Shown here piece after piece: positions 1 to 64,000 of a DNA stretch of 64,000 bases. The position numbers were made by a program, and so were the translations under genes. The notes under the pieces were generated by a model. It was not told where the DNA came from, did no database searches, and worked only from the letters and a program-made list of their open reading frames with translations. Numbering within the stretch: the stretch's first letter is position 1; every line of letters begins with the position of its first letter. Source of the stretch: Candidatus Latescibacterota bacterium (GTDB lineage: Bacteria > Latescibacterota > UBA2968 > UBA8231); contig CBDFJF010000001.1 of the NCBI GenBank assembly GCA_965248265.1, positions 160,001 through 224,000 of the forward strand. Reading direction: 5' to 3'.

Positions 1-2059
1 GCAGGTACAGGACACTCATTCCGTAGACGATGAGGCGTGGAATCGTGAAGCTGAGGTTCGATCCGCTCGTTTCGTGTTCCAGCACAACCGGCTCTCGCAT
101 CTCCGGATAGCGCCACTCCACCCGCTCTACCTGAAAACCGTCCGGGACCTCACACTCGGCCTGCAGCGGCCCGATTGGAATCGGTATTTCGATAGCGGCC
201 TCCTCGTCCTGTCGGTAGTTGATCCAGTGCAGGACCAGAGCGTCAACTGCGTGCGGACGCCATGCCCGCACACGCACGAACCAGGGGGCATCCGTGACGA
301 GCCGGGGGCCGCCGACGAGCTGTTCCAACTCCGTCAGGAACTGTTGACCAAAGGTGTCGTCCTCGAGCCTGGGGTTGATGGGCATCTCGGCGTCGAGTCC
401 CTTGATCAACACCATTTCCGGGCGCCAGGGGCCTGTCGGAATGTGCATCATCCGACCGCGACCAGATTCTACGAGAGCTGCGATCGATCCGACGGCGGGT
501 GCTCCACGCCATGCCTGGAGCAGTGGCTCCTCGTGCGCCGACCCGTCTGTGTCGCGACGGCCCGTATTGCCGGTGAACACCAGAGAGCCGCCGGCGCGGA
601 CAAACTCCTGTAACCGTTCGCCCTCTGCAGCGCTCAGCCGCTCAACGTCCGGCAATATCAGCACATCGTAATCACCGGCGCGCTCCATCAGCTGTTCGTC
701 GAGGATGATGTCGAAGAGCCAGTGCCCGCTCTCCAGGAGCTGTCCCAGTCTCTTGAGTGCGTCGAGGCAGTCCATCTCCGCCAGCAACTCGGCTCTTCTA
801 GGGTAGACCAGGGCTATTTGGGACCACGACATCGCCGGGTGGAGTAACTCCTCCTGGGCCGCCATGAACCGCTGGTACCGAATGACGGGGCCATAGTAGT
901 CCTCCGGCGCTACGTTGCCGCTATCTTCCTCCTCCAGCCCAGGCGGCCCGGAATGAAAAGCCACTGCCGTCCCGTGGTGAGCGCATGCCTCGGCCACCAA
1001 CACTCGCCAGCGCCGGTAGTCGTACTTGTTTATGACGAAGGGTCGGCCTCCCCCGGCGGCGTACATGAAGCGGGCGGGCAGGCCCATATCGGCCAGGTAC
1101 CCCTGAGAAAGTGAGCTGCCCCATTTGTAGCGTCCCTGACTGTACCAGATAAAATCCTCACCCTTCGCCCACAAATCCCGAGGTAGCAGGCTGCGCTCGT
1201 CTTGGGGTTTGAAATCGTACTTGTGATACCACTGGGCTAGCAGCAGCCCCGGTTTGAGAGAACGGCCGTATCCGGCGAAGATTTCGTCGAACGACTCTTT
1301 GCGCCGGTACGCGGCCCCCTGGCTGAGGATAAACTCCAAATGAGCCTGCGCCTCCTTGGAACAGTCAGGCCCCGGTGAGAGGAGATCCGTTACCTGCTCA
1401 AGATCGGCGTTACCGTAAATATGCTGGAGTTCCTCCTCCTGCAGCCGCGTACGGAGCCACGAGCTGGCGTATTGCCGACAGTGTCGGCAGTGGCAGAAGG
1501 ACTCGAAGTGGTAGGTCGCGTTAAAGCCGTCGAGCCCAATTTCGATTCCCTTCCGCACCATGGCCTTGAGGACATCGAGCCACAGAGGGTTGTACATGCA
1601 GCCGTGATATACGCGATACGGCCAACCCTTTGTGCTCTGCCACTTGAGCGAACCGTCTAGGTTCCGCTGCGATACTTCCTGGGCTCCACCACACGGCGGT
1701 GAGCCCAAGAGGTCGTCAGTCCACAGGTGCTGCCAGGTCTCGCCAAACAGACCTCGCCCCCTCTCGTGGTCACCGAGGAACATGGCAGTCGAAAAATGGC
1801 CGACGACTTGCGCACCGGCCACATGTATCTGCAGAATTACATCCGCCGCGAGTTCCAGGTTGGCCTTCGTGCCGACTAGTGGCATTCCCACCCACCATCG
1901 CTGGACCTTGTCGTCCTCAGCGAGCGAATAGAAATCCGCCCCAAAGTGCCCGACCTGCACTACCTGTATCTGCGCACGGCGAACGTGATCGACGACCTGG
2001 TCCACCTTGGGTAGTATCCAGTGTTCGATGATACGGCTGATGTGGCGATACTCGTCCAT
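1..2059 (-). CDS. Glycoside hydrolase-like protein (TIM barrel + beta-galactosidase trimerisation/GATase-like domain); runs off window start
   Basis: Absent from the ORF track because it has no stop in the window. Manual translation from ATG 2059 stays open to position 2: MDEYRHISRIIEHW...FCHCRHC...YDVLILPDVERLSAAEGERLQEFVRAGGSLVFTG...VLHWINY...IVYGMSVLYL. Confidence 0.75.
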   Translation of the reverse strand, partial: MDEYRHISRIIEHWILPKVDQVVDHVRRAQIQVVQVGHFGADFYSLAEDDKVQRWWVGMPLVGTKANLELAADVILQIHVAGAQVVGHFSTAMFLGDHERGRGLFGETWQHLWTDDLLGSPPCGGAQEVSQRNLDGSLKWQSTKGWPYRVYHGCMYNPLWLDVLKAMVRKGIEIGLDGFNATYHFESFCHCRHCRQYASSWLRTRLQEEELQHIYGNADLEQVTDLLSPGPDCSKEAQAHLEFILSQGAAYRRKESFDEIFAGYGRSLKPGLLLAQWYHKYDFKPQDERSLLPRDLWAKGEDFIWYSQGRYKWGSSLSQGYLADMGLPARFMYAAGGGRPFVINKYDYRRWRVLVAEACAHHGTAVAFHSGPPGLEEEDSGNVAPEDYYGPVIRYQRFMAAQEELLHPAMSWSQIALVYPRRAELLAEMDCLDALKRLGQLLESGHWLFDIILDEQLMERAGDYDVLILPDVERLSAAEGERLQEFVRAGGSLVFTGNTGRRDTDGSAHEEPLLQAWRGAPAVGSIAALVESGRGRMMHIPTGPWRPEMVLIKGLDAEMPINPRLEDDTFGQQFLTELEQLVGGPRLVTDAPWFVRVRAWRPHAVDALVLHWINYRQDEEAAIEIPIPIGPLQAECEVPDGFQVERVEWRYPEMREPVVLEHETSGSNLSFTIPRLIVYGMSVLYL

Positions 2060-2259
2060 TTCTCTGCCTTGGTTAGATGCCAATCTGAACCTCACCGCGG
2101 CGCGAACAGTCGCGCGTGGTGAACATCCCAGGCAGCCAGGTGCGCCAGGAGGCCGCTGCGTTCATATTCATGCTCGCCGCGCATCGCGCTCCCCGACTGC
2201 GGTGCATGCGTGGCCTGCAAGCAGACACGACACTAGCTGCGTTGTTCAAAAGCCTCGCA

Positions 2260-2414
2260 ACGGTGATCGGGGATACACCTCATCCATACAACTGGAAAGC
2301 GGCCGCATCTTCACGACAAGCTACGCGAAAAACGCCCGCGGCATTACTGAAATCCACGGGGACTCTTGGGATTTGCCGTGGGCCTTATTGGTGCGTTCGG
2401 AAAGCGGTGTCTGA
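2260..2414 (+). pseudogene. C-terminal fragment of a sialidase/BNR-like propeller protein
   Basis: GDRGYTSSIQLESGRIFTTSY resembles the last blade (DxGYxSxxxLxDGxIxxxYY) of sialidase-family proteins; no credible N-terminus. Confidence 0.4.
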
Positions 2415-2574
2415 TGGCCTTTTCCGTTTATCTGAGCAGACTCCTGAGCGCCCACCGAAATGAAAATCGACCCCCAGCAGGCCAGACCCGATTCAGCATG
2501 GTCCAAACGGGAAGGCTTACCCCGGCGTAGACAAATCACCCAATCGTGTTAATGTGTTCCATTTGCATAGCCGG

Positions 2575-3500
2575 TCAATAGACAACAGAAACGATGCCGG
2601 TTCGCTCATCACCTCTCTCGACTTTGATTGCTAATCTGTATACATAGGTGCCGGGCGGGACCAGCGCACCAGAACTATCGTGCCCATTCCATTCAAAGTG
2701 GAACTGGCCGCTTGCACCAATTATGGGAGGAAGCTCCGTTATCGGCATGCCTGCAAGATCGAGGACCTGCAGCGTTGCTACTCGCTTCTCCGTGACGTCG
2801 CGAAGTCCGTAGGCGATAGTTACCGTCTCGTTGATGCCATCCCCATTCGGCGTGAAGGGGTTGGGAGATACATCCACATTGACCAACAGGTCACCAACCA
2901 ACGGGGTAGTCACGCTGAGGGAGTTGCCGGAGAACCGGAATGTTGCATTACCCGGTTTGATCTGCTGCACGAATCGGTCGGGATCTGTGCTGGTGAACAC
3001 GCCCCTCTGAATTCCGTGCCAAAACGCAACACAGAGACGTCGAAGACGACCTCGATCTGTTTGGCACTATCCTCTTCGCCCTTGAGTTTGGGAAAACCTA
3101 CCACGACCCGGTCCTCCTGTATGATAGGCGGGAACATACTTCGGTCGACGTCCACACCGTCGACCTTGATCGACCGGATCGTATCGACGCGGGCATGAGT
3201 CAAGATTTCCAAGCGATCGAACCCCTCATTGCTCTCCAGAAGTGTGGGACTTACCGCGTAGGTAAAGGTGGTTGGTTCGAACGAATCTACCTTGGATGGC
3301 CAAACCTCCCCCACAATTTCGTCGGCTGCAAAGTCCTCTTCTAAGCGCAGCGTCAACTCGTCGAGCCGCGGCGCTGAGTTGAGTGTGGCCCGGAACTTGA
3401 TCTCGATCTGGACGTACCGGCTCCTTGGGAGAGAAAGAAAGGATGTCCCGTCCTTCCAGACCTCGGGGAAAAAAGTCGAATTGCGGAGGCTGGTCTGAAA
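2575..3500 (-). pseudogene. 5'-truncated, frameshifted large secreted protein with C-terminal FlgD Ig-like domain
   Basis: SRYVQIEIKF...VLRFGTEFRG continues after a one-base shift in the G run at about 3001-3005 into VFTSTDPD...PNPFTPNGDGINE...WNGHDSSGALVPPGTYVYRL. No start or signal peptide. Confidence 0.7.
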
Positions 3501-3656
3501 GACAATGGCGAGTCGAAGTACAGTGGTGCCTGGTCAATTTCTCCCGGACCGGACAACTGGCCGGAAGTCGACTTCGTGATGGCGGAGTTGGAGGACGTTG
3601 ACTTTATGACCGCGATCGAGGACAAGACCTGGGGTACTATCAAGGCCGGCCTATAA
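3495..3656 (+). pseudogene. C-terminal fragment of a secreted protein with a TWGxIK tail
   Basis: Manual translation ...GAWSISPGPDNWPEVDFVMAELEDVDFMTAIEDKTWGTIKAGL*; abuts the truncated FlgD gene back-to-back. Confidence 0.55.
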
Positions 3657-3731
3657 ATCAATAAGATCGTCGGACTCTGGAAAAACGCGGGTCTCTTCGA
3701 TCCTGCTGTTTTCCGCTGACGTTCCTCAACC

Positions 3732-3783
3732 GACCTCTGTTTCGTTCCCGAAGGCGGGAGTGAGACAGGGGTCTCTCTATTTC
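3732..3783 (+). terminator. Long stem-loop, probable intrinsic terminator between convergent genes
   Basis: GACCTCTGTTTCGTTCCCG-aagg-CGGGAGTGAGACAGGGGTC (with G-U pairs) followed by a pyrimidine-rich tail. Confidence 0.5.
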
Positions 3784-3820
3784 ACTGGACACCTGCCGAT
3801 CGGTGACCTGACATTGTGGC

Positions 3821-4873
3821 TTATCCACTCTGCTGCTCGGGGAAAGGGGCCCGCAGATCGTAGCGTCCTTCCTTCAGGACCGGTAAGGTGTCGTCTGCGA
3901 CCATCATGTCCAAGGGGCACTCGCGCGTCGTCAACGGCATGGTCACGACGCCCTTGATGCGCAGGGACTCGAAGATCGCCATCATGATCTCAAGCGTGTA
4001 ACGCGCCTGCCCGGCGTTGCTGCGGTGGCTTTCTACCCGGCCTTCGATCCAGTCGATTAACTCTTGATACTGATCGGTGGAAACGGGCGGGGGTTCGATC
4101 TCTCGCCAATCACCCTTGGCATCGCGATGCAGCATCAGTTTGCCCTCCTCTCCCCGGGCGATCTTGCCTTCCGTGCCGGTAATCTCGGGCATCGAGATCA
4201 CCGGGCCCGGCAGATCGCCTTCATAGATCCCACGAGCCCCACCTTCGAAACAGACCAATCCCATGCATAGATCCTCGCACCTGCTGCGTCGCTCCCAGCG
4301 ATCGGTGGTGCGGCTGACTTGGCCGATGACCCAGAGTGTTTCGGGGTCCGAGAGGTAATAGCGCCATGAGTCGATGGCGTGAGTGGCGGTGTTGAGCAGC
4401 CCGGCGTCGGGTTTGGCGATGTAGTGGACGATCCGCGGTTCGCCGATGGCGCCGGCTGCAACCAGGCGGCGAATCTCATTCAGGTCCGGGTCGAAGCGCC
4501 TATTGTGGCCGATGGCGAGCTTGACGTCGTGCTCGTCGCAGGCGGCGATCATGTCGTCGGCGTTGCCGAGATTGTCGGCGATGGGTTTTTCGCCGAGGAT
4601 TGCCTTTACCCCGGCTTCAGCGGCGGCGACGGTGGCCGCCGCGCGCGCGCCCTGCCAGGTAGGGATGCTGACGATGTCGAGATTCTCATTTTCCAGCATT
4701 TCGTCGTAGTCGGTGTAGGCCGCCGGCACCGAATACTCTGCGGCCAAGCGTTGGGCTGACTCCTGCGAGATGTCCGTGGCCGCCATGACCTCGGCATCGT
4801 CGCGTTGGCTCCAGCTTCTGGCGTGCGAACGGCCCATGGCGCCGCAGCCGATGATTCCCACTCGATAAGTCAT
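3821..4873 (-). CDS. Gfo/Idh/MocA family oxidoreductase
   Basis: MTYRVGIIGCGAMG Rossmann motif, EKP motif, GHNRRF; start reassigned to ATG 4873. Confidence 0.9.
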   Translation of the reverse strand: MTYRVGIIGCGAMGRSHARSWSQRDDAEVMAATDISQESAQRLAAEYSVPAAYTDYDEMLENENLDIVSIPTWQGARAAATVAAAEAGVKAILGEKPIADNLGNADDMIAACDEHDVKLAIGHNRRFDPDLNEIRRLVAAGAIGEPRIVHYIAKPDAGLLNTATHAIDSWRYYLSDPETLWVIGQVSRTTDRWERRSRCEDLCMGLVCFEGGARGIYEGDLPGPVISMPEITGTEGKIARGEEGKLMLHRDAKGDWREIEPPPVSTDQYQELIDWIEGRVESHRSNAGQARYTLEIMMAIFESLRIKGVVTMPLTTRECPLDMMVADDTLPVLKEGRYDLRAPFPEQQSG

Positions 4874-5009
4874 TGGCTTGTGTTCCCCCCGTGGATGGTG
4901 AGCGCCATCAACATCAACGCCAAGATAGCGCATCGACGGTAGCATTAGTAGGTGTCAGCCTGAACACATTGACGGGTAAACGCGAAGGCGTTTATGTTCC
5001 CGAATCACC

Positions 5010-6086
5010 ATGGGCACCCCATCTGAGCGATCGGCTTCCTATCCGCTGCGCGCGGTTCCCGGGTACTACGGCACCCATTCCGGCATTCAGATCGGCACCT
5101 ACGTCCCGGCGCTGGCCGGCGACGACGAGCTGCGATTCCTTCAGCAGCTCGGCGTCGAGTGGGCGATGCTCGCCGTGCCCGACCAATCGCTTCACAGCGT
5201 GGCGAACTACAAGGCCTGGATTGACCGGTTTGCGCGCTTCGACATCCAGATCTACCGCATCGCGAACCAGAGCGTGCACAACATGGAGGCGGTCACTCTC
5301 GGGCTCGATGCCCGGGACCGCAAGATCGACGAGTTCATCGCCTTCATCCGCGACCTCAGCGCTGCGGGCATCCACTACAACACCTACGCGCACATGGCGA
5401 GCGGCACCTGGACTTCCGGCCTGACCACCGGGCGTGGCGGCATCGAGGCGCGCACGCTGGACCTGCGCGACGCATGGGGGCGCTGGGACGGCAAGCGATT
5501 CGATGGCGAACTGCCTCACGGGCGCCGCTATACTGAGGACGAACTGTGGGACAACTACGCCCACTTCATCGCCAGGGTGGCGCCGGTGGCTGAGGACGCG
5601 GGGGTGTACATCGGTATCCACCCGGATGATCCGCCGGTGTACCCGCTCGGCGGGGTACCCCGGTGCATCTTTGGCACGTTTTCCGGCTACCAGCGGGCGC
5701 TGGAAATCGCCGCCAGCGACCACATCGGCGTGTGTCTTTGCGTCGGCTGCTGGCTGGAGGGAGGTGCCGCTGGTATGGGTGCCGACGTGGTCGAGGCCAT
5801 TCACACGTTCGGCAAGCAGGGCAAGCTGTTCAAAGTGCACTTTCGCAATGTGACCAACCCGCTGCCGGAGCCGTGGCGAGAGACACTGATGGACGAGGGC
5901 TACATGGACATGTCGCTGGTGATGGAGGCGCTGGGCGAGGTCGGATTCGACGGCTGCGCCATCCCGGACCACATCCCGAGTATGACCGGCGCGGGCGGCG
6001 ACCAGGCAGGCCTTGGTTATTCCATCGGCTACATGCGGGCTCTGACACAGGCGGTCAACACGCTGGCGCCACGCGCGCCGCCGTGA
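5010..6086 (+). CDS. Mannonate dehydratase (UxuA-like) family protein
   Basis: ELWDNYAHFIARVAPVAEDAGVYIGIHPDDPP, KVHFRNV, DEGYMDM, IPDHIP, GYMRAL motifs. Confidence 0.85.
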   Translation: MGTPSERSASYPLRAVPGYYGTHSGIQIGTYVPALAGDDELRFLQQLGVEWAMLAVPDQSLHSVANYKAWIDRFARFDIQIYRIANQSVHNMEAVTLGLDARDRKIDEFIAFIRDLSAAGIHYNTYAHMASGTWTSGLTTGRGGIEARTLDLRDAWGRWDGKRFDGELPHGRRYTEDELWDNYAHFIARVAPVAEDAGVYIGIHPDDPPVYPLGGVPRCIFGTFSGYQRALEIAASDHIGVCLCVGCWLEGGAAGMGADVVEAIHTFGKQGKLFKVHFRNVTNPLPEPWRETLMDEGYMDMSLVMEALGEVGFDGCAIPDHIPSMTGAGGDQAGLGYSIGYMRALTQAVNTLAPRAPP

Positions 6087-6132
6087 TCGACCTGCGCCCC
6101 AAGCGCCGCCCGGCACTCCAAGAGCCAATACG

Positions 6133-7029
6133 ATGCGTGTAGCGGTAACCGGTGCTCTGGGACGCGCCGGCCGCTGGATCGTCCCGGAACTGGTCGCGGC
6201 GGATCACGAGGTGATCGGGGTGGACCTCCCTCCCCGGGCGGAGCTATCCGGTGCCCGCTACCGGCAGGCCGACGTCAACGAGTACGCCGAGACTCTGTTC
6301 GCCTTCGAGGGTGTCGACGCGGTGGTGCACCTGGCACGCGCCAGCCCGCATGCCAGCCCCAACGCGGTATTTCGCATCAATACGATGACCACCTGGAACG
6401 TGCTGCAGGCGGCCGAGGAGCTCGGCCTCGGCAAGCTCGTGCTGGCCTCATCGGTCAATGCCATCGGCGCGGCATTCAACCTGATGCGAACGCCGCCGGA
6501 ATACTTCCCGATCGACGAACAGCATTCGACCCGCGCCCAAGACCCTTACAGCATCAGCAAATGGGCCGGTGAGCAGATCGCCGACGGATTCGCACGACGG
6601 CTCGCGGCGCAGGGTCGCACCATACAGATCGCCAGCTTCCGCCTGCACGCGCTGCTCGACGACGAGCGCGTCGCACGCGCCGGTGCCGAGCGCGGCGACC
6701 CCGAACAGCACGCTGCAGATTTCTGGAGCTATACCAGCCTTCGCGAATGCGCTCGGGCCTGCCAGCAGGCCCTGAAGTCGTCGTGGCGGGGGCACGAGGT
6801 GTTCATGGTAAACGCCGCCGACACGACGCTGAGCATTCCGACTGAGCAGGCCATCGCGCAATGCTACCCGGGCGTGCCGATGCGCCGGCCGCTGCCTGGC
6901 TTCGCCTCGGCATTGGACACCCGCAAGGCCCTTCACTTCTTCTCAGATCAGGGTCCCCACGTTCAAACTTTCGCAAAAGGAGGTGCCGGGGTCTGGCACC
7001 TCCCCCGAGCGGTTGCACTCAGAAGTTGA
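6133..7029 (+). CDS. NAD-dependent epimerase/dehydratase; C-terminus probably replaced by foreign DNA after about 6930
   Basis: VTGALGRAG, ASSVNA, YSISK. The tail after ALDTRKA is translated from the mobile-element motif at 6947-6996. Confidence 0.85.
   Translation: MRVAVTGALGRAGRWIVPELVAADHEVIGVDLPPRAELSGARYRQADVNEYAETLFAFEGVDAVVHLARASPHASPNAVFRINTMTTWNVLQAAEELGLGKLVLASSVNAIGAAFNLMRTPPEYFPIDEQHSTRAQDPYSISKWAGEQIADGFARRLAAQGRTIQIASFRLHALLDDERVARAGAERGDPEQHAADFWSYTSLRECARACQQALKSSWRGHEVFMVNAADTTLSIPTEQAIAQCYPGVPMRRPLPGFASALDTRKALHFFSDQGPHVQTFAKGGAGVWHLPRAVALRS
6947..6996. repeat. Element-end motif P, copy 1
   Basis: ATCAGGGTCCCCACGTTCA...CAAAAGGAGGTGCCGGGGTCTGG matches 34246-34306 and 43375-43432. 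Confidence 0.7.
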
Positions 7030-7909
7030 ACACGAAGTCGATGTACGGAACTCCAGGAAAAAAGGCATCTTCACCCATCGGAGTGAAGAAGGCCAGGTCG
7101 ACGCTCAGAGCTTGTCCGAAAAAGCGGATCCCATAGGAAATCACGGGCTGATCCACTTTGGCGAACATCCAGTTCTCCGTGACAAACGCCATACGTCTCG
7201 ATATTCGCTTCTCCCCTCCAAGCATCAGCATCGGGTTTTCGGCCAGATCTCCATCGACAGATCCATAACCTAAGCCAGCAGTGATGCTGTTGTCCGCTGT
7301 CCCGTAGGTGGCTACCCCATAGAGAATGCGGACCAGCGATGACTCATGAGGCACTTTCACGAAGAGAGCTCCTGCCGCAACATTCAGATTCTTTGCCACC
7401 GTTGACCCGACTTTTGGTGAGAAATACAACATCTGGTCCATATAAGGAAACAGAGATATTCCACCTCCGATCGTGATGTGATCGGTCACTCCATATGCAA
7501 CGCCTGGAAAGAAGAGATAGTAGTCCGAAAAATAGCCCTGGCCGCGCTTCAGCATGCGCCCGGTGGGAGCAAAGTAGAGTCTTGTAGCGTTGGGGTTTGC
7601 GAACCAGTATCGCCCGTTTCGTAATGAAGATTGCGACACCTCACTCAGCTCATCTATTTCCGCGATAGGGATCGCTACCGTTCCAAAGGCTGTTTCGAAC
7701 TGGACATTATCCTCACCGATTCCCACGATGCGGCCAATATTCGTCGATCCGTCTTTCGCGGTTAGCATTTGAACACGGGTCGAATCGGAGATGCTCAGGC
7801 CTTGGATGACCGCCGTCTGTTCTTTGGCATGTGCTTCCTCTTTGGGGAGTGCAGCCAGGGCGATCCAAACACCCAGAAGGGTACCTGTGGTAGATGTCAT
7901 TTTGTTCAT
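7019..7909 (-). CDS. Secreted/outer-membrane beta-barrel-like hypothetical protein
   Basis: Signal-peptide-like N-terminus, GGAGG RBS, alternating beta-strand pattern, C-terminal YIDFVFNF ending in Phe. Confidence 0.7.
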   Translation of the reverse strand: MNKMTSTTGTLLGVWIALAALPKEEAHAKEQTAVIQGLSISDSTRVQMLTAKDGSTNIGRIVGIGEDNVQFETAFGTVAIPIAEIDELSEVSQSSLRNGRYWFANPNATRLYFAPTGRMLKRGQGYFSDYYLFFPGVAYGVTDHITIGGGISLFPYMDQMLYFSPKVGSTVAKNLNVAAGALFVKVPHESSLVRILYGVATYGTADNSITAGLGYGSVDGDLAENPMLMLGGEKRISRRMAFVTENWMFAKVDQPVISYGIRFFGQALSVDLAFFTPMGEDAFFPGVPYIDFVFNF

Positions 7910-8050
7910 GCTGGCCTCCATCGTACCCCATGGTTTGTCCTGTGCCCAACCGACCCACTTGTCGTTGAAGCCGTCCGTAACAGGCTTCGCATCTCCCGAA
8001 AGCGGGAGACCAACCCACCACGTAGATTACTCAAATTGGAATACAACAGG

Positions 8051-8065
8051 GCAATCTCCGTGCCA
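8051..8065 (-). promoter_or_regulatory. Sigma54 -24/-12 promoter upstream of the 7019-7909 gene
   Basis: Minus strand TGGCACG-GAGA-TTGC is an exact match to TGGCACG-N4-TTGC. Confidence 0.65.
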
Positions 8066-8216
8066 AAACAGATTCCCACTCATGCGCTCTCCAGGGGCAG
8101 GAAAACCACCTCTGCGAAGCGGGATGTGCCCTTGTCCGAGCCCGTAACTGCCCCAGTTTTATTGCACGTGAAAGCAAAGTCTTGCACCTTTCCCCCCTTC
8201 CGAATCCCAATGTTCA

Positions 8217-8232
8217 TGGCACACAGTTTGCA
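8217..8232 (+). promoter_or_regulatory. Sigma54 -24/-12 promoter (divergent)
   Basis: TGGCACA-CAGT-TTGCA, upstream of the IS3-disrupted ORF. Confidence 0.55.
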
Positions 8233-8417
8233 GTTCTCTTCGGCGTGAAAAGACGAATTGCTCCAGGCCGGGAATGGAGTGAGGACACACAAGTTGGTGG
8301 TGGTGAATAGGGGAAGCGGCATTCGGTACTGAGAGATAAATGCAATGAGCATACATGCTATAAGCTGTCAGGCCTGTCGGGGGAAGCTGAATCGCCCCGG
8401 GTTTTTCGGAGACTCGG

Positions 8418-9649
<1,232 letters not shown>

Positions 9650-10471
9650 GACTCCAATCCTCTCAAGAAATGGAGCCTCCGGCAACCCCGGGGCGATTCA
9701 AGCTGGGAATGCTATTAGTCCTTGTGCTACTTGTGAGCATAGCGAGCCAGCCTAGGAGTCGGGGTTAGAAGTTGGATGTTGGGGCTGCAAGTACCGTTGG
9801 GTGTCCGTATGTAGCAAAGGGGTGTTACCCAACCTGGCAGGCACTGGAAGAAAGACCGACCGCCAAGAGCCCGCTCTTCAGTTTTCTCTGTATGTAGACA
9901 ATTCTCGCACCATACGCGGTGAATTTGCGGGCGCTTCATCAGAGGGTAGAGTGTTCGTTGACGCAGACTGGTGATCCAAAGTCAGATGACGTGATCAAGA
10001 GCGAAGTAAAGTTGTTTGAACGCAAGGAGGAGTTCGTGCCTTACTTTCCTGAGGCGGAGTACGTATTCACAATGAAGAGAACGGCGGATAGAATCGTCCT
10101 CCTGGAAGGACACCCTGACATCTGTGATCGAGGGAGAGTCCCTGTGCAATGAGCCGGTTGTTCAACATGCTTGTGCATTGAAAGAGGCCGGGGACTCGGT
10201 GGCTGTTCTTTCCGATGGCCAGACATTTACAGGATCGTTCTGGAAAAATTAGCTGGGCGGGACTGTTCTGTTGACGCTTGAGATGTTCCTCAAGACTCTA
10301 TTTACCTTTCTCGTCGGCGCCGTTATGTGGACGGTGGCCATGGCCATCGTCGGCGCCATTACAGGAATTGGCATGGTCTGGCTGTTGCGACAACCAGCTC
10401 TCGATCATCGATGATGCCGACCCTCAACACTGCAGCTACACCCTGAACGAAAGAAACCTGGAGAAGCGACC

Positions 10472-11170
10472 ATGCGAGTACTGATCACGGGCGCCGGCGG
10501 CGCCATCGGATCCCACCTGGTAAAGGAGCTGGGGGAGCGCCATGAGCTGCGTGGCCTGGACTGCGTGGAAATGGAGGCACCCCAGGACGCGATCGTCGGT
10601 GACATCGGAGACCTGGATTTGTTGCTCGAGGCGACTGAGGGTATGGAGGCCGTAATCCACCTGGTCAGCGTGACCGGCGGGGACGAGTGGAGCAACGCCC
10701 TCAGGAGCAAGATCGGAATGTACAACACCTTCGAGGCAGCCAGACGCAACGGTGTGCGCCGCATTGCCGTCGCCAGCCGGGCGGGCGTGTTGTCGAGGGC
10801 CTACTACGGCAGCACCCGCAGGACACCTGATATGCTGCCGAAACCGGGCAACCTCTACACCATCACGAAAATATTCGCCGAGAGTATCGGGTATATGTAC
10901 GCGACTCGCTACGATATGGAGGTCGTGGCCCTGCGAATCGGCAACTTCCACAGAGACCGCGACCAGCCGACACACCCCCATCATCTCAGCCACGGCGATT
11001 GCGTCCGGGTCTTCGAGCAGGCCATCACGCATCCCGGCGTGCAGTACGAGGCCGTATTCGCGGTCTCGGACAGCAACTGGCCGTTATACGATCTTGAGCA
11101 CGGGCGCCAGGCGATTAACTACCATCCGCAGGATCGCTCGGAAGTTCCCGAGGAAGAGCAGGTTTGGTAA
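10472..11170 (+). CDS. NAD-dependent epimerase/dehydratase (uronate dehydrogenase-like)
   Basis: ITGAGGAIG, YTITK, LRIG, LSHGDC. Confidence 0.85.
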   Translation: MRVLITGAGGAIGSHLVKELGERHELRGLDCVEMEAPQDAIVGDIGDLDLLLEATEGMEAVIHLVSVTGGDEWSNALRSKIGMYNTFEAARRNGVRRIAVASRAGVLSRAYYGSTRRTPDMLPKPGNLYTITKIFAESIGYMYATRYDMEVVALRIGNFHRDRDQPTHPHHLSHGDCVRVFEQAITHPGVQYEAVFAVSDSNWPLYDLEHGRQAINYHPQDRSEVPEEEQVW

Positions 11171-11335
11171 CACGATGGGTGGGTGAAGATCGGCCGTCAG
11201 AGGAACGGCCGCTCGGAACCTTGTCAATTGTAGGGCTTGCTTGAATCCAACGCTCGGGCTGCCAATAATTGAGGGCATCCGGATGTTCTCTCAGATCCCC
11301 TTTCTTGTTTCGCCCGCTCGCCGATACAGAGCTTG

Positions 11336-13270
11336 ATGACGCCATCAGCGAACGCTTGCACCCTTCGAGGCCTCATCGTCGGCACCCTCGGGTGCCTGGT
11401 AGTGGGTGGGGGTTTCCAGTACACCGACCTGGTGCTCCACGTCACCGCGTTCGCCACCTGGTTCTACACCCTCGGCGCCAACATCATGCTTTTCATGATG
11501 GCGCTGCTGGTGAATCCGCTCCTGGGTTTGGTACGGCGCAGCTGGATGTTCACGCCGGCGGAGCTGGCGCAGATGTTCGTCATGTGGACGGTCGGCTCAG
11601 CCGTGGCCACGACTGGGTTCATATCCTATTTCCTACCCGAAATCACGACGCTCGCGTACTACGCCGGCCCCGAGAACAACTGGGCCGAGGTCCTGCTGCC
11701 CTTCGTACCGGACTGGATCATCCCGACCAAGGAAGGCGAGCTGTTGAAGGATTTCTACGAGGGCAGAAGCGACGGAGCCATCCCGTGGGCTCTGTGGCTG
11801 CCGGCGCTCCTTCACTGGGCGCCCTTCGTGCTGAGTCTGTACGTCGCCATGATCGCCATCGTCGTCATCCTGCGCAAGCAGTGGATCGACCACGAACGGC
11901 TCGTTTTCCCGATGATGCAGCTGCCGATGGCGATGATTGAGGATGACGACAGCGCGCGGCCGTCGTTGATCAAACCCCTGTTCCGGAACTGGCTGTTCTG
12001 GTTGGGCTTCGCCCTGCCCTTCATCATCGGCATCAACAACGGCCTGGGCCGGTACTTTCCCATCGATCCGATCCATGTCGGTGGCACCTACTTCTATTTC
12101 TTTCGCGAAGCCGTGGGGCTGCGCATGGGCATCAGTTTCATGATGGTCGGCTTTGCCTACTTCATCCGCCGCGACGTGACCCTGGGCCTGTGCTTCTTCT
12201 ATCTCCTGTATGTCATCTACGAGATTATCACGACCCTGCAGGGAGGCGGTGAGCACGATCCCATGCTGAGCTCGTGGTCGCGGGGCGCCTCAACCTTCGC
12301 CTACCAGGGTCTGGGAGCCTTCGCCGCCCTGGTCGGCGTCGGCCTGTGGAACAGCCGCGCCCATCTCGCTCGCTTCGTCCGCCACGCCGTCAGTCGAGGC
12401 AAGAGCTCAAAAGAGGGTGATGGTGTTGATGACATAACCGAGATCATGTCCTATCGCACGGCCCTGATCGCCGCCGTCGGCAGCCTGGCCTTCATCTGCT
12501 TCTGGATGTGGCGCGCCGGCCTGCCGGCCTGGATCGTCCCACTCTTCGTGCTGATCGCCTTCATCCTCTACCTGGGCATCACCCGCATCATCGCCGAGAG
12601 CGGCATTCCCTGGTTCGTGACCCCCATCATCGCCGCCGATGCCGTCGTCGGCGGTGTCGGCACGCGCGCCCTGGAAACGGACGGCATCATTGCCCTCAGC
12701 TTCACCTACCCCTGGGCCTCCGACATGATCATCCTGGTGATGGCCTCGGTCGCCAACGGCCTCAAGGTGGTCGAGGAGACCATACGCCGGCGGCGCCGGT
12801 TGATTTTCTGGAGTATGGTGATCGCGATCGCCGTGAGCCTGTGCTCCGCCGCCGGCCTGACCCTGGACGTAGCCTACGAGCACGGGGGCTTGAACACTTC
12901 ACACTACTTCCGGGGTCAGACCCTCTACCCGTGGGAGGATGCGGCCACCCGGTTGGAGACCATGACCGAGCCGGGATGGTCGTACTGGAGTCACGCCGGC
13001 CTCGGCGCCGTGTTCATGGGGCTGCTGATGCTGGCCCGCCACCGCTTCGTCTGGTGGCCGTTCAATCCCATCGGCTTCCCCATCAGCGTGGCCGCCGACA
13101 AGATGTTCATCAGCGTCCTGCTCGCCTGGGCGATCAAGAGCGCCGCCATCGGTTATGGCGGCCCCCGCCTCTACCGCAGGCTGCGCCCGTTTTTCCTGGG
13201 CCTCATCATGGGCGAGTGGATGCCGCGGGGCGTGATGGCGCTGTACGAGTTCGTGCGTTTGAGCCAGTGA
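11336..13270 (+). CDS. Multi-pass membrane protein, DUF6785/DUF6784-like putative transporter
   Basis: Many TM segments; ILRKQWIDHERLVFPMMQLP, WWPFNPIGF, YGGPRLYRRLRPFFLGLIMGE. Confidence 0.75.
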   Translation: MTPSANACTLRGLIVGTLGCLVVGGGFQYTDLVLHVTAFATWFYTLGANIMLFMMALLVNPLLGLVRRSWMFTPAELAQMFVMWTVGSAVATTGFISYFLPEITTLAYYAGPENNWAEVLLPFVPDWIIPTKEGELLKDFYEGRSDGAIPWALWLPALLHWAPFVLSLYVAMIAIVVILRKQWIDHERLVFPMMQLPMAMIEDDDSARPSLIKPLFRNWLFWLGFALPFIIGINNGLGRYFPIDPIHVGGTYFYFFREAVGLRMGISFMMVGFAYFIRRDVTLGLCFFYLLYVIYEIITTLQGGGEHDPMLSSWSRGASTFAYQGLGAFAALVGVGLWNSRAHLARFVRHAVSRGKSSKEGDGVDDITEIMSYRTALIAAVGSLAFICFWMWRAGLPAWIVPLFVLIAFILYLGITRIIAESGIPWFVTPIIAADAVVGGVGTRALETDGIIALSFTYPWASDMIILVMASVANGLKVVEETIRRRRRLIFWSMVIAIAVSLCSAAGLTLDVAYEHGGLNTSHYFRGQTLYPWEDAATRLETMTEPGWSYWSHAGLGAVFMGLLMLARHRFVWWPFNPIGFPISVAADKMFISVLLAWAIKSAAIGYGGPRLYRRLRPFFLGLIMGEWMPRGVMALYEFVRLSQ

Positions 13271-13576
13271 TTGCCCGCCGATCCGCCTCCGGTCGGCAGA
13301 CGGTCGCACTCGCGAAGCCGACTCCATTCCCTGCCTCACTCCCATGTATACGAGGAAGAGGGTGAGATAGTCGGATGGTCGCATGTTCGACCTTCCTGGC
13401 CTGAAGGCGTATGGATCCTCGTCTGGAATTGCATCCTTAGGCTTGCCATCCAAATACGTCGTCAGAGACGCTCCCCTCGCGGCGAGTTGGATCCCATACT
13501 CCCGATGTGATTGTTTGACGGCTTTCGAAGCTACTCCCACTTTGGCGTGGCGATTCTGGACAATAGGAGCAGCCCA

Positions 13577-15211
13577 ATGGACGAGAAGAGGAGAGCCGCG
13601 CGCTGGCGCAAGCGTCGCATCATTTACAACAATGATGGAAACGACGTGAGAGAGGCGTGGACGGGAGTAGAACATCGCCATGACGTCGAGGAGAAGCTGT
13701 TCGCGCGCAGCGGGGCTGAGCTGATCGATGACTTTCTCAATGCCCGCAGCACGGCGCTGGTTGGGACCCAAGTGGACAGTATCTGGTATTGCAGTTGCAT
13801 GGCCGGCGTCACGTTCTCGCACCACACGAAACTAGGTGGGTTCTATGGAGAAGGAGTTCCGCAAGAGCTCGTGGAAAAGTATGGACGCGACAACCTGCAG
13901 ATTCAAACAGATTTCTGTCACGAGAATGACATAGAGGTATTCTGGTCATTGCGCATGAACGACGCAGCCGATTCGTTTCCCAAGGGTTCTCGCAGATGGA
14001 CATTCGCTTTGGATCACTTCAAGCGGGAACATCCCGAATATGTGATGGGCGAACCGGAGGAGTGGGTTGAGGGGCCGGCACACAATAAATACTGGTCGTA
14101 TCTCGACTTCAGTTATCAACAGGTTCGGGAGCACATATTCTCGTTGATCCAGGAGGTAGCCCAGAACTACGACGTGGATGGGATAGAGATGGATTTCTTC
14201 AAGAGATTCCCCTATTTCCGCGAGACGGTAGACTGGCTTCCGGTAGAGGAGCAACACCTGGACATGATGACAGACCTGGTGCGGCGATTGAGGAAGATGG
14301 CAGACGAAACAGGACAGCAAAGAGGGCGTCCCGTGCTGCTGGCGGCACGTGCACCCTTCAATCTTTCCGATGCACGTTTCATTGGGTTGGATCTGGAAAA
14401 ATGGCTGCAAGAGGATCTCATCGACATTCTGATCCCAGGCGGTCACTACGAGTCGGAAATGACCGAGTCCTTCAAGGAGATCGTGAACCTCGGGCACAAA
14501 TACGATGTACCGGTGTATCCCTGTATCGACTGGTGTTTCTGGGATCACTGGGCTTTTCTCGATCTGGGAGCGGAAGAGCACCGCAGATTTGAGTCGTGGT
14601 TGAGCACCCTGTACGGCGGACAGCCTGACCGTGGGGGGAAGCCGTCTTATGCGGTGACGCTCAATTCGTGGGAAGGAACCATGGCGGCATGGCGTGCTGC
14701 AGCGACGAACCTGTTCAACGCCGGTGCAGACGGCATCTACACCTTCAACGCCTTTTTGGCCAAGCACGACCTGTGGCGAGAGATCGGAGATCCGGCAGCT
14801 ATGGCTGGTAAGGACAAGATATTCGGCGTGGACCGATTCGCCGGTGACTCCAGCTTCGAAGACGTGTGCGAACTGGAGCTCGAGCAAGGAGAGCCCGTCA
14901 GCGTGCACTTTCAGGTAGGTGAGGATGTGGAGTCTGGCAATGCCGCCGAGTTGCGATTTCGTCTCCACCTCTGGGAGTTCACAAGCAATGATGACATAGA
15001 CGTAGAACTCAACAATGAACCTCTCGATGACCTCAAGCCAGCCGGCCGGCAGATACACTCGGCGGGGCAGTGGCTGGAATGCCAGCTGAGACCCTCTCAG
15101 GTCAACAGGGGCAAGAACAGGGTTGAGATAGTTACGAGGAAACGGGATGAATCCATGCAGACTCCCCTCGTCCTGGACGCGGTGCAGCTACATGTTCACC
15201 ACAAGGGATAG
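13577..15211 (+). CDS. Family 10 glycoside hydrolase-like (DUF187/GHL10) protein
   Basis: RRIIYNNDG, WSLRMND, LDFSYQQVRE, NYDVDGIEMDF, GADGIYTFN; AGGAG RBS before ATG 13577. Confidence 0.75.
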   Translation: MDEKRRAARWRKRRIIYNNDGNDVREAWTGVEHRHDVEEKLFARSGAELIDDFLNARSTALVGTQVDSIWYCSCMAGVTFSHHTKLGGFYGEGVPQELVEKYGRDNLQIQTDFCHENDIEVFWSLRMNDAADSFPKGSRRWTFALDHFKREHPEYVMGEPEEWVEGPAHNKYWSYLDFSYQQVREHIFSLIQEVAQNYDVDGIEMDFFKRFPYFRETVDWLPVEEQHLDMMTDLVRRLRKMADETGQQRGRPVLLAARAPFNLSDARFIGLDLEKWLQEDLIDILIPGGHYESEMTESFKEIVNLGHKYDVPVYPCIDWCFWDHWAFLDLGAEEHRRFESWLSTLYGGQPDRGGKPSYAVTLNSWEGTMAAWRAAATNLFNAGADGIYTFNAFLAKHDLWREIGDPAAMAGKDKIFGVDRFAGDSSFEDVCELELEQGEPVSVHFQVGEDVESGNAAELRFRLHLWEFTSNDDIDVELNNEPLDDLKPAGRQIHSAGQWLECQLRPSQVNRGKNRVEIVTRKRDESMQTPLVLDAVQLHVHHKG

Positions 15212-15254
15212 ACGAGAGGCCTGGGGCTTCGCATACTGGGTGACCGTCAGATAA

Positions 15255-15465
15255 TGAGTGCGATGGCGGTACCGGCTGTCCAGACGACTCCCGATTCAGA
15301 AGCCAGACCTCGGGCTCGGTGAGGGCAGCCACGATTTCATGAGCCAGCCACAACTGGGGCATTGGGTGACGTCGATGTCGAACACGCGTGCGAGCAGCTT
15401 AGCCCAGGGTAGACGGTGGGCACACGGCTGGTTGGTCGAGCTATCGCCGGCACGCCCTTGGCTGG
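15255..15465 (-). pseudogene. IS91-family transposase C-terminal remnant
   Basis: Minus strand RLPWAKLLARVFDIDVTQCPSCG, then (frameshifted) IVAALTEPEV; matches the WAxLLxRVFxIDxxxCPxCG tail. Confidence 0.6.
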
Positions 15466-15468
15466 CCC

Positions 15469-15612
15469 TTATTTGACCAGTATGAGCTTCCTGGTCTGAA
15501 CTAGCGACCCGGATCGCAGGCGGTATAAGTAGACGCCGCTGGCCAGCCCTTCAGCGTTCCAGGTGTAGCTGTGACGGCCAGCCGCCAGCTCTTCCGACAC
15601 GAGCGTGGTCTG
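15469..15612 (-). pseudogene. Orphan T9SS/FlgD-like C-terminal sorting domain fragment
   Basis: TLVSEELAAGRHSYTWNAEGLASGVYLYRLRSGSLVQTRKLILVK*. Confidence 0.65.
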
Positions 15613-15677
15613 TCGGAGCGGGAGCAGAGCCTGTTCCGTCACTTCAAGCCCTACGTAGAGGGCATGTCGTAGGCCTA

Positions 15678-16833
15678 GTGCTCTGTTAAAGAGTGGGCAT
15701 TGAGTTTTGGACTTTGGCCAGCTTGGCGTTGTCGGTGTTCTTGTTTCGCCACCTCAGGTACTCCTGCATGCGCTGGCCGACTTCTCGATGATCGTTGGGA
15801 TCGCTGTTTTTAATGACGAAATAATGGGCTGCGGTGAGGTGACATTCGAGCCGATTCATCCATGACGCGTTGGTGGCGGTGAAGACCGGCGAGACCCGGT
15901 TTCGTCGGCACCACTGCAAGATCGGCGGTGTCTTGTGCGTCGACAGATTATCCATGACGACATAGATCCGCTTCGCCGTGCGATAGCGGAGCCGAATGGC
16001 CTTGAGGAAATCGAGTACGACCGACGCGTGTTTCTTGGGTTTGTGATGCATCCACAGGATGTCCTCATGGACGTTATAGGCTCCAAAGAAATAGCTGACG
16101 CCGCCGTGGCGGCTATAGGTTGCCCGATGCCGGACCGGGCGCTTGTGTGGGGCCCAGGAAGCACCGGCATGCGGCTTGATCTGGACTGGTCCCAGTTCGT
16201 CGAAACAGACTACGACCGTGTCTTTCGGCGCCCGCTTGTAGAGTCGGTTGATGCGTTTTTTTTAGAGACAAACTCCGGGTCCTTTGATTCTTTCCAAGTG
16301 CGCGTGCGTTGATAGGTAACCTTATGTTGATCCAAGATTTTTCCGATGGTCACATGCGAAACCTCGGGAATCATCTGCCGTCCCACCAGGCAGTCAGTCA
16401 GCTTGCGCAACGACCACTGGTTGAACGGCTGGCCGAACGCGCGAGGAGGCATCGTGGCAATTTCCACCACCACGGATTCGTCTTCCGGCGTCAACTTCGA
16501 AGGACGCCCCGGACGTGCCCGAGTGCGCAAAACCGTCAATCCCCCTTCGTTGTACTGGCGGATCAACTGGCGAACGTACTCCTCATGCAGATGCAGTGTA
16601 TCCGAGATCTCCTGGACGCGCATGCCCTGGGCGCTGAACGAGATCAACTGCCCACGGCGCATCTGCACGGCGTTGCGAGGCCGTTTCAGCCACCGTCCCA
16701 GTTCCTTAGACTCCGCCGCGTTCGGCGAACGAGCATGGAGACACATAGCATCACCCTCCTGAAGGATTCACCATATGTATCCATGATACCACGACTTACG
16801 ACAAAGTACAAGCTCGATTTCTTAACAGAGCAC
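15678..16833 (-). mobile_element. IS630-family insertion sequence, intact, 1156 bp
   Basis: TIR GTGCTCTGTTAA at both ends; TA duplication within a CTAG target. Confidence 0.93.
15686..16746 (-). CDS. IS630 transposase (two ORFs joined by a probable -1 frameshift)
   Basis: HTH part (RPGRP, WSLRKL) and DDE part (VVMDNLSTHK, ASWMNRLE); A8C slippery run at about 16255-16263. Confidence 0.88.
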
Positions 16834-16901
16834 TAGGCAGGCAAAATTGCCCCCGGAAGGAATGCCACCTGTCGTATCCGGGAGCGATCAGCTGACCAAA
16901 C

Positions 16902-17030
16902 GATCACTGCTTTTCGGCAATCAATTCTCTGACCTTGTCGTGATCCACACCGAAATGGGCCAGCAATTGGGCCGATATCGCCTCCTGGTCGCTGAGCAGG
17001 GCGAGCAAGACCCGACAGCTCACCATTGTT
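16902..17030 (-). pseudogene. Clp N-terminal repeat domain fragment
   Basis: VLLALLSDQEAISAQLLAHFGVDHDKVRELIAEKQ*. Confidence 0.45.
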
Positions 17031-17881
17031 CACTTCGGCTCGCAAAAACAACTGACGTTCCGTCACCAAATGCCGATTAAGGGAGGAGGAGGCCGCGTGC
17101 CCACGAGAAAGCGCTGGTAAGCGCTTAGGCGGCCATCATCCTCCAACACGGTACAGCCTATAGGAACTGCGAACGATACCTGGAGACTATCGATGGACTC
17201 CGGGATCTGGACCATCGGACCAGATGGCCCCCGAGACAGAATCTGAGACAGCTCGGGTTCACGGACGTTTCTACAGGAGTAGCGCATGTACCGGTGCAAG
17301 TCCATCGCCCCCACGGCGATGTCCCTCAACGAAAAACGCCTCATCCGTCCGACTCTCCGCACTGGCCAACTCCAGCATCACCTCAGCGAGTTGGCTCTCT
17401 CGTCTTGCCTTCACGACATGAAACGACGGAAACACCGTGAGTTGTCGCTCAACACCAAAGCGATGCTGATGTTGATCCTGTTGATCGGGGAACACCCCCC
17501 TGAGCCTGCCGAGGGCGAAGTACTAGTGGCGGAGGCCTCGTAAGGACAGCCGCGGATGGGCTTCAGCCCAGTGATGGGCAATCCGTAGCGCTCCCAACTG
17601 AGTAATGCCGGGCGGGAATCAGTCAAACCTGTGATGGCTCGCCGGGCGTCACCGTGATATTCCGATGGTCGTCCGAAGTGAAGCTACAGATACGACGCGT
17701 CAATGGGGCCTACAGCTGCCTTGCACTCTTCCGCCTAAAGAGATAGATAGTTAAGATCGGTTTGCGGCTTGGTGTCGAAACGAAAACTTGAGGTTTTTTT
17801 TGAGGGGCGGGATTGGTATATGGGGCTTGCCGGATCAAGCGGTGCTGCGAATCGGATGGAGGCCCTCGGCGGCTGAGAGCC

Positions 17882-19438
17882 ATGCTGACACTGAGACAAT
17901 CCATGGAATTGGCCGGGACGAATCTGCTCAACTCCCTGTCAGCCGACGAAGACCGTCTGCCCCTGTGGTCGGTCACCATCGACCCCGACATGCGGGCCCG
18001 ACCTAGCCTGCGCTGGCCGGAGCACAACGTCGGCAGATGGTGGGACGCCATGCTGCGGTTGGAAGCAGCCGCGGGATTCGCGCCACCCGCCCACACGGAA
18101 GCGGCCATGTTGCGGCACCTGGGAAGCTGCCTGGACAATCCACTGGCAGTCTGCGCCTCCATGGACACGACGGCGAGCTGCTTTGACGACCACTCGCAAC
18201 GGGAGGTCCTGTTGGCCCTGGCAGCCCTGGTGCGCTGGCGCGACAACGACTGGGCCGCACAGGCGGGCCACCGCATGGTCCTTGCGCTCGACCGCTTCAT
18301 TCAGGATGACGGCTCCTGGGATCGCGTGCTGATGAACGAGACGGCCGCCAAGGGAGGAAGACACGTCGACGCCCCACCCGCCGACCCCAAGGCCGACAGG
18401 TCAAAACCGGGAATCGAGCTGACGGGCTCCCACGGGCGCATGATCGAGGCGCTGCTGGAGCTCTACACCGCCACCGGAGACACGGCCGCCATGCTCCTGG
18501 CCTCGCGTCTGGCCGAGTTCCACCTCGAAGCATCCACGCGCCCCGACGGCACGGTCCCCGAATACAGCGGTTACGTCCATACCCACTCACTGTTCGGGAC
18601 CTATCGCGGACTGCTGATGTACGGCCAGTTGACTCGCCAGCGGCAGTACATCGACCGGGTCGCTGAGACGTACGCCTGTACCGTTCGAACGAAGGTCTTC
18701 CGCTCCGGGTTCATCTCCCACGACTGGGGCAGCGAGCAGAGGGGCGAAACGACCTCACCGGGCGACGCGGCCCAGCTGGCCCTGTGGCTGGCGCAACTCG
18801 GTTACGGGGAGTTCTTCGATGACGCCGAGCGCATCGTCCGCGCCCGCATCCTGCCGTCGCAGATTACCTCGCCGTTGGGGCTGCAACCGGCGGACGACGA
18901 CGATGGCCCCCCGGAAGATCTCGACGCGCTGACGGTGGGCGCCTTCGGCGGCATGCACACCCATCCGCACGGCGGCATCCTGCCGACGACGGACATCACC
19001 GCAGCCGATTTGCACACCCTCTGTGACATCTACACCCATGTCGTCGAAGAGACAGAGGCCGGACTGGTCGTCAACTTCCACTTGGACTACGAGGACGACC
19101 TGGTATGCGTTGAGACGACCCGCGGGGACAGTGGAAGGCTCACTGTCCAACCGAAGATCGCCAGGCCGGTCCTCATCCGCATCCCCGGTTGGGCGCCGCC
19201 TGGATCCGTCGAGCTCGAGGTCGACGGCAAGCGCGAGGCCACGTCATGGATTGGTCATTCGCTGCTTGTATCAGCACAGAACCCACCGGCGCAGATCGAG
19301 GCGTGTTACGAGTTGCCAGTAAAGAAGACGGTAGAGCACATCGATGGCGACGACTACCATCTCACCTGGCGCGGCGACGACGTCGTCGGACTCGTGCCGA
19401 ACACGGACTTCCTTCCTTTTTATCCCACCCCGGACTAG
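17882..19438 (+). CDS. Six-hairpin glycosidase-like protein (GH127-like architecture)
   Basis: Helical N-domain with HTHS and GETT, followed by a VLIRIPGWA beta-sandwich. Confidence 0.6.
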   Translation: MLTLRQSMELAGTNLLNSLSADEDRLPLWSVTIDPDMRARPSLRWPEHNVGRWWDAMLRLEAAAGFAPPAHTEAAMLRHLGSCLDNPLAVCASMDTTASCFDDHSQREVLLALAALVRWRDNDWAAQAGHRMVLALDRFIQDDGSWDRVLMNETAAKGGRHVDAPPADPKADRSKPGIELTGSHGRMIEALLELYTATGDTAAMLLASRLAEFHLEASTRPDGTVPEYSGYVHTHSLFGTYRGLLMYGQLTRQRQYIDRVAETYACTVRTKVFRSGFISHDWGSEQRGETTSPGDAAQLALWLAQLGYGEFFDDAERIVRARILPSQITSPLGLQPADDDDGPPEDLDALTVGAFGGMHTHPHGGILPTTDITAADLHTLCDIYTHVVEETEAGLVVNFHLDYEDDLVCVETTRGDSGRLTVQPKIARPVLIRIPGWAPPGSVELEVDGKREATSWIGHSLLVSAQNPPAQIEACYELPVKKTVEHIDGDDYHLTWRGDDVVGLVPNTDFLPFYPTPD

Positions 19439-19700
19439 CCGTCGAGTATAGGACCGATAAGGACCCGTCCGTGCCCGGCTTCGGACTGCGCCCTTTACGC
19501 AATCGCATTCGCGGTTCGTGTCAGCCAACTCCCGAGGTCTTGGTTATGTTAGGCGTCGTCGTCGCCGCGGCTCACGCGGTGTTTTTGCATATCAACAAAG
19601 GACGCTGAGCGAGCGTGCGTGCGACTTTCTGTCGCGGGACTTTCCAACCGATAGCCATCCGTCATCTCTCGGCGACTGCCAACTGAACAGGAGGTTTATC

Positions 19701-20582
19701 ATGATTTACGGTGAAGGGGACTATCGCTACGATGAGATCAAAGACTGGGCGCAGCTGCCCGAAGGCTGGGTATTCGCGCAGGTATCGGACACGGCAGTTG
19801 ACTCGAAGGGCAGGATATACGCCTTTACGCGTGGCAAACACCCGATCGTAGTCTTCGACAAGGACGGGAACTTCGTCACCTCTTGGGGCTACGGGGATTT
19901 CGGGATCTCGCCCAATCTCGTCAGCCAGTCCCACGGTATTTTCATCACACCCGACGACAAGGTCTACCTCACCGACTCCCTCCAGCATATCGTTCGTCGC
20001 TACGATCGGCTCGGCGAACTGGAGCGCGAGTGGGGTACCCGAGGCGTGCCCGGGGCGAGCTTCCATCGCCGCGAGTACAACATGCCCACCGGTGTCGCCT
20101 TCGCGCCCGACGGCCAGCACTTCTACGTCTCCGATGGCTACGGCAGCCGCTGCGTGCACAAATACGACAGCAACGGGGAGCACATCCACGTGTGGGGTGA
20201 AGGCGGCAGCGGGCCAGGGCAGTTCGCCCTGGTACACAACATCGGCTGCACGCGCGACGGGCGCGTCCTCGTCTGCGACCGCGAGAACAACCGCATCCAG
20301 GTGTTCGACCCCGACGGCGTTTTCATCGAGCAGTGGACCGATGTCATGATGCCGGGCGATGTGGCCATCACGTCTGACAACACCGTCTACGTCGCCGAGC
20401 AAGGCGGCGGCGGACGTATCAGTGTCTGGTCGGCCAACGGAGAGCTCATCTGCCGCTTTGAGGACAAGGCCGCCGTCCAGTCGCCTCACGGCCTCTGTGT
20501 TGACAATGACGACAACATCTACGTTGCCGAAATCGGCATGGAGGGCCAGGGGCAAAGGCTACAGAAGTTCGCGAGGGTGTGA
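19701..20582 (+). CDS. NHL-repeat protein, peptidyl-alpha-hydroxyglycine alpha-amidating lyase family
   Basis: WAQLPEGW, YVSDGYG, GPGQFALVH, VCDRENNRIQVFD; GGAGG RBS. Confidence 0.85.
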   Translation: MIYGEGDYRYDEIKDWAQLPEGWVFAQVSDTAVDSKGRIYAFTRGKHPIVVFDKDGNFVTSWGYGDFGISPNLVSQSHGIFITPDDKVYLTDSLQHIVRRYDRLGELEREWGTRGVPGASFHRREYNMPTGVAFAPDGQHFYVSDGYGSRCVHKYDSNGEHIHVWGEGGSGPGQFALVHNIGCTRDGRVLVCDRENNRIQVFDPDGVFIEQWTDVMMPGDVAITSDNTVYVAEQGGGGRISVWSANGELICRFEDKAAVQSPHGLCVDNDDNIYVAEIGMEGQGQRLQKFARV

Positions 20583-20687
20583 AGACCGGTAGACTGAAAT
20601 TCGCGGTGGGAGAGGTCTCCAGAATGAGCTGAGAGACACCGCATTTGCGCGATTCAATCACTAGGTTAGGTGACTGAGAGGCACTCG

Positions 20688-21138
20688 TGGAATAAAAAGG
20701 CAACCCGTATCCGCCAATCTATTTTGCCGTTTCGCTTGCTCTGATGGTCACGTTGCACTATCTCGCTCCAATCCATCAACTGCTTCCAATGCCTTTCAAA
20801 TATGCCGGGGTACCGCTTGTACTTGGCGGCATTTGCGTTACTGCGGTCGCGGCTAGGGCATTTACGAGGGTTGGAACACCCGTAGTTCCTTTTGAGAAAT
20901 CAACCGTAGTTGTAACAAATGGGTTGTTCCGGTTTAGCCGCAATCCAATGTATCTGGGTATGGTCATGGCACTCGTTGGCGTAGCAATGCTTCTTCGTAG
21001 TGCGGCTGCGTTCGGTCCAATTCCTATTTTCGCGTGGCTAGTCTATCACCAATTCATTCATCCTGAGGAACAGTTTCTAGAGGAGCTTTTGGTGAGGAAT
21101 ATTCGGCGTATAAGCGTAAAGTACGGCGATGGGTATGA
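20688..21138 (+). pseudogene. Isoprenylcysteine/phospholipid methyltransferase family protein, disrupted
   Basis: FSRNPMYLG and EE motifs; in-frame TAA just after the likely GTG start; adding one T at about 21090 restores ELFGEEYSAYKRKVRRWV*. Confidence 0.7.
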
Positions 21139-21189
21139 GTTGTGCAGCTACCAGGGCATCGAGCGGATGCAGCAACTCTCTCTGCGCGC

Positions 21190-21431
21190 CATCCGACGCT
21201 TGGCGTCAGGGACAGCTGCCGACTCGGAAACCACGACGCGTAGAGATTCGGCAAGCTGAACTGGCCAAGAACGCCTCCCGGTACCTGAACCGAAGTGGTT
21301 TCCGAGAACCCTCCTCCGGTTGTGTGCGAAAGTCCAAACTGCGTGCCCATCTCGAGGCCCGAGGCACGGTGGAAGCCTCCGTGGCCCAGCAAGACTGCCA
21401 TCACCACAGCAGCGATCGAAGTAAACTTCAC
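21190..21431 (-). pseudogene. N-terminal fragment of a secreted/outer-membrane protein
   Basis: AGGAGG RBS, GTG start, signal peptide, then beta strands; truncated against the convergent methyltransferase. Confidence 0.45.
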
Positions 21432-21512
21432 GGTCTTCCTCCTTTGCAAAAATTGCAATAGCGTCCTGACCTACTTGTCGAGCTTGCTCTTGGGTAGGCA
21501 CGCGGGTTTCAA

Positions 21513-21670
21513 GGGTAGATATGTCACTACTCTCTCTTTCTTCTTTCTCTATCTCTCTCTGACATTTCTACCCCTCAAAAGGGATGTGAGGTGATTTGGA
21601 GAATAGAGTTGTCACCATGGTTATTCCTCTTTCTTTGTCTCATTCTCTCTAACATTTCTACCCTTCAAAT
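21513..21670. repeat. Block R1: four alternating GGGTAGA(A/G/T)wTGTyA iterons in a pyrimidine-rich tract (copy in element C)
   Basis: Close match to 38452-38609. Confidence 0.85.
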
Positions 21671-21711
21671 AGCGCACGAGGAGGAAGGCACGTTCGCCTA
21701 CTATCCCCGTA

Positions 21712-21824
21712 GTCGATCAAGTGTTCTCTGAGGCCATCAGACGGCCCAGAATCGTCGATCGGTACGTAGGTGGCGTACGGGTACCCGTGGACAGTATAGA
21801 GCGTCAGAACGGCCGTGAGAACGC
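21712..21824. repeat. Block R2 conserved non-coding sequence (copy in element C)
   Basis: GTCGATCAA.TGTTCT.TGAGGCCA...TCGTCGATCGGTA.GTAGGTGGCGTA...GGTACCCG...TATAGAGCGTCAGAACG matches 38652-38764. Confidence 0.85.
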
Positions 21825-21874
21825 AGTACACCGGGACGCAATCATCTCCGTCCTATACTCGATTTGCGATTCAG

Positions 21875-21973
21875 GCACATAGACACACCAAGACGGAGGT
21901 TTCAGGAAAGTCTGTATATAGAGCTGTATAGAGAAAGTTTGCCGAAACCTGTGTCGGGGTGTGTCGTGTCAGT
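21875..21973. repeat. Block R3 (diverged): GACAC/GTGTC inverted iterons around an AT-rich core
   Basis: GACACACC..AGGTTTC...TATATAGAG...GAAACCT GTGTCGGGGTGTGTC. Confidence 0.6.
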
Positions 21974-22113
21974 GGCTAAGCGCCGTGATGGTTCGTGAAA
22001 GTAAGGGCTGATCGTTCAGATTGCAGTCGAGGAAGCTGGCGCTGTTCAGTGCCTGAAACTTGCCGCCGCCATGCAGAAGACAATTTCGATTCTGAATCAG
22101 GCATATGTCGGCT

Positions 22114-22995
22114 CTAGGACGGATTGGTAGATAGATCCTTAGCAGAGTTCACCTCTCGACGAACTCGAACCGCAGAGCTACCATACTCACCTCCGTCCGG
22201 CAACATGCTGACGCGTAGAGGCAAGGCCACTTGCTCCCACTTTTCATTCTCCACTGCTGAGCCCATAGCGCCGCCCATACCGCCGCCAATAAGGGCACCG
22301 GGGAAACCTACAATTAATGCACCGACAAAAGTAGTTACAACAACGCCAACCGCATCCATGCCATGGTAAACGCCCAAGGAGTGGCCTAACCATGATCCCA
22401 CAGTTCCGCCAATGAGAAGACCAATGAGCGCTCCTTTGCTTGCCGCCGCGTCACGCGAGATCCCACCACGACTGACTTCCAAGTGAGCCAAAATGCTCAG
22501 AGGAATAGCTAAGGTAGTGCCTCGGCTTCTCAGTACGAGCGAGTCAGCTGATATCGACACAACTGTTCCTATAAGCCAATGTTCACCTATGTACATGAAA
22601 CCATCATGCCGAATACCGGGAGAACGCACTTTGATCCGCACCCGGTCCCTAGGCTTAATCGACGGGGCCTCTTGCACCGCAAGATCCGTCCACGAAAGCA
22701 GGACACCCGGCAGAGATACTTCCTTCCATCGTTCACCCAATATTCCACCTCCCTGGCTGACTTCGAATTTGGTTATGGAGTCGAGAGGGATTGCAAAAAA
22801 GGTCCGTTGATCTTCGGCGTTCAGCACGACGAGAGTGTCGGTGTCCAACGATACTACAGAGCCTATGAGTCGGTTGATGGTATAGGAGGGAGCCGAGACA
22901 CGTACCCGTGTCCCACGGTGGACGAGCAGCGTTTCTTGCGCCGCCAGGTCCGTCAGCGGTATCAGCAGGAGAGCAACGAAAAGCAGTCTCTTCAT
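22114..22995 (-). CDS. Secreted/membrane hypothetical protein with an internal tandem domain duplication and glycine-zipper TM
   Basis: Signal peptide MKRLLFVALLL; RVR..IG.VVS..D.LV...AIPL..EVS.GG occurs twice. Confidence 0.7.
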   Translation of the reverse strand: MKRLLFVALLLIPLTDLAAQETLLVHRGTRVRVSAPSYTINRLIGSVVSLDTDTLVVLNAEDQRTFFAIPLDSITKFEVSQGGGILGERWKEVSLPGVLLSWTDLAVQEAPSIKPRDRVRIKVRSPGIRHDGFMYIGEHWLIGTVVSISADSLVLRSRGTTLAIPLSILAHLEVSRGGISRDAAASKGALIGLLIGGTVGSWLGHSLGVYHGMDAVGVVVTTFVGALIVGFPGALIGGGMGGAMGSAVENEKWEQVALPLRVSMLPDGGEYGSSAVRVRREVNSAKDLSTNPS

Positions 22996-23036
22996 GTGGC
23001 TATTCCGGGCAACGAGGGTGGGATCATTGGTGTCAG

Positions 23037-23200
23037 TCATGCCTCCACCGCCACAACCACGCAGGTCATGTCGTCAGCCTGCTCCGCATCACCAGCAACA
23101 CCTTCACCTTATCAACCAGCCGATTGATGACAGCACTCGCCGGGAGTCCACTCTCACGCCGTTCTCAAAGTTTCCTTCGTGCGCTCCGAACCCGATCGCC
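23037..23200 (-). pseudogene. SpoIIE/PP2C phosphatase C-terminal remnant
   Basis: AVINRLVDKVKV/(shift)/AGDAEQADDMTCVVVAVEA*; the last 33 nt recur at 30931-30963. Confidence 0.6.
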
Positions 23201-23217
23201 AATCAGCACACCGCTCC

Positions 23218-26200
23218 TCATCTCGCCGCCAGCTTTAGTTGTGACTCCTCCAGCCTCTGAACGGCAGCGGTTAGCGCGTCCAACTGCGTTCGCAACTCAA
23301 TGTCCCTCTGCTCCAATTGTTCGTTGCGGGCGGTGAGTCGCGCTATATCCTGCTCCAGTGATACATTGCGCGCCATCAACTCCCTCGTCTGTGAGTCGAG
23401 TTCCTGCACGGCGGCAACCAACACCGGACGCACGCTATGTGTATCCACTTGCAGGTACCCGGTGCCGTCGTCCTGCACGCTTTCAGGAAATACCTCCTGA
23501 AATTCCTGGGCAATAAAGTTGTAATAGATGCGGTTGCCAACCGATGGATGCTCCCGCTGGTAATCCTCGTTATAGCGGAATCTGACCGGCCTCAACTGAC
23601 GAATCGTCTCCATGCCCTTCTCAACTTCCTCGATGTCCATCTTCAGACGCCGGTCGGAGTTGGCAAGCCAGTCACCGGCTGCGGTTTTGGAGGCATTACC
23701 CTCGACCTCGAACGGATTGGCCGTCGGTGCTCGGCCAACGCCGACCTCTCCACTGTTGGCAATTGTCATCCTGGTTGAGGGTGCGGTATTGACAGCGCCT
23801 GTCTGGAACGCAATCGTGCCGCCGAGAGCCAACGCAATGGCCGTCGTCCCGGCGCCTACATTGGAAATCACATCGGCACCAGCATCGTCCAATTCATAGT
23901 TGGTTGATAGGACCATCGCGTTCGTATACGGGCCATTCTGGTTTCGCCAGATGTAGCCAAAGAAGTTACCCAGGGCCATTCTGAATCCGTGTGTTGTATT
24001 CGTCGGTCCCGCTATGTAAACGTCCCCTTCGTCTATCTGAAGCTTGTAAGTCGGGCTTGTCGTGTTGATGCCGACATTGCCTCCGAGGAACAGTCCGGCG
24101 TAGCCGGTACCACCGTCCAGTACGCGGCCGTAAACTGCCACACCAGGTTTAGTGTAGCCTGCAACTCCAAACCAGTTGTCATCGAAGCCCCCGAGTGCAC
24201 CGTATGTGTAGGCGTTTGAACCCGCATCCGCTTCCGCGTTTGTCGTCAAGCCGGTCACTGATGCGTGTTGAAGTGTGTGTGGTGCGGTCGCCGCCAGACT
24301 ACTCCCAGAGTTGTCCAGGACACCGATCGCTGATCGAGTCTTCAGATTCGTGCCAGTAAAGGACCCGCCGATCACGTGTAACCTGCTCTCCGGCGCTGTC
24401 GTGCCGATGCCGACGTTGCCGTCACCTTGGATATGAACCGCGTCAACCGCCGTCCCTCCGGTCTTGGTCCTGAACCTGATGTCGCCGTCCGCGTTGTTGT
24501 AGAGGTTGTCGAAATACGTGTGCCCCGTGTTGTAGTCATGCCACATCTGCAAGCCTGTTGTCGCGCCGTCGTCTCTCGTCAGGAACAATCCCACGTCACC
24601 AGCACCAACCGACCGCATATCCAGCACCCTCGCATTGCCGGAATCAGAATTGAAAGCGGCCGGCAAATTGCCAGCCGGAACCGTCGTGTTGATGCCGACA
24701 TTGCCCGTAGCCGTAATGCGCATCTTCTCCACAGCCGTGGCGCTGTTCGACGTGAAGAATCGCATGGACGTGCCGCCAGCTGTTGAATTCGATGCAATAT
24801 CGAGTATCCCGGTACCTGTGTTGTAGTTGATGACGCCAATGTTTGACGTGGTGAGATCCGTAGCCGCGGAATTTGTGATACGCATCTGACCACTGTTGAT
24901 GTGCAACGCGTCTCCCGGGCTCGTTGTGCCGATGCCGACGTTGTTGTTGTCATCAATCGTCATGGCTGGTGAGGCCAGTGACGTGGTACCCGTAAGTCGC
25001 AGTTTTCCGTCCCCATCGTGGATGCCCAAACCTGCCCAGTTCGCGGTGCCGTCGTGGTCCGAATCGAACCACAGCTCGCTGTCATTCCCGGCACCCGCGC
25101 CATTGTTCGTCAGAAATACAGCATTCACACCGCTGGCCTTGTGCAGGTGGAGTAGTACATTCGGATTTAATGTCCCAATCCCCACATTGCCGTTTGTCAG
25201 CAAACCCATCCCGGCAGTGCCACCTGGCGAGATTTGCAGATGTTCGGTGGCAGATGTCGAAAGAATGCCAAACCCGCCCGCCGATTCGAGCCGTATGTGT
25301 TGTGCGGGAGTTCCCGTAAGTGATGAGCGTATCGCACCTTCAACTTCGAGCAAATCGTTGGGGCTGCTTGTACCGATGCCGACGTTGCCGTTCACGGTGA
25401 GTCCGCCAGCCCCAGCGATGTCTACCGCTCCATTGTCCGCCGTAATCGTACGCCCAGCGCCGGCACCACCCTCGTCGTAGGCCCCGTCGAGGGTGTTCTG
25501 GGTGTCGGTATCAGTATCCGTGTCCGTAGCGTTGAAGGTCAGGGTGTTGCCCGAAGGTGCGATGGCCATGTTGGTACCGGCAGCCAGGGTCACGGCATCC
25601 GTAAGGCTGTTCACCGTCTTGACCACGGCCCCTGCAGCCACATCACCGGCCACTATGGTAGCATCGGCAATCTCAGCCGAGGTGATCGCACTGGCGGCGA
25701 TCTTGGCGGTCGTGACAGCGCCCGCGGCCAGTTCCGTGGTGCCGACCCCGCCTGCAGCGATATCGAGGGTTACATCACCGGTAGTGCCGCCATTGGCAAG
25801 GCCCGTACCCGCCGTTACCCCGGTAATATCACCGCCAGCAGTGGCATCGATGGTAAGCGTGTTACCGGTCGGGGTGATGGCAATGTTAGATCCCGCCGCC
25901 AGAGTGACGGCGTCTTCCAGGCTGTTGACGCTGGTGACTACCTGACCGGCGGCGATGTCGGCAGCCACTATGGTTCCATCACCAATCTTCGCCGAAGTGA
26001 CGGCGTCAGCGGCCAGTTCCGCACTGTCCACAGCACCAGCCGCGATTTCATCAGCGTCCACTGAATCAGTCGCCAGGTCGGCTGCCGAAATGGTGCCATC
26101 GGCGATCTTGGCACTCGTTACGGCATCGGTACCCAGATCAGCCTCCGCGATCGCGCTGTCGATGATCTTCGCACTCGTGATCGAGTTATCCGCGATGTCG

Positions 26201-27174
26201 CCAGTACCCACTTCATTACCACCGGTGGTCGAAATCGTGATGTTCTGTCCGACTCGCTCAATGTCGATGTTGGCACCTTCGACCAGGGTTACATCATCAG
26301 TGGCCTGGTTCAGGCTTGACACAGCGGCCCCAGCGGCCACCTTGGAGGCCGTTACCGCAGCGTCCTGAATTTTGGCCGTCGTCACGGCATCAGCGGCAAT
26401 CTGCGTGGCCGTTACAGCATCGTCGGCCAGATCCACGGTTGCGATCGTGCCATCGGCCAGTTTGGCCGAAGTCACCGCGCCATCAGCCAATTCGCCTCCA
26501 GAGGCCGTGATCGTCACCGTATTACCGGTAGTGGCCACGGTGACATTGTTGCCGCCCGCAATGGTGACGCCGTTGGCAACGGTATTGACGCTCGTCACCA
26601 CCGCTCCAGAAGCGATGTCTGCGGAGCTTATGCTGCCATCGGCGATCTTGGCTGCGGTCACGGCATCGTCGGCCAGCTCTTCATCGGTGATCGCAGCATC
26701 TGCAATCTTGTCGCTGGTCACTGAGCCTTCCGCAAGCTGCTGCATACCCACGGCGCTCGCAGCGATCTTATCCGCAGTCACCGCACCGTCTTCAACATCC
26801 TTGGCGTAGAGGCTGTAGGGAGCCGCTACCAGCGCAATGCGGGGCGACAACTCATCGCCTGCGCCGATGGAAATGCCCAGGTAATAGGGCCGGTCAAAGG
26901 GCACTGCATCCAAGGACTCGCTCTCGCCCAGTACCACGCTGAAGAGCCCCTTGGCCGTCGTAACCGTCCGCGTCGACTCCCACGCCGCAGTACCCCCGGC
27001 AGCCTGCTCGTACAGGCGGAAGGTGATCTCATGGTCGCCATCTACGACCACATCGCCCGCGGCATCGCTCAGGTAGCCCATGTAGGAAATGGTCTTGGGC
27101 ACGGCCTCCTGGGCATGGACGGTCGATAGCGAAATTGCCAGGTAAAACGCGGTGGCAAGTAGGCGTTTCATCAC
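23218..27174 (-). CDS. Secreted trimeric fibre/adhesin with C-terminal peptidase S74 intramolecular chaperone
   Basis: Signal peptide, AVTxAKIAD repeats, GNVGIGT-delimited modules, SDRRLK...FIAQE S74 motif, coiled-coil tail. Confidence 0.88.
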   Translation of the reverse strand: MMKRLLATAFYLAISLSTVHAQEAVPKTISYMGYLSDAAGDVVVDGDHEITFRLYEQAAGGTAAWESTRTVTTAKGLFSVVLGESESLDAVPFDRPYYLGISIGAGDELSPRIALVAAPYSLYAKDVEDGAVTADKIAASAVGMQQLAEGSVTSDKIADAAITDEELADDAVTAAKIADGSISSADIASGAVVTSVNTVANGVTIAGGNNVTVATTGNTVTITASGGELADGAVTSAKLADGTIATVDLADDAVTATQIAADAVTTAKIQDAAVTASKVAAGAAVSSLNQATDDVTLVEGANIDIERVGQNITISTTGGNEVGTGDIADNSITSAKIIDSAIAEADLGTDAVTSAKIADGTISAADLATDSVDADEIAAGAVDSAELAADAVTSAKIGDGTIVAADIAAGQVVTSVNSLEDAVTLAAGSNIAITPTGNTLTIDATAGGDITGVTAGTGLANGGTTGDVTLDIAAGGVGTTELAAGAVTTAKIAASAITSAEIADATIVAGDVAAGAVVKTVNSLTDAVTLAAGTNMAIAPSGNTLTFNATDTDTDTDTQNTLDGAYDEGGAGAGRTITADNGAVDIAGAGGLTVNGNVGIGTSSPNDLLEVEGAIRSSLTGTPAQHIRLESAGGFGILSTSATEHLQISPGGTAGMGLLTNGNVGIGTLNPNVLLHLHKASGVNAVFLTNNGAGAGNDSELWFDSDHDGTANWAGLGIHDGDGKLRLTGTTSLASPAMTIDDNNNVGIGTTSPGDALHINSGQMRITNSAATDLTTSNIGVINYNTGTGILDIASNSTAGGTSMRFFTSNSATAVEKMRITATGNVGINTTVPAGNLPAAFNSDSGNARVLDMRSVGAGDVGLFLTRDDGATTGLQMWHDYNTGHTYFDNLYNNADGDIRFRTKTGGTAVDAVHIQGDGNVGIGTTAPESRLHVIGGSFTGTNLKTRSAIGVLDNSGSSLAATAPHTLQHASVTGLTTNAEADAGSNAYTYGALGGFDDNWFGVAGYTKPGVAVYGRVLDGGTGYAGLFLGGNVGINTTSPTYKLQIDEGDVYIAGPTNTTHGFRMALGNFFGYIWRNQNGPYTNAMVLSTNYELDDAGADVISNVGAGTTAIALALGGTIAFQTGAVNTAPSTRMTIANSGEVGVGRAPTANPFEVEGNASKTAAGDWLANSDRRLKMDIEEVEKGMETIRQLRPVRFRYNEDYQREHPSVGNRIYYNFIAQEFQEVFPESVQDDGTGYLQVDTHSVRPVLVAAVQELDSQTRELMARNVSLEQDIARLTARNEQLEQRDIELRTQLDALTAAVQRLEESQLKLAAR

Positions 27175-27259
27175 AACAGCTCCTGAGTGAGATTTCGTAT
27201 TGCGAGTATTACCAGCTTATGCCAGTGACCACACCACCAGGTTGTATAGTGGCGGGGTG

Positions 27260-27288
27260 ATGGTACGGAGATTCTCAGGGTGGACCAA
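27260..27288 (-). promoter_or_regulatory. Conserved inward sigma70-type promoter (element C)
   Basis: TTGGTC-17 nt-TACCAT. Confidence 0.6.
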
Positions 27289-27299
27289 GCGGGGGACAG

Positions 27300-27428
27300 C
27301 CCCTTACGCTCATACGCCATCCCCAGGGCCATCAGCGTCACAGCCGAGCGCTGCATCTCGCGTGCACCCTGCAGACAGGCAATGGCGAAGTCGATCTGAC
27401 CGTTCAAAGCCCGTGGAGACGAAATCAA
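27300..27428 (-). pseudogene. TPR-like fragment abutting the promoter block
   Basis: GQIDFAIACLQGA...AVTLMALGMAYERKG. Confidence 0.35.
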
Positions 27429-27631
27429 CCATCGACGTTGATTGGGCGAATATGTTCCTTAGAGGTCTGTCTGTCCGTTACGCTTGATGCAGCTGCAAGG
27501 ACTCCCTTGAGTAGGGGATAAGACGATGATTTGTGGAAAGTTACGATCACATCTTAAGACGTCGACCGCACGGAAATCTTTCCAACGCTTCGAAGTTTCA
27601 AATGATCGCTTGCCACGACGGAGCACCGTCG

Positions 27632-27805
27632 TCAGTCTCTGTGGGCTTGGCTTGTTATCGAACGAAGGGGATGGCCGATCTGTACCGGCCGGTGGACGAA
27701 GCGCGAGATATTCTCCAGTCCGTCGATCAAATAGTCGTCGAACAGCTGGCGTTCGTTGCCAATGTCCAGGACTACCGGCCGGCGGGGTACTGTGGGTTCG
27801 GCCAT
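27632..27805 (-). pseudogene. N-terminal fragment of a beta-propeller glycoside hydrolase-like protein
   Basis: AGGAG RBS; MAEPTVPRRPVVLDIGNERQLFDDYLIDGLENISRFVHRP, then an early stop. Confidence 0.5.
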
Positions 27806-27811
27806 TGTTGG

Positions 27812-29443
27812 CTACTCCTTCGCACGAACCCGCAGCTGCGCTGCGTCAAGCACGACCTCAGACGAAGCGGACTCGCCGCGGTTCTGCACCGCCACGTCCA
27901 GCTGATTCTCACCGCGACGGATCTGTCTGGCATCGAGCTTGCCCTGCAGCCACTGACCTTCCTTGGGTTTTCGGTCCGGATCGGCCGGTTCCAGCCCCTC
28001 GACAGCGGCGCCGTTGAGTTTCACCGAGAAGTCGTCACCGGGAGCCCAATCCCACAGATGCAGGCTGAAATCGATGCTGCGCGCACCGGCAGATCCGACC
28101 TCCTCGCCCACCTGAAAACCCGCGGACACGGGGAGGGTAATCTCCGGGACTTCGGTGAAGCTATTGGGGCCTACAAAACACTCGATTCCGTAGAGCCTGT
28201 CTTTTCCCGCAATAGTTGCCGGTTCGCCGATCTCGCCCCACCATTCCGGCTCGCCGAACGCGGGATTGAAGAGGTAGAGCCCATCGGCGCCGGAATTGAA
28301 CAGATTCGAGGCGGCTCCCCGCCACGCGGCCATTGTGCCCTCCCAGCTGTTGAACACGAGAATAAACGACGGTCTGCCGACGCGCTCGGGCTGAGCTCCG
28401 CAGAGGGTCTCTACCCACGACCCGAACTGTCTGTATTTGCCATCGGTAAGTCCGAGAAAGGCCCAGCGACCCCAGAAGCCCCAGGACACGCAGGGATAGA
28501 CCGGAACCTCGTACTTGTGTCCCAGTGCGATCATATCGTTGTAGGAACTGCAAAACACCGATTCCAAGTTGCCGCCGGGCATGAGCAGATCGATCAATCC
28601 CTCCGCCAGCCACGTTTCCAGGTCGACCCCCACGTGTATCGAATCGGCAAGGCTGAACGGCGTATGCGCCGCCAGCAGCAGTGGGCGGCCGCGGCGGTTG
28701 GCCTGCTCGTCGGCCATGTCCCGGATGCGCCGCAAGAAATCGTTCATCAACTCCAGATGCTCCGGTTCGACGGGATTGCCCTCCAGTGACTCACGGAAGA
28801 AGGGCCAGTACTTGAAGAACTCCATGCCGATACAGTCCACGTCGTAGTTCTGCGCCACCTCCTGAATGATGCCGAAGATGTGCTCGCGCACCTCCGGAAT
28901 GGCGAAATCCATTTTCGTCCAGTAACAACGCGGGTGACCCCTCGGGTATTTCTCCCAATCGCCCTCCGTGCCCATCATGTATTGCGGATGGTCTCGCTTG
29001 AACTTGGCCAGACCGTAGGTCCATCGACGCGAACCCATGGGGAAGGAATCATGGGGATCGTTCATGCGCAGGCACCAAGCTGCTTCCAGGCCATGCTCGT
29101 GGCTGAAATCCAGCTGTACCTGCAAGCTGTCGCGCCCGTATTTCTCCACCAGCTCCAGCGGGATCCCCTTGCCGTAGAATCCGCCCAACTTCGTATGGTG
29201 TGAAAAGGTGAGGCCCGCCATGCAGCTGGCGAACCAGTTGCTGTCCACCTGGGTGCCGATCAGAGGCGTGCTGCGGGCATCGAGAAAATCTTGTACCAGA
29301 TCTCCGGTGGCGCGTACCGTCTGGGCTCCGGCGACGTCATACTCATGTTCCACTCCGGAGCGTGCTTCGATTACATCGTCGCCGTCGTTGTTGTAAATGA
29401 TCCGGCGTTGCCGCCAGCGCGCCTTCATCCGGTCTGCATTCAC
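27812..29443 (-). CDS. Family 10 glycoside hydrolase-like protein, paralogue of 13577-15211
   Basis: Shared blocks RRIIYNNDG, TFSHHTKLGGFYG, NSWEGTMAAWR. Confidence 0.78.
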   Translation of the reverse strand: MNADRMKARWRQRRIIYNNDGDDVIEARSGVEHEYDVAGAQTVRATGDLVQDFLDARSTPLIGTQVDSNWFASCMAGLTFSHHTKLGGFYGKGIPLELVEKYGRDSLQVQLDFSHEHGLEAAWCLRMNDPHDSFPMGSRRWTYGLAKFKRDHPQYMMGTEGDWEKYPRGHPRCYWTKMDFAIPEVREHIFGIIQEVAQNYDVDCIGMEFFKYWPFFRESLEGNPVEPEHLELMNDFLRRIRDMADEQANRRGRPLLLAAHTPFSLADSIHVGVDLETWLAEGLIDLLMPGGNLESVFCSSYNDMIALGHKYEVPVYPCVSWGFWGRWAFLGLTDGKYRQFGSWVETLCGAQPERVGRPSFILVFNSWEGTMAAWRGAASNLFNSGADGLYLFNPAFGEPEWWGEIGEPATIAGKDRLYGIECFVGPNSFTEVPEITLPVSAGFQVGEEVGSAGARSIDFSLHLWDWAPGDDFSVKLNGAAVEGLEPADPDRKPKEGQWLQGKLDARQIRRGENQLDVAVQNRGESASSEVVLDAAQLRVRAKE

Positions 29444-29465
29444 GTCTCAATCTCCTCGCTCTCGG

Positions 29466-29624
29466 TTAATTGGATCCGGTAGTACTCGCCGGTTGGAAAA
29501 GTTCATGCTGATGCCGTCCGGATCTTCCATATACACGCCCCAGGCCCCCTTGTTCACACCCGCAGTGATGTGGACGGGCGACGAGCGAAATTTCACGCCC
29601 GTGGCGCGCACCGACGACTTTCAT
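29466..29624 (-). pseudogene. VOC/glyoxalase family gene with internal deletion and frameshift
   Basis: Strong RBS + MKVVGA joined out of frame to GVKFRSSPVHITAGVNKGAWGVYMEDPDG, then ELFQP. Confidence 0.6.
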
Positions 29625-29635
29625 ATTCCTCCTCT

Positions 29636-29892
29636 TCAGAAAAGCTGATACGCTCCCCAGCCGCCGTCCACCCACAGCACTTCCCCCACGATGTAGGAAG
29701 CTTCGTCGCTGGCCAGATAGAGCACGGCTTCGGCAATCTCCTGCGGCGTGCCCAACCGCCGCATGGGGGTACGACGCTCGTACATCTCCTGCGAGGCGGT
29801 GCCTTCGGCCAGGCCTTTCTCGACCATCTCGGTCAACACCACGCCCGGCGCCAGCCCCACTACCCGCACACCGCGATCGGCCCACTCGATGC
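29636..29892 (-). pseudogene. SDR oxidoreductase C-terminal fragment
   Basis: EWADRGVRVVGLAPG...TPMRRLGTPQEIAEAVLYLASDEASYIVGEVLWVDGG. Confidence 0.8.
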
Positions 29893-29894
29893 AC

Positions 29895-30587
29895 CCGACT
29901 ACCGATGCTCAGTGGGATGAGGGAACGGTCGAGAAGCTGCAGAAGTGGGCAGCCGACAAGGAGGCAGTGCGTGCCGTACTTCTCACCGGCAACAGGGCAG
30001 GACCGCCAGGATCATACGATGCGTTGTCGGATTTCGATGTCGTTCTGGTCGTTCGAGATGTCCATCCTTTCCATGTGGACCGAATCTGGATAGGCGACTT
30101 TGGCGTCGTTCTGGTGACCTACTGGGACGCACTCTATGCGGACCAGGAGACTGGACTTGAGATCTTTGCCAACGTCGTGCAGTACGAAAGTGGATTGCGG
30201 ATCGACTTCACGCTTTGGCCTGTCGAAAAGGCGCGCCGGGTTGGCCAGACCTCGGAGCTCCCTGCTGGCCTTGACGTTGGTTATTCGGTGCTCGTTGACA
30301 AGGACAATCTTACGACGGGCTTCAGGGCCCCAAGCTTCATGGCGTTTGCCTCAGCAAAACCGAGCGCAGTGGAGTTTTCGCGGTTCGTTGAAGAGTTCTA
30401 TAGCGATGCGCCGGCTGTCGCCAAGTTTCTGATGCGCGGCGACTTGATGCCGGCCAAGTGGGTCCTTGACCAAGACATGAAGCAGGTCTATCTGAGGCGG
30501 CTTCTGCAATGGCAGATTGCCCTGGACACTGACTGGAACGCGCAGTTCCGATCGCTTGGGAATGATCTACAGCGACGGGTATGTTGA
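29895..30587 (+). pseudogene. Aminoglycoside 6-adenylyltransferase (ANT(6)/AadK-like) family protein, truncated
   Basis: VRAVLLTGNRA..DALSDFDV, RIDFTLWP, GYSVLVDKD, KPS..EF..EF; no start codon and no final helices. Confidence 0.7.
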
Positions 30588-30819
30588 CACGAATGGCCCC
30601 GAAGTACGCACCTCTTGCCGCCCCACCGATTCCGAGTCGTCCCTTGTAAGTGGCGGCATCCGTCTCAGAAACGATTTCCGCAGCGACTCCTAGTCCCAGC
30701 AGATCCTCGAGCAGTCGCTCACCTATCCTGTCCTTTATGGCTTCCATCTAATCCGATCTATGGACTATCTATAATGTGCCTTATCTTTCCCACCCTATCA
30801 CCCTGTCTAGACCTCGATA

Positions 30820-30930
30820 CTGACACACTGACAGAGTCCGACACAGTATCGGGAAAGGTTTTCATAGAGGGGTGAGATCCAGTATGGAGAGACTACCCGG
30901 AAGCTGGGTCTGGGTACGTCAGTGTGTCAG
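30820..30930. repeat. Block R3: long imperfect palindrome of CTGACACA/CCGACACA iterons (element B)
   Basis: CTGACACACTGACAGAGTCCGACACAG ... GGGTACGTCAGTGTGTCAG; arms match 39149-39258. Confidence 0.85.
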
Positions 30931-30976
30931 TCATGCCTCCACGGCCACAACCACGCAGGTCATCTCCGGCAATGCA

Positions 30977-31525
30977 TCACGAGTCGAGTTTCTTGGAGAA
31001 AATTGCACTGGCCTCCTGGCACGTCGCCGCGTCACTGACTGGAATCTCGACCCACTCTCCACTGCTATGTAGGACTTCCAGTCCGCCCTCAGCCTGCCTG
31101 CAAGCGGAGAGATCGGTCCAACTGATGAAGTCGGATCTCTTCTCCTGGGACGGGTCCGTTTTTGTCGTGCGCTCGTCGGCATCCTTTACCTTCGGTAGCA
31201 GAAAGCCAAAAAAGGGGGTGCGAGATTTTGAAATCCCATCCGTTCCCAGTTTGTAGTGGATCGGCCTCGTGAGGAACTGAGAGATCCCGAAAATGATCGC
31301 CAGAACTGCAGCAAAGACACCTCCTATCTGCCTCGTCGTCATGCTCCTGGCGGTGTGTTGCACATCGATAAGGGCGAAGGCAATCAGCAGAAGAGAAAAC
31401 ACAGCGGCGAACACAAGCCATACCATGTATCGCGCCGCAGCTGGCTTCGTGTACTCCCACTCCAGGAATATCTCATCCTCCCACTTCGGGTAGGAGAGCT
31501 TCTTCCAAGTTGGCGATGACCGCAT
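30977..31525 (-). CDS. Hypothetical membrane protein (2 TM + cytoplasmic domain)
   Basis: Two hydrophobic segments; co-oriented with neighbouring cargo. Confidence 0.6.
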   Translation of the reverse strand: MRSSPTWKKLSYPKWEDEIFLEWEYTKPAAARYMVWLVFAAVFSLLLIAFALIDVQHTARSMTTRQIGGVFAAVLAIIFGISQFLTRPIHYKLGTDGISKSRTPFFGFLLPKVKDADERTTKTDPSQEKRSDFISWTDLSACRQAEGGLEVLHSSGEWVEIPVSDAATCQEASAIFSKKLDS

Positions 31526-31704
31526 AACCACGTCCACCTGTTTCGCCAGTCGTACTTCGTCGACCTACCGCTCCGTCAGAGCGCTCTCCGTATTCTCAAA
31601 CACTCCCACATCCTGACTCAGCTCCACAATATCAAACACCTTCCTGAAGTGCTGCTTCAACTTTATGGATTATGGGCATTGTCGTCAGCGAATGATCATG
31701 CTTC

Positions 31705-31842
31705 TTAGCTCTCGGACTTGGCATTGAGCCGCTGGTCAATCGATTCCAGGCCACGTATGACTTCGTTGAAGCCCTTTTTCATCGCAATCAGAATCCCCAA
31801 AAGCACTGTCATAATTGCAGCAAGCAAGATGGTATCGATCAT
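31705..31842 (-). CDS. Small single-TM protein (45 aa)
   Basis: GGAGG RBS; MIDTILLAAIMTVLLGILIAMKKGFNEVIRGLESIDQRL. Confidence 0.55.
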   Translation of the reverse strand: MIDTILLAAIMTVLLGILIAMKKGFNEVIRGLESIDQRLNAKSES

Positions 31843-31977
31843 GATGGGTCCTCCGATGACCAATGGCGGTACGTGATCAGGCTTGTGGGTGACTTCGGCT
31901 GTGAGCTCGCTCATAATTCGACTCCTACGACCACGATCGTCTGATCGTCCTCCTGCGTGTGGTCGTCTCCGAACCCT

Positions 31978-34107
31978 TTACTTTTCCGCCAGAAGCTCCT
32001 CCACGTGCTTCTGAAAGTCGAGCATATCGGGAGGAGTCCCGACGTAGGCATAGCGCACGATTCCTTGCTTGTCGATCACAAAGCTCGTCGGTATGGCCGT
32101 CACATTGCCGTAGTCCTTCTGTACTCGATCGTCTCCCATCAGTAACGGGAAATTCAGTTCTTCCTTCTCCGCGTAAGACCGGACTTTCTCAGCCGTGTCG
32201 TTGATCGCAATGCCAATGACGCTGAATCCGTCGTCCTCATATTGATTCTGGAGCGCGAAAAAGGTCGGCATTTCCTCCCGACAAGGGCCACACCACGTAG
32301 CCCAGAAATCGACAATCAGGACGTGTCCCTCGAAATCGGCGAGTTTGACTTCCTTGCCGTCGATATCCTTCAGGACAAAATCAGGTGTTGGTTGGCCGAC
32401 AAACTCCGCTTTGTCCTTGCTCCTCCCTGGAGGCCCGAACTCATCGACCAGTTTTGACCCTTCAGGCAGGGCGAAGGTGAAGGTGTCCTCGGGAAAGGCC
32501 GGATCGATCTCGATGGCACTGTGACGCTCGGTGACGACCATTTTCTTGGGCATCCACTGCCGTTGCTCCTCCGGCATCTCCTTGGCCATCTGTGCCATAT
32601 CTACCTCAAAAGCCACCTGGCGGATCAGGTGATCTTTCTTGCCAATCCAGAGCCGTAGGTTGATCGGCTCATCCATCCCTCCCCTCAACGGGATGTGTGC
32701 TCCTTCCAGCGAACTCACTGGCACTGTCAGCTCGAAGACAGTAACGTTTGTGCCGTCCAGCTTCTCACGACCTACCTTCTTTACCCCCTCGGCGTCTTCC
32801 ATCAGCTCTTTGAGCGGGTCGTCGCTCATCAAGATGGGAAATAAGTAGATACCTCCACCGAAACCACCCATTCGACTGCGTAAATCAGCGGCTGTGGCTT
32901 TCTCGGGCGCTTTCTTCTGAGTGTACTGCTTCTGTCCTTCCATCCACCTCACGTCGAGGTAGGTGGTCAACATTAGCCCATCGCTGACCATAGCGGTCTC
33001 ATGCCCATGGCCCTTGGTGTCAAGTCGGAACCGATTGGGACGCTCGAAGGCGAACCACGTCGGTGTGGTCCTTTTCGTTTCCTCACCAGGCCGCTCCTGA
33101 TAGATCTCCATAGTCGTGCTGTCGCGGTAGCCTCGAAGGGATTGGTATCTCGCGGCAGCCATCGCCAGCTCCTCGGGCGGTTTGATCGGAGTCGCGGCAA
33201 AATCGATAACCATCTGTTCGCCAGCGTTGAATCTGGAGACCAACTCGGACTGAAGTCGGTCCAGCGCTGGCCACAAAACCCCAGCAAGGGTCCCTAAGTC
33301 AGCATAGCTTTCCAGCAGACCCTCTGGCAACGTCGGTCCCACAGCCACCTCCAGGCCTTCGTAATCCTGCACGAAAGCTAGATCGCCTAAGCGATCTGGA
33401 CGCCCTCCAGGCGTCCAGGTAATCCAATTGCCGTCTTCCGTACCATCCGCATCGTTTACCACGACATTGAACCCAATAGTCTTTCCCGCCTGGATCTGGA
33501 GGCGTTTCGAGGGAAAGTGTTCGAAAAGCGGGATGGACCACTCGTAGATCAGGCTCTCTCCCAGGCGCACAAAGGCGGCCTGCACTCCTGAGAGCTTCGT
33601 ATCCCCTCCACCAGACAAAGCGGGATTCCCATCCACCAGTGGCTTGAATCGACTTGGTCCGGGGACCATGACGTACTTCTGTGCGTCCTTCTCTCCTCCA
33701 CTTTGGAGGTCTCCCGGCCTGGGGCCGCTGTGGTCGGCATCCACGTAGATCTCACACAGGTCCTGGGTCACCACATTAGGTGCCTCTGGATGCACCACCA
33801 GATCCTCGTCCCGGACCACGATAGCCAAGTAGAGAGAATTGACCTCCAAGTCATAGCCGACGAAAAAGCCTGCCGTCAGATCCTCGGGTCCATCTGGCGG
33901 TGTGGATTTGTATGCCGAGGACACCCACTCAATGGGATACGAGGCCATGTGATCAGGCCAGTCGTCTAGCTTACCGTCGATGGTGATGCCCGGCAGGGGA
34001 ATGGCGTAGGCGGTCCTCTTGTTGTGGGCGTGAGAGGGGCCGTGTATGCCCGTCAGGAGGGCTATTGCAGCACAGATGGACGGATAGGGGATTCGCATAA
34101 ATCGCAT
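31978..34107 (-). CDS. Secreted fusion: CBM9/DOMON-like + LolA-like (DUF2092) + TlpA thioredoxin
   Basis: ITIDGKLDDWP...IGFNVVVNDAD; AFERPNRFRLD...WIGKKDHLIRQV; DFWATWCGPC. Confidence 0.8.
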   Translation of the reverse strand: MRFMRIPYPSICAAIALLTGIHGPSHAHNKRTAYAIPLPGITIDGKLDDWPDHMASYPIEWVSSAYKSTPPDGPEDLTAGFFVGYDLEVNSLYLAIVVRDEDLVVHPEAPNVVTQDLCEIYVDADHSGPRPGDLQSGGEKDAQKYVMVPGPSRFKPLVDGNPALSGGGDTKLSGVQAAFVRLGESLIYEWSIPLFEHFPSKRLQIQAGKTIGFNVVVNDADGTEDGNWITWTPGGRPDRLGDLAFVQDYEGLEVAVGPTLPEGLLESYADLGTLAGVLWPALDRLQSELVSRFNAGEQMVIDFAATPIKPPEELAMAAARYQSLRGYRDSTTMEIYQERPGEETKRTTPTWFAFERPNRFRLDTKGHGHETAMVSDGLMLTTYLDVRWMEGQKQYTQKKAPEKATAADLRSRMGGFGGGIYLFPILMSDDPLKELMEDAEGVKKVGREKLDGTNVTVFELTVPVSSLEGAHIPLRGGMDEPINLRLWIGKKDHLIRQVAFEVDMAQMAKEMPEEQRQWMPKKMVVTERHSAIEIDPAFPEDTFTFALPEGSKLVDEFGPPGRSKDKAEFVGQPTPDFVLKDIDGKEVKLADFEGHVLIVDFWATWCGPCREEMPTFFALQNQYEDDGFSVIGIAINDTAEKVRSYAEKEELNFPLLMGDDRVQKDYGNVTAIPTSFVIDKQGIVRYAYVGTPPDMLDFQKHVEELLAEK

Positions 34108-34132
34108 CGGTGTCAGCTCAGAGTTGGCCGAT

Positions 34133-34161
34133 AGGGTACGGAGATTCGGAGGGTGGACCAA
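34133..34161 (-). promoter_or_regulatory. Conserved inward sigma70-type promoter (element B)
   Basis: TTGGTC-17 nt-TACCCT. Confidence 0.5.
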
Positions 34162-34199
34162 GCGGGGGACAGCTTAACTCATTATAGTGGCCGTCAGAC

Positions 34200-34306
34200 G
34201 GGCTCTGAGGCTATCTGACGTCAGTGCAGACGTGCAGATACTTGGATTAGGGTCCCCCCACTTTCACGAATCCGCAAGAAGGGGTGCCGGGTCTGGGGGG
34301 GCGAGG
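34200..34306. repeat. Blocks Q + P of the element end (element B)
   Basis: GGGCTCTGAGGCTATCTG..GTGCAGATACTTGGATTAGGG TCCCCCCACTTTCACG...GGGGTGCCGGGTCTGGGGGGGCGAGG matches 43299-43432. Confidence 0.85.
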
Positions 34307-34439
34307 TGGCTGGTGGAGGGGCACCCAGTGGCCAGGCGTGCTCCGAAACGCTGCCGAAGGTACAGAGGAGGTAGAAAACGACGGCCAGCCAAACGGAGAG
34401 CTCTAACTAACTCCCTGTATTTTCAGGGATTAGATCCTC

Positions 34440-34472
34440 ACTCACCGCACTCGGACACCAGAACTTCTCGAT
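34440..34472. repeat. att-like 33-bp direct repeat (displaced copy of the isochorismatase 3' end)
   Basis: ACTCACCGCACTCGGACACCAGAACTTCTCGAT is identical to 43572-43604. Confidence 0.95.
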
Positions 34473-34524
34473 CTGCGCAGGGGATATGAACCGGTATGAA
34501 CTGGCCGGAACCACCAGAGGTGGA

Positions 34525-34723
34525 CCTGCAACCCGACGATAAAGCCGCCAACGAAGAAGCTGACGATGTGCAGCAGTCCCTGTGAGAGGAATTGCAGGCT
34601 GATCGACATGTAGCGGCTAATCAGCACGTCGCCAATGAGTCCCCCCAGCAGTAACTCAACGGCGATGAATATCCCCATGCTGGCGAACATCCAGACCTTC
34701 GAGAAAGGCCGCGAATCGTTCAC
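34525..34723 (-). pseudogene. Membrane protein N-terminal fragment cut off by the element end
   Basis: AAGGAG RBS, GTG start, two TM segments, then reads into the att region. Confidence 0.45.
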
Positions 34724-34818
34724 TCTGTCTCCTTCTTCCACGCGTGGCAACTTAGCGGCTCCACACAAGAGCCAGACAGGCGTCCAGCGGGGCATCGCTT
34801 CACTACCCTGTGTGTGGA

Positions 34819-35232
34819 TCAATATCCCCCAGTACTCGTTCCCGAAGTCCGGGTCGTGGCGACTGGTCGGCGCGTAATTGACAACGTCCCTTCCATGCCC
34901 TGTGCCCGATGGCCGGGAACGGCGCAGTAGAAGATATAGGTCCCTTCCGAGACGCCGCTCAATTGCGCGCTGGTCGTGTCACCTGCTGGTATATCCACAT
35001 TGACGTTGAGAGCATCGATAGTGAGCGTATGGCCCATATCCGCGCTACTCAATCGTATGGTGACCTCGTCTCCCGGATCAAAGGCAATCCCTCCCGGATT
35101 GAACTGGAACGTACTGGCGGTCATCTCAATGACGCCGTTCGATGGACGGGTTGGCCCGCCGCTATCATCTTCACAGGATGTGAGAAGGCAAGAGGTGAGG
35201 GCGGCGATGAAAACACCTGCGATAGTTTTCAT
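34819..35232 (-). CDS. Cupredoxin-domain lipoprotein
   Basis: Lipobox-like LLTSC; type 1 copper ligands H...FYCAVPGHRAQGM. Confidence 0.85.
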   Translation of the reverse strand: MKTIAGVFIAALTSCLLTSCEDDSGGPTRPSNGVIEMTASTFQFNPGGIAFDPGDEVTIRLSSADMGHTLTIDALNVNVDIPAGDTTSAQLSGVSEGTYIFYCAVPGHRAQGMEGTLSITRRPVATTRTSGTSTGGY

Positions 35233-35404
35233 AATTCCGGATTCTTCACTTTTGTCAAATAGCCACAATCAGAAGGAACCGTGTCACGATCATTCCTCCT
35301 GTGCAGTGATGCTAAGTGGGGGCAGGCGAGAGTTTGATGTGGCGAGGGATGGGCGTCAAGCGTATGTCCGGATAACGAAGGAAGTGCAGAATGGTTGTCC
35401 GAAT

Positions 35405-36298
35405 CTACGGCCTGCTACCGTACTTTAACTCACCCCAACCCCTTGGTGTGACAGCCGTTGGCGCGTCACCCATACGCAACACACGAACACCAACGAAACC
35501 ACTTTCGCCGCGTGGGGAGCCGCCAGCCCGAAACGCCGAGCGAGTGCTTCGGCCTGCATTGCGGAAGTATCCGCCCCGAAAGACACGGACATTGGAGTCT
35601 GTTTTTGGCGTTAACGGGTCAATCTGGGGGTCATTCGTGTACATTCCAAACCCGTCCTGTACCCACTCGAACACATTCCCGTGCATATCATAAAGACCCC
35701 ATGGATTCGGTAACTTCGAACCCACCGGCTGGCCATACTGCAAACCTATGTCCCAAGCGTTCTTTCCATACCATGCGTAGTCTTCTAACTGGCTCTCATC
35801 ATCGCCGAAGGACCACAGGGTGGTAGTTCCGGCTCGACACGCATATTCCCATTCTGCCTCTGTCGGCAATCGATACAGTTCCTCGCCCTCCATTTCGTTC
35901 AAACGGCTGAAGAGTATCAAGGCAACGTTATACGAAATGTAAACCGCAGGGTGGTCCGGGTTGGACTGCACGAAGTCCTGGCCTGACCACGGAGTCCTAC
36001 CCATCACCGCCTCCCACTGTCCCTGGGTGATCTCAAACTTCCCCAGATAAAAACCCTGACTGATCGTCACGCTGTGTGCGGGTTGATCCTCTTGGAACTC
36101 GCCGTCCAACACTTCATCTCCCAGTGGGCCAGAGCGGTAAGCTTGCGCCTGTTCTTCAGTCGTTCCCATGACGAATGTGCCTGGCTCAATCCACACCATC
36201 TCCATCGTCGCGCCGCCAGGTAAGTCCACGGTGATCTCCGTGTTTGCGCTTACGCTCGTCACCGAAAGCATGAGAATGCATGTTAGCTTTTTCATCAT
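35405..36298 (-). CDS. Secreted FGE-sulfatase (SUMF1-like) domain protein with a WGxLK tail
   Basis: YRLPTEAEWEYACRAG, PNPWGLYDMHGNVFEW, RVFRGG; ends PTAVTPRGWGELK. Confidence 0.9.
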   Translation of the reverse strand: MMKKLTCILMLSVTSVSANTEITVDLPGGATMEMVWIEPGTFVMGTTEEQAQAYRSGPLGDEVLDGEFQEDQPAHSVTISQGFYLGKFEITQGQWEAVMGRTPWSGQDFVQSNPDHPAVYISYNVALILFSRLNEMEGEELYRLPTEAEWEYACRAGTTTLWSFGDDESQLEDYAWYGKNAWDIGLQYGQPVGSKLPNPWGLYDMHGNVFEWVQDGFGMYTNDPQIDPLTPKTDSNVRVFRGGYFRNAGRSTRSAFRAGGSPRGESGFVGVRVLRMGDAPTAVTPRGWGELKYGSRP

Positions 36299-36446
36299 GG
36301 TCCCTTCACCTTCGCATGATCCAACGCCCACTCCAGTACGCCATCGTCGGAACACGGCTCGACGTACTGCTGCAACCTGCCCAGCAGATCTGTCATCGTG
36401 ACTGATTGAATCCAAGGTTACCATCCAGCGCCACCCTTATGTCGTG

Positions 36447-36716
36447 CTACTCCGACTCGATCCGGTCTGGACTCTGGACGAACCAATCCACGTGGCCGCA
36501 ATTCGCACAGATCAAGGTCGTGGCGGATTTGTTCGCCCAGTCCAAGTTCAAGAGCGTCAAACCGGCCGTATTGAGCTGTGCCGATCCCTGCTCGAACTCT
36601 TCGAGCCCGCAGTGAGAGCAGGTGATGAGCTTGTCCTTGAGAGTAAATCGACCGGGAGCGAACGAGGTCGCTGCGGCCTGTACGCCCCTTCTCAAAGCTG
36701 TCAGAAGCTTCGCCAT
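36447..36716 (-). CDS. Small zinc-ribbon protein
   Basis: CSHC...LNTAGLTLLNLDWANKSA..CANCG; GGAGGAG RBS. Confidence 0.75.
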   Translation of the reverse strand: MAKLLTALRRGVQAAATSFAPGRFTLKDKLITCSHCGLEEFEQGSAQLNTAGLTLLNLDWANKSATTLICANCGHVDWFVQSPDRIESE

Positions 36717-36826
36717 GGTCTCCTCCAGATTGCGATTCCGATGTGGGGATTCGGGAAGATGTGTACGCAGCCTGCCATTGTGATCACGAGTGTAGTCGGT
36801 GGGAGTGAAGGGTCAAGAGTGGCGCA

Positions 36827-38281
36827 CTATCTCAGCAGCAGGAGCTTCCGCGTTTCCACTCGCTCGCCAGCTTGTAATCGATACAGATACACGCCACTGG
36901 CTAGCTCACGCTCGTTATCATCTCGACCGTTCCATCGAAGGGTATACGTCCCCGCACTTCGATAACCGCGCAGCAGACTCGCCACCTTCTGTCCTGCGAG
37001 GTTGTATAAGGATAGATCAACCTCGTCGGCGGTAGGCAGGGCGAAGCGAATGACGGTGTTGCTATTGAAGGGATTGGGGTAGTTCTGCCGTAGCGCAATC
37101 TGGTGCGGCAGTGTCGGCGCTGGTTCTTCTTCCACGGCAGTCGGCAACGGGAGTGCTGGGTCATGCGCCGCGAGCATGGCTTCGCGGTATTCGACCGGGA
37201 GAAGCGGCCATTCGTCGGGACCGGGTCGCCTCCAGAGATTCACGTTCTGACTGTAGACCCAGACATATTCGTCGGTGTGCTCGAGGGCGCCTCGCAACGC
37301 CGTGGTCAACTCGGTAGGTGAGTAGTAGTTGCTGTTGAAATTCTCGGTGGAGAAGCCGCTGGAGCTGCTGCCGATGAATATGGGGAACGCGATCCGGGCG
37401 TGGCGGTCGAACTTCTCCGGCACCCTGCTGTGAGCTCGGACTTCGGTCTTGAATTCCATCGCCACCTCCTCGAACTGGGCGGCCGTCTTGAACTTGTAGG
37501 CTTTCTCCGCGCCATCGATGATCATGGCCTCGCCAGAGCATTCCGACAGCAGCCCGTCGAAGAACGGGCGCGTGAGATCGAAGTGGTCGCGCGACGCCCC
37601 AAAGTTCGAGTGCACCGGCCCGAGAAGGGTGATTATCCTGATGTCCGGGTAGACGGAGCTGACGGCCCGCATGATCTCGGCACCGCGCTCGAATACCTTG
37701 TCGTAGTATGCCTCGATCGTCCTGGGAGCGAGGTGGTTAACGCGTTGGGAGTCCCACAGGTTCGTGGCATTGTAGGCCTCGTTGTCGAACAAGAAACCCA
37801 CCATGCCGGCGCGTTTGCAGTACTCGGCGGCCACCTTCCAGTTGCTCACGACGGCGTCGAACTCAGAATCGAACCAGTTCGGCACCTTCAAGCCCGCTAT
37901 GCCGGGGTCGAGGTAGACGAGAAGGAAATTCTCCATATACAAATTCGTATCAGCCGACCGCATGAGCTCAATGCCGGTATCGAGATCCACGAGGCGGTGG
38001 AAATCTTTCCGGAACAAACGGCCAACTGCCTCGGTGCGGAGGCCGTCCTTTTCGGTAATCGGGTAGATCGTAACGCCGTCGACGACTGGCATGACTCTTT
38101 CCATCTCACGCACATCGTCGAAGAACATGCGGGCAGTGGGTCTGCCGCTGAAGGAGATGACTTTCTTGCCGGTGTGAGCGGGCTGACTCCATCCCGGAAT
38201 CGCGAACACCAGGATCAGGCCCAGGACCAGCAGCGAGCTGACGCAGCACAAGGTGCAATACCATTGGATGAATCGGTTCAT
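36827..38281 (-). CDS. Secreted TIM-barrel glycoside hydrolase-like protein with T9SS/FlgD-like C-terminal domain
   Basis: GFLFDNEAY; LRQNYPNPFNS...WNGRDDNERELASGVYLYRLQAG. Confidence 0.75.
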   Translation of the reverse strand: MNRFIQWYCTLCCVSSLLVLGLILVFAIPGWSQPAHTGKKVISFSGRPTARMFFDDVREMERVMPVVDGVTIYPITEKDGLRTEAVGRLFRKDFHRLVDLDTGIELMRSADTNLYMENFLLVYLDPGIAGLKVPNWFDSEFDAVVSNWKVAAEYCKRAGMVGFLFDNEAYNATNLWDSQRVNHLAPRTIEAYYDKVFERGAEIMRAVSSVYPDIRIITLLGPVHSNFGASRDHFDLTRPFFDGLLSECSGEAMIIDGAEKAYKFKTAAQFEEVAMEFKTEVRAHSRVPEKFDRHARIAFPIFIGSSSSGFSTENFNSNYYSPTELTTALRGALEHTDEYVWVYSQNVNLWRRPGPDEWPLLPVEYREAMLAAHDPALPLPTAVEEEPAPTLPHQIALRQNYPNPFNSNTVIRFALPTADEVDLSLYNLAGQKVASLLRGYRSAGTYTLRWNGRDDNERELASGVYLYRLQAGERVETRKLLLLR

Positions 38282-38451
38282 ATGATGGTCCCCTTTGGTG
38301 GCTGTAGGATACACTTTTGCAAGAGACGTGCCAAGAAGGGCGACAGGAGAGTCAGGCGGTGCTAACTCATTGTTGCTGTGGGGATTGAGGTTAGCAGACT
38401 GTTTCCCGGACACATCGAGGCCGTGAGTCCGGTTTTCTGGACGGATTTCGT

Positions 38452-38609
38452 GGGTAGAATAGTTACGGGCTTCTCCTTCTCTACTCTCTCCCTCTCTCTG
38501 ACTTTTCTACCCCTCAAAAGGGATGTGAGGTGATTTCATGGGTAGAGTTGTTACCGTTGGTATGTCTCTTTCTTTCTCTCATTCTCTCTAACATTTCTAC
38601 CCTTCAAAT
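38452..38609. repeat. Block R1 iteron array (element A)
   Basis: GGGTAGAATAGTTAC / TGACTTTTCTACCC / GGGTAGAGTTGTTAC / TAACATTTCTACCC. Confidence 0.85.
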
Positions 38610-38651
38610 CGAATGGCATGCGACTGAAGGTGCTCCCCCATCAGTGTCGAT

Positions 38652-38764
38652 GTCGATCAAATGTTCTGTGAGGCCACGAAGTTGCCCACATTCGTCGATC
38701 GGTATGTAGGTGGCGTAACAGGTACCCGCAGACATTATAGAGCGTCAGAACGCCTGTAGAACGC
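38652..38764. repeat. Block R2 (element A)
   Basis: Matches 21712-21824. Confidence 0.85.
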
Positions 38765-38832
38765 CTCAGCGCCATCTTCATCAACATCTACGGACAATTC
38801 GACCCGGATCTATACACACTGCCGATGTTGCC

Positions 38833-39087
38833 TTACTGCAAGTCAGGCTTCCGAGATAGCGTTGAATGGTTCATAAGCCAGTAGCAAAGGACGCCCAGAC
38901 CGGGAACCGAAAATGCGAGTAGCGACCATATCCACGGACCAAAATCCATAGCCAGGGACGGTAGCTGATGGGCATTCTTTTGCACCGAGATACCAATCGC
39001 TATTTGAACAACGACTAAACACACGACGGCCAGAATGAACGGGGCGTAGATGACGATGAAAACAAATGGTACAAGAGCCATTTCCAT
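38833..39087 (-). CDS. Small membrane protein
   Basis: GAGGAG RBS; 2-3 hydrophobic segments; ends YWLMNHSTLS. Confidence 0.6.
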   Translation of the reverse strand: MEMALVPFVFIVIYAPFILAVVCLVVVQIAIGISVQKNAHQLPSLAMDFGPWIWSLLAFSVPGLGVLCYWLMNHSTLSRKPDLQ

Positions 39088-39148
39088 GTGATCAATCTCC
39101 TCTGACGTTGCTACCAATCATCGTAAGTTGCTTTTCATATGCGTGGGA

Positions 39149-39258
39149 CTGACACACTGACACAGTCCGACACAGAATTGGGGTAGGTTGCTATAGTGGG
39201 GATTTGCTGTATTGCAGAGCTTACCCTACAACCGTGTCGGGGTACGTCAGTGTGTCAG
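39149..39258. repeat. Block R3 palindromic iteron array (element A)
   Basis: CTGACACACTGACACAGTCCGACACAG ... CCGTGTCGGGGTACGTCAGTGTGTCAG. Confidence 0.85.
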
Positions 39259-39353
39259 TTGAAGCAGCATTCACGCGTTTACCCGCACTGCCAAACCGGT
39301 AACGTCGTCGCCCTGCGGAGCCGATCCCAGAGAAGGTCGAAACATGACTCGCT

Positions 39354-42300
39354 TCATCGCGCCGCCAGCTTTAGTTGTGACTCCTCCAGCCTCCGAACGA
39401 CAGCGGTCAGTGCGTCCAACTGCAGTCGCAACTCATCGTTACTCCGAGCCAACGTTTCCTTTTCGGATCGCAGTTCCGACAACTCAGCCTCCACCTGAGT
39501 CAATTCGGCACTACCAGACGCGGCCTTCTCGTGCTGTTGCTCGATGATCCCTTGCTGTTCCTGAATAGCCTTGACGAGAACAGGGACGAAATCGGAATAG
39601 TAAAGGCCCAGGGTCTGGTCAGGATCGTCGCCGATGTGGACGACCTCGTCGATTACAGTCCGCACCTCCTGGGCGATCAAACCAAGCTTCCTGCCCCGTT
39701 CAGGCCGGTCCTTCCAGGTATAGGAGACAGGGTGCAGACGCATCACTTCGTTGAGCCCATATGGACTGTCCTGGATACTCTCCTTCATCCGGCGATCTGA
39801 CGTGTTCACCGAACCACTAACGGCGAATACGTCCGTCCATCGATTACCCGATGCACCGCAAGAAATTGTGTTGTCAGTGAGCGGCCTGATGTTACCACCG
39901 AAATCGACAATACCAGCACCGAACTGGATGTTATTTCCAGCCGGTTGGATCCAAAGCTTTTTGCTATTCAGCGACTGTATGTAACCACCATTTGCATCAA
40001 CGCCAACGGCTACCTGACTGAGTGCTCCGCCACTCTGTCCGTTAGTCGCCATTATGTGCTGCCCGCTGCCGCCCGGTGTGGCATCTACCTTGGATACCAA
40101 CAGCGGGTGAGATCCGGAAGGACTCGTCGTGCCGATGCTGACGTTGCCACCTGTGGGTTGCAACACTATCTCAGTGCCGCTCTGTGATAGGAGTTCCAAA
40201 TCTCCTGTTGTCCCATCACGTGTTATAGAACCGGATGTTGCGGACGCGAAGAGAAGGGACAGATCCACACCGGCAGACTTCAGCAAAACATTACCAGTCA
40301 CTTCAAGCTTTTCTCCTGGTGCTGTGTTGCCGATGCCGACATCGTTGGCTGACGTGATGCGCATCGCCTCACTGCCACCCGTGTGGAATAGGATGGGAAG
40401 GCTGTTGGATTGAAGATAAAGGGCGGATTCGTCAACAGGTGAATAGAGCCATCCCTGCAGGTTCGCATCCTTCATGACCCGAAAACCACTATTGAGACTA
40501 CCCGCGGATTGAGCCGTGACATCGATATAGGTCGTGGCCGCACCTCCATCCACAACCAGTTCCTCTGCCGGACTCGTCGTGCCGATGCCGACGTTGCCGG
40601 CTGCGCTCACGGTCATCCTCGTCGTCGAGCCCGTCTGAAATTGAATGTCACGGGAGCCCGAGTTGTGTCCGATCTGTAGTCCAGTGGCATCAATGTGATC
40701 GACCGTGCTGGCGAAGCTTGCACCTTCGAGCTTCAGCCCAACGGATCCAGAAAGCACATCTCGGGCGTGTACCCGAGTAGTCGGTGCTGTTGTGCCCACG
40801 CCCACGTTGCCAGCATCGTCCACGACAAGCCGATATGTGGCGACACTCGTCTCGGCCTTATCCCGTACCTGGAAGAGCCACCAGGCGTTCTGCAATGCGG
40901 GGATGGCCGAATAGGCATCGGACCAGACTCCACTTTGCCACTTTATGTTTCCGCTCGTTCTGTCGAAATACTCGATCGTCCCATAATTATTAGTACCGTC
41001 ATCATACCGCATTCGCATCGTGAAGAATGGTCCCAGGTCAACGTCTATTGGAGTAATAGGGCTTGTTGTTCCGATTCCGAGCCCCCCATCCTTCCAGTAC
41101 ATATAGGCTTCCGACAGATCACCTTTCCAAAGTGCCAGGTCGTCTATGTTGTTGCTCTGCTGAAACCGGACTTTGCCCGTTCCCCTTGTGAACGTGAGCT
41201 GATCGCCTCCTGTTCCTTCGGCCACGTGGAGTTTTGCCAACGGCGAAGTAGTGCCTATACCCACGTTGCCATTCACCGTCAGTCCCCCAACTCCTGCGAC
41301 ATCGACAGCACCGTTGTCCGCTGTGATGGTGCGGCCAGCTCCCGCTCCACCTTCGTCGTAGGCTTCGTCAAGTGTATTCTGCGTGTCGGTGTCGGTATTG
41401 GTGTCGGTGGCGTTGAAGGTGAGGGTGTTGCCGGAAGGAGCGATGGCCATGTTAGTACCAGCGGCCAGAGTGACTGCGTCAGTAAGGCTGTTCACCGTCA
41501 GAACCACCGCACCTGCGGCAACATCGCCTGCCACTATGGTCGCATTGGCAATCTCAGCCGAGGTGACCGCACCAGGGGCAATCTTGGCAGTTGTGACAGC
41601 GGCGGCGGCCAGTTCCGTGGTCCCAACTCCACCTGCGGCGATATCGAGGGTTACATCGCCCGTGGTGCCGCCATTGGCAAGGCCCGTACCCGCCGTTACG
41701 CCAGTGATGTCACCCCCGGCGGTGGCGGCAATAGTCAGGGTGTTACCGGCCGGGGTGATGTTGATGTTAGATCCCGCGGCCAGAGTGACGGCATCGGTCA
41801 GGGTGTTGAGAGTGGTGACCACTGCGCCACCTGCTATATCGCCAGCGCCGATGGTCGCATCGAGGATCTTCGCACTCGTCACCGCGTCATTGGCCAGATC
41901 GGCTGTAGCAATGGTGGCGTCCAGGATTTCATCGGTGGCCACAGCGCCTGTGGCAATGTCAGTGGCGACAATGGTTGCGTCGGCGATCTTTGCACTCGTT
42001 ACCGCATCGGGGGCCAGATCAGCCTCCGCAACTGCACCGTCGATGATCTTGGCACCTGTGATCGAGTTGTCTGCTATGTCGCCAGTGCCCACCTCATTTC
42101 CACCGGTGGTCGAGATCGTGATGTTCTGGCCGACTTGAACGATGTCGATGTTGGCACCCTCAAGCAGGGTTACGTCGTTGGTGGCCGAGTTGAGACTCAA
42201 TACCGCCGTGTCCGTGGCCAACTTGGCTGCCGTCACCGAGGCGTCCTGGATCTTGGCAGTCGTTACTGCATCGGCCGCGATCTCTGCCTCGCTCACGGCA

Positions 42301-43144
42301 TCGGCGGCTATCTGCGTCGCCGTTACCGCATCGTCTGCCAGATCAACGGTTGCAATCGTGCCGTCTGCCAGTTTGGCCGAAGTCACCGCGCCATCGGCCA
42401 GGTCAGCAGTACCAATGGCACCGTCGGTGATCTTGGCGGAGGTCACCGCATTGTCAGCCAATTCAGATCCGGCTGTAGTGATCGTAACCGTATTACCGGC
42501 AGTGGCCACCGTGACGTTATCACCACCTGCGATCGTGACCCCGTCGGTGACGTTGTTTACGCTCGTCACTACCGCTCCCGAAGCGATGTCGGCTGAGCCT
42601 TGCTGCCATCGGCGATCTTGGCTGCAGTCACGGCATCATCGGCCAGCGCTTCACCAGTGATCGCTGCATCGGCAATCTTGGCGCTGGTTACTGAGTCTTC
42701 CGCAAGCTGCTCCGTACCCACGGCGTTGGCAGCGATCTTATCCGCAGTCACCGCGCCGTCTTCGACATCCTTGGCATAGAGGCTGTAGGGAGCCGCTACC
42801 AGTGCAATGCGCGGCGACAACTCATCGCCTGCGCCAATCGAGATCCCCAGGAAATAGGCTCGGTCGAAGGGCACCTCATCCAGAGACGCACTCTCGCCCA
42901 GTACCACATCGAAAAGCCCCTTGCTCGTCGTTACCGTCCGCGTCGCCGTCCACACGGCAGCACCCCCTGCGGTCTGCTCGTACAGGCGGAAGGTGATCTC
43001 ATGGTCACCATCTGTGACGACATCGCCCGCGGCATCGCTCAGGTAGCCCATGTAGGAAATGGTCTTGGGCACGGCCTCCTGGGCGTGGGCGGTCGATAGG
43101 GAAATTGCAAGGCAAAGTGAGATGGCAAGCAGGGATTTCATCAC
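39354..43144 (-). CDS. Secreted S74-chaperone fibre/adhesin, paralogue of 23218-27174, with a one-base frameshift at about 42600 (pseudogene or sequence error)
   Basis: ORFs 42569-43144 and 39354-42569 join when one base is restored (the paralogue reads DGSISSADI); SDRRMK...GLIAQEV. Confidence 0.85.
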
Positions 43145-43211
43145 AACATCTCCTCAGTGAGATTCTTATTCGAGCATCTGGTGCAGACACTACACCATAG
43201 TGGCGGGAGTG

Positions 43212-43240
43212 ATGGTACGGAGATCCGGAGGGGGAACCAA
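43212..43240 (-). promoter_or_regulatory. Conserved inward sigma70-type promoter (element A)
   Basis: TTGGTT-17 nt-TACCAT. Confidence 0.6.
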
Positions 43241-43298
43241 GCGATGGCAGGATAGCCTGCATTCCATCATAACCGCTGCTACAGCATCGCCATCACGA

Positions 43299-43432
43299 GG
43301 GCTCTGAGGCTATCTGGCGGGCAGATGTGCAGATACTTGGATTAGGGCAGGTGTGCAGATGGGTGCGGATGCATATCAGGGTCCCCACTTTCACGGATTA
43401 CAGAAAAGGGGTGCCGGGCCTGGGGGGCGAGG
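43299..43432. repeat. Blocks Q + P of the element end (element A)
   Basis: Matches 34200-34306, with extra GTGCAGAT/GTGCGGAT units. Confidence 0.85.
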
Positions 43433-43501
43433 TAGGGTAGGGGGAGTCGGGTCAGTCCGAATCGACGTCTTCGTGCTCCCTCGGTGCAGAATTTCGGAGT
43501 G

Positions 43502-43560
43502 ATGTGGTACAAATGTGGTACGCCGAAGGACTTTAGAACCGTAACCTGTTGTTATTATTT
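43502..43560. other. Arm-type-like direct repeat and IHF-like site next to att
   Basis: ATGTGGTAC x2 at an 11-bp period; minus strand TAACAACAGGTTA is close to WATCARNNNNTTR. Confidence 0.5.
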
Positions 43561-44300
43561 AGGATATCCCAACTCACCGCACTCGGACACCAGAACTTCT
43601 CGATGTACCCAATAACAAGCTGAGTCCCCTCCTCATGTCCAACGTAAGGCGGGGTCGCCGGATTGTACATCGCATCGGTGAGATCCCGGATCAGGGTCAC
43701 ATCCAATCCCCACTTGACCATCTGCTTGATGCCGAAAGTCCGGTTGATCACACACATGTTCGTGTGCACTCCCATGATCAGTAGATGGTGCACGCCGCGT
43801 GACGCCAGAAAGCTGTAGATCTCACCACCGTCATCGGCGATGCCGTCACGCACTTCGTCGATGTCGATACCAGGATGCTGGCTTGACCAGGCTTTGAACG
43901 ACTGCACTTCACCGGTGTCGGAACCACCATTGGGCGCACCGAAGGGGAGATCCGGGTCCTCACGCTCGGTTTCCGCCGGCGGCTCCACCGGCTCACATTC
44001 TTGAATCCTGAGACGCGCCGCGTTGTCGGCGTAGAATTCGAGCGTATCGGAGGGTGCATGCACGATGGTAACACCGCGATCTCGGAGCGCATGCGAGACT
44101 TCGTTCATGCGCGGAACCATCTCATCCACGCGCTCGGTTGCCCCCTTGGTCCAGTGCTTGTCCCACACGTCGCACAACAAGAGGGCGGTTTGCTCACATG
44201 GCAGTCCGGCTTGCTGCTCCAGCACTTCCCAGTACGCACGATCGGCCGCATCGCGCTTCATCTGTTGCCAGCGCCGATTGATCTTGATGACTCCGGCCAT
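43533..44300 (-). CDS. Isochorismatase/nicotinamidase-like cysteine hydrolase (integration target)
   Basis: TALLLCDVWDKHW, IVHAPS, GVHTNMCV, RDLTDAMYNP. Confidence 0.88.
   Translation of the reverse strand: MAGVIKINRRWQQMKRDAADRAYWEVLEQQAGLPCEQTALLLCDVWDKHWTKGATERVDEMVPRMNEVSHALRDRGVTIVHAPSDTLEFYADNAARLRIQECEPVEPPAETEREDPDLPFGAPNGGSDTGEVQSFKAWSSQHPGIDIDEVRDGIADDGGEIYSFLASRGVHHLLIMGVHTNMCVINRTFGIKQMVKWGLDVTLIRDLTDAMYNPATPPYVGHEEGTQLVIGYIEKFWCPSAVSWDILNNNNRLRF
43572..43604. repeat. att-like 33-bp direct repeat within the isochorismatase 3' end
   Basis: Identical to 34440-34472; encodes IEKFWCPSAVS. Confidence 0.95.
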
Positions 44301-44304
44301 GTTA

Positions 44305-44466
44305 GTGCCCTGTTACGGAAGTAGGTTTGTGAAATGAGGGCGCCGAGTCGCCCGACCTGCAAGGCGCGCGAGCGAGGCATATTGGTGGAATATGCCGAGA
44401 GAGCGCAACGCAGTAGGTCGGGATGAATCGGCGGCCGAATACAAGAGTACTTCCGTGACAGGGCAC
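44305..44466. mobile_element. 162-bp structured MITE-like element with TA flanks
   Basis: TA-GTGCCCTGTTACGGAAGTA ... TACTTCCGTGACAGGGCAC-TA, with nested stems (CCCGACCTGC/GTAGGTCGGG, GGCATATT/AATATGCC). Confidence 0.75.
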
Positions 44467-45638
44467 TAGAACGTGCCGGTCACATCCATGGTCTTGCTGG
44501 CAGAGGGATCCTTGCTCACCGTCGAGTTGGCGATGCGCTCCTGCAACTTCTCGTAGTAAAACTCTTCATCTACCGGAATCGTCACCCAGTCGTCCGTCCA
44601 TGCCGACAGCAGCATGGCGTTCGAAAGCTCCACGCCGTTGATGCCTTCCTCGCCTGGCGCCAACAGCGGCGTGCCGTTGCGGATGGCATCTACCCAGTTG
44701 GTGAGAACGACGACGTGTTCCTGCTTGCCTCGGCTCGAAACCGGGATCTCGCACTCCCAGATCTCCGGCTGGCCGAAGCCGTTCGGATGCTCCTTGCAGA
44801 ATTGGCTGATCCCCTCGCGGGTGCGCCAGAACGTGATGCGGCCGTTCTCCACCACCACCTTGCCCCGGTCCGCCGAAATCTCCAGCCGGTTCGTCCCCGG
44901 CGCTTCCCCCGTCGAGGTCATGAAGATTCCCGTGCCGCCGTTTTCATACTCGACGTAGGCGGTCGTATCATCATCCACTTCGATGTCGTGGTACTTGCCG
45001 AATCCGACAAAAGCCCGCACCCTCACCGGCATGCCGCAGACCCACTGCCACATGTCCAAATTGTGCGGGCATTGATTGGCCAGCGCCCCGCCGCCTTCCC
45101 CGGCCCAGGTTGCCCGCCAACCGCCCGAATCGAAATAGCTCTGCGCCCGGAACCAGTCCGTGACGGTGTAGATGGTACGCTTGATCTCCCCCAGTTCCCC
45201 GGATGCGACCAATTCCCGCAGCTTTTGACTAATCGGTCGCGCGCGCTGGTTGAACATGATGCCGAAGACCCGGTCGCTTCGGGCGGCCGCTTCGTTCATC
45301 TCACGCACCTGTTTGGTGTAAACCCCGGCCGGCTTTTCCGACATCACGTGCAGGCCACGCTCCAACCCCTGGATCGCATAGGGCGGATGGAAGTAGTGCG
45401 GTGTCGCAATGATGATGGCGTCAATCCCACCTGCCTCCATCAACGCCTCGGCGCTGTCAAACGTGTTGATGCCCGGATGGCCATCTCTCACTGCCTGCAG
45501 CTTGCTCTCATCCGTATCGGCCACGGACACCAACTCGACGCCGGCCACGGCACCGCCGGCCAGGTGACGGATGTGCGCCGTGCCCATGCCGCCTGCTCCG
45601 ATGACGCCAACTCGTACTGAATCCGTTCGGTCTCCCAT
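44466..45638 (-). CDS. Gfo/Idh/MocA family oxidoreductase
   Basis: VGVIGAGGMG, ATPHYFH, EKPAG, WRATWAGEGGG. Confidence 0.92.
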   Translation of the reverse strand: MGDRTDSVRVGVIGAGGMGTAHIRHLAGGAVAGVELVSVADTDESKLQAVRDGHPGINTFDSAEALMEAGGIDAIIIATPHYFHPPYAIQGLERGLHVMSEKPAGVYTKQVREMNEAAARSDRVFGIMFNQRARPISQKLRELVASGELGEIKRTIYTVTDWFRAQSYFDSGGWRATWAGEGGGALANQCPHNLDMWQWVCGMPVRVRAFVGFGKYHDIEVDDDTTAYVEYENGGTGIFMTSTGEAPGTNRLEISADRGKVVVENGRITFWRTREGISQFCKEHPNGFGQPEIWECEIPVSSRGKQEHVVVLTNWVDAIRNGTPLLAPGEEGINGVELSNAMLLSAWTDDWVTIPVDEEFYYEKLQERIANSTVSKDPSASKTMDVTGTF

Positions 45639-45651
45639 AAGGTCTCCTACG

Positions 45652-46536
45652 TCAAATCTGATTCTGACCCGATGGCGGGACGACAGGCTCGCCACCGCGA
45701 CACACGACGGGGAAATGAGCTCCAGCTCCCGACATCAGATCACCATTCGCCACCTCGACGAACTCTTTCATCAAATGGTCGCCGCTGGCATCGTAGTGCG
45801 TTTCGCCGGTCATGTAGTGAATGGCGATGGCCCGGCGATCCCTGTTGGATTGATTCGCCGGCGACCCATGCCAGTTGAGCGAGTGATGGAAAGACAACTC
45901 CCCCCGCTTCATCGGCCACGGCCGAGGAACCGCCTCTGCAACCTGCGCACCCTCTGGTGGAACAAAGGGCGCGGTGACGTTCTGGAAGTTCTCGAACTCC
46001 TTGCCCGTCAGATGCTCCCGGATGAAGGCGATCTGATCGCCCCACTGATAGCTGCCCGGAACCATCCACATGCAGCCGTTCTCTTCATCGACATCATCCA
46101 GGGGAATCCAGGCTGAAACGGAAGTCATCGGCTTGATGATCGGCCACAGCGGTGCGTCCTGATGCCAGCTGAGTGCGCCGCCGGTGCCGGCTGGCTTGTA
46201 CTGCAGCTGATCGTGCCAGACCACTAAATCCGACTGACGCGTAAGTTGGCATAATGCCCCCGTTATGGCGGGATGGTACAACAACCGCTCGAAGGCCTCC
46301 GATGCTTCCCAGATATTGACAATCTGCCACACCGGATGCTCGCTCACACCCCTGCCCCCGGCCAGATCCCGAAAGGCTACCGGCTTTGACTCGCCCTCGG
46401 CAAAGCCGTCCGGACCGGTTTCCAGAACACGGTCCAGCTCACTACGCAGCTCCTCGACCTCGTCCTGCTCCAGCAGTGTCCCGGCGTTCAGAAAGCCGTC
46501 GGCATCGAATCGCGCAATTTGCTCTTCGTTCAACAT
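45652..46536 (-). CDS. Phytanoyl-CoA dioxygenase (PhyH) family 2OG-Fe(II) oxygenase
   Basis: WHQD, WIPLDD..EENGCM..PGS, HGS..N.S...RRA. Confidence 0.92.
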   Translation of the reverse strand: MLNEEQIARFDADGFLNAGTLLEQDEVEELRSELDRVLETGPDGFAEGESKPVAFRDLAGGRGVSEHPVWQIVNIWEASEAFERLLYHPAITGALCQLTRQSDLVVWHDQLQYKPAGTGGALSWHQDAPLWPIIKPMTSVSAWIPLDDVDEENGCMWMVPGSYQWGDQIAFIREHLTGKEFENFQNVTAPFVPPEGAQVAEAVPRPWPMKRGELSFHHSLNWHGSPANQSNRDRRAIAIHYMTGETHYDASGDHLMKEFVEVANGDLMSGAGAHFPVVCRGGEPVVPPSGQNQI

Positions 46537-46586
46537 ATATTGGACCCCAACCTCTGTATGATGGACCCCAGACCGTTTCTCGGTTC

Positions 46587-49100
46587 TTAGCGGGATCGAG
46601 CGTCGAGTTCTGCCATCCCCTCGCGGAACAGCGCTATCAACCGCGCTCGCACAGCCTCATCCTTGAACACACCGATTTGTTCAGCCCAGGTCACACCACC
46701 CTCCATCTGCGTCAGCAGGTACTCGCCGGCGGCAGGTTCGAAGGTTTCACGCCCACCCACGTCGATGTACACGGGCGATGAGTGCGCCATCACCGGCCCG
46801 GCCCCTGTCCCATGCGGCCCCCAACAGCGCGCCGTGACCCAGCAAGGCGTCTCCGTCTTGAGCTTGTGGTCGAGAACGATTTTTCGCGGGAAATCCGGAT
46901 CAGCCTCCTCGCGCACATCCGGAACGCCGTTGACGACCAGCTCGACCGCACTCAACGGCCATACGCTTTCAGCCGTGGCCTGCACCTCAACCGTGCCGCC
47001 GTTGCCCGGCAGGTGAATCTCCTCACCCATACTGGCACCTTCCACCTGCAGGTCAATCATCGCGCCCGTGCTGGCGAAGGTGTTGCCCCGGCGTACTCCG
47101 CGGCACCAGTTGTCGAAGGTGAATTCCTCATTGCCGTCGAGCTTGGCGTAGGTGCGCGAACAACCCAGGACCCGGTCATTGGACATCTTGTCGGTCCCGC
47201 CGACGATCGGCAGCTTCTGGCCGACATTGAGCCAACGGTAGTAGCCGCGCTCGCCGGCTCCGATGGTTTCTCCCTGCCAGATCCAGCACATCTCGGCCGC
47301 ATCAGCCTGGCCAAGAACAATGTTGGCGGCGTTCTCAAAGTCAGGACTCGGCATGTGGGGCATGATGACGAGTCCCCCCTGGCGCCGGCACTCCTCGGAC
47401 CAATCCGCCATCAAAACTTGAACTTCACCTCCTACCCAATCTTCCTCGGGGCCTCCCGTGCACATCGGTGCGACCATCTCCTTGAGGCCCAGCAGCGAGA
47501 TATGTCCGAGCACGTGCTGGCGGTTTTCCTGGCTGACCCAGATCAGGTGGTCTTCACTCGATGTCGGTGACAGCCCACCCGTGAACTCTTCCCAGCTGGT
47601 GAATAACCTCCCCCACTGGCTCGCCAGCAGGTTGACGACGTTCAGATCTTCGGCCGCCGCTTCAAGATGACTGGATTGGGACGACAGGAAATGCACGTGG
47701 GTGTCGCCGGAATAATAGCCGCGGCTCTTCATGTCGAAGGCCCGCTGCATGCGCAGGGTCAGATTCCGCTGCCCGGGCTTGATCTCCAGCTTCTGCCGTA
47801 GCGGTTCGTACTCGAAGCCTCTGACGACCTCGACGTACGCCTTACCCACCGGCAGTTCGATCTGACAGGTGCCGTCTATGTAGGCGTAGGGTGTGCCCTT
47901 TATGGTGCAGTCGCCGCCCAGATCCTCGAACCATGCCGTGTTGACGTCGGCCTGATGACCGTGCGGCGCCAGATAGGCCCCCGACTCGGAACGGAAGTGC
48001 ACCCGTGATCCCACCGGCTTTCCGGTGTCGGCATCCTCGACCCTCACATGCACCCACTGCTTGCCGCGAACGCCAATGACCTCGATCCGGACCTTGCCCT
48101 GTCGTTCGCTGCCGCTTTCCAGCACGTCTCCCCAGCGAAACTCGGCATCGGCTTCGCCATCGGCCTCGCCCTCAGGTCCTTCATTGATGGACACGCGGCC
48201 TTCCGGCGAAGCGTGCACCTCGGCGTAGCCTCCCTCACGCACCTCCTGCCCCCCGGTCCCGAACCCTTTAACTTCCGTAGTCACGAAATCTTTCCCGGGG
48301 ACAAACAATCGATCCTGACGCACCAGCACTCCGCGATCCACCTTGACCTGTGGGGCCTGAGTACCGTCAGCATCGTCGATGGTGATGGCGATCTCCTTGC
48401 GCGCCGGCCAGTCGAAGGGGTCCTTTTCTTCCTGGCAGATCGTGATCGCACCCAATGCCATCGCCACCATGCCGGTAGCCAGTACCTCAATCTTATCTAT
48501 GATCTTGTCCGTCGGGTTGACCCAGTCTAGGAGCCACCAGCCTTGCAGGCTGCCGCCGTTGAGGGTCGTCGTCCCCACCTGGGTTCGCCCCCAGGGTCCG
48601 GTCATATCGCCGATCGGCACGGAACGGAACTCCCGGCATATGCGGCAGGCGAACGGGTGGTGTCCCCAGCGGATGGAAAAATCATGAATCTCGAAGCGGC
48701 GCCTGAGATTCTGTTCAACACTGGAGCCGTCTTCGAAGTGAATCCGGTACATGCCGACCTGCTGGCCAAACGCGTCAGGGTCATCTGTCGCCGGAGCACA
48801 GGCGTGCGCGAACAACAACCTGCGAGCTCGGTGGCCGACAGAAATCGTAACCGACTCGGGCACACCCTCTATTTCCGCTTCCGCGCCACAAACAGTGACA
48901 TATTTCAGCGAGGCATCATCCGCTGCCCCCTTGAACGGCACCCCCCAAAACAGATTTTCCCCCGACGGCATGCGCTTGAGCTGGGTGTTGTCGGGATCCT
49001 TTCCATCGAAGGGCCACATCCAGCCGTCGCCCGAGCGCACATTGGCGTCGCCGGCATTGCAGGAGTCAGTCAGGTCGAGTGGTTGGAATGGGTCAGCCAA
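46587..49100 (-). CDS. CehA/McbA family metallohydrolase (PHP-like)
   Basis: RGFEY, YSGDTHVHF, LGHISLL, GGTDKM, AHSSPVY; start uncertain (TTG 49100 preferred). Confidence 0.85.
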   Translation of the reverse strand: MADPFQPLDLTDSCNAGDANVRSGDGWMWPFDGKDPDNTQLKRMPSGENLFWGVPFKGAADDASLKYVTVCGAEAEIEGVPESVTISVGHRARRLLFAHACAPATDDPDAFGQQVGMYRIHFEDGSSVEQNLRRRFEIHDFSIRWGHHPFACRICREFRSVPIGDMTGPWGRTQVGTTTLNGGSLQGWWLLDWVNPTDKIIDKIEVLATGMVAMALGAITICQEEKDPFDWPARKEIAITIDDADGTQAPQVKVDRGVLVRQDRLFVPGKDFVTTEVKGFGTGGQEVREGGYAEVHASPEGRVSINEGPEGEADGEADAEFRWGDVLESGSERQGKVRIEVIGVRGKQWVHVRVEDADTGKPVGSRVHFRSESGAYLAPHGHQADVNTAWFEDLGGDCTIKGTPYAYIDGTCQIELPVGKAYVEVVRGFEYEPLRQKLEIKPGQRNLTLRMQRAFDMKSRGYYSGDTHVHFLSSQSSHLEAAAEDLNVVNLLASQWGRLFTSWEEFTGGLSPTSSEDHLIWVSQENRQHVLGHISLLGLKEMVAPMCTGGPEEDWVGGEVQVLMADWSEECRRQGGLVIMPHMPSPDFENAANIVLGQADAAEMCWIWQGETIGAGERGYYRWLNVGQKLPIVGGTDKMSNDRVLGCSRTYAKLDGNEEFTFDNWCRGVRRGNTFASTGAMIDLQVEGASMGEEIHLPGNGGTVEVQATAESVWPLSAVELVVNGVPDVREEADPDFPRKIVLDHKLKTETPCWVTARCWGPHGTGAGPVMAHSSPVYIDVGGRETFEPAAGEYLLTQMEGGVTWAEQIGVFKDEAVRARLIALFREGMAELDARSR

Positions 49101-49246
49101 GTTGTTAACTCCCGTGTGACTCTGATGTTGTGGCGCGACCCGCGTCACAGGTTTCCTCTTCTGGTACACAAAGTAACCAAGACCCCTCGCGCACCAAAGA
49201 CCGCTCAGTTTGCCGGTTGTGAGGACCGGGAATACATTCGATAACT

Positions 49247-50617
49247 ATGTCAAACAGCATGCCGAACAGCCCTCTGACTCGCGGTGATTTACCGCCGGAG
49301 TACGGTCTTCTGGTCCTGCAGGCCGAGCGACCCGAGCAGCAGATCTACGTCCGTTATCTGATGTTGATTCTCAACTACCGCTTCGGACTGGACCTGATCA
49401 CGGTCAAGAGTCATGTGGAGGCGTTTTCGGCGGCGCGCAAGTACGGCCGCAAGATCCGCTGCACCGTCATCGTCCAGGACACCAAGATCGACACCAAATC
49501 GACGATCGCGGCCCTGAGCCTCGAAGACGCCATCCCGTTGATTGCCGTACTGCCTGCCGGCTTGATCGAATCACACCAGGATCTCGTCCAACGCATGACC
49601 AACGTCCATTTTTGTGCCTGGGAAACGGCGTTGGGAAAATCGGACGCCGCCCTTCTGCCGCTGATCTTGAAGACCTTCGCCGCCAACGGCATCGGTGAGC
49701 TCTTTGGTGAAGACGCACAGCAATTGCCGTTCGAGGAAATGCAGGCTCGCGTCGAACGCCGTCTGCGCAACCTGAAAACACTGCCGACCCTGCCCGAAAT
49801 CGCCGTCCGCATCATGACCATGATCCAGGATCCCAGACCCACAGTCGAGGATCTTGAAGAGGTACTGACCAGTGACGCTGCCATCGTCCACAAGCTGCTT
49901 CAGGTCGTCAACTCCCCCGTCTTCGCCGGCAGCGGGCACAAGGGAAGTTGGTCACTGGGGGAAGCTATCGTCCGGCTCGGACGCAACAAGGTCGGTGCCA
50001 TCGCGCAGCAGATCAAAATGATGAACTCACTGGTCAAGCCGGAGCAGAGCCTTTTCGACCTGCGCCGTTTCTGGGAGCACTCGGTCGGCTGCGCCCTGGT
50101 GGCCGACCGGCTTTACCGAGACAAGCTCCTGAACCTCAAGGAGGAGATCGAGTTCAACGACTACTGGATCGGCGGCCTGATGCACGATTCCGGCAAGGTC
50201 GTACTGGGCTTCTTTTTTTGGGAGCACTTCGAGGAGATTCTCACCCACATGGGCAAGGAAGAAACCTCCTTTCGCCAGGCCGAGAAAGATTTGTGTGAGG
50301 TTGCTAATCATGAATTCCTGGGTCAGCTGCTATTGCTCAAATCGAACGTTGGCGAGCAGCTGGTGCGCGCCGTCGGCGAGCATCACTCAGGCAGCAAGGA
50401 TCCCAGTGACCTCGTCTGTCTCCTGCACGTAGCCAACAACCTGTGCAAGGACCTGGATAAGGGATACCTGCAGGAAGAGAGCAGCCTCTATCGGGTGGAG
50501 GTGCTGCAGAAACTCGGCATCACCCGGGAGGACATGGAGCGGATCCGTGAAGAACTCGGAGAGCGGATGGTGAAGGAGATCGACGATCTCGTCGATCGCT
50601 GCGTGCAGCCGGTTTGA
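49247..50617 (+). CDS. HDOD domain signalling protein
   Basis: LPTLPEIA, KLLQVVNS, FWEHS, GLMHDSGK, HH. Confidence 0.88.
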   Translation: MSNSMPNSPLTRGDLPPEYGLLVLQAERPEQQIYVRYLMLILNYRFGLDLITVKSHVEAFSAARKYGRKIRCTVIVQDTKIDTKSTIAALSLEDAIPLIAVLPAGLIESHQDLVQRMTNVHFCAWETALGKSDAALLPLILKTFAANGIGELFGEDAQQLPFEEMQARVERRLRNLKTLPTLPEIAVRIMTMIQDPRPTVEDLEEVLTSDAAIVHKLLQVVNSPVFAGSGHKGSWSLGEAIVRLGRNKVGAIAQQIKMMNSLVKPEQSLFDLRRFWEHSVGCALVADRLYRDKLLNLKEEIEFNDYWIGGLMHDSGKVVLGFFFWEHFEEILTHMGKEETSFRQAEKDLCEVANHEFLGQLLLLKSNVGEQLVRAVGEHHSGSKDPSDLVCLLHVANNLCKDLDKGYLQEESSLYRVEVLQKLGITREDMERIREELGERMVKEIDDLVDRCVQPV

Positions 50618-50629
50618 GGCGCTACCGGT

Positions 50630-51595
50630 CTACTGGCCAAGGATCTCTGCGTAACGACTCAGCGTTAGATTGCCCCCACTCAGAACACCGACAACCTTTT
50701 TCCCGCACAGTCTTTCCTTCCCCAGCTCGAACGCCGCCGCCAGCGACACCGCACCAGCGCCTTCGGCGACCAGGCGGGCACTCTGGGCCAGCCGCCGCAC
50801 GGCCACGTCGATGGCATCGTCGCCGACCAGGACGAACTCATCCAGCAGCTCCCACATCATCGTCATCGTCATCTCGAAGGGCACCCGTGTTGCCAGGCCT
50901 TCACTGGTGGTGTCCGCATCAGCCTCGACGTCGAGCCGACGCTCCTTCCAGGCCATCCAGGCACCGGGTGCCTGTTTCGACTGTGCGCCGATTACGGTTA
51001 CATCCGGGTGCGTTTCTTTGACCGCCAGACACAAACCGCTCACACCGCTCCCCCCTCCCACCGGGCCGATGATGATGTCGACGTCCGGCAGTTGCTCGAG
51101 AATCTCCAGTCCCATCGTGCCCACACCCGCGATCAGGCGAGGCTCGTTTGCCGAGTGTACGTAGCGCCTGCCCTCGGCACGGGCCACGCGCTCGACCTCT
51201 ACCCGCGCCTCGTCAAAATCACGACCGTACAGTCTGACATCCGCGCCCAATTCCCGCATCGCCGCCAGCTTGCGTTCGTTGACGCGCTCAGCCGGAGCAT
51301 AGATGATGACGGGCACACCGAAGAGCCCGCCAGCCATGGCCATCGATTGGCCGTGATTGCCGGTGCTGGCACTGATTACACCTGCTGCCTTTTCCTCATC
51401 GCTGAGACGACCAATGAGGTTGACACCGCCCCGGACCTTGAAGGCGCCGATCGGTTGCAGGTTCTCGCACTTGATGTAATAGTCGCAACCCAAAGCGTGC
51501 GAGAGCGACTCACTCTTTATTAGAGGAGTTGGTGGTAGGTAAGGTGTGATCAGCTCGCGCGCCGAAACCACATCTGCGTAGGTAGGTCGACTCAT
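50630..51595 (-). CDS. PLP-dependent threonine/serine dehydratase family protein
   Basis: KCENLQPIGAFKVRG, STGNHGQ, PVGGGSG, SGGN. Confidence 0.92.
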   Translation of the reverse strand: MSRPTYADVVSARELITPYLPPTPLIKSESLSHALGCDYYIKCENLQPIGAFKVRGGVNLIGRLSDEEKAAGVISASTGNHGQSMAMAGGLFGVPVIIYAPAERVNERKLAAMRELGADVRLYGRDFDEARVEVERVARAEGRRYVHSANEPRLIAGVGTMGLEILEQLPDVDIIIGPVGGGSGVSGLCLAVKETHPDVTVIGAQSKQAPGAWMAWKERRLDVEADADTTSEGLATRVPFEMTMTMMWELLDEFVLVGDDAIDVAVRRLAQSARLVAEGAGAVSLAAAFELGKERLCGKKVVGVLSGGNLTLSRYAEILGQ

Positions 51596-52332
51596 CTGGA
51601 TCCCGCTCGGATGCGCTCTATAGCTGTGCTCAGGACAGCGGCGTTGTCGCAACGCTCCACAATCGATAACAATTCGGCTTCCGCTGTCTCCGCTATGGCT
51701 TCAACCTCGGCCACCAGTACGGGCAGAGCCCGGGTTACGTTGTCGACGATCGTGATCGTGGCCTGCTGCGCCGTCCGCGACAGCGGGTTGAGGTCGACGG
51801 TGATGACTTCCTTGCCTGCCTTCACCAGCGCTCCGCAGCGATCGCCGTCTTCCAACGGGACGAACACCACGTCGGCGATCGCCAGACCGTCGGGGTGCAC
51901 GAAGCGGCGGTTGGAGTCGATGTCGTCGAGGACCACTTGCGGGTCGGGAAGCAGAACGACCTCGGCTCCCGCCTGCTTCAAATGCTCGGCAATGGCGCGC
52001 TCGCGTTCCTCTGAGGCATGGAAAATATTGACCTCAATCGGGGCCGGCACGATCCGGCTCAACTGCACGATGTCATCCGGCACCAATGCGGCCGTGTTGC
52101 CGTTTATTGATAGAACTGGGTGCTTTGCCGTAAGCAATCGTGCGGCGGCAGCGCGGATGGCCTGGCTGGCAAAGGCATGCGTCTGTTCTCCCAACAGGTA
52201 GTCGAAGGCTTCACCGCGCCCGTGTGCGATGAGCCCATGCGGTGAAGTGATGCCGCTTTCCACACCATTGACCATGGCGTCACGCAGGCGCAGCGAGGTA
52301 TAGCGCGGGTGGCTTGTTGGTACGTCTGTCAC
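51592..52332 (-). CDS. pps: Archaeal-type 4-phosphopantoate--beta-alanine ligase (phosphopantothenate synthetase)
   Basis: SHPRYTSL, GLIAHGRGEAFDYLLGE, SINGNTAAL, VPLEDGDR, DLNPLSRTA, DNVTRA. Confidence 0.93.
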   Translation of the reverse strand: MTDVPTSHPRYTSLRLRDAMVNGVESGITSPHGLIAHGRGEAFDYLLGEQTHAFASQAIRAAAARLLTAKHPVLSINGNTAALVPDDIVQLSRIVPAPIEVNIFHASEERERAIAEHLKQAGAEVVLLPDPQVVLDDIDSNRRFVHPDGLAIADVVFVPLEDGDRCGALVKAGKEVITVDLNPLSRTAQQATITIVDNVTRALPVLVAEVEAIAETAEAELLSIVERCDNAAVLSTAIERIRAGSR

Positions 52333-53177
52333 AGCAACCCACCCCGTCGCCTGGCCAGAGCTGTCTCCTGGCAGCCCTCGAATCGGCTGGTGCTGAAAAC
52401 GGCATTGCCCAGCATGATCATGGACGCCTCTCCCCCAGTTGATTCGATATTCTCGATGAGTCCACGCACTCGATCATCTCGCAGGAGTCCACTGCCTTCG
52501 GCGAACTGCCGGCACACCCGGATGCACTCGTTCATCTCGACGCGCTCCCTCACGCTCAATTCTCCGAGCGCTGTCAGTGCCACGTCCGCGGCGGCATTGA
52601 TGCGAGCCGCCTGCTCCGTGTCGGAGAGCACGTCGCGAGTTCGAATCGGACCGAAGTAACGGTAGAAAATCGCTTTCCCCTCCTCTATCGGCATCGGTCG
52701 GGCGGCGAGTGGTTGACCCGGAGTCAGCTTGACCAGGCAACCGCCATGATACTGCGCACACACATCCCCGAGTCCGGTGAGATTCTCCACTTCGGCGACA
52801 TGCGCCATCATGGCGAGATCCTCTTCCCCATAACCCAGGTCGAGCAACGCGTTGAGCGCGTAGGCACAGGCCAGTGCCGAAGCCCCGCTGAGGCCGAAAC
52901 CGGAACTCAGCGGCAGAGCAGACTCTATCCGGACCGCAACAGGCAGCGGCGTCAGTTTCTCTATCAGGTTGTTTACGGTCGGGAACTCTATGATCTCTCC
53001 GTTGAAGTAAACGCTCGAATCACTGCCGCTATCCTCCTGGCTGGCGACCTCGACTTCAACCCCGTCGCGAACGGTGAATCCCAGACCCAGAGAATGCATC
53101 TGAGCGGGAGACTTATGCGGGATGATCTTGAACACCCCGGACATGTTCCCCGGCGCGAAGGCAGCTACCGTCTTCAT
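52329..53177 (-). CDS. pok: Archaeal-type pantoate kinase (GHMP family)
   Basis: AFAPGNMSGVF, SLGLG, PLSSGFGLSGA, AHVAEVENLTGLGDV, MIMLGNAVF; stop overlaps the pps start. Confidence 0.9.
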   Translation of the reverse strand: MKTVAAFAPGNMSGVFKIIPHKSPAQMHSLGLGFTVRDGVEVEVASQEDSGSDSSVYFNGEIIEFPTVNNLIEKLTPLPVAVRIESALPLSSGFGLSGASALACAYALNALLDLGYGEEDLAMMAHVAEVENLTGLGDVCAQYHGGCLVKLTPGQPLAARPMPIEEGKAIFYRYFGPIRTRDVLSDTEQAARINAAADVALTALGELSVRERVEMNECIRVCRQFAEGSGLLRDDRVRGLIENIESTGGEASMIMLGNAVFSTSRFEGCQETALARRRGGLL

Positions 53178-53273
53178 CGAATGAACCAGGCCTGATACGA
53201 GAAACAGGGGTAATGAAAAATGGCGTAATGAACAATGGGACAATCAGCGATAAGGTAGGTAGGACACGACGCC

Positions 53274-53870
53274 TTACCCACGTCCAGCGACAATCTGCTC
53301 ATGCCGGTAGCAATCGATGGTGTGGTCGTTGACGATGCCCGTCGCCTGCATCAGGGCATAGCAGATCGTCGGGCCCACGAAGGTGAAGTCTCTTTTCTTC
53401 AAATCTTTGCTGATGGTCTCCGCCAGCGGCGTCAGAGCGGGAACATCGCTCATCCCACGCCACCTGTTCTGAATTGGCGTTCCATCCACGAAAGCCCAGA
53501 AATAGGCATCGAAGCTGCCGAATTCCCGCTGCACCTCCAGAAAAGCCCTGGCATTCCTGACCGTACCTTGGACCTTGAGCCGGTTGCGGATGATGCCCTC
53601 GTCTTTGAGCAAGCGAGCAATCTTGCGCTTGTCATACCGGGCAACCTTGCTCGCATCGAAGCCATCCAACAGCCGCCGATAGTTCTCTCGCTTCTTGAGA
53701 ACCGTCGACCAGCTCAGTCCCGCCTGCGCTCCTTCCAACACGATAAACTCGAACCACACAGTGTCGTCATGTACAGGTACGCCCCACTCATCATCGTGGT
53801 AAGCCACGTACTGATCGTCCGTCCCCTTTGCCCATTCGCAGCGAACGAGTTCCCGCTGGCCCCGTGCCAT
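53274..53870 (-). CDS. tag: DNA-3-methyladenine glycosylase I
   Basis: YHDDEWG, LEGAQAGLSW, IIRNRLK, FVGPTICYA, NDH..C. Confidence 0.96.
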   Translation of the reverse strand: MARGQRELVRCEWAKGTDDQYVAYHDDEWGVPVHDDTVWFEFIVLEGAQAGLSWSTVLKKRENYRRLLDGFDASKVARYDKRKIARLLKDEGIIRNRLKVQGTVRNARAFLEVQREFGSFDAYFWAFVDGTPIQNRWRGMSDVPALTPLAETISKDLKKRDFTFVGPTICYALMQATGIVNDHTIDCYRHEQIVAGRG

Positions 53871-53907
53871 CAGCGGTGTTCCTCGAGAGCCATCAGCGGT
53901 GTTCCTC
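53866..53907. repeat. 19-bp repeat at a 23-bp period creating the mini-ORF MALEEHR
   Basis: GCCATCAGCGGTGTTCCTC at 53866 and 53889. Confidence 0.85.
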
Positions 53908-54408
53908 CAGATGTCGTCTCAAATCGAATAGATAGGCTTCGAGCGTGGCCGTGTGCCCGATGAAGACGGCGGCGACGAAGCGAAATATTGGATCGTAGAC
54001 CTCGCCCTCTTCCACGATGCGGATGTAGGTGCCCGGGCCGTCATCGTCGAGTTCGAAGGTCCAGGTGCCGGCAAACGGCAAATCATCTTGAGCGATCCTG
54101 GTGACCAACCGGCGCGGTGGGTCGACCTCGACAGTCGCCAGCGTCAATGAGTCTCCCCAGGCATCAACCTCGACCCAGGTGGTGACACTGTCCCCTTTTG
54201 ACGAGCGGACGACGACGGCGGCTACATCACTGCGCCATCGAGAGTGTTGCGGCCAATCCGTGATCGTCTGCCACACTCGCTCCCTCGTGGCAGGTAGTTC
54301 CCCGCGCACGGCTGCGACGTGGGCAACCGGCAGTATCGATCCGACGACGTAGGCGATGGCAATCAGGATCAGCAGTGCGCTGCCGAGCGTGAGGGTTACG
54401 ACCTTCAT
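53893..54408 (-). CDS. SRPBCC/polyketide cyclase family protein with N-terminal TM
   Basis: VWQTITD...WR.DV, LPFAGTWTFEL, EEGEVYDPIFRF. Confidence 0.82.
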   Translation of the reverse strand: MKVVTLTLGSALLILIAIAYVVGSILPVAHVAAVRGELPATRERVWQTITDWPQHSRWRSDVAAVVVRSSKGDSVTTWVEVDAWGDSLTLATVEVDPPRRLVTRIAQDDLPFAGTWTFELDDDGPGTYIRIVEEGEVYDPIFRFVAAVFIGHTATLEAYLFDLRRHLEEHR

Positions 54409-54435
54409 CACCTGCCTGCCAGTCATGCAAGACCC

Positions 54436-54888
54436 TCAAGCTCCAATCGCGTTGGCCAACCTCGACAGAGAACTCTCCCAGCGCTCCTCCATTTCAGCGG
54501 CGCCTGCCGGGTCCGTGAAGCCGGTATGTGACAGTTCGATTTCCGTCAACGAGCCGCGATCGTGAAACTCGACGCTGACCGTCGTCTCCTTCTCACTGGG
54601 CGGCTTGACACCCTCCCAGCGGTCCGTCAAGACTATTTTGAACCGCCAGGTCATGACCAGCCGCAACGGCCCGTCCACCTCGGTGAAACTGCCGTCCGCC
54701 CAAAAATGGCGCCCCGCTGTCGTCGCGTGGTAGCGGACGACTCCGTTCAAAGTGAGATCCATGTCGATCCGCGTGTTAGTGGAATCGGGCGGCGGCCACC
54801 ATTTGACGATCTCATCCGGATCCGTCCATGCCCGAAACACTCGATAGCGAGGAGCAGAGATCAGTTGTTTCAGAGTTACGTCCGTCAC
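54436..54888 (-). CDS. SRPBCC/AHSA1 domain protein
   Basis: APRYRVFRAWTDP..KWW, T.V.VEF, LSHTGF. Confidence 0.85.
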   Translation of the reverse strand: MTDVTLKQLISAPRYRVFRAWTDPDEIVKWWPPPDSTNTRIDMDLTLNGVVRYHATTAGRHFWADGSFTEVDGPLRLVMTWRFKIVLTDRWEGVKPPSEKETTVSVEFHDRGSLTEIELSHTGFTDPAGAAEMEERWESSLSRLANAIGA

Positions 54889-55913
54889 TGCGCACTATCC
54901 CCCAGATCGCCGCCGCAGGCTCGGATCAGCGTTTCCTGGGTCAGCAGATCGTGCTCGGGAGAGTAGATTGGCTCGCGTTCGCCGCGGATGATCTGGATGA
55001 ATTCCTCGTGATCGCCGACATACCGCGGCCTATCGGTTACCTCGATCGACTGCCAACCGGTACAGTAGCCAGCCTTGGGTAAGCGCAGACTCATCTCCAA
55101 CTTGGGAGGCTCGATCGGTTCGAGGATGACACTGCCATCTTCCCCATGGACCTCGACCCGACGATGAGGTCCCGCGTCGCACTCCATCGAGGTGGTCTCG
55201 ATGACGGCCATGGCCCCATGGTCGTCGAACTCCAGCATGACCGAGGCGTTGTCGACTCCCGGAGCTATGTCTTTGAAACCCTTCGCGTCGGAGCGCAGAA
55301 ACGAGGTAATCTTGTCAGCCCGGCCAAACATGGTGACGGCCTGATCGAAGAGGTGACAGGCCTCCTCCTGCATGATACCGCCTGGATAGCGATCCACGTG
55401 GTTGCGGTGGAAGTACTCCGGGGTGCTGCCGGCCCGGAAGCGCGCGAAGAACACCCGTCCGAGCAACCCCTCCTTCACCTTTTCCTGGATGAATTGCAGG
55501 CCCGGATTGAAGCGCCACTGATAACCCATCTGCACGCACAACCCGCGCTTGGCGGCCAGATCCAGCAGGGATTGCAGCTCCGGCAATGAGGTTCCCGGCG
55601 GCTTGTCCAAGTGGACATGCTTGCCGGCTTCCAGCGCGAGCCGTGCCCACTCCACGCACTCCCACGGCCAGGTCTCGATGTAAACGGCGGCGATGTCGTC
55701 ATCGGACAGAATCTCATCGACGGACTGGAACCAGTGAACGTCGGCATACTCCTCACGGCCGCGACGAGCATCCCACATCTCACGTTCGGGCTCAAAAATG
55801 CCGCAGAGCTCGACCTTCAATCGCGGCCACAACTCACGAGCCGCTTTGTCTACCGTCTTCGTCGCGTGCGTGTGCGCGATGCCGATCTGCCCCAGCCGCA
55901 CAGAATCACTCAC
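54885..55913 (-). CDS. Gfo/Idh/MocA family oxidoreductase
   Basis: ALEAGKHVHLDKP, MGYQWRFNP. Confidence 0.88.
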   Translation of the reverse strand: MSDSVRLGQIGIAHTHATKTVDKAARELWPRLKVELCGIFEPEREMWDARRGREEYADVHWFQSVDEILSDDDIAAVYIETWPWECVEWARLALEAGKHVHLDKPPGTSLPELQSLLDLAAKRGLCVQMGYQWRFNPGLQFIQEKVKEGLLGRVFFARFRAGSTPEYFHRNHVDRYPGGIMQEEACHLFDQAVTMFGRADKITSFLRSDAKGFKDIAPGVDNASVMLEFDDHGAMAVIETTSMECDAGPHRRVEVHGEDGSVILEPIEPPKLEMSLRLPKAGYCTGWQSIEVTDRPRYVGDHEEFIQIIRGEREPIYSPEHDLLTQETLIRACGGDLGDSAQ

Positions 55914-55929
55914 AATGCTTGGCTGCCTT

Positions 55930-56676
55930 CTACTTGCGTGCCTTCTTCAGAAAGTCGGCTGCCCCATCCGACAGCCATCCTTGCGCCGGGGTCATCAGGA
56001 AGCGGATGCCCTGGTCAACCAGCGCCTCCGCCGTGTTGTTCCAGGCCAGCGCCCCGGCGGTGCGCCCTGAATCCACGATCTTGCGCAACGCTTTCTCCAG
56101 GACTTCGACCGCCTCGGGATGATTCGTTTTACCCGTGTGCCCCATGGAACTGGCCAGATCCGATGGGGCCACGAAGAACACGTCGATGTGGTCTACTGTG
56201 AGAATCTCATCCAGGTTTTGCACGGCGACGATGTCTTCGATCAGGACGATGAGCAGGGTCTCGTCGTTGGCGACGGTAAAGTAGTCCTCGACGCCGAAAC
56301 CCTGACGGCCACCGAACATGCCGCGCTTGCCGATAGGCCCGAACTTACCCCCCTCAACCACGTTGGCTGCTTCTTCTTTGGTGTTGACGTGCGGTACCAC
56401 GATCCCCTGCGCGCCAAGGTCCATCGTGCGGTAGATGAGATTCTGATCATTGCGGTTGACCCGCACGATGGAGGTCATGCCCCAGATGTCGCATGCACGC
56501 GTTAGGTTGCCGATTTCTGATGGTTCGGCGGCACCGTGTTCGCCCTCGATCCATATACCGTCGAAATCGTTGGGGCCGAAGCCTTCAACATCGTTTGCGT
56601 CCGTGATACCTGTGACAGTGCAGGTTACTTCCCCCGCATCCAGTTTTCGTTTTACTCGATTCGGTCTGATCTGCAT
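55930..56676 (-). CDS. HpcH/HpaI class II aldolase family protein
   Basis: IEGEHG, DLGAQGIVVPHV, LIED, FVAPSDLASSMG. Confidence 0.9.
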   Translation of the reverse strand: MQIRPNRVKRKLDAGEVTCTVTGITDANDVEGFGPNDFDGIWIEGEHGAAEPSEIGNLTRACDIWGMTSIVRVNRNDQNLIYRTMDLGAQGIVVPHVNTKEEAANVVEGGKFGPIGKRGMFGGRQGFGVEDYFTVANDETLLIVLIEDIVAVQNLDEILTVDHIDVFFVAPSDLASSMGHTGKTNHPEAVEVLEKALRKIVDSGRTAGALAWNNTAEALVDQGIRFLMTPAQGWLSDGAADFLKKARK

Positions 56677-56725
56677 TCGAATGTCCGTCCCGTGTTTGTA
56701 TGATTGTTGCCTATTTCAATGGATA

Positions 56726-57655
56726 CTAACCGTTGAGCAATTCAACCTGAGCGGCGAGAACCTCTTCTACTGACACCTCGCCGTCTCCCTTCTTTACGCT
56801 GCACTTCGTCCCCAGAAAGCTGCTCTGCGAGGATGCCGTCAGCGCTGCGGCGCATTGGCGCGCATCATCGAGCGTGAAACCACTTTCCGGATCGAGATGA
56901 GAATTGTGCGAATCCATGAATCCGTCGGGTGATGCGCCGGCGCCTGACAGAATCACGCCGCACAGCCGCGTGCCGGAACCGAGCACCTTGTCGATGACAT
57001 CGAGCGGGCGATCTCCATTGATGAGCATCCGCCCCCAGTTGAGCATCAACGACACTGGAGTGTCGCCGTCAAGCTCTCCATTGACGGCCGCCAGGACCTG
57101 GATTATGGCATCCACATCCAGTGCAGCCTTCTTGGCCGCCGGAAACGGGATCGCGTGATCGGCCGGCAGGCTGTCTGCCACCTCGAGGGTGAGCTCGCCT
57201 TCTGGTAATGCCGTCTGTGCCACCTGCACCAGTTCACTCAAACTGCGGTGCAGGGCTATACAATGTTCGATGGACCCTCCGGTCCGCTGTCCGGTATGGA
57301 CCGCCAGGGCTCGAACGCCGACTCCTTTCGCAGATAAATCGAAGTACTGCTGTAGAACGGAGTGAGTGTCCAGTAAGGCATGACGCCGGGCGCCTTCGAC
57401 GCTCGATGACAGCCCGTACGCCGGATTGGCCTGCCCCTTCCCCGCCCAATTCGCCACCATCGTGCCGACGATGGAGGCGCCGACCTCGCTGAATACCTCT
57501 ACCAGTTCCGGCAGGAGGGCTTGTCCTGGGAGAATCGGAACCTCGAAAGTCTTGATATTCCATTCGGTAACGGCTTGGCGGTACCACGCCGCCTGTTCCG
57601 ACCCAGACAGAGAGCCGACTGCAGCATATGCGCCCAGTACCTTTTGGGAAATCAT
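56726..57655 (-). CDS. Conserved hypothetical TIM-barrel protein (DUF4862-like)
   Basis: GAYA, YGLSS, NWGR, SGA, DSH motifs, recalled from that family. Confidence 0.6.
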   Translation of the reverse strand: MISQKVLGAYAAVGSLSGSEQAAWYRQAVTEWNIKTFEVPILPGQALLPELVEVFSEVGASIVGTMVANWAGKGQANPAYGLSSSVEGARRHALLDTHSVLQQYFDLSAKGVGVRALAVHTGQRTGGSIEHCIALHRSLSELVQVAQTALPEGELTLEVADSLPADHAIPFPAAKKAALDVDAIIQVLAAVNGELDGDTPVSLMLNWGRMLINGDRPLDVIDKVLGSGTRLCGVILSGAGASPDGFMDSHNSHLDPESGFTLDDARQCAAALTASSQSSFLGTKCSVKKGDGEVSVEEVLAAQVELLNG

Positions 57656-57879
57656 TCCTCGCCTCCATCATCGCGTGTTGCTGATCTGTGTTGGTGCCCA
57701 AACACCCGAAATTCGATGCCCGAATGGGCGGAATGACAAAACGGGTTTCCATCTCCTCAGTCAAGGGTGTAGGCCAGGTTTAAGGCGATGAGTGGGCATG
57801 CAACTGTTGACCCGTCGTGTCGTAGACACGTCTTTTGGTTTTCAATTATAGGAGTACGGCAAGAGGAGGACGTCAAGGA

Positions 57880-58785
57880 ATGAAGAGTTTTAAAGGAGTG
57901 GTTGCGGCACCCGTGTCTCCGATGACGGCAGCCGGCGATTTTGACGAAGCCGCGTTCGCCCGCGTGCTGGAGTTCAACCTGCAGGCCGGCATCCACGGTT
58001 TCTGGTTGGCTGGCGGATCGGGTGAAAGCATCATGTTGGATGACGACGAAAACAAACGATTGGCGACCGTGGCCGCTGAGGTGGTTGGTGATCGTGGGGT
58101 GAACATAATGCATGTCGGCTCACCGACGACCCGCCGGTCAGCCGTCATGGCCGAGCACGCCGCGTCTGTCGGCGCCGACGCCATCTGCTGCGTCCCTCCG
58201 TTTTTTTACCGGCGCACGGATGAGGAGATCGTCGAACATTACCGGGTCGTGGCGGCCGCTGCCGATCTGCCTCTATTCGCCTACAACCTGCCGAACTTGA
58301 CCGGTGTCGAGATCACCGTCGACCTGATGCGGAAAATCGTTGATGCGGTGCCTCAGTTGAGAGGGTTGAAGCACTCAGCTCCGCATTTCGGCACCATGAT
58401 GGAATTCCTGGCCATGGACCTGGATTGTTTCATCGGCAACTGTGGCCTGCTGTTGCCGGCGCTGGCCGCTGGCGCGGTCGGTTGTGTTGACGGACCTCCG
58501 ACCATGGCTCCGGAGGTATTCGTTGAAGTGTGGGATACATTTAACGACGGCAATCTCGAACACGCCCGGGAAGCTCAGCAACGCGGGATCGTGATCAAGA
58601 ACATTCTCAACGAGTTCGGCCCGGAGCGCTTCCACTCGGTATTGAAGACCGTTGTAGCGGAACGCATCGGCCTCGATAACTCCGATCCGAGACCACCGGC
58701 CCTGCCACTGAGCCCACAGGAGCGCGCCCATGTACTCGCCAAGGCCGCCGCACTCGGCCTGACACCAGTAGCTGTGAACACCTGA
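57880..58785 (+). CDS. DHDPS/N-acetylneuraminate lyase family aldolase
   Basis: GGSGE, PPFFY, YNLP, GLKHS (Schiff-base Lys). Confidence 0.9.
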   Translation: MKSFKGVVAAPVSPMTAAGDFDEAAFARVLEFNLQAGIHGFWLAGGSGESIMLDDDENKRLATVAAEVVGDRGVNIMHVGSPTTRRSAVMAEHAASVGADAICCVPPFFYRRTDEEIVEHYRVVAAAADLPLFAYNLPNLTGVEITVDLMRKIVDAVPQLRGLKHSAPHFGTMMEFLAMDLDCFIGNCGLLLPALAAGAVGCVDGPPTMAPEVFVEVWDTFNDGNLEHAREAQQRGIVIKNILNEFGPERFHSVLKTVVAERIGLDNSDPRPPALPLSPQERAHVLAKAAALGLTPVAVNT

Positions 58786-58820
58786 CTCTCGAATCAACTC
58801 AACCCCCGTCACGCACAGGC

Positions 58821-59843
58821 ATGGACGCGGCTTTCCTGCACGGCATCGGCGATATCCGTATTAGCCAGATTCCGGTGCCGCAGCCACAGGAGGACGAGCT
58901 GCTGTTGAAGGTCCGTGCCGTCGGTATCTGCGGCAGCGACCTGCACTGCTACGTCGACGGCGGCACGGATGGCTCTGACTGGGGTGCCCCCCTTATCCTG
59001 GGTCACGAAATTGCCGCCGAGGTTGTCGGCGGCGGCGGAACCTCGGCCGGCCTTCCCACAGGCTGCCTTGTGGCAGTCGATCCGGGACGCTCCTGCGGCC
59101 ACTGTGAATGGTGCCACCGCGGCCATGCCAATTTGTGCCCTGGTATCCTGTTTTCCGGCTCTCCTCCCGACGTCCATGGCGCGCTGTGTGAGTACATCAC
59201 CGCTCCCTTCACCAACCTCTACTCGGTTCCGGAGGGATTCTCGGACGCCGACACCGCCATCCTGGAGCTGTTGGGGGTAGCCGTGCATACCCTCGATCTG
59301 GCTGCCGTGAAACCAGGCGAGACTGTGCTCGTGTTGGGCACCGGCCCCTTGGGGTTACTACTGGTTCAATTGAGTCGGCACCTGGGCGCCGCCAGCATTT
59401 TCGCCGTTGACCCGCTTGAGTACCGCTGCTCAACGGCCAGCCAATTGGGGGCTGATGAGGTCGCCGTCGCCCATGACGCCGTCGCAGCATGGACCGATGG
59501 CAGAGGAGTCGATGTCGTCCTGGAGGCGACCAACTCCGGCAATGCCATGCAACAAGCTGCGCAGTGTGTTTGTATTGGCGGGCGCCTGATTCTGGCCGGA
59601 ATCCCGGATAGCGATCTGGTCAGCGTTGGCGCCTCGCTGATGCGACGCAAGGGATTGACGCTCAAGGCGGTCAGACGGATGGCGCCGGGTGTCTATCCAC
59701 GGGCCATCGAACTCGTGAGTTCCGGAGCCATCAACCTGCAGCCATTGGCGACCCACTCCTTCTCGCTGCAACAGACAGCAGAGGCCTTTGAGCTTCAGGC
59801 CAATCACCGCGATGGGGTCATCAAGTCCGTCATCGAAATATGA
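58821..59843 (+). CDS. Zinc-binding polyol/alcohol dehydrogenase
   Basis: GICGSDLH, LGHE, CGHCEWC..C, GTGPLG. Confidence 0.92.
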   Translation: MDAAFLHGIGDIRISQIPVPQPQEDELLLKVRAVGICGSDLHCYVDGGTDGSDWGAPLILGHEIAAEVVGGGGTSAGLPTGCLVAVDPGRSCGHCEWCHRGHANLCPGILFSGSPPDVHGALCEYITAPFTNLYSVPEGFSDADTAILELLGVAVHTLDLAAVKPGETVLVLGTGPLGLLLVQLSRHLGAASIFAVDPLEYRCSTASQLGADEVAVAHDAVAAWTDGRGVDVVLEATNSGNAMQQAAQCVCIGGRLILAGIPDSDLVSVGASLMRRKGLTLKAVRRMAPGVYPRAIELVSSGAINLQPLATHSFSLQQTAEAFELQANHRDGVIKSVIEI

Positions 59844-60483
59844 TGCTGCCGCTGGCGCTGTCACGCTGAATCACCAACAGCAGATCGCCCTCCCCGACCC
59901 GGATTTCCACAGGTCCCGCCGTCACCTCGTTGGAGATGCCGGCCCGCTCCGGTCCCAGCGTGTCACCGAATAGCTCCCATTTCAATCCCTCCGTTTCTAT
60001 TCGACTCACCGGCCCCTCTAGCGGGCACAGCGAAAGCTTCTGGCCGGGAGTGGCGTCGAAGCGAATGCCTCCTGGACCCACCAGGCGAATTTCACAGTAA
60101 TCGTCGAGCAGGCGCAGCTCGATCCGATCCGCGAAGGTCTTGAGCTGGCTGAGATTCCACAGGGTGTGGTCGGTTCGCCGCCCGGTGAAGCCGATCAAAT
60201 CAGCCGTAACAACGCCCATGGTGACGGCATGGTGCAACACCTTCTCCATGTCGGTCGCGTTCTGGTCCATGACGGAAATCTGTAGATCGTCGGGTACCGC
60301 GGCTCGAGCTGCGTCACCGAGCGAATCCAGGTCACCGATAACGAGGGCGGGACTGTAGCCGTATTCGGCCGCCGTGTTGGCGCCACCGTCCGCACAGATC
60401 AGCGTGGTCTTTGTATCGGCCATGAGCTCGGCGAACAGCGCCTTCGACGGAGGCTCTCCGTTGCCGACAATCAGGGCGTGCAT
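59830..60483 (-). CDS. thiN: Thiamine pyrophosphokinase
   Basis: ADGGAN, GDLDS, DQNATDMEK, GRRTDH, GLKWEL, ISNE. Confidence 0.92.
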   Translation of the reverse strand: MHALIVGNGEPPSKALFAELMADTKTTLICADGGANTAAEYGYSPALVIGDLDSLGDAARAAVPDDLQISVMDQNATDMEKVLHHAVTMGVVTADLIGFTGRRTDHTLWNLSQLKTFADRIELRLLDDYCEIRLVGPGGIRFDATPGQKLSLCPLEGPVSRIETEGLKWELFGDTLGPERAGISNEVTAGPVEIRVGEGDLLLVIQRDSASGSIIFR

Positions 60484-60506
60484 GCCGTAGCTCTCACCTC
60501 ATTGCC

Positions 60507-62939
60507 TCAATTCTGCTGGAAGCCCACACTCAGGGTGACACCGAACTGGCGAGGATCGCCGTGGGCGATGTACCTCGTATCTCCGACTTCAGCACGCGGA
60601 TCATTGTCGAAGAAGAACCCGCGCACGGCGTAGCGTTCATCGAGCAGATTTCTTCCCCAGGCGGCGATGGTCCAGCTCTTCCAGTCAAACCCCAGCCTCC
60701 CGTTGAGGAGCTGATAGGCCTCGGATTTCTGGTCGTGACTGCCGGAGAAATAGAACTCGTCGACGGCAGAAAGCTCCAGTCGACAGAAAAGGCCGCTCCG
60801 GTCTCTGTATTCACCTCCGATTCGAGCGGTGTATTCCGGTGCGTGCGCAGCTGCACGGTCTCCTCTCGTTTTCTTTCCGTCTTCGGTCTCGTACGCGTCG
60901 ACATGCGTGTTCAGGTAACCGAGGGCGCCGAAAAAGCGAATTCCGTTGACCGGACTGTAGGTCTGCTCCAGCTCCAGACCGCTGTTCCGCCCACCCTCTG
61001 CATTGGCGATGAAGAAGAAGAAGCTGTTCGGGTCATTGGGATCCCGCTGGCTGGACAGATCCACCTGCTGCCCGGTGCGCAGCGAGTGAAAGAGCGTCAG
61101 GACTGTACTGGTTCGCGCACCCAATGAACGGAGACCCGCCTCCATGTTCAGGATGTATTCTGGATCGAAAGGCCGGCTGCCCGCAACGAGATGGGGGTGC
61201 TGATTCACCCCTCCCGCCTTGTAACCCCGAGACACGGCCGCGTATACACTGCGATCTGTGGACAGGTTGTACTGCAGGGCGAACCTGCCGCCGAGCAACG
61301 CGTCGTCGACATCGAAGTTGACCGCCGTTCCTCCGGGATTCGTGATTCCGGTGTACGAAGTGGATTGCCGGTCCAGTCGCGCGTTCACAGTGGCGGACAG
61401 CTTGCTCGTCAACTCCAGTCCGTATTGGCCATAGAGGGCCACATCGGTCATGTCGAAGGTGCTGGTCAAGGCATCCGCGTCGCCGCCAAACAGGTAGCCG
61501 TTACGCTGGTCTGACTCCTCCATGCTCTTGAAGTATGCGCCGACGACGAAGTCGTCGCTCCCGGTGACCACACGACTCTTAAACAGACGCAACTCCTGCG
61601 AGAGAGTCTGTCGGTCTCTGAGCGTGCGGTCGCTGAAATCGTAGTTCCACCCCTCGGTCTCGGGGTCGAAGTTGTACGGATCGGCAAGCCAAAAGCTGTC
61701 GTTCCCCCAGTCCCCATCGAAGCTGTGCTCCAGTTCGGTATCCGAGTAGGTCGTGATCGACACCAGATCGACTCCGGGTTTCTCGAGTGGCAATCCACCC
61801 CTCAGAGACACAGCGGAGGTCAACTGGCGGTCCTTTCCCGGATTGTCCGAATAGGTAATCAGATCCTCGTTGTTGTCGGGGGCCCAGGCGTCGAAGCTGT
61901 TGTCGGCATCTGCACGGAAAAGAGTGCCGACCCAGGTCATGCCGCTCGCCTTCTGGTAGCGGACCTTCGCGCGCACGAGATTCTCACGCCGTCGATTGGT
62001 GTCATCGCGACCCAGAAAGACGTTGTCCCTGAAGCCGTTCGCACGCGCGTCGTGAAAACTGAAGCGCACGGCGATCTCATCACTCACGGGTAGATTCATG
62101 CTGCCGCTGTATCGGAGCAGAGCATCGTTTCCGGCAGCCAGCGAGACGGTCTGCTGCGCTTGCCCAGGATCTGCCGATTGCATGTTGATCAACCCGGCCA
62201 TGGCGTTGGGTCCGAACGACGACGACTGCGGACCTTTGAAGACTTCGATCTGGTCCACGTCGGCCAGCATCGCTGCCATTCCAATGCCACTCAAGTCCAC
62301 GTCGTCCATGACAAAGCCGACGGAGAAATTGGGTGGCCCCTCTTCGGCGTAATGGCTGCGCTCACCGATGCCGCGCACCTGGAAGTAACGCGCGCGCGAC
62401 GTACTGCCGGCCCAGTTAAGGTTCGGGACAGACGGCACCAGATCCTGAAAGTGGCCGGCTTCCAAAGAGGCGATCTCATCCGCCTGCAGTACCGTGACGC
62501 TCGCCGGCACATCGGCCAGGTCCTCTTCGACCAGACCGCCCGTAACTCTGACCGCCGGCACGGCAAGAGCTCGGGGCTCTAGTCGGATGACCATGGATTC
62601 GGCAGACACCGCAATTTTGACGGACCGGTAGCCGATATGGGACACAGTGATCGAATCACTTTCGGTCGCGACACCGATCTCGAAACGACCGAAATGGTCA
62701 GTCGCCACCCCGCTGCCATCACTGCGGACAACGTTGGCGTTGACGAGTGCCTGATCCGTGATCGCATCGAGAACGCTGCCGCCGACCGTGATGGACGCAC
62801 CCGCGCCCGATCCCGGGATCAGCAGCAAAGCCGCCATCATCAGGAGTGAATTCGGGATGATTCCTCGCATCCTGGCGAGTTTCGTTCGCGGGTGCACGAG
62901 GACCGCTCGCACATTCGCGCTGAGCCTTCTGCTGCTCAT
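60507..62939 (-). CDS. TonB-dependent receptor, probably for thiamine
   Basis: N-terminal CarboxypepD-like domain, plug (VEVFKGPQ-like), barrel with NLLDERY; downstream of a TPP riboswitch and upstream of thiN. Confidence 0.9.
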   Translation of the reverse strand: MSSRRLSANVRAVLVHPRTKLARMRGIIPNSLLMMAALLLIPGSGAGASITVGGSVLDAITDQALVNANVVRSDGSGVATDHFGRFEIGVATESDSITVSHIGYRSVKIAVSAESMVIRLEPRALAVPAVRVTGGLVEEDLADVPASVTVLQADEIASLEAGHFQDLVPSVPNLNWAGSTSRARYFQVRGIGERSHYAEEGPPNFSVGFVMDDVDLSGIGMAAMLADVDQIEVFKGPQSSSFGPNAMAGLINMQSADPGQAQQTVSLAAGNDALLRYSGSMNLPVSDEIAVRFSFHDARANGFRDNVFLGRDDTNRRRENLVRAKVRYQKASGMTWVGTLFRADADNSFDAWAPDNNEDLITYSDNPGKDRQLTSAVSLRGGLPLEKPGVDLVSITTYSDTELEHSFDGDWGNDSFWLADPYNFDPETEGWNYDFSDRTLRDRQTLSQELRLFKSRVVTGSDDFVVGAYFKSMEESDQRNGYLFGGDADALTSTFDMTDVALYGQYGLELTSKLSATVNARLDRQSTSYTGITNPGGTAVNFDVDDALLGGRFALQYNLSTDRSVYAAVSRGYKAGGVNQHPHLVAGSRPFDPEYILNMEAGLRSLGARTSTVLTLFHSLRTGQQVDLSSQRDPNDPNSFFFFIANAEGGRNSGLELEQTYSPVNGIRFFGALGYLNTHVDAYETEDGKKTRGDRAAAHAPEYTARIGGEYRDRSGLFCRLELSAVDEFYFSGSHDQKSEAYQLLNGRLGFDWKSWTIAAWGRNLLDERYAVRGFFFDNDPRAEVGDTRYIAHGDPRQFGVTLSVGFQQN

Positions 62940-62960
62940 GCTCTCTCCTTCCCGTGTCAC

Positions 62961-62998
62961 AAAAAAAGACCGTCTCTCCCTACGCAGGAGAAACGGCC
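62961..62998 (-). terminator. Riboswitch-controlled intrinsic terminator
   Basis: GGCCGTTTCTCC-tgcgtag-GGAGAGACGGTC-TTTTTTT. Confidence 0.8.
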
Positions 62999-63030
62999 CG
63001 TGCACGTGCTCGGTACGTGCGCTCGTGCAG

Positions 63031-63117
63031 TTCCGTGTTCCCTACGCTGGCATCATCCAGTTCAGGTTCGAAGGGTGTACGATCTCAGGCTCGCGATGCG
63101 AGCCACCCCCAACGGAA
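63031..63117 (-). ncRNA. TPP riboswitch
   Basis: Minus strand GGGGTG..CTGAGA..ACCCTTCGAACCTGAACTGGATGATGCCAGCGTAGGGAA, with P1 formed by TTCCGT/ACGGAA. Confidence 0.95.
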
Positions 63118-63162
63118 ACTATTATTTGCTGTGAATATACCCCGGCGCGCCTGCCCCGGCAA

Positions 63163-64000
63163 TCAGCCCAGTTTTTCCAGCACGCTGCCCATCGCCTTTA
63201 CAAGCCCGTCTATGTGTTCGGTCTCCATCGGCAGGGAGATGCCATTCATGCCCATGGCGTAGCACATGTTGAAGCCCTGTTCCAGCAACATCAGGTAAGA
63301 CGGCATGACCAGCTCCTTGTTGGCCCCCGACATGACGCGGTAATTGAGCAACTTCTCGGTAGTAAAGTGAATGCTGAAAATCGGCCCATTATGGACTGCC
63401 TGGGCCGGAAAACCGGCATCCTTGAACAGTGTGTTGAGTCCCGAGCACAGACGAACCCCCAGGCCTTCAAGGTGAGCGAACGCCGCCTCATCCAACACCG
63501 TGAGCGTTGCCAGGCCGGCGGCCATCGTCACCGGGTGTCCGGAGTAGGTCCCACTCTGAGAGAAGCCGGTGGCCCCCTTGCTCATATCAAAGCGCTCCAT
63601 GAGATCGGCTCGTCCCCCAAAGGCCCCGACCGGAAACCCACCGCCGATGATCTTGCCGAAGGAAGTGAGATCCGGCTTGACTCCAAAGCCGGTCTGCAAG
63701 CCACCGACACCGGTCCCGAACCCGACGATCTCATCGAATACCATCAGGATGTCGTTGTCTGCAGTTGCCTGGCGCACGAACTGGACGAACTCCGGTCGCT
63801 GCGGCATGATGCCGGCCTTGGGATCGAACATGACGCAGGCCAACTCGTCCCTGTGTTGCTCGATCAAGCGCTCAACCGACTCGGGGTCGTTGTACGGCAG
63901 AATGATCGCCTCCTCGACGGCGCGCGGAACGATACCCTTTGACTGTGCAACCGCCGTCGGCGCCGTCGCCGGCCCGGCCTGGTCCAACGGCGGCCCGACG
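63163..64000 (-). CDS. Class III aminotransferase (GSA-aminomutase-like); start lies beyond the window
   Basis: VFDEIVGF, PDLTSFGKIIGGGFPVGAFGG, SGTYSGHP. Confidence 0.88.
   Translation of the reverse strand, partial: VGPPLDQAGPATAPTAVAQSKGIVPRAVEEAIILPYNDPESVERLIEQHRDELACVMFDPKAGIMPQRPEFVQFVRQATADNDILMVFDEIVGFGTGVGGLQTGFGVKPDLTSFGKIIGGGFPVGAFGGRADLMERFDMSKGATGFSQSGTYSGHPVTMAAGLATLTVLDEAAFAHLEGLGVRLCSGLNTLFKDAGFPAQAVHNGPIFSIHFTTEKLLNYRVMSGANKELVMPSYLMLLEQGFNMCYAMGMNGISLPMETEHIDGLVKAMGSVLEKLG

Follow-up and report, generated by a model that had tools for sequence, protein, structure and literature searches.

We analysed a window of 64,000 nucleotides (C1:160001-224000) of Candidatus Latescibacterota bacterium (GCA_965248265.1, contig CBDFJF010000001.1), a genome assembled in two contigs, C1 and C2. 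A first-pass annotation had described three units here, A, B and C, that share non-coding blocks in a common minus-strand order with differing cargo genes between them. Every block was recovered by self-BLASTN of the window and repeat finding, in that order. The features are, in the direction in which the minus strand reads and numbered by position in the window:

43533..44300, minus strand: isochorismatase-like gene (ICL; Pfam PF00857), the target gene
43566..43604, minus strand: att_A, repeat block in the ICL 3' end, encoding IEKFWCPSAVS; 37/39 nt identical to 34434-34472 in the window self-comparison, 33 nt of them exact
43299..43433, minus strand: P and Q of unit A, from sequence comparison
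43214..43252, minus strand: core "promoter" block of unit A, then a fibre-type leader
39354..43144, minus strand: fibre gene A, which a 1-nt deletion near 42600 splits; it encodes a signal peptide and a Peptidase_S74 chaperone domain
39148..39259, minus strand: R3_A, a hairpin of 112 nt with a closing inverted repeat of 14 nt
38444..38764, minus strand: R2_A (with TATAAT), then a tandem pair of R1 hairpins whose loops are GA-rich
38282..38390, minus strand: sigma-54-type promoter block (TGGCACGTCTCTTGCA), upstream of the T9SS-tail gene
34442..38281, minus strand: further cargo of unit A (Pfam scan, N-termini), comprising the next four lines
36827..38281, minus strand: T9SS-tail protein
35405..36300, minus strand: FGE-sulfatase
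34819..35268, minus strand: cupredoxin
34442..34822, minus strand: 126-aa membrane ORF
34410..34472, minus strand: att_B, displaced 21-codon ICL 3' fragment (IEKFWCPSAVSEDLIPENTGS, then stop), marking the A/B junction
34135..34307, minus strand: P, Q and core block of unit B, then a B-type leader
30977..34110, minus strand: cargo of unit B, a secreted CBM9/DUF2092/AhpC-TSA thioredoxin-fold protein and a 186-aa membrane ORF
30819..30966, minus strand: 43-nt block and R3_B hairpin, the right end of unit B
30578..30805, minus strand: host flank beyond A+B, found 364 nt from ICL in a relative's contig (L069)
27302..27450, minus strand: truncated TPR-gene fragment, abutting the core of unit C
21507..27300, minus strand: unit C, with core block, 43-nt block, 308-aa secreted ORF, R2 and two R1 copies
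23218..27174, minus strand: intact fibre gene of unit C

Within the window, P and Q of units A and B (43299-43433 vs 34200-34307) are 87% and 77% identical, R3 (39148-39259 vs 30819-30931) 77%, and R2 with R1 in A and C (38472-38764 vs 21533-21824) 79%; the fibre genes of A and C match at 77% in their 5' part (41251-43243 vs 25370-27291) and at 91% at the 3' end (39354-39435 vs 23218-23299). The core has three window copies (27262-27300, 34135-34173 and 43214-43252). The arm-like repeats claimed beside att shrank to one 9-nt duplicate, seen by eye in the alignment. R3_A folds at -50.3 kcal/mol (z -7.2), P is not significantly structured (z +0.4 and +0.8), and no block matched an Rfam family. 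The block at 38282..38390, which we take to resemble the sigma-54 consensus, occurs at five loci in the genome. Copies elsewhere in the genome were found for 11 of 12 intergenic gaps inside the region of the units and 13 of 21 outside it. R3 is not a MITE, a class defined by many dispersed copies, terminal inverted repeats and target-site duplications: it has only three copies, all in the same context, with a 14-nt inverted repeat and no target-site duplication seen. Nor are the blocks end stumps of ISCR or IS91 elements, as twelve IS91 loci, taken with their flanks, match nothing in the window apart from 14661-15418 and 17712-17751, both of which lie outside the units.

Judged from N-termini, the cargo is indeed mostly secreted or membrane protein, and the reported absence of mobility enzymes held: a Pfam scan found no integrase, relaxase, primase or terminase among 25 ORFs (18 in the units, 7 flanking). 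Six-frame searches gave 19 genome matches to PF00589, 15 of them above the family cut-off, and 16 to PF04986 (IS91 transposase), none of either in the window.

Unit A is 9.1 kb long (about 43565 to 34473) and lies between the intact ICL 3' end and the 21-codon ICL fragment, with the final 23 codons of ICL extending into it. ICL is single-copy in this genome, and a relative of another genus (G007) keeps its synteny with GFO and PhyH genes; P is also present in G007 and in G066. The repeat is sharply bounded: in the 39 nt on each side of the att block 27 of 48 columns match, where shuffled sequence gives 22 on average and 28 at most, and the block differs from these flanks with Fisher p = 5e-5. 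Compared with six family genomes, the tails after both repeat copies resemble real ICL C-termini. By these comparisons unit A has the anatomy of a site-specifically integrated element, with the intact target gene at one end and a displaced fragment at the other. No integrase-bearing relative was found at the ICL site among 40 relatives.

Unit B adjoins unit A directly and has an ICL fragment on one side only, with no right-hand repeat. Its far end, first placed at 30590, lies instead at about 30806, directly after R3, as contig L069 indicates. This metagenome contig, 1233 nt in total and 81-86% alike, runs from an ICL end (86% over 239 nt) through 364 nt to a homologue of 30578-30805 (81% over 212 nt), so that A+B is absent between the same flanks; this genome has no homologue of the 364-nt spacer or of the final 414 nt. 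A deletion in the contig's own lineage would look the same, which counts against an empty site for A+B. Between B and C stand two genes: one is GHL10-like and lacks a signal peptide, the other is ANT(6)-like and lies on the plus strand. Unit C had been credited with all blocks from promoter to R1; core, R2 and R1 are present, but the R3 hairpin is missing and only its 43-nt flank remains (23030-23072, 95% like 30924-30966 of unit B). No flanking repeat was found for unit C.

The first-pass annotation had named as support the same block order at another locus with different cargo, and this occurs, with partly different cargo, at C1:2.29 Mb. Unit D (10.2 kb) carries P, core, fibre, R3, an R2-like block, R1 and the sigma-54 block, bracketed by a complete tRNA-Arg(ACG) (C1:2287873-2287949) and a 3' fragment of it (2298083-2298131) that is identical at 49 of 49 positions. 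In a relative (G006), tRNA-Arg(ACG) and tRNA-Arg(TCG) stand 51 nt apart, the empty site for unit D. The fibre genes of A, C and D differ by a dS of 0.35-0.42, and a free 49-nt copy as old as the split between units would be expected to carry about 9 changes (P(0) = 1e-4). Because the repeat is perfect despite this divergence, the integration of unit D is much younger than the split. Across all ORFs of A, B, C and D, Pfam scans found as mobility genes only an IS3-family transposase gene, beside the tRNA of unit D where no integrase lies, and an IS481-family transposase gene that splits fibre D.

The core lies at ten loci in this genome, upstream of unrelated genes, and also in another genus (g9). 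Comparing 500 nt upstream with 30 kb downstream at the 10 sites, we found flanking repeats at four, and only 14-nt matches at two more. In these four (A, D, s467 and s2005) the same core block stands 16-330 nt inside one end. The unit at s467, one of two smaller ones, has core, leader and a SpoIIE gene between copies of a 97-nt repeat (87.6%), of which 48 nt belong to tRNA-Phe (45/48); in the other, at s2005, the end of an NHL gene is repeated at +3.7 kb (27/30) and +4.8 kb (28/29). The att sequence is hence not the family feature it was first taken for, as the four units have four targets (ICL, tRNA-Arg, tRNA-Phe and the NHL gene). Two further loci have an integrase gene or a remnant of one beside these blocks: s1922 reads tRNA-Met, PF00589 integrase remnant (25 bits), core, and G007 reads tRNA-Val, intact tyrosine integrase and then P directly. 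Four loci share the B-type core with leader, 84-90% alike across 63-119 nt, upstream of genes for a thioredoxin-fold protein, SpoIIE, a histidine kinase and a fourth product; the similarity reaches into a signal-peptide coding remnant in two cases.

We consider it reasonably likely, with a probability of about 0.6, that remnants of a single family of integrative genomic islands have piled up in this stretch. Each unit would have arrived by tyrosine-recombinase integration into a gene 3' end and later lost its integrase, and tandem accretion would have brought A and B together at the ICL site. The ordered non-coding scaffold would be the surviving backbone of the family: P, Q and core may form an inward-reading promoter with 5' leader near one end, R3 and R1 hairpins after cargo genes, and R2 and the sigma-54 block internal promoters. 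Cargo differences would reflect module swaps by recombination at shared blocks, together with deletions and insertion-sequence hits, and unit C may be a further copy whose ends are lost. Conservation of the blocks had been thought to argue against simple decay, but decay is plain in the frameshift of fibre A, the insertion sequences and the gene stumps, among them a 228-nt copy at 794 kb. What holds for at least unit A and its relatives, on the sequence evidence, is that they are integrated units without integrase, whose mobility today is putative. Several observations fit the remnant reading poorly. None of the four att sites has a known cognate integrase, and four targets would need four specificities; B has a one-sided ICL fragment and C none; the s467 repeat extends 49 nt past the tRNA, unusually far for an att core; P lies beside the tRNA fragment in unit D and on the intact-tRNA side in G007; and in G021 the core stands before ordinary genes, with no repeat found in 5.5 kb of that locus.

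The units could alternatively descend from an old segmental duplication that copied a fibre locus and its regulatory flanks and was later altered by indels, by gene conversion and by ectopic recombination between dispersed promoter copies. There would have been no site-specific integration, and the short gene-end repeats would be by-products of illegitimate joints. At least nine copies of the fibre family are present, flanking non-coding blocks are likewise shared in a second tandem cluster on C2, intergenic repeats are common in the genome, and unit C abuts the truncated TPR gene. Block identities of 77-89% correspond to Jukes-Cantor distances of 0.12-0.28, and because this divergence is near the fibre dS the blocks alone are compatible with an old duplication. 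We nevertheless regard it as unlikely: the perfect 49-nt tRNA fragment around D and the empty site in G006, the 48-nt tRNA-Phe fragment, an att block with 95% identity whose flanks are no more alike than shuffled sequence, and repeats far younger than the divergence of the units would all go unexplained.

The first-pass annotation had favoured a living family of gene shuttles that act only in cis, the blocks being att, arm, ori and pac/oriT sites served by enzymes in trans. A, D, s467 and s2005 are indeed repeat-flanked, lack recombinases and keep the same core, with the repeat of unit D intact to the last base; in contigs from two other studies homology stops exactly at the block edges 38386 and 34529, and the genome has 15 PF00589 matches above cut-off. 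Set against this, the att sites differ from unit to unit, the core resembles a promoter with leader that precedes unrelated genes and stands without repeats in G021, P lacks significant structure and no block has an Rfam match, and fibres A and D are broken by frameshift and insertion sequence. Among the source-sample contigs listed, which drop rare forms, no excision joint between the att copies appears, and viral contigs yielded the full core motif in none of five exact 17-mer matches. We think such shuttles improbable.

A variant would have the units as living non-autonomous integrative elements with P, Q, core and leader as a shared cis module. Unrelated tyrosine recombinases from resident islands would insert them at the 3' ends of various tRNA and protein genes, and they would carry "promoter plus gene" modules (surface fibres, other secreted proteins) exchanged at block edges; we give this little credence. 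A false join of paralogous fibre loci at repeats is very improbable, since although source-sample short-read contigs break at repeated blocks and one low-depth contig joins 25855 to 41740, between two fibre paralogues, the 16 listed X1 and X4 pieces cover the stretch piecewise with zero differences except one with 5, the genome is in two contigs, and the units are distinguishable at 77-95% identity.

For the remnants of islands that we favour, the closest known kind of element is the CIME (cis-mobilizable element) in tandem accretion, cis-mobilization here being putative. CIMEs and tandem accretion were reportedly first described for ICESt1-related elements of Streptococcus thermophilus. Both concepts are already in print, with CIMEs described as having lost integration and transfer genes and kept attL and attR (PMC5704250). 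Loss of the integrase would leave units bounded by att sites only, which is how a CIME is defined. As in the CIMEs of that text (PMC5704250), the units form a tandem stack next to related elements, where a single target gene has its 3' end. Repeats from the target 3' end flank A, D, s467 and s2005 but not B and C, and no integration or transfer genes were found inside (Pfam scans of A, B, C and D; six-frame PF00589 and PF04986). Unlike CIMEs, these units show no ICE or IME partner and no conjugation genes here, they come from an uncultured Latescibacterota, four different targets are occupied within the family, and B and C lack one or both att sites.

The cryptic prophage e14 keeps its integrase and excises after SOS induction. 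At icd/icdC of E. coli K-12 the intact target enters e14 and a C-terminal pseudogene marks its other end (PMC13626634), and unit A likewise pairs target gene and C-terminal fragment. Unlike e14, unit A has no recombinase (Pfam and PF00589 searches found no integrase beside att) and its fragment is only 21 codons long. Units D and s467 resemble tRNA islands in being bracketed by a complete tRNA and a 3' fragment that begins in the anticodon stem, whose 48-49 nt are typical of islands with anticodon-loop crossover integrases; unlike those, they have no integrase beside the tRNA, where D has its IS3-family gene. Phage satellites (P4-like, PICI) and IMEs are likewise small integrated units needing enzymes encoded elsewhere. 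They keep their own integrase, however, and usually also replication, packaging or relaxase genes, all absent from every unit by Pfam scan, and viral contigs contained no relative of the fibre.

Putative mobile promoters reportedly go back to Matus-Garcia, Nijveen and van Passel in 2012. They are highly similar upstream sequences that precede unrelated genes (commentary, PMC3575422). The threshold is 80% identity or more across a minimum of 50 nt ahead of genes that are not homologous, and the promoter block of unit B (prom_B) reaches 89% over 63 nt at C1:467 kb, 85% over 71 nt at C1:1.92 Mb and 85% over 119 nt at C2:2.005 Mb. Unlike in those promoters, four of the ten core copies lie inside repeat-flanked islands, which suggests a route by which they spread.

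The stretch is not a new class of element; it looks like a known kind of mobile-DNA debris. To our knowledge, almost nothing is known of mobile DNA in Latescibacterota. The set documented here comprises three units with clear att-type repeats (A, D and s467) and shorter repeats at s2005, with relatives that show empty sites for A+B and D, and its cargo consists of large surface fibres and other secreted proteins. One promoter with its leader can reach unrelated genes by riding on islands, and such carriage offers a concrete route for "mobile promoters," which, so far as we are aware, had until now been described only statistically.

Shared non-coding blocks (att, P, Q, core, R3, R2 and R1) were said by the first-pass annotation to recur in one minus-strand order in three stacked units, A, B and C, and window self-BLASTN with a repeat search recovered all of them. 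Two details had to be amended: C lacks the R3 hairpin and has only a 43-nt flank in common with B, and the end of B, first placed at about 30590, is corrected to about 30806.

Non-coding blocks shared by units A, B and C (window positions, strand, block)
34434-34472 and 43566-43604, minus strand: att, 37/39 identical
34200-34307 and 43299-43433, minus strand: P/Q, 87% and 77%
27262-27300, 34135-34173 and 43214-43252, minus strand: core of 39 nt, from self-BLASTN/repeat search
30819-30931 and 39148-39259, minus strand: R3, 77%
21533-21824 and 38472-38764, minus strand: R2 with two tandem R1 copies, 79%

The source genome comprises 7.32 Mb in two contigs (C1, which holds the window, and C2) at 59.6% G+C; it was compared with 41 relatives and 76 family genomes, none of the same genus. 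Two large ORFs of the stack encode paralogous fibre proteins with a signal peptide and a C-terminal Peptidase_S74 chaperone domain, and the remaining cargo consists of a CBM9/DUF2092/AhpC-TSA protein, a cupredoxin, an FGE-sulfatase-family protein, a T9SS sorting-tail protein and small membrane ORFs. Pattern searches gave no confirmed relative of the T9SS-tail protein in metagenome contigs (20 matches) or of the fibres in genome contigs (589) or viral contigs (8). A Pfam scan of unit ORFs matched no recombinase, relaxase, primase or terminase family; six-frame matches to PF00589 (19, of which 15 exceed the family cut-off) and PF04986 (16) occur in the genome, none in the window. In the interval from B to C are a GHL10-like gene and, on the plus strand, an ANT(6)-like one (29748-30587, +) that matches the streptomycin adenylyltransferase family (PF04439, E 9e-42). 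The GHL10-like genes at 13598-14816 and 28198-29422 are inverted paralogues of 67% identity with about six further genome copies; 15311-15418 (also 14661-15215), similar to flanks of IS91-family (Y2 transposase) loci, is probably a further ISCR-like end stump beside a GHL10-like gene. Adjoining the end of C, 563 nt including a PEMT-like gene (20608-21168) are 95.7% identical to C1:919876-920438, and this stretch is a recent duplicate.

The target of A is an isochorismatase-like gene (ICL; 43533..44300, -), single-copy in the genome. The att block lies at the end of ICL: it reads IEKFWCPSAVS and is followed in A by WDILNNNNRLRF*. Its other copy sits at the A|B junction in a fragment of 21 codons, IEKFWCPSAVSEDLIPENTGS*; both tails after the block resemble real ICL tails (six family genomes). 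The copies are identical at 37 of 39 positions, whereas both flanks are at shuffled-sequence level (Fisher p = 5e-5); a third ICL fragment was not found at the right end of B. The same anatomy is seen in e14, inserted in icd with an icdC fragment, in the passages of PMC13626634 that describe it. A degenerate search of metagenome contigs for the ICL end returned a single record of 1233 nt, L069, in which the ICL end (86% alike) is followed by 364 nt and a segment 81% like window 30578-30805, homology restarting about 14 nt past the R3 copy of B. The flanks of A+B are neighbours in this relative, against 12.8 kb apart in the source genome; the remainder of L069 has no homologue there, and no att-to-att joint was among the contig matches listed. 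Just beyond ICL, a 165-nt intergenic repeat at 44302-44467, with 19 BLAST matches elsewhere in the genome, behaves like an inserted MITE, since a contig from another study (~95% alike) omits exactly these 166 nt.

The same block order recurs at a second locus, D (C1:2.29 Mb), with tRNA-Arg repeats on both sides. It begins with P, the core and a fibre gene interrupted by an IS481-family transposase gene; then come R3, an R2-like block, a pair of small ORFs, R1 and the sigma-54-type block described below. A complete tRNA-Arg(ACG) occupies 2287873-2287949, and its 3' fragment (2298083-2298131, 49/49 identical) lies 67 nt before tRNA-Arg(TCG); in one relative, G006, the two tRNA genes stand 51 nt apart, the empty site. 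At C1:467 kb, 48 nt of tRNA-Phe, detected in a tRNA-fragment scan and lying within a 97-nt repeat (87.6% identity), pair with the intact tRNA-Phe to enclose 1.8 kb with a core, a B-type leader, a SpoIIE gene and an R2-like block. The core at C2:2.005 Mb stands 16-25 nt downstream of the end of an NHL-repeat gene, FYNNQVKAVRIS*, and this gene end is found again 3.7 kb (27/30) and 4.8 kb (28/29) downstream, outside any NHL gene. One common att had been supposed; four targets are in use.

At C1:1.92 Mb a tRNA-Met and a tyrosine integrase remnant (25 bits, below cut-off) precede the core; among relatives, G007 has an intact integrase adjoining tRNA-Val, with P and a core-like sequence coming after the integrase within 3 nt, and in G066 P stands downstream of a PhyH-like gene, no integrase being visible there. 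In C the core stands directly against a truncated TPR-gene fragment. No flanking repeats longer than 14 nt were found at B, at C or at the core sites s539, s1018, C1:794 kb and C1:1.92 Mb. The core lies near one end in every unit, no conserved sequence was found at the non-promoter ends, and a tRNA lies within 10 kb of 4/12 core sites (p = 0.10, not significant alone). Genome-wide, tRNA 3' fragments of 48-68 nt (Val, SeC, Leu, Thr) occur far from their genes, some near PF00589 matches.

The favoured reading takes A (together with the accreted B), D and the units at C1:467 kb and C2:2.005 Mb to be integrated islands of one family whose integrases were lost, C to be another copy that lacks its ends, and the supposed scaffold to be the units' shared backbone of promoters and hairpins. 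That the units are integrated and carry no integrase, as first proposed, is supported; the blocks as cis sites for replication or packaging are not, and neither is present mobility.

We initially took the region for an old segmental duplication with a regulon promoter, and dropped this as the main explanation because of the tRNA-Arg and tRNA-Phe fragments and L069. Among A, C and D the 5' parts of the fibre genes differ by dS 0.35-0.42, and a free 49-nt copy of that age would be expected to carry about nine changes, against none in the D fragment (P = 1e-4). The units therefore diverged well before reaching their present sites, which argues against in-place duplication and for independent arrival or movement, although the D fragment could also have stayed perfect through gene conversion by the intact tRNA. 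ISCR/IS91 ends were rejected as a source of the blocks (similarity nil).

The islands are decayed and mosaic. A single nucleotide has been deleted from fibre A, an IS interrupts fibre D, and of the copy at 794 kb a stump survives. Contigs from two other studies contain stretches 93-97% like the T9SS-tail gene and a 126-aa ORF; their matches break off at shared points, 38386 and 34529 (once at 36827 as well), and the records continue with 187-3262 unlike letters. These ends fall at block edges, so modules of promoter plus gene have other neighbours in near relatives; the T9SS-tail gene with its sigma-54 block (36827-38386) has different neighbours on both sides in two other metagenomes. Intergenic repeats are general in this genome, with copies elsewhere for 11/12 gaps inside the stack and 13/21 outside; three gaps in 16052-17812 have 14-16 genome copies each. 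A second fibre cluster, on C2, has its own shared flanking blocks. Between two of its fibre genes (C2:220765-220790), 49 kb from ssrA, lie 26 nt identical to the tmRNA 3' end, which suggests another island boundary.

In R3, which has three genome copies, a 14-nt inverted repeat closes a hairpin of 112-117 nt (-44 to -50 kcal/mol, z -5.3 to -7.2). R1 forms a hairpin with a GA-rich loop, at z -3.6 and -4.7 in two of three copies folded, the third being degenerate; structure in P was not significant on folding. R3 was considered as attC-like and rejected, its ends, compared by eye with the attC consensus, giving no match. Known RNA families had no match in 21000-44600 (E up to 1) except one chance snoRNA match. 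Elsewhere in the window are IS3-family ORFs with an ALIL frameshift pseudoknot (8080-9371; RF01497, 101 bits) and a TPP riboswitch (63021-63120, -; RF00059, 62 bits). The block 38282-38390, which contains TGGCACGTCTCTTGCA and recurs at five loci upstream of different genes, is read as a putative sigma-54 promoter from its likeness to the consensus.

About ten loci of the source genome carry the core, cTTGGTCC-N6-CTCCGAATCTCCGTACC, whose 17-mer (<=2 mismatches) gave 12 matches there against 0 for the control; by eye, Q and the 3' half of P resemble the core. A fibre-type leader follows the core in A, C, D and a 228-nt stump at C1:794 kb, and a B-type leader precedes four different genes (the thioredoxin-fold gene of B, a SpoIIE phosphatase, a histidine kinase and one further gene). 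G021, of a different genus, has two full copies, one with a B-type leader, preceding a Na/sulfate symporter operon and a zinc dehydrogenase gene; no tRNA-Leu fragment was found in the 5.5 kb examined upstream of a G021 copy. Across 75 family genomes the 17-mer (<=2 mismatches) gave 39 matches against 25 for the control; among the 14 of these 39 that were inspected, full copies are confined to the two in G021, and the remaining 12 resemble chance matches. A strict pattern found none in 60 family genomes, and five exact 17-mer matches in viral contigs all lacked the full motif. A hairpin considered for the B-type leader was rejected, as only one clearly compensatory pair appears across six sequences. 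From its recurrence before unrelated genes and the G021 copies, we infer that the core is a lineage-level promoter with a 5' leader. At the kinase and phosphatase loci (C2:2005107-2005225 and C1:467082-467159) the B-type leader is followed by a short dead ORF resembling the signal peptide of the thioredoxin-fold gene, so a secreted-protein gene seems to be the source of the promoter module.

In the part of PMC5704250 that treats them, such integrase-less stacked units are called cis-mobilizable elements (CIMEs) in tandem accretion. The islands offer a route for promoter reuse (cf. PMC3575422).

Follow-up and report, generated by a model that had tools for sequence, protein, structure and literature searches.

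A 33-bp repeat of an isochorismatase-family gene end looks like a recombination scar in a reshuffled cell-surface gene region

The end of an isochorismatase-family gene occurs twice in the 64-kb window, the whole stretch of DNA analysed here. The two copies, about 9 kb apart, form an exact direct repeat (33/33 nt identical), and the segment between them is called the island. The features at the repeated gene end are as follows.

43533–44300, minus strand: isochorismatase-family hydrolase gene P0001, 255 aa (Pfam PF00857, 31.2 bits against a cut-off of 27)
43572–43604, minus strand: proximal 33-bp copy, inside the live gene, codons IEKFWCPSAVS
34440–34472, minus strand: distal 33-bp copy, 100% identical to the proximal copy
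34407–34439, minus strand: displaced tail EDLIPENTGS and stop, in frame with the distal copy

P0001 passes the curated PF00857 cut-off and keeps the family-invariant residues. Its homologues number 4273 at E ≤ 0.001 among 4700 candidates, and the GVHTNMCV and IEKFWCP blocks are invariant across 23 aligned sequences. The cysteine of this isochorismatase-like hydrolase presumably has a catalytic role.

On the minus strand, P0001 ends with ...YIEKFWCPSAVSWDILNNNNRLRF, its live tail WDILNNNNRLRF taking 43536–43571 and its stop 43533–43535. The distal copy reads ...QIEKFWCPSAVSEDLIPENTGS up to a stop at 34407–34409. Translation thus confirms both gene ends given in a first-pass annotation of this DNA. 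By their sequences both tails look like genuine family tails, and EDLIPENTGS resembles the SEDVL and SEDIL tails of P0007 and P0008.

The same annotation held that an insertion had rewritten the enzyme's C-terminus. The live tail has the pattern xDILNNNN.LR., a type shared with the closest relatives. Among them, P0123 (93.8% identical in the body) ends with SGDILNV, P0131 with SGDILNKNHELRI and P0129 with SGDIINNNNSLRKQD. It is therefore probable that the C-terminus was not rewritten.

In three protein clusters at 90%, those of P0006, P0007 and P0003, homologues that are nearly identical carry unrelated tails, and the divergence begins right after FWCP(S). The P0129 and P0130 bodies are one residue apart and the P0007 and P0136 bodies are identical, with unrelated tails in either pair. 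Such unrelated tails from one point mark the site as a recurrent recombination boundary. That three other clusters swap tails at this very point fits a site-specific process equally well.

The duplication of the gene's 3′ end stands as first annotated, and at least two matches to the 33-mer arose in 0/100 shuffles. The repeat is sharp-edged. Between the surroundings of the two copies, similarity is absent on the gene-body side (281/500 shuffles score equal or higher), and the tail and spacer show marginal similarity at most (20/500). In 65 distant relatives the 33-mer is only 19–28 of 33 identical, so exact identity requires either that the donor was very close or that the crossover fell inside the 33-mer. 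The 64-kb window holds no third copy at up to 3 mismatches, and the serial integration at one site once proposed is not borne out.

From the distal to the proximal copy, the island has the following features.

34473–34528, unstranded: 56 bp from the distal repeat to the truncated gene, with TATGAAC twice inside
34529–34723, minus strand: truncated small membrane-protein gene, codons 1–65 of about 121–132 left
34819–35268, minus strand: cupredoxin/plastocyanin-like protein, 149 aa (PF00127 and PF13473)
35405–36424, minus strand: FGE-sulfatase-domain protein, 339 aa (PF03781, E = 4.6e-41)
36447–36716, minus strand: Zn-ribbon protein, 89 aa (PF09855)
36827–38413, minus strand: secreted protein, 528 aa, carrying a type IX secretion C-terminal sorting domain (PF18962, PF13860 and TIGR04183)
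39148–39259, unstranded: imperfect palindromic element of ~112 nt, with a paralogous copy at 30819–30931
39354–43144, minus strand: tail-fibre-like surface protein gene 'alpha', with a signal peptide, repeats and a C-terminal Peptidase_S74 chaperone domain
43214–43433, minus strand: block A (alpha), the fibre gene's leader and conserved upstream region

The left end is irregular. The membrane-protein homologues P0144–P0148 are 121–132 aa long, homology ends after residue 65, and the reading frame beyond codon 65 runs out through the 33-mer. Relatives with the intact gene are 91–95% identical over residues 1–65, and the missing half was not found in the window by tblastn. The 56-bp segment has only chance-level blastn-short matches in the window and 80 loci.

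The island carries ordinary envelope and periplasm genes. The protein at 35405–36424 has PvdO/GldK-like matches below the cut-off in NCBIfam. In composition, the island correlates with the core at 0.89 by tetranucleotides, as compared with 0.965 between two core halves.

The fibre gene alpha is split into 191 aa and 1071 aa by a frameshift, a 1-nt deletion near 42600. Its intact paralogue and other related features lie beyond the distal copy.

23218–27174, minus strand: fibre gene 'beta', intact paralogue, 1318 aa (by Pfam, PHROGs and alpha/beta comparison)
27262–27300, minus strand: R2, 39 nt of leader sequence sharing 95% identity with 34135–34173
30924–30966, minus strand: R3, sharp-edged repeat of 43 nt sharing 95% identity with 23030–23072
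31978–34107, minus strand: secreted thiol-disulfide oxidoreductase of 709 aa, CBM9-DUF2092-TlpA/ResA-like, a mosaic of domains with just 59% of its length matched by the best relatives
34135–34307, minus strand: block A (beta), upstream of the 709-aa gene

Alpha and beta are 77% identical in nucleotides over 2 kb, and their proteins are 86% identical in the first 181 aa. The two block A regions are similar at ~77–96% per block, and core, spacer and block A follow in the same order after either repeat copy, as two alleles of a single locus would. The 39-nt core of block A recurs at 27262–27300, where no 33-mer copy is near and a third gene lies downstream, which points to a shared promoter/leader rather than an element terminus. 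Block A would then be a promoter/leader block common to three genes. The similarity behind the earlier claim that the distal copy is followed by another element end is therefore real, but it marks a promoter/leader and not a terminus.

R2 and R3 are short, sharp direct repeats bounding multi-kb segments nearby, and their sequences are unrelated to the 33-mer. The R2 pair brackets 6.8 kb (27301–34134) inside what the alpha copy has as a continuous leader. The R3 partner at 23030–23072 is the ribosome-binding site and start of a 308-aa ORF. This insertion-like geometry at unrelated sequences favours general recombination rather than a single site-specific enzyme.

No gene for an integrase was found in the window. 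Pfam detects a tyrosine or serine recombinase domain in 0/77 window ORFs, NCBIfam finds a recombinase in none of 20 ORFs and PHROGs in none of 17. Phage or conjugation genes are absent from both the island and the 64-kb window, no island gap without an assigned gene is long enough for a recombinase, and the window has 0 tRNA or tmRNA genes. The only mobility genes in the window are an IS3 element (8388–9700) and IS630-like fragments (15686–16746).

The arm-like repeats of the first-pass annotation exist, ATGTGGTAC twice at 43502–43521 and TATGAAC twice at 34485–34501, but carry little meaning. They differ from each other and are of common kinds, as 7-mers repeated within 12 nt number 70 in the window against 42 in shuffles and such 9-mers 7 against 2.9. 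The two island ends have no direct motif in common (497/500 shuffles score equal or higher) and no inverted terminal repeats (368/500). The IHF-like site next to the right att dissolves likewise into a single 1-mismatch match at 43542–43554, while the window has 12 such matches against 18.6 expected.

Distant relatives were also surveyed, their loci being the matches listed from a scan of genome contigs at 47–58% identity. The motif has a second copy in 0/80 of the loci listed. A recombinase domain occurs in 0/187 ORFs starting within 3 kb downstream, at 71 of these 80 loci.

The 33-bp repeat looks like a recombination scar in a reshuffled cell-surface gene region, not the footprint of a self-mobile island. 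Our leading account, given roughly even confidence, is that general recombination stacked two alleles of the gene's downstream locus in tandem. The isochorismatase-family gene would be the conserved flank of a hypervariable cell-surface gene region, and its last invariant motif, YIEKFWCPS, would be where high DNA identity ends, giving way to allele-specific sequence. The latter would comprise the C-terminal tail, the intergenic spacer, the promoter/leader block and the fibre gene.

The proximal 'alpha' version would run from 43571 down to 34529 with the lineage's own tail, and the distal 'beta' version would start with only the last 33 bp and the tail of a second gene copy. Their joint would be illegitimate, with the membrane-protein gene cut at codon 65 and 56 bp of filler. 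The donor would be a sister strain whose gene body is nearly identical and whose downstream allele differs, its DNA being added or retained. Possible routes are a single crossover of a circularised fragment, a homology-anchored illegitimate joining and a deletion between two tandem loci that were once complete. The repeat, truncation, frameshift, paralogy, R2 and R3 and the lack of recombinases in the window are observed, whereas we infer the sequence of steps and the enzymes behind them.

This account of stacked alleles draws on the lack of a recombinase, the truncated left junction, the ordinary cargo and the paralogous, frameshifted fibre gene. R2 and R3, the clade-type live tail, the sister alleles and the mosaic 709-aa gene also speak for it. 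Against it, a double-crossover replacement alone leaves no direct repeat, and the account has to invoke one more step, either illegitimate or by single crossover. A short, exact, sharp-edged repeat from the first codon of an invariant motif is the classic attL/attR geometry around an element carrying a surrogate gene end. Given an arbitrary remnant length, 33 bp of a ~770-bp gene would be uncommon a priori. An integrase may also act in trans, as the window covers 64 kb of the 3.18-Mb contig.

That geometry is the starting point of the strongest alternative, a decayed integrative element similar to the cis-mobilisable elements called CIMEs, which we consider unlikely while giving it real weight. 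A tyrosine or serine recombinase element would have integrated at the gene's 3′ end by a crossover within the 33-mer, bringing its own surrogate tail, and its integrase module would later have been deleted, from 56 bp off the att site into the membrane-protein gene. Both att copies would remain, so a cognate integrase elsewhere could still mobilise the element.

The exact and sharp-edged repeat, the family-like look of both tails, the swaps recurring right after FWCP(S) in three 90% clusters and the somewhat deviating island composition are all in line with such an element. PMC5704250 describes attL/attR elements devoid of integration and transfer genes that undergo tandem accretion at the 3′ ends of genes. 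However, neither island nor window has an integrase, the island has no other mobile-element gene, the proposed accretion lacks a third att copy and the ends have no common arm motif, dyad or terminal repeats. Integration should move the native tail to the distal copy, whereas the gene-proximal tail is the clade-typical one.

Moreover, the cargo is paralogous to neighbouring chromosomal genes, R2 and R3 repeat the geometry with unrelated sequences, and the downstream ORFs at the 71 distant loci listed are free of recombinases. The view of the gene as an integrase att hotspot hence keeps its sharp repeat, family-like tails and recurrent boundary but meets a window without recombinase and a truncated left end. 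In a bolder version, which we find distinctly doubtful, the IEKFWCPS DNA would be a genuine attB where an unrecognised recombinase of these uncultured bacteria, encoded elsewhere, stacks and swaps integrase-less cassettes of surface-fibre and envelope genes, each with its own enzyme tail. The tail polymorphism in at least three lineages would then be the population footprint.

An assembly artefact is very improbable. Two strain alleles co-existing in the metagenome would have been linearised in series via shared sequence, giving a tandem present in no cell. Public metagenome protein sets do contain near-identical bodies that differ in their tails, the repeat is exact, 33 is a common assembler k-mer size, and the joint is odd with its truncated gene and 56 unmatched bp. 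However, the source contig of 3,178,793 bp points to an assembly that is well resolved or made from long reads, R2 and R3 hold internal mismatches so are not k-mer artefacts, and the frameshift and truncation are ordinary features of decay.

Least probable of all is an old in-genome tandem duplication of the whole locus from the gene's 3′ end with later divergence and a 33-mer kept by gene conversion, which would explain the collinear order of core, spacer, block A and fibre and the paralogy at 77–86% identity, but leaves essentially unrelated tails and spacers beside a 100% identical 33-mer, requires homology on both sides for the conversion where the gene-body side has none, and faces mostly unrelated cargo in the two copies.

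If general recombination is true, the locus is an ordinary but clear case of a conserved metabolic gene anchoring a fast-evolving surface-protein region in an uncultured lineage, and a duplicated gene end alone is no proof of an integrase. If the decayed element is true, an isochorismatase-family gene joins the short list of protein-coding att targets, in poorly known bacteria. Either way, alternative C-terminal tails on enzymes that are identical elsewhere are a cheap protein-level marker for such boundaries in metagenomes.

Among known systems, the Peptidase_S74 tail-fibre-like surface proteins share with both fibre genes the PF13884 and PHROG tail-fibre family matches and a layout of conserved N-terminal part, variable middle and conserved end. 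The genes here have signal peptides and no other phage gene nearby. They are predicted to encode cell-surface proteins, not prophage parts.

Homology-facilitated illegitimate recombination combines one homologous anchor with one illegitimate joint and usually results in replacement with deletion. It would give a foreign segment ending with a truncated gene and filler, as at 34473–34529, while the duplication here needs the joint to lie upstream of the anchor end. Integrase-borne elements at gene 3′ ends have flanking repeats with the 3′ part of the target, as found here, and a recombinase gene, usually beside one att site, which was not found in the window.

The element ICESt1 targets the 3′ end of fda. 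Work of Pavlovic in 2004 and of Bellanger in 2011 reportedly deals with CIMEs and accretion in ICESt1-related elements. A CIME is a segment that keeps attL and attR and no longer carries its genes for integration and transfer (PMC5704250). The island is alike in having no integration or transfer genes and keeping both att-like copies, and the CIME and ICESt1-related elements of Streptococcus thermophilus are likewise flanked by direct repeats formed from a protein-coding gene's 3′ end. It differs in that no cognate integrase or related ICE is known and only two repeat copies are present, in a cargo paralogous to its neighbours, in one end at a truncated gene and in a clade-typical proximal tail.

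A further likeness is to a model of 2017 (PMC5635113), where a variable region lies beside a conserved gene without an integrase and the flanking gene holds recombination signals. Those signals are here the tail swaps among near-identical homologues in the clusters of P0006, P0007 and P0003. That model predicts replacement without a duplicated flank, whereas here a 33-bp flank piece is duplicated and a remnant of the second flank copy is kept.

The exact 33-bp direct repeat claimed by the first-pass annotation (the 33-mer, or R1) is present at 34440-34472 and 43572-43604. The window has no further copy, either at up to 3 mismatches or by a six-frame search for the encoded peptide motif, and none of the shuffled sequences reached two matches to it. 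The proximal copy sits within a 255-aa minus-strand gene (43533-44300) ending ...YIEKFWCPSAVSWDILNNNNRLRF, and the distal copy in the identical frame reads ...QIEKFWCPSAVSEDLIPENTGS.

On the gene-body side of the 33-mer, nothing is common to the two copies (281 of 500 shuffles score at least as high as observed). On the other side, any resemblance over the ~135 bp of tail and spacer is marginal at best (20 of 500 shuffles). Past them comes block A, a segment of 170-220 bp whose aligned pieces are ~77-96% identical between 34135-34307 and 43214-43433. Hence, the similarity along the two copies runs from none to 100%, near none and then ~85%.

The 255-aa protein (P0001) matches PF00857, the isochorismatase family, with a score of 31.2 bits (cut-off 27). 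Of 4700 candidates, 4273 are homologues at E<=0.001, some of them named nicotinamidase-related amidase or isochorismatase family protein at the source. An alignment of 23 homologues shows no variation at I233-P239 (IEKFWCP) or S243, and the tails follow a loose S-x-[DE]-[ILV]-[ILV] pattern to which both window tails conform. Directly upstream of the gene, a 28-nt inverted repeat (44303-44468, 86% complementary, 110 nt between arms) fills the intergenic space.

The duplication had been thought to rewrite the C-terminus of the enzyme, which is not supported here, as the live WDIL-type tail recurs among the closest relatives with bodies of decreasing identity. The tails are SGDILNV in P0123 (body identity 93.8%), SDYILNNIN in P0003 (89.2%), SGDILNKNHELRI in P0131 and SGDIINNNNSLRKQD in P0129 (80.0%). 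The start of the displaced tail, the one after the distal 33-mer, resembles the tails of P0007 and P0008 (SEDVL..., SEDIL...; about 80%). The simplest reading of these alignments is that the gene-proximal tail would be the lineage's own, which is the opposite of what an integrated element with a surrogate tail predicts. A widespread element family may also carry the live tail type.

Inside 90% protein clusters, near-identical bodies bear unrelated tails that diverge directly after FWCP(S). A single body residue separates P0129 from P0130, whose tails are ALSGDIINNNNSLRKQD and VLSSELTR, and P0007 and P0136 have identical bodies over their overlap, with tails of AVSEDVLEGDPRF versus LESGDLL. The tails of P0003, P0123 and P0124 are also unlike one another. 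This comparison sees crossovers near the tail, as an exchange further up the gene would put the two proteins into separate clusters. To judge from these pairs, sister alleles with near-identical flanks demonstrably exist in this gene family.

The idea of a special site thus stands in part. The tail swaps mark the last conserved motif as a boundary of recombination in several lineages; the distant relatives give no sign of an att hotspot. Among the matches listed (genome contigs; at least 595 stretches), at least 80 loci carry the gene at 47-58% identity, from Poribacteria, Latescibacterota, Gemmatimonadota, Chloroflexota and others. The motif occurs once in 65 of the 80 listed loci, with 19-28 of 33 positions identical to the 33-mer, and nothing matches the search pattern in the other 15; a second copy was found in none of the 80.

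Downstream of the gene, none of 187 ORFs has a recombinase domain and three have transposase domains (at L024, L029 and L043). These ORFs, of at least 110 aa and starting within 3 kb of the gene, come from 71 of the 80 listed loci, the other nine having too little sequence. The E-value threshold was 1e-5 for 130 of the ORFs and 1e-10 for the other 57, and the 30 unassigned among the latter were run again at E<=1e-4. With no second motif copy and no recombinase, the matches listed give no sign of an att hotspot at this evolutionary distance.

An integrase was likewise sought nearer the island, the 9099 bp between the 33-mer copies (34473-43571). No tyrosine or serine recombinase was found in the 77 ORFs across the whole window by Pfam, nor, among the ORFs still unassigned, by NCBIfam (20 ORFs) or PHROGs (17 ORFs), and no island gap without assignment is long enough for one. 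The only mobility genes in the window are an IS3-family element at 8388-9700 and IS630-like fragments at 15686-16746. The former looks complete, with 39-nt terminal inverted repeats, orfA (HTH_Tnp_1), orfB (rve) and an ALIL frameshift pseudoknot (9255-9371, 101 bits). The latter is in two pieces, a 121-aa DDE_3 fragment and a 178-aa HTH_32/HTH_29 ORF, and is probably a decayed copy.

None of the island genes is a mobility gene. The island features and the paralogous fibre gene outside it are as follows.

Features of the island and its fibre-gene paralogue
39354-43144, minus strand: tail-fibre-like surface protein gene alpha, with a signal peptide and a C-terminal Peptidase_S74 chaperone domain
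39148-39259, in the island: palindromic element of ~112 nt
In the island, after the palindromic element on the minus-strand reading: 94-aa ORF
In the island: 528-aa protein with a type IX secretion sorting domain
In the island: Zn-ribbon protein gene
In the island: FGE-sulfatase-domain protein gene
In the island: cupredoxin gene
In the island, last on the minus-strand reading: small membrane-protein gene, truncated
23218-27174: intact paralogous fibre gene, 1318 aa

Nucleotide identity between the two fibre genes is 77% over 2 kb, rising to 91% in the final 82 nt. Relative to the intact paralogue, a 1-nt deletion near 42600 splits the alpha gene into 191 aa and 1071 aa. Both genes contain long arrays of 30-nt periodicity (41400-42700 and 25500-26700) that encode 10-residue repeats, (A/T)xxI(A/T)DGAVT, and match PHROG tail-fibre families. 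Their neighbourhoods share a ~290-bp block that is non-coding or unassigned (21533-21824 and 38472-38764, 79% identical). The imperfect palindromic element, beginning ACTGACACACTGACA, has a second copy at 30819-30931 (77% identical); both copies lie directly downstream of a gene, and the element may act as a terminator or represent a small repeat element. No gene remnant is recognisable in the island gap 38414-39353.

At the left end, the membrane-protein gene has five database relatives of 121-132 aa, the closest being 91-95% identical over residues 1-65. The homology stops exactly past residue 65, at 34529, and the missing half, which would have defined an insertion, is absent from the window. 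The 56 bp from there to the 33-mer match the window and the 80 loci no better than chance, as do the two spacers whose origin was sought there. A terminator consensus search near the 33-mer copies gave only two weak terminator-like sites, both inside this truncated-gene region, and a sigma-70 consensus search gave no promoter-like site near either copy.

The short repeats described inside both ends are indeed there, and close tandem repeats occur in the window 70 times for 7-mers and 7 times for 9-mers. The IHF-like site is at chance level (12 matches in the window versus 18.6 expected). No terminal inverted repeats or common arm motifs, direct or inverted, were found at the island ends.

Block A had been taken as the end of another element, which we reject, since its 39-nt core also fronts a third minus-strand gene far from every 33-mer copy (27262-27300, 95% identical to 34135-34173). 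We aligned the three upstream regions. The alpha copy runs unbroken from 43433 to 43145, from upstream block A through the leader, as far as the fibre gene's ribosome-binding site and start. The copy at 34307-34135 has the upstream part and the 39 nt and precedes another gene, which encodes 709 aa from an ATG at 34107; that at 27300-27175 has the 39 nt and the remaining leader of the paralogous fibre gene. From this alignment, block A is a promoter/leader region that paralogous secreted-protein genes have in common, and does not mark the end of an element.

The sigma-70 consensus search called no site in block A, and Rfam at gathering thresholds gave no known RNA family in it or the spacers. 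At those thresholds only the ALIL and TPP elements appeared, both elsewhere, and a scan of 27000-44400 at E<=1 gave one sub-threshold match of no relevance. The TPP riboswitch (63021-63120, minus strand, 62.4 bits) immediately precedes a TonB-dependent receptor gene (60507-63005), with a thiamin pyrophosphokinase gene nearby, which suggests a thiamin-uptake operon.

The 39-nt pair (R2) brackets 6.8 kb relative to the continuous alpha leader, comprising the 709-aa gene, a 186-aa ORF, an ANT(6)-like gene and a GHL10 gene. A 43-nt repeat (R3; 23030-23072 and 30924-30966, 95%) with sharp edges lies, in one copy, where the gene following the fibre gene begins and, in the other, in the sequence after the 186-aa ORF. 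R1, R2 and R3 show the same geometry at sequences without relation to each other, so a single enzyme cannot have them all as its att site. The 709-aa protein is a mosaic too: only its C-terminal 59% is covered by the best relatives (85% and 75% identity), and the N-terminal CBM9 part matches other proteins. From the repeat geometry and this mosaic, the whole ~21.5-43.6 kb stretch is a recombination-built mosaic of envelope genes.

Within the R2-bracketed segment, the ORF at 29748-30587 (plus strand) has a streptomycin/aminoglycoside 6-adenylyltransferase domain (PF04439, E = 8.7e-42). Its score of 130 bits is far below the NCBIfam equivalog cut-offs (450), hence it is a distant family member. 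Two GHL10-family genes (13598-14816 and 28198-29422) lie in inverted orientation with 67% nucleotide identity over 1.2 kb, and are another sign of duplication within the region.

Several mechanisms were dropped: a tRNA or tmRNA target, with no such gene in the window; a diversity-generating retroelement, with no reverse transcriptase; an integron, with no integron integrase; and a transposon target duplication, as inverted ends are absent and both tails are family-like, an outcome not expected from a target-site duplication.

We favour, at about even confidence, the stacking of alleles by general recombination with an illegitimate joint. A decayed integrative element is a less likely rival, even though site-specific integration classically leaves an exact, sharp-edged duplicated gene end. 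Against it, recombinase and third att copy are both absent from the window, one end is a truncated gene with filler, the proximal tail is clade-typical, the cargo is paralogous to its neighbours, the two copies are collinear in architecture, as two alleles of a single locus would be, and R2 and R3 are analogous repeats. These six findings and the sister alleles lead us to prefer allele stacking. An assembly artefact has a slim chance and an old duplication with gene conversion a slimmer one still.

Among known systems, the decayed element would compare with the CIMEs, which PMC5704250 describes as integrase-less derivatives that keep both att sites.
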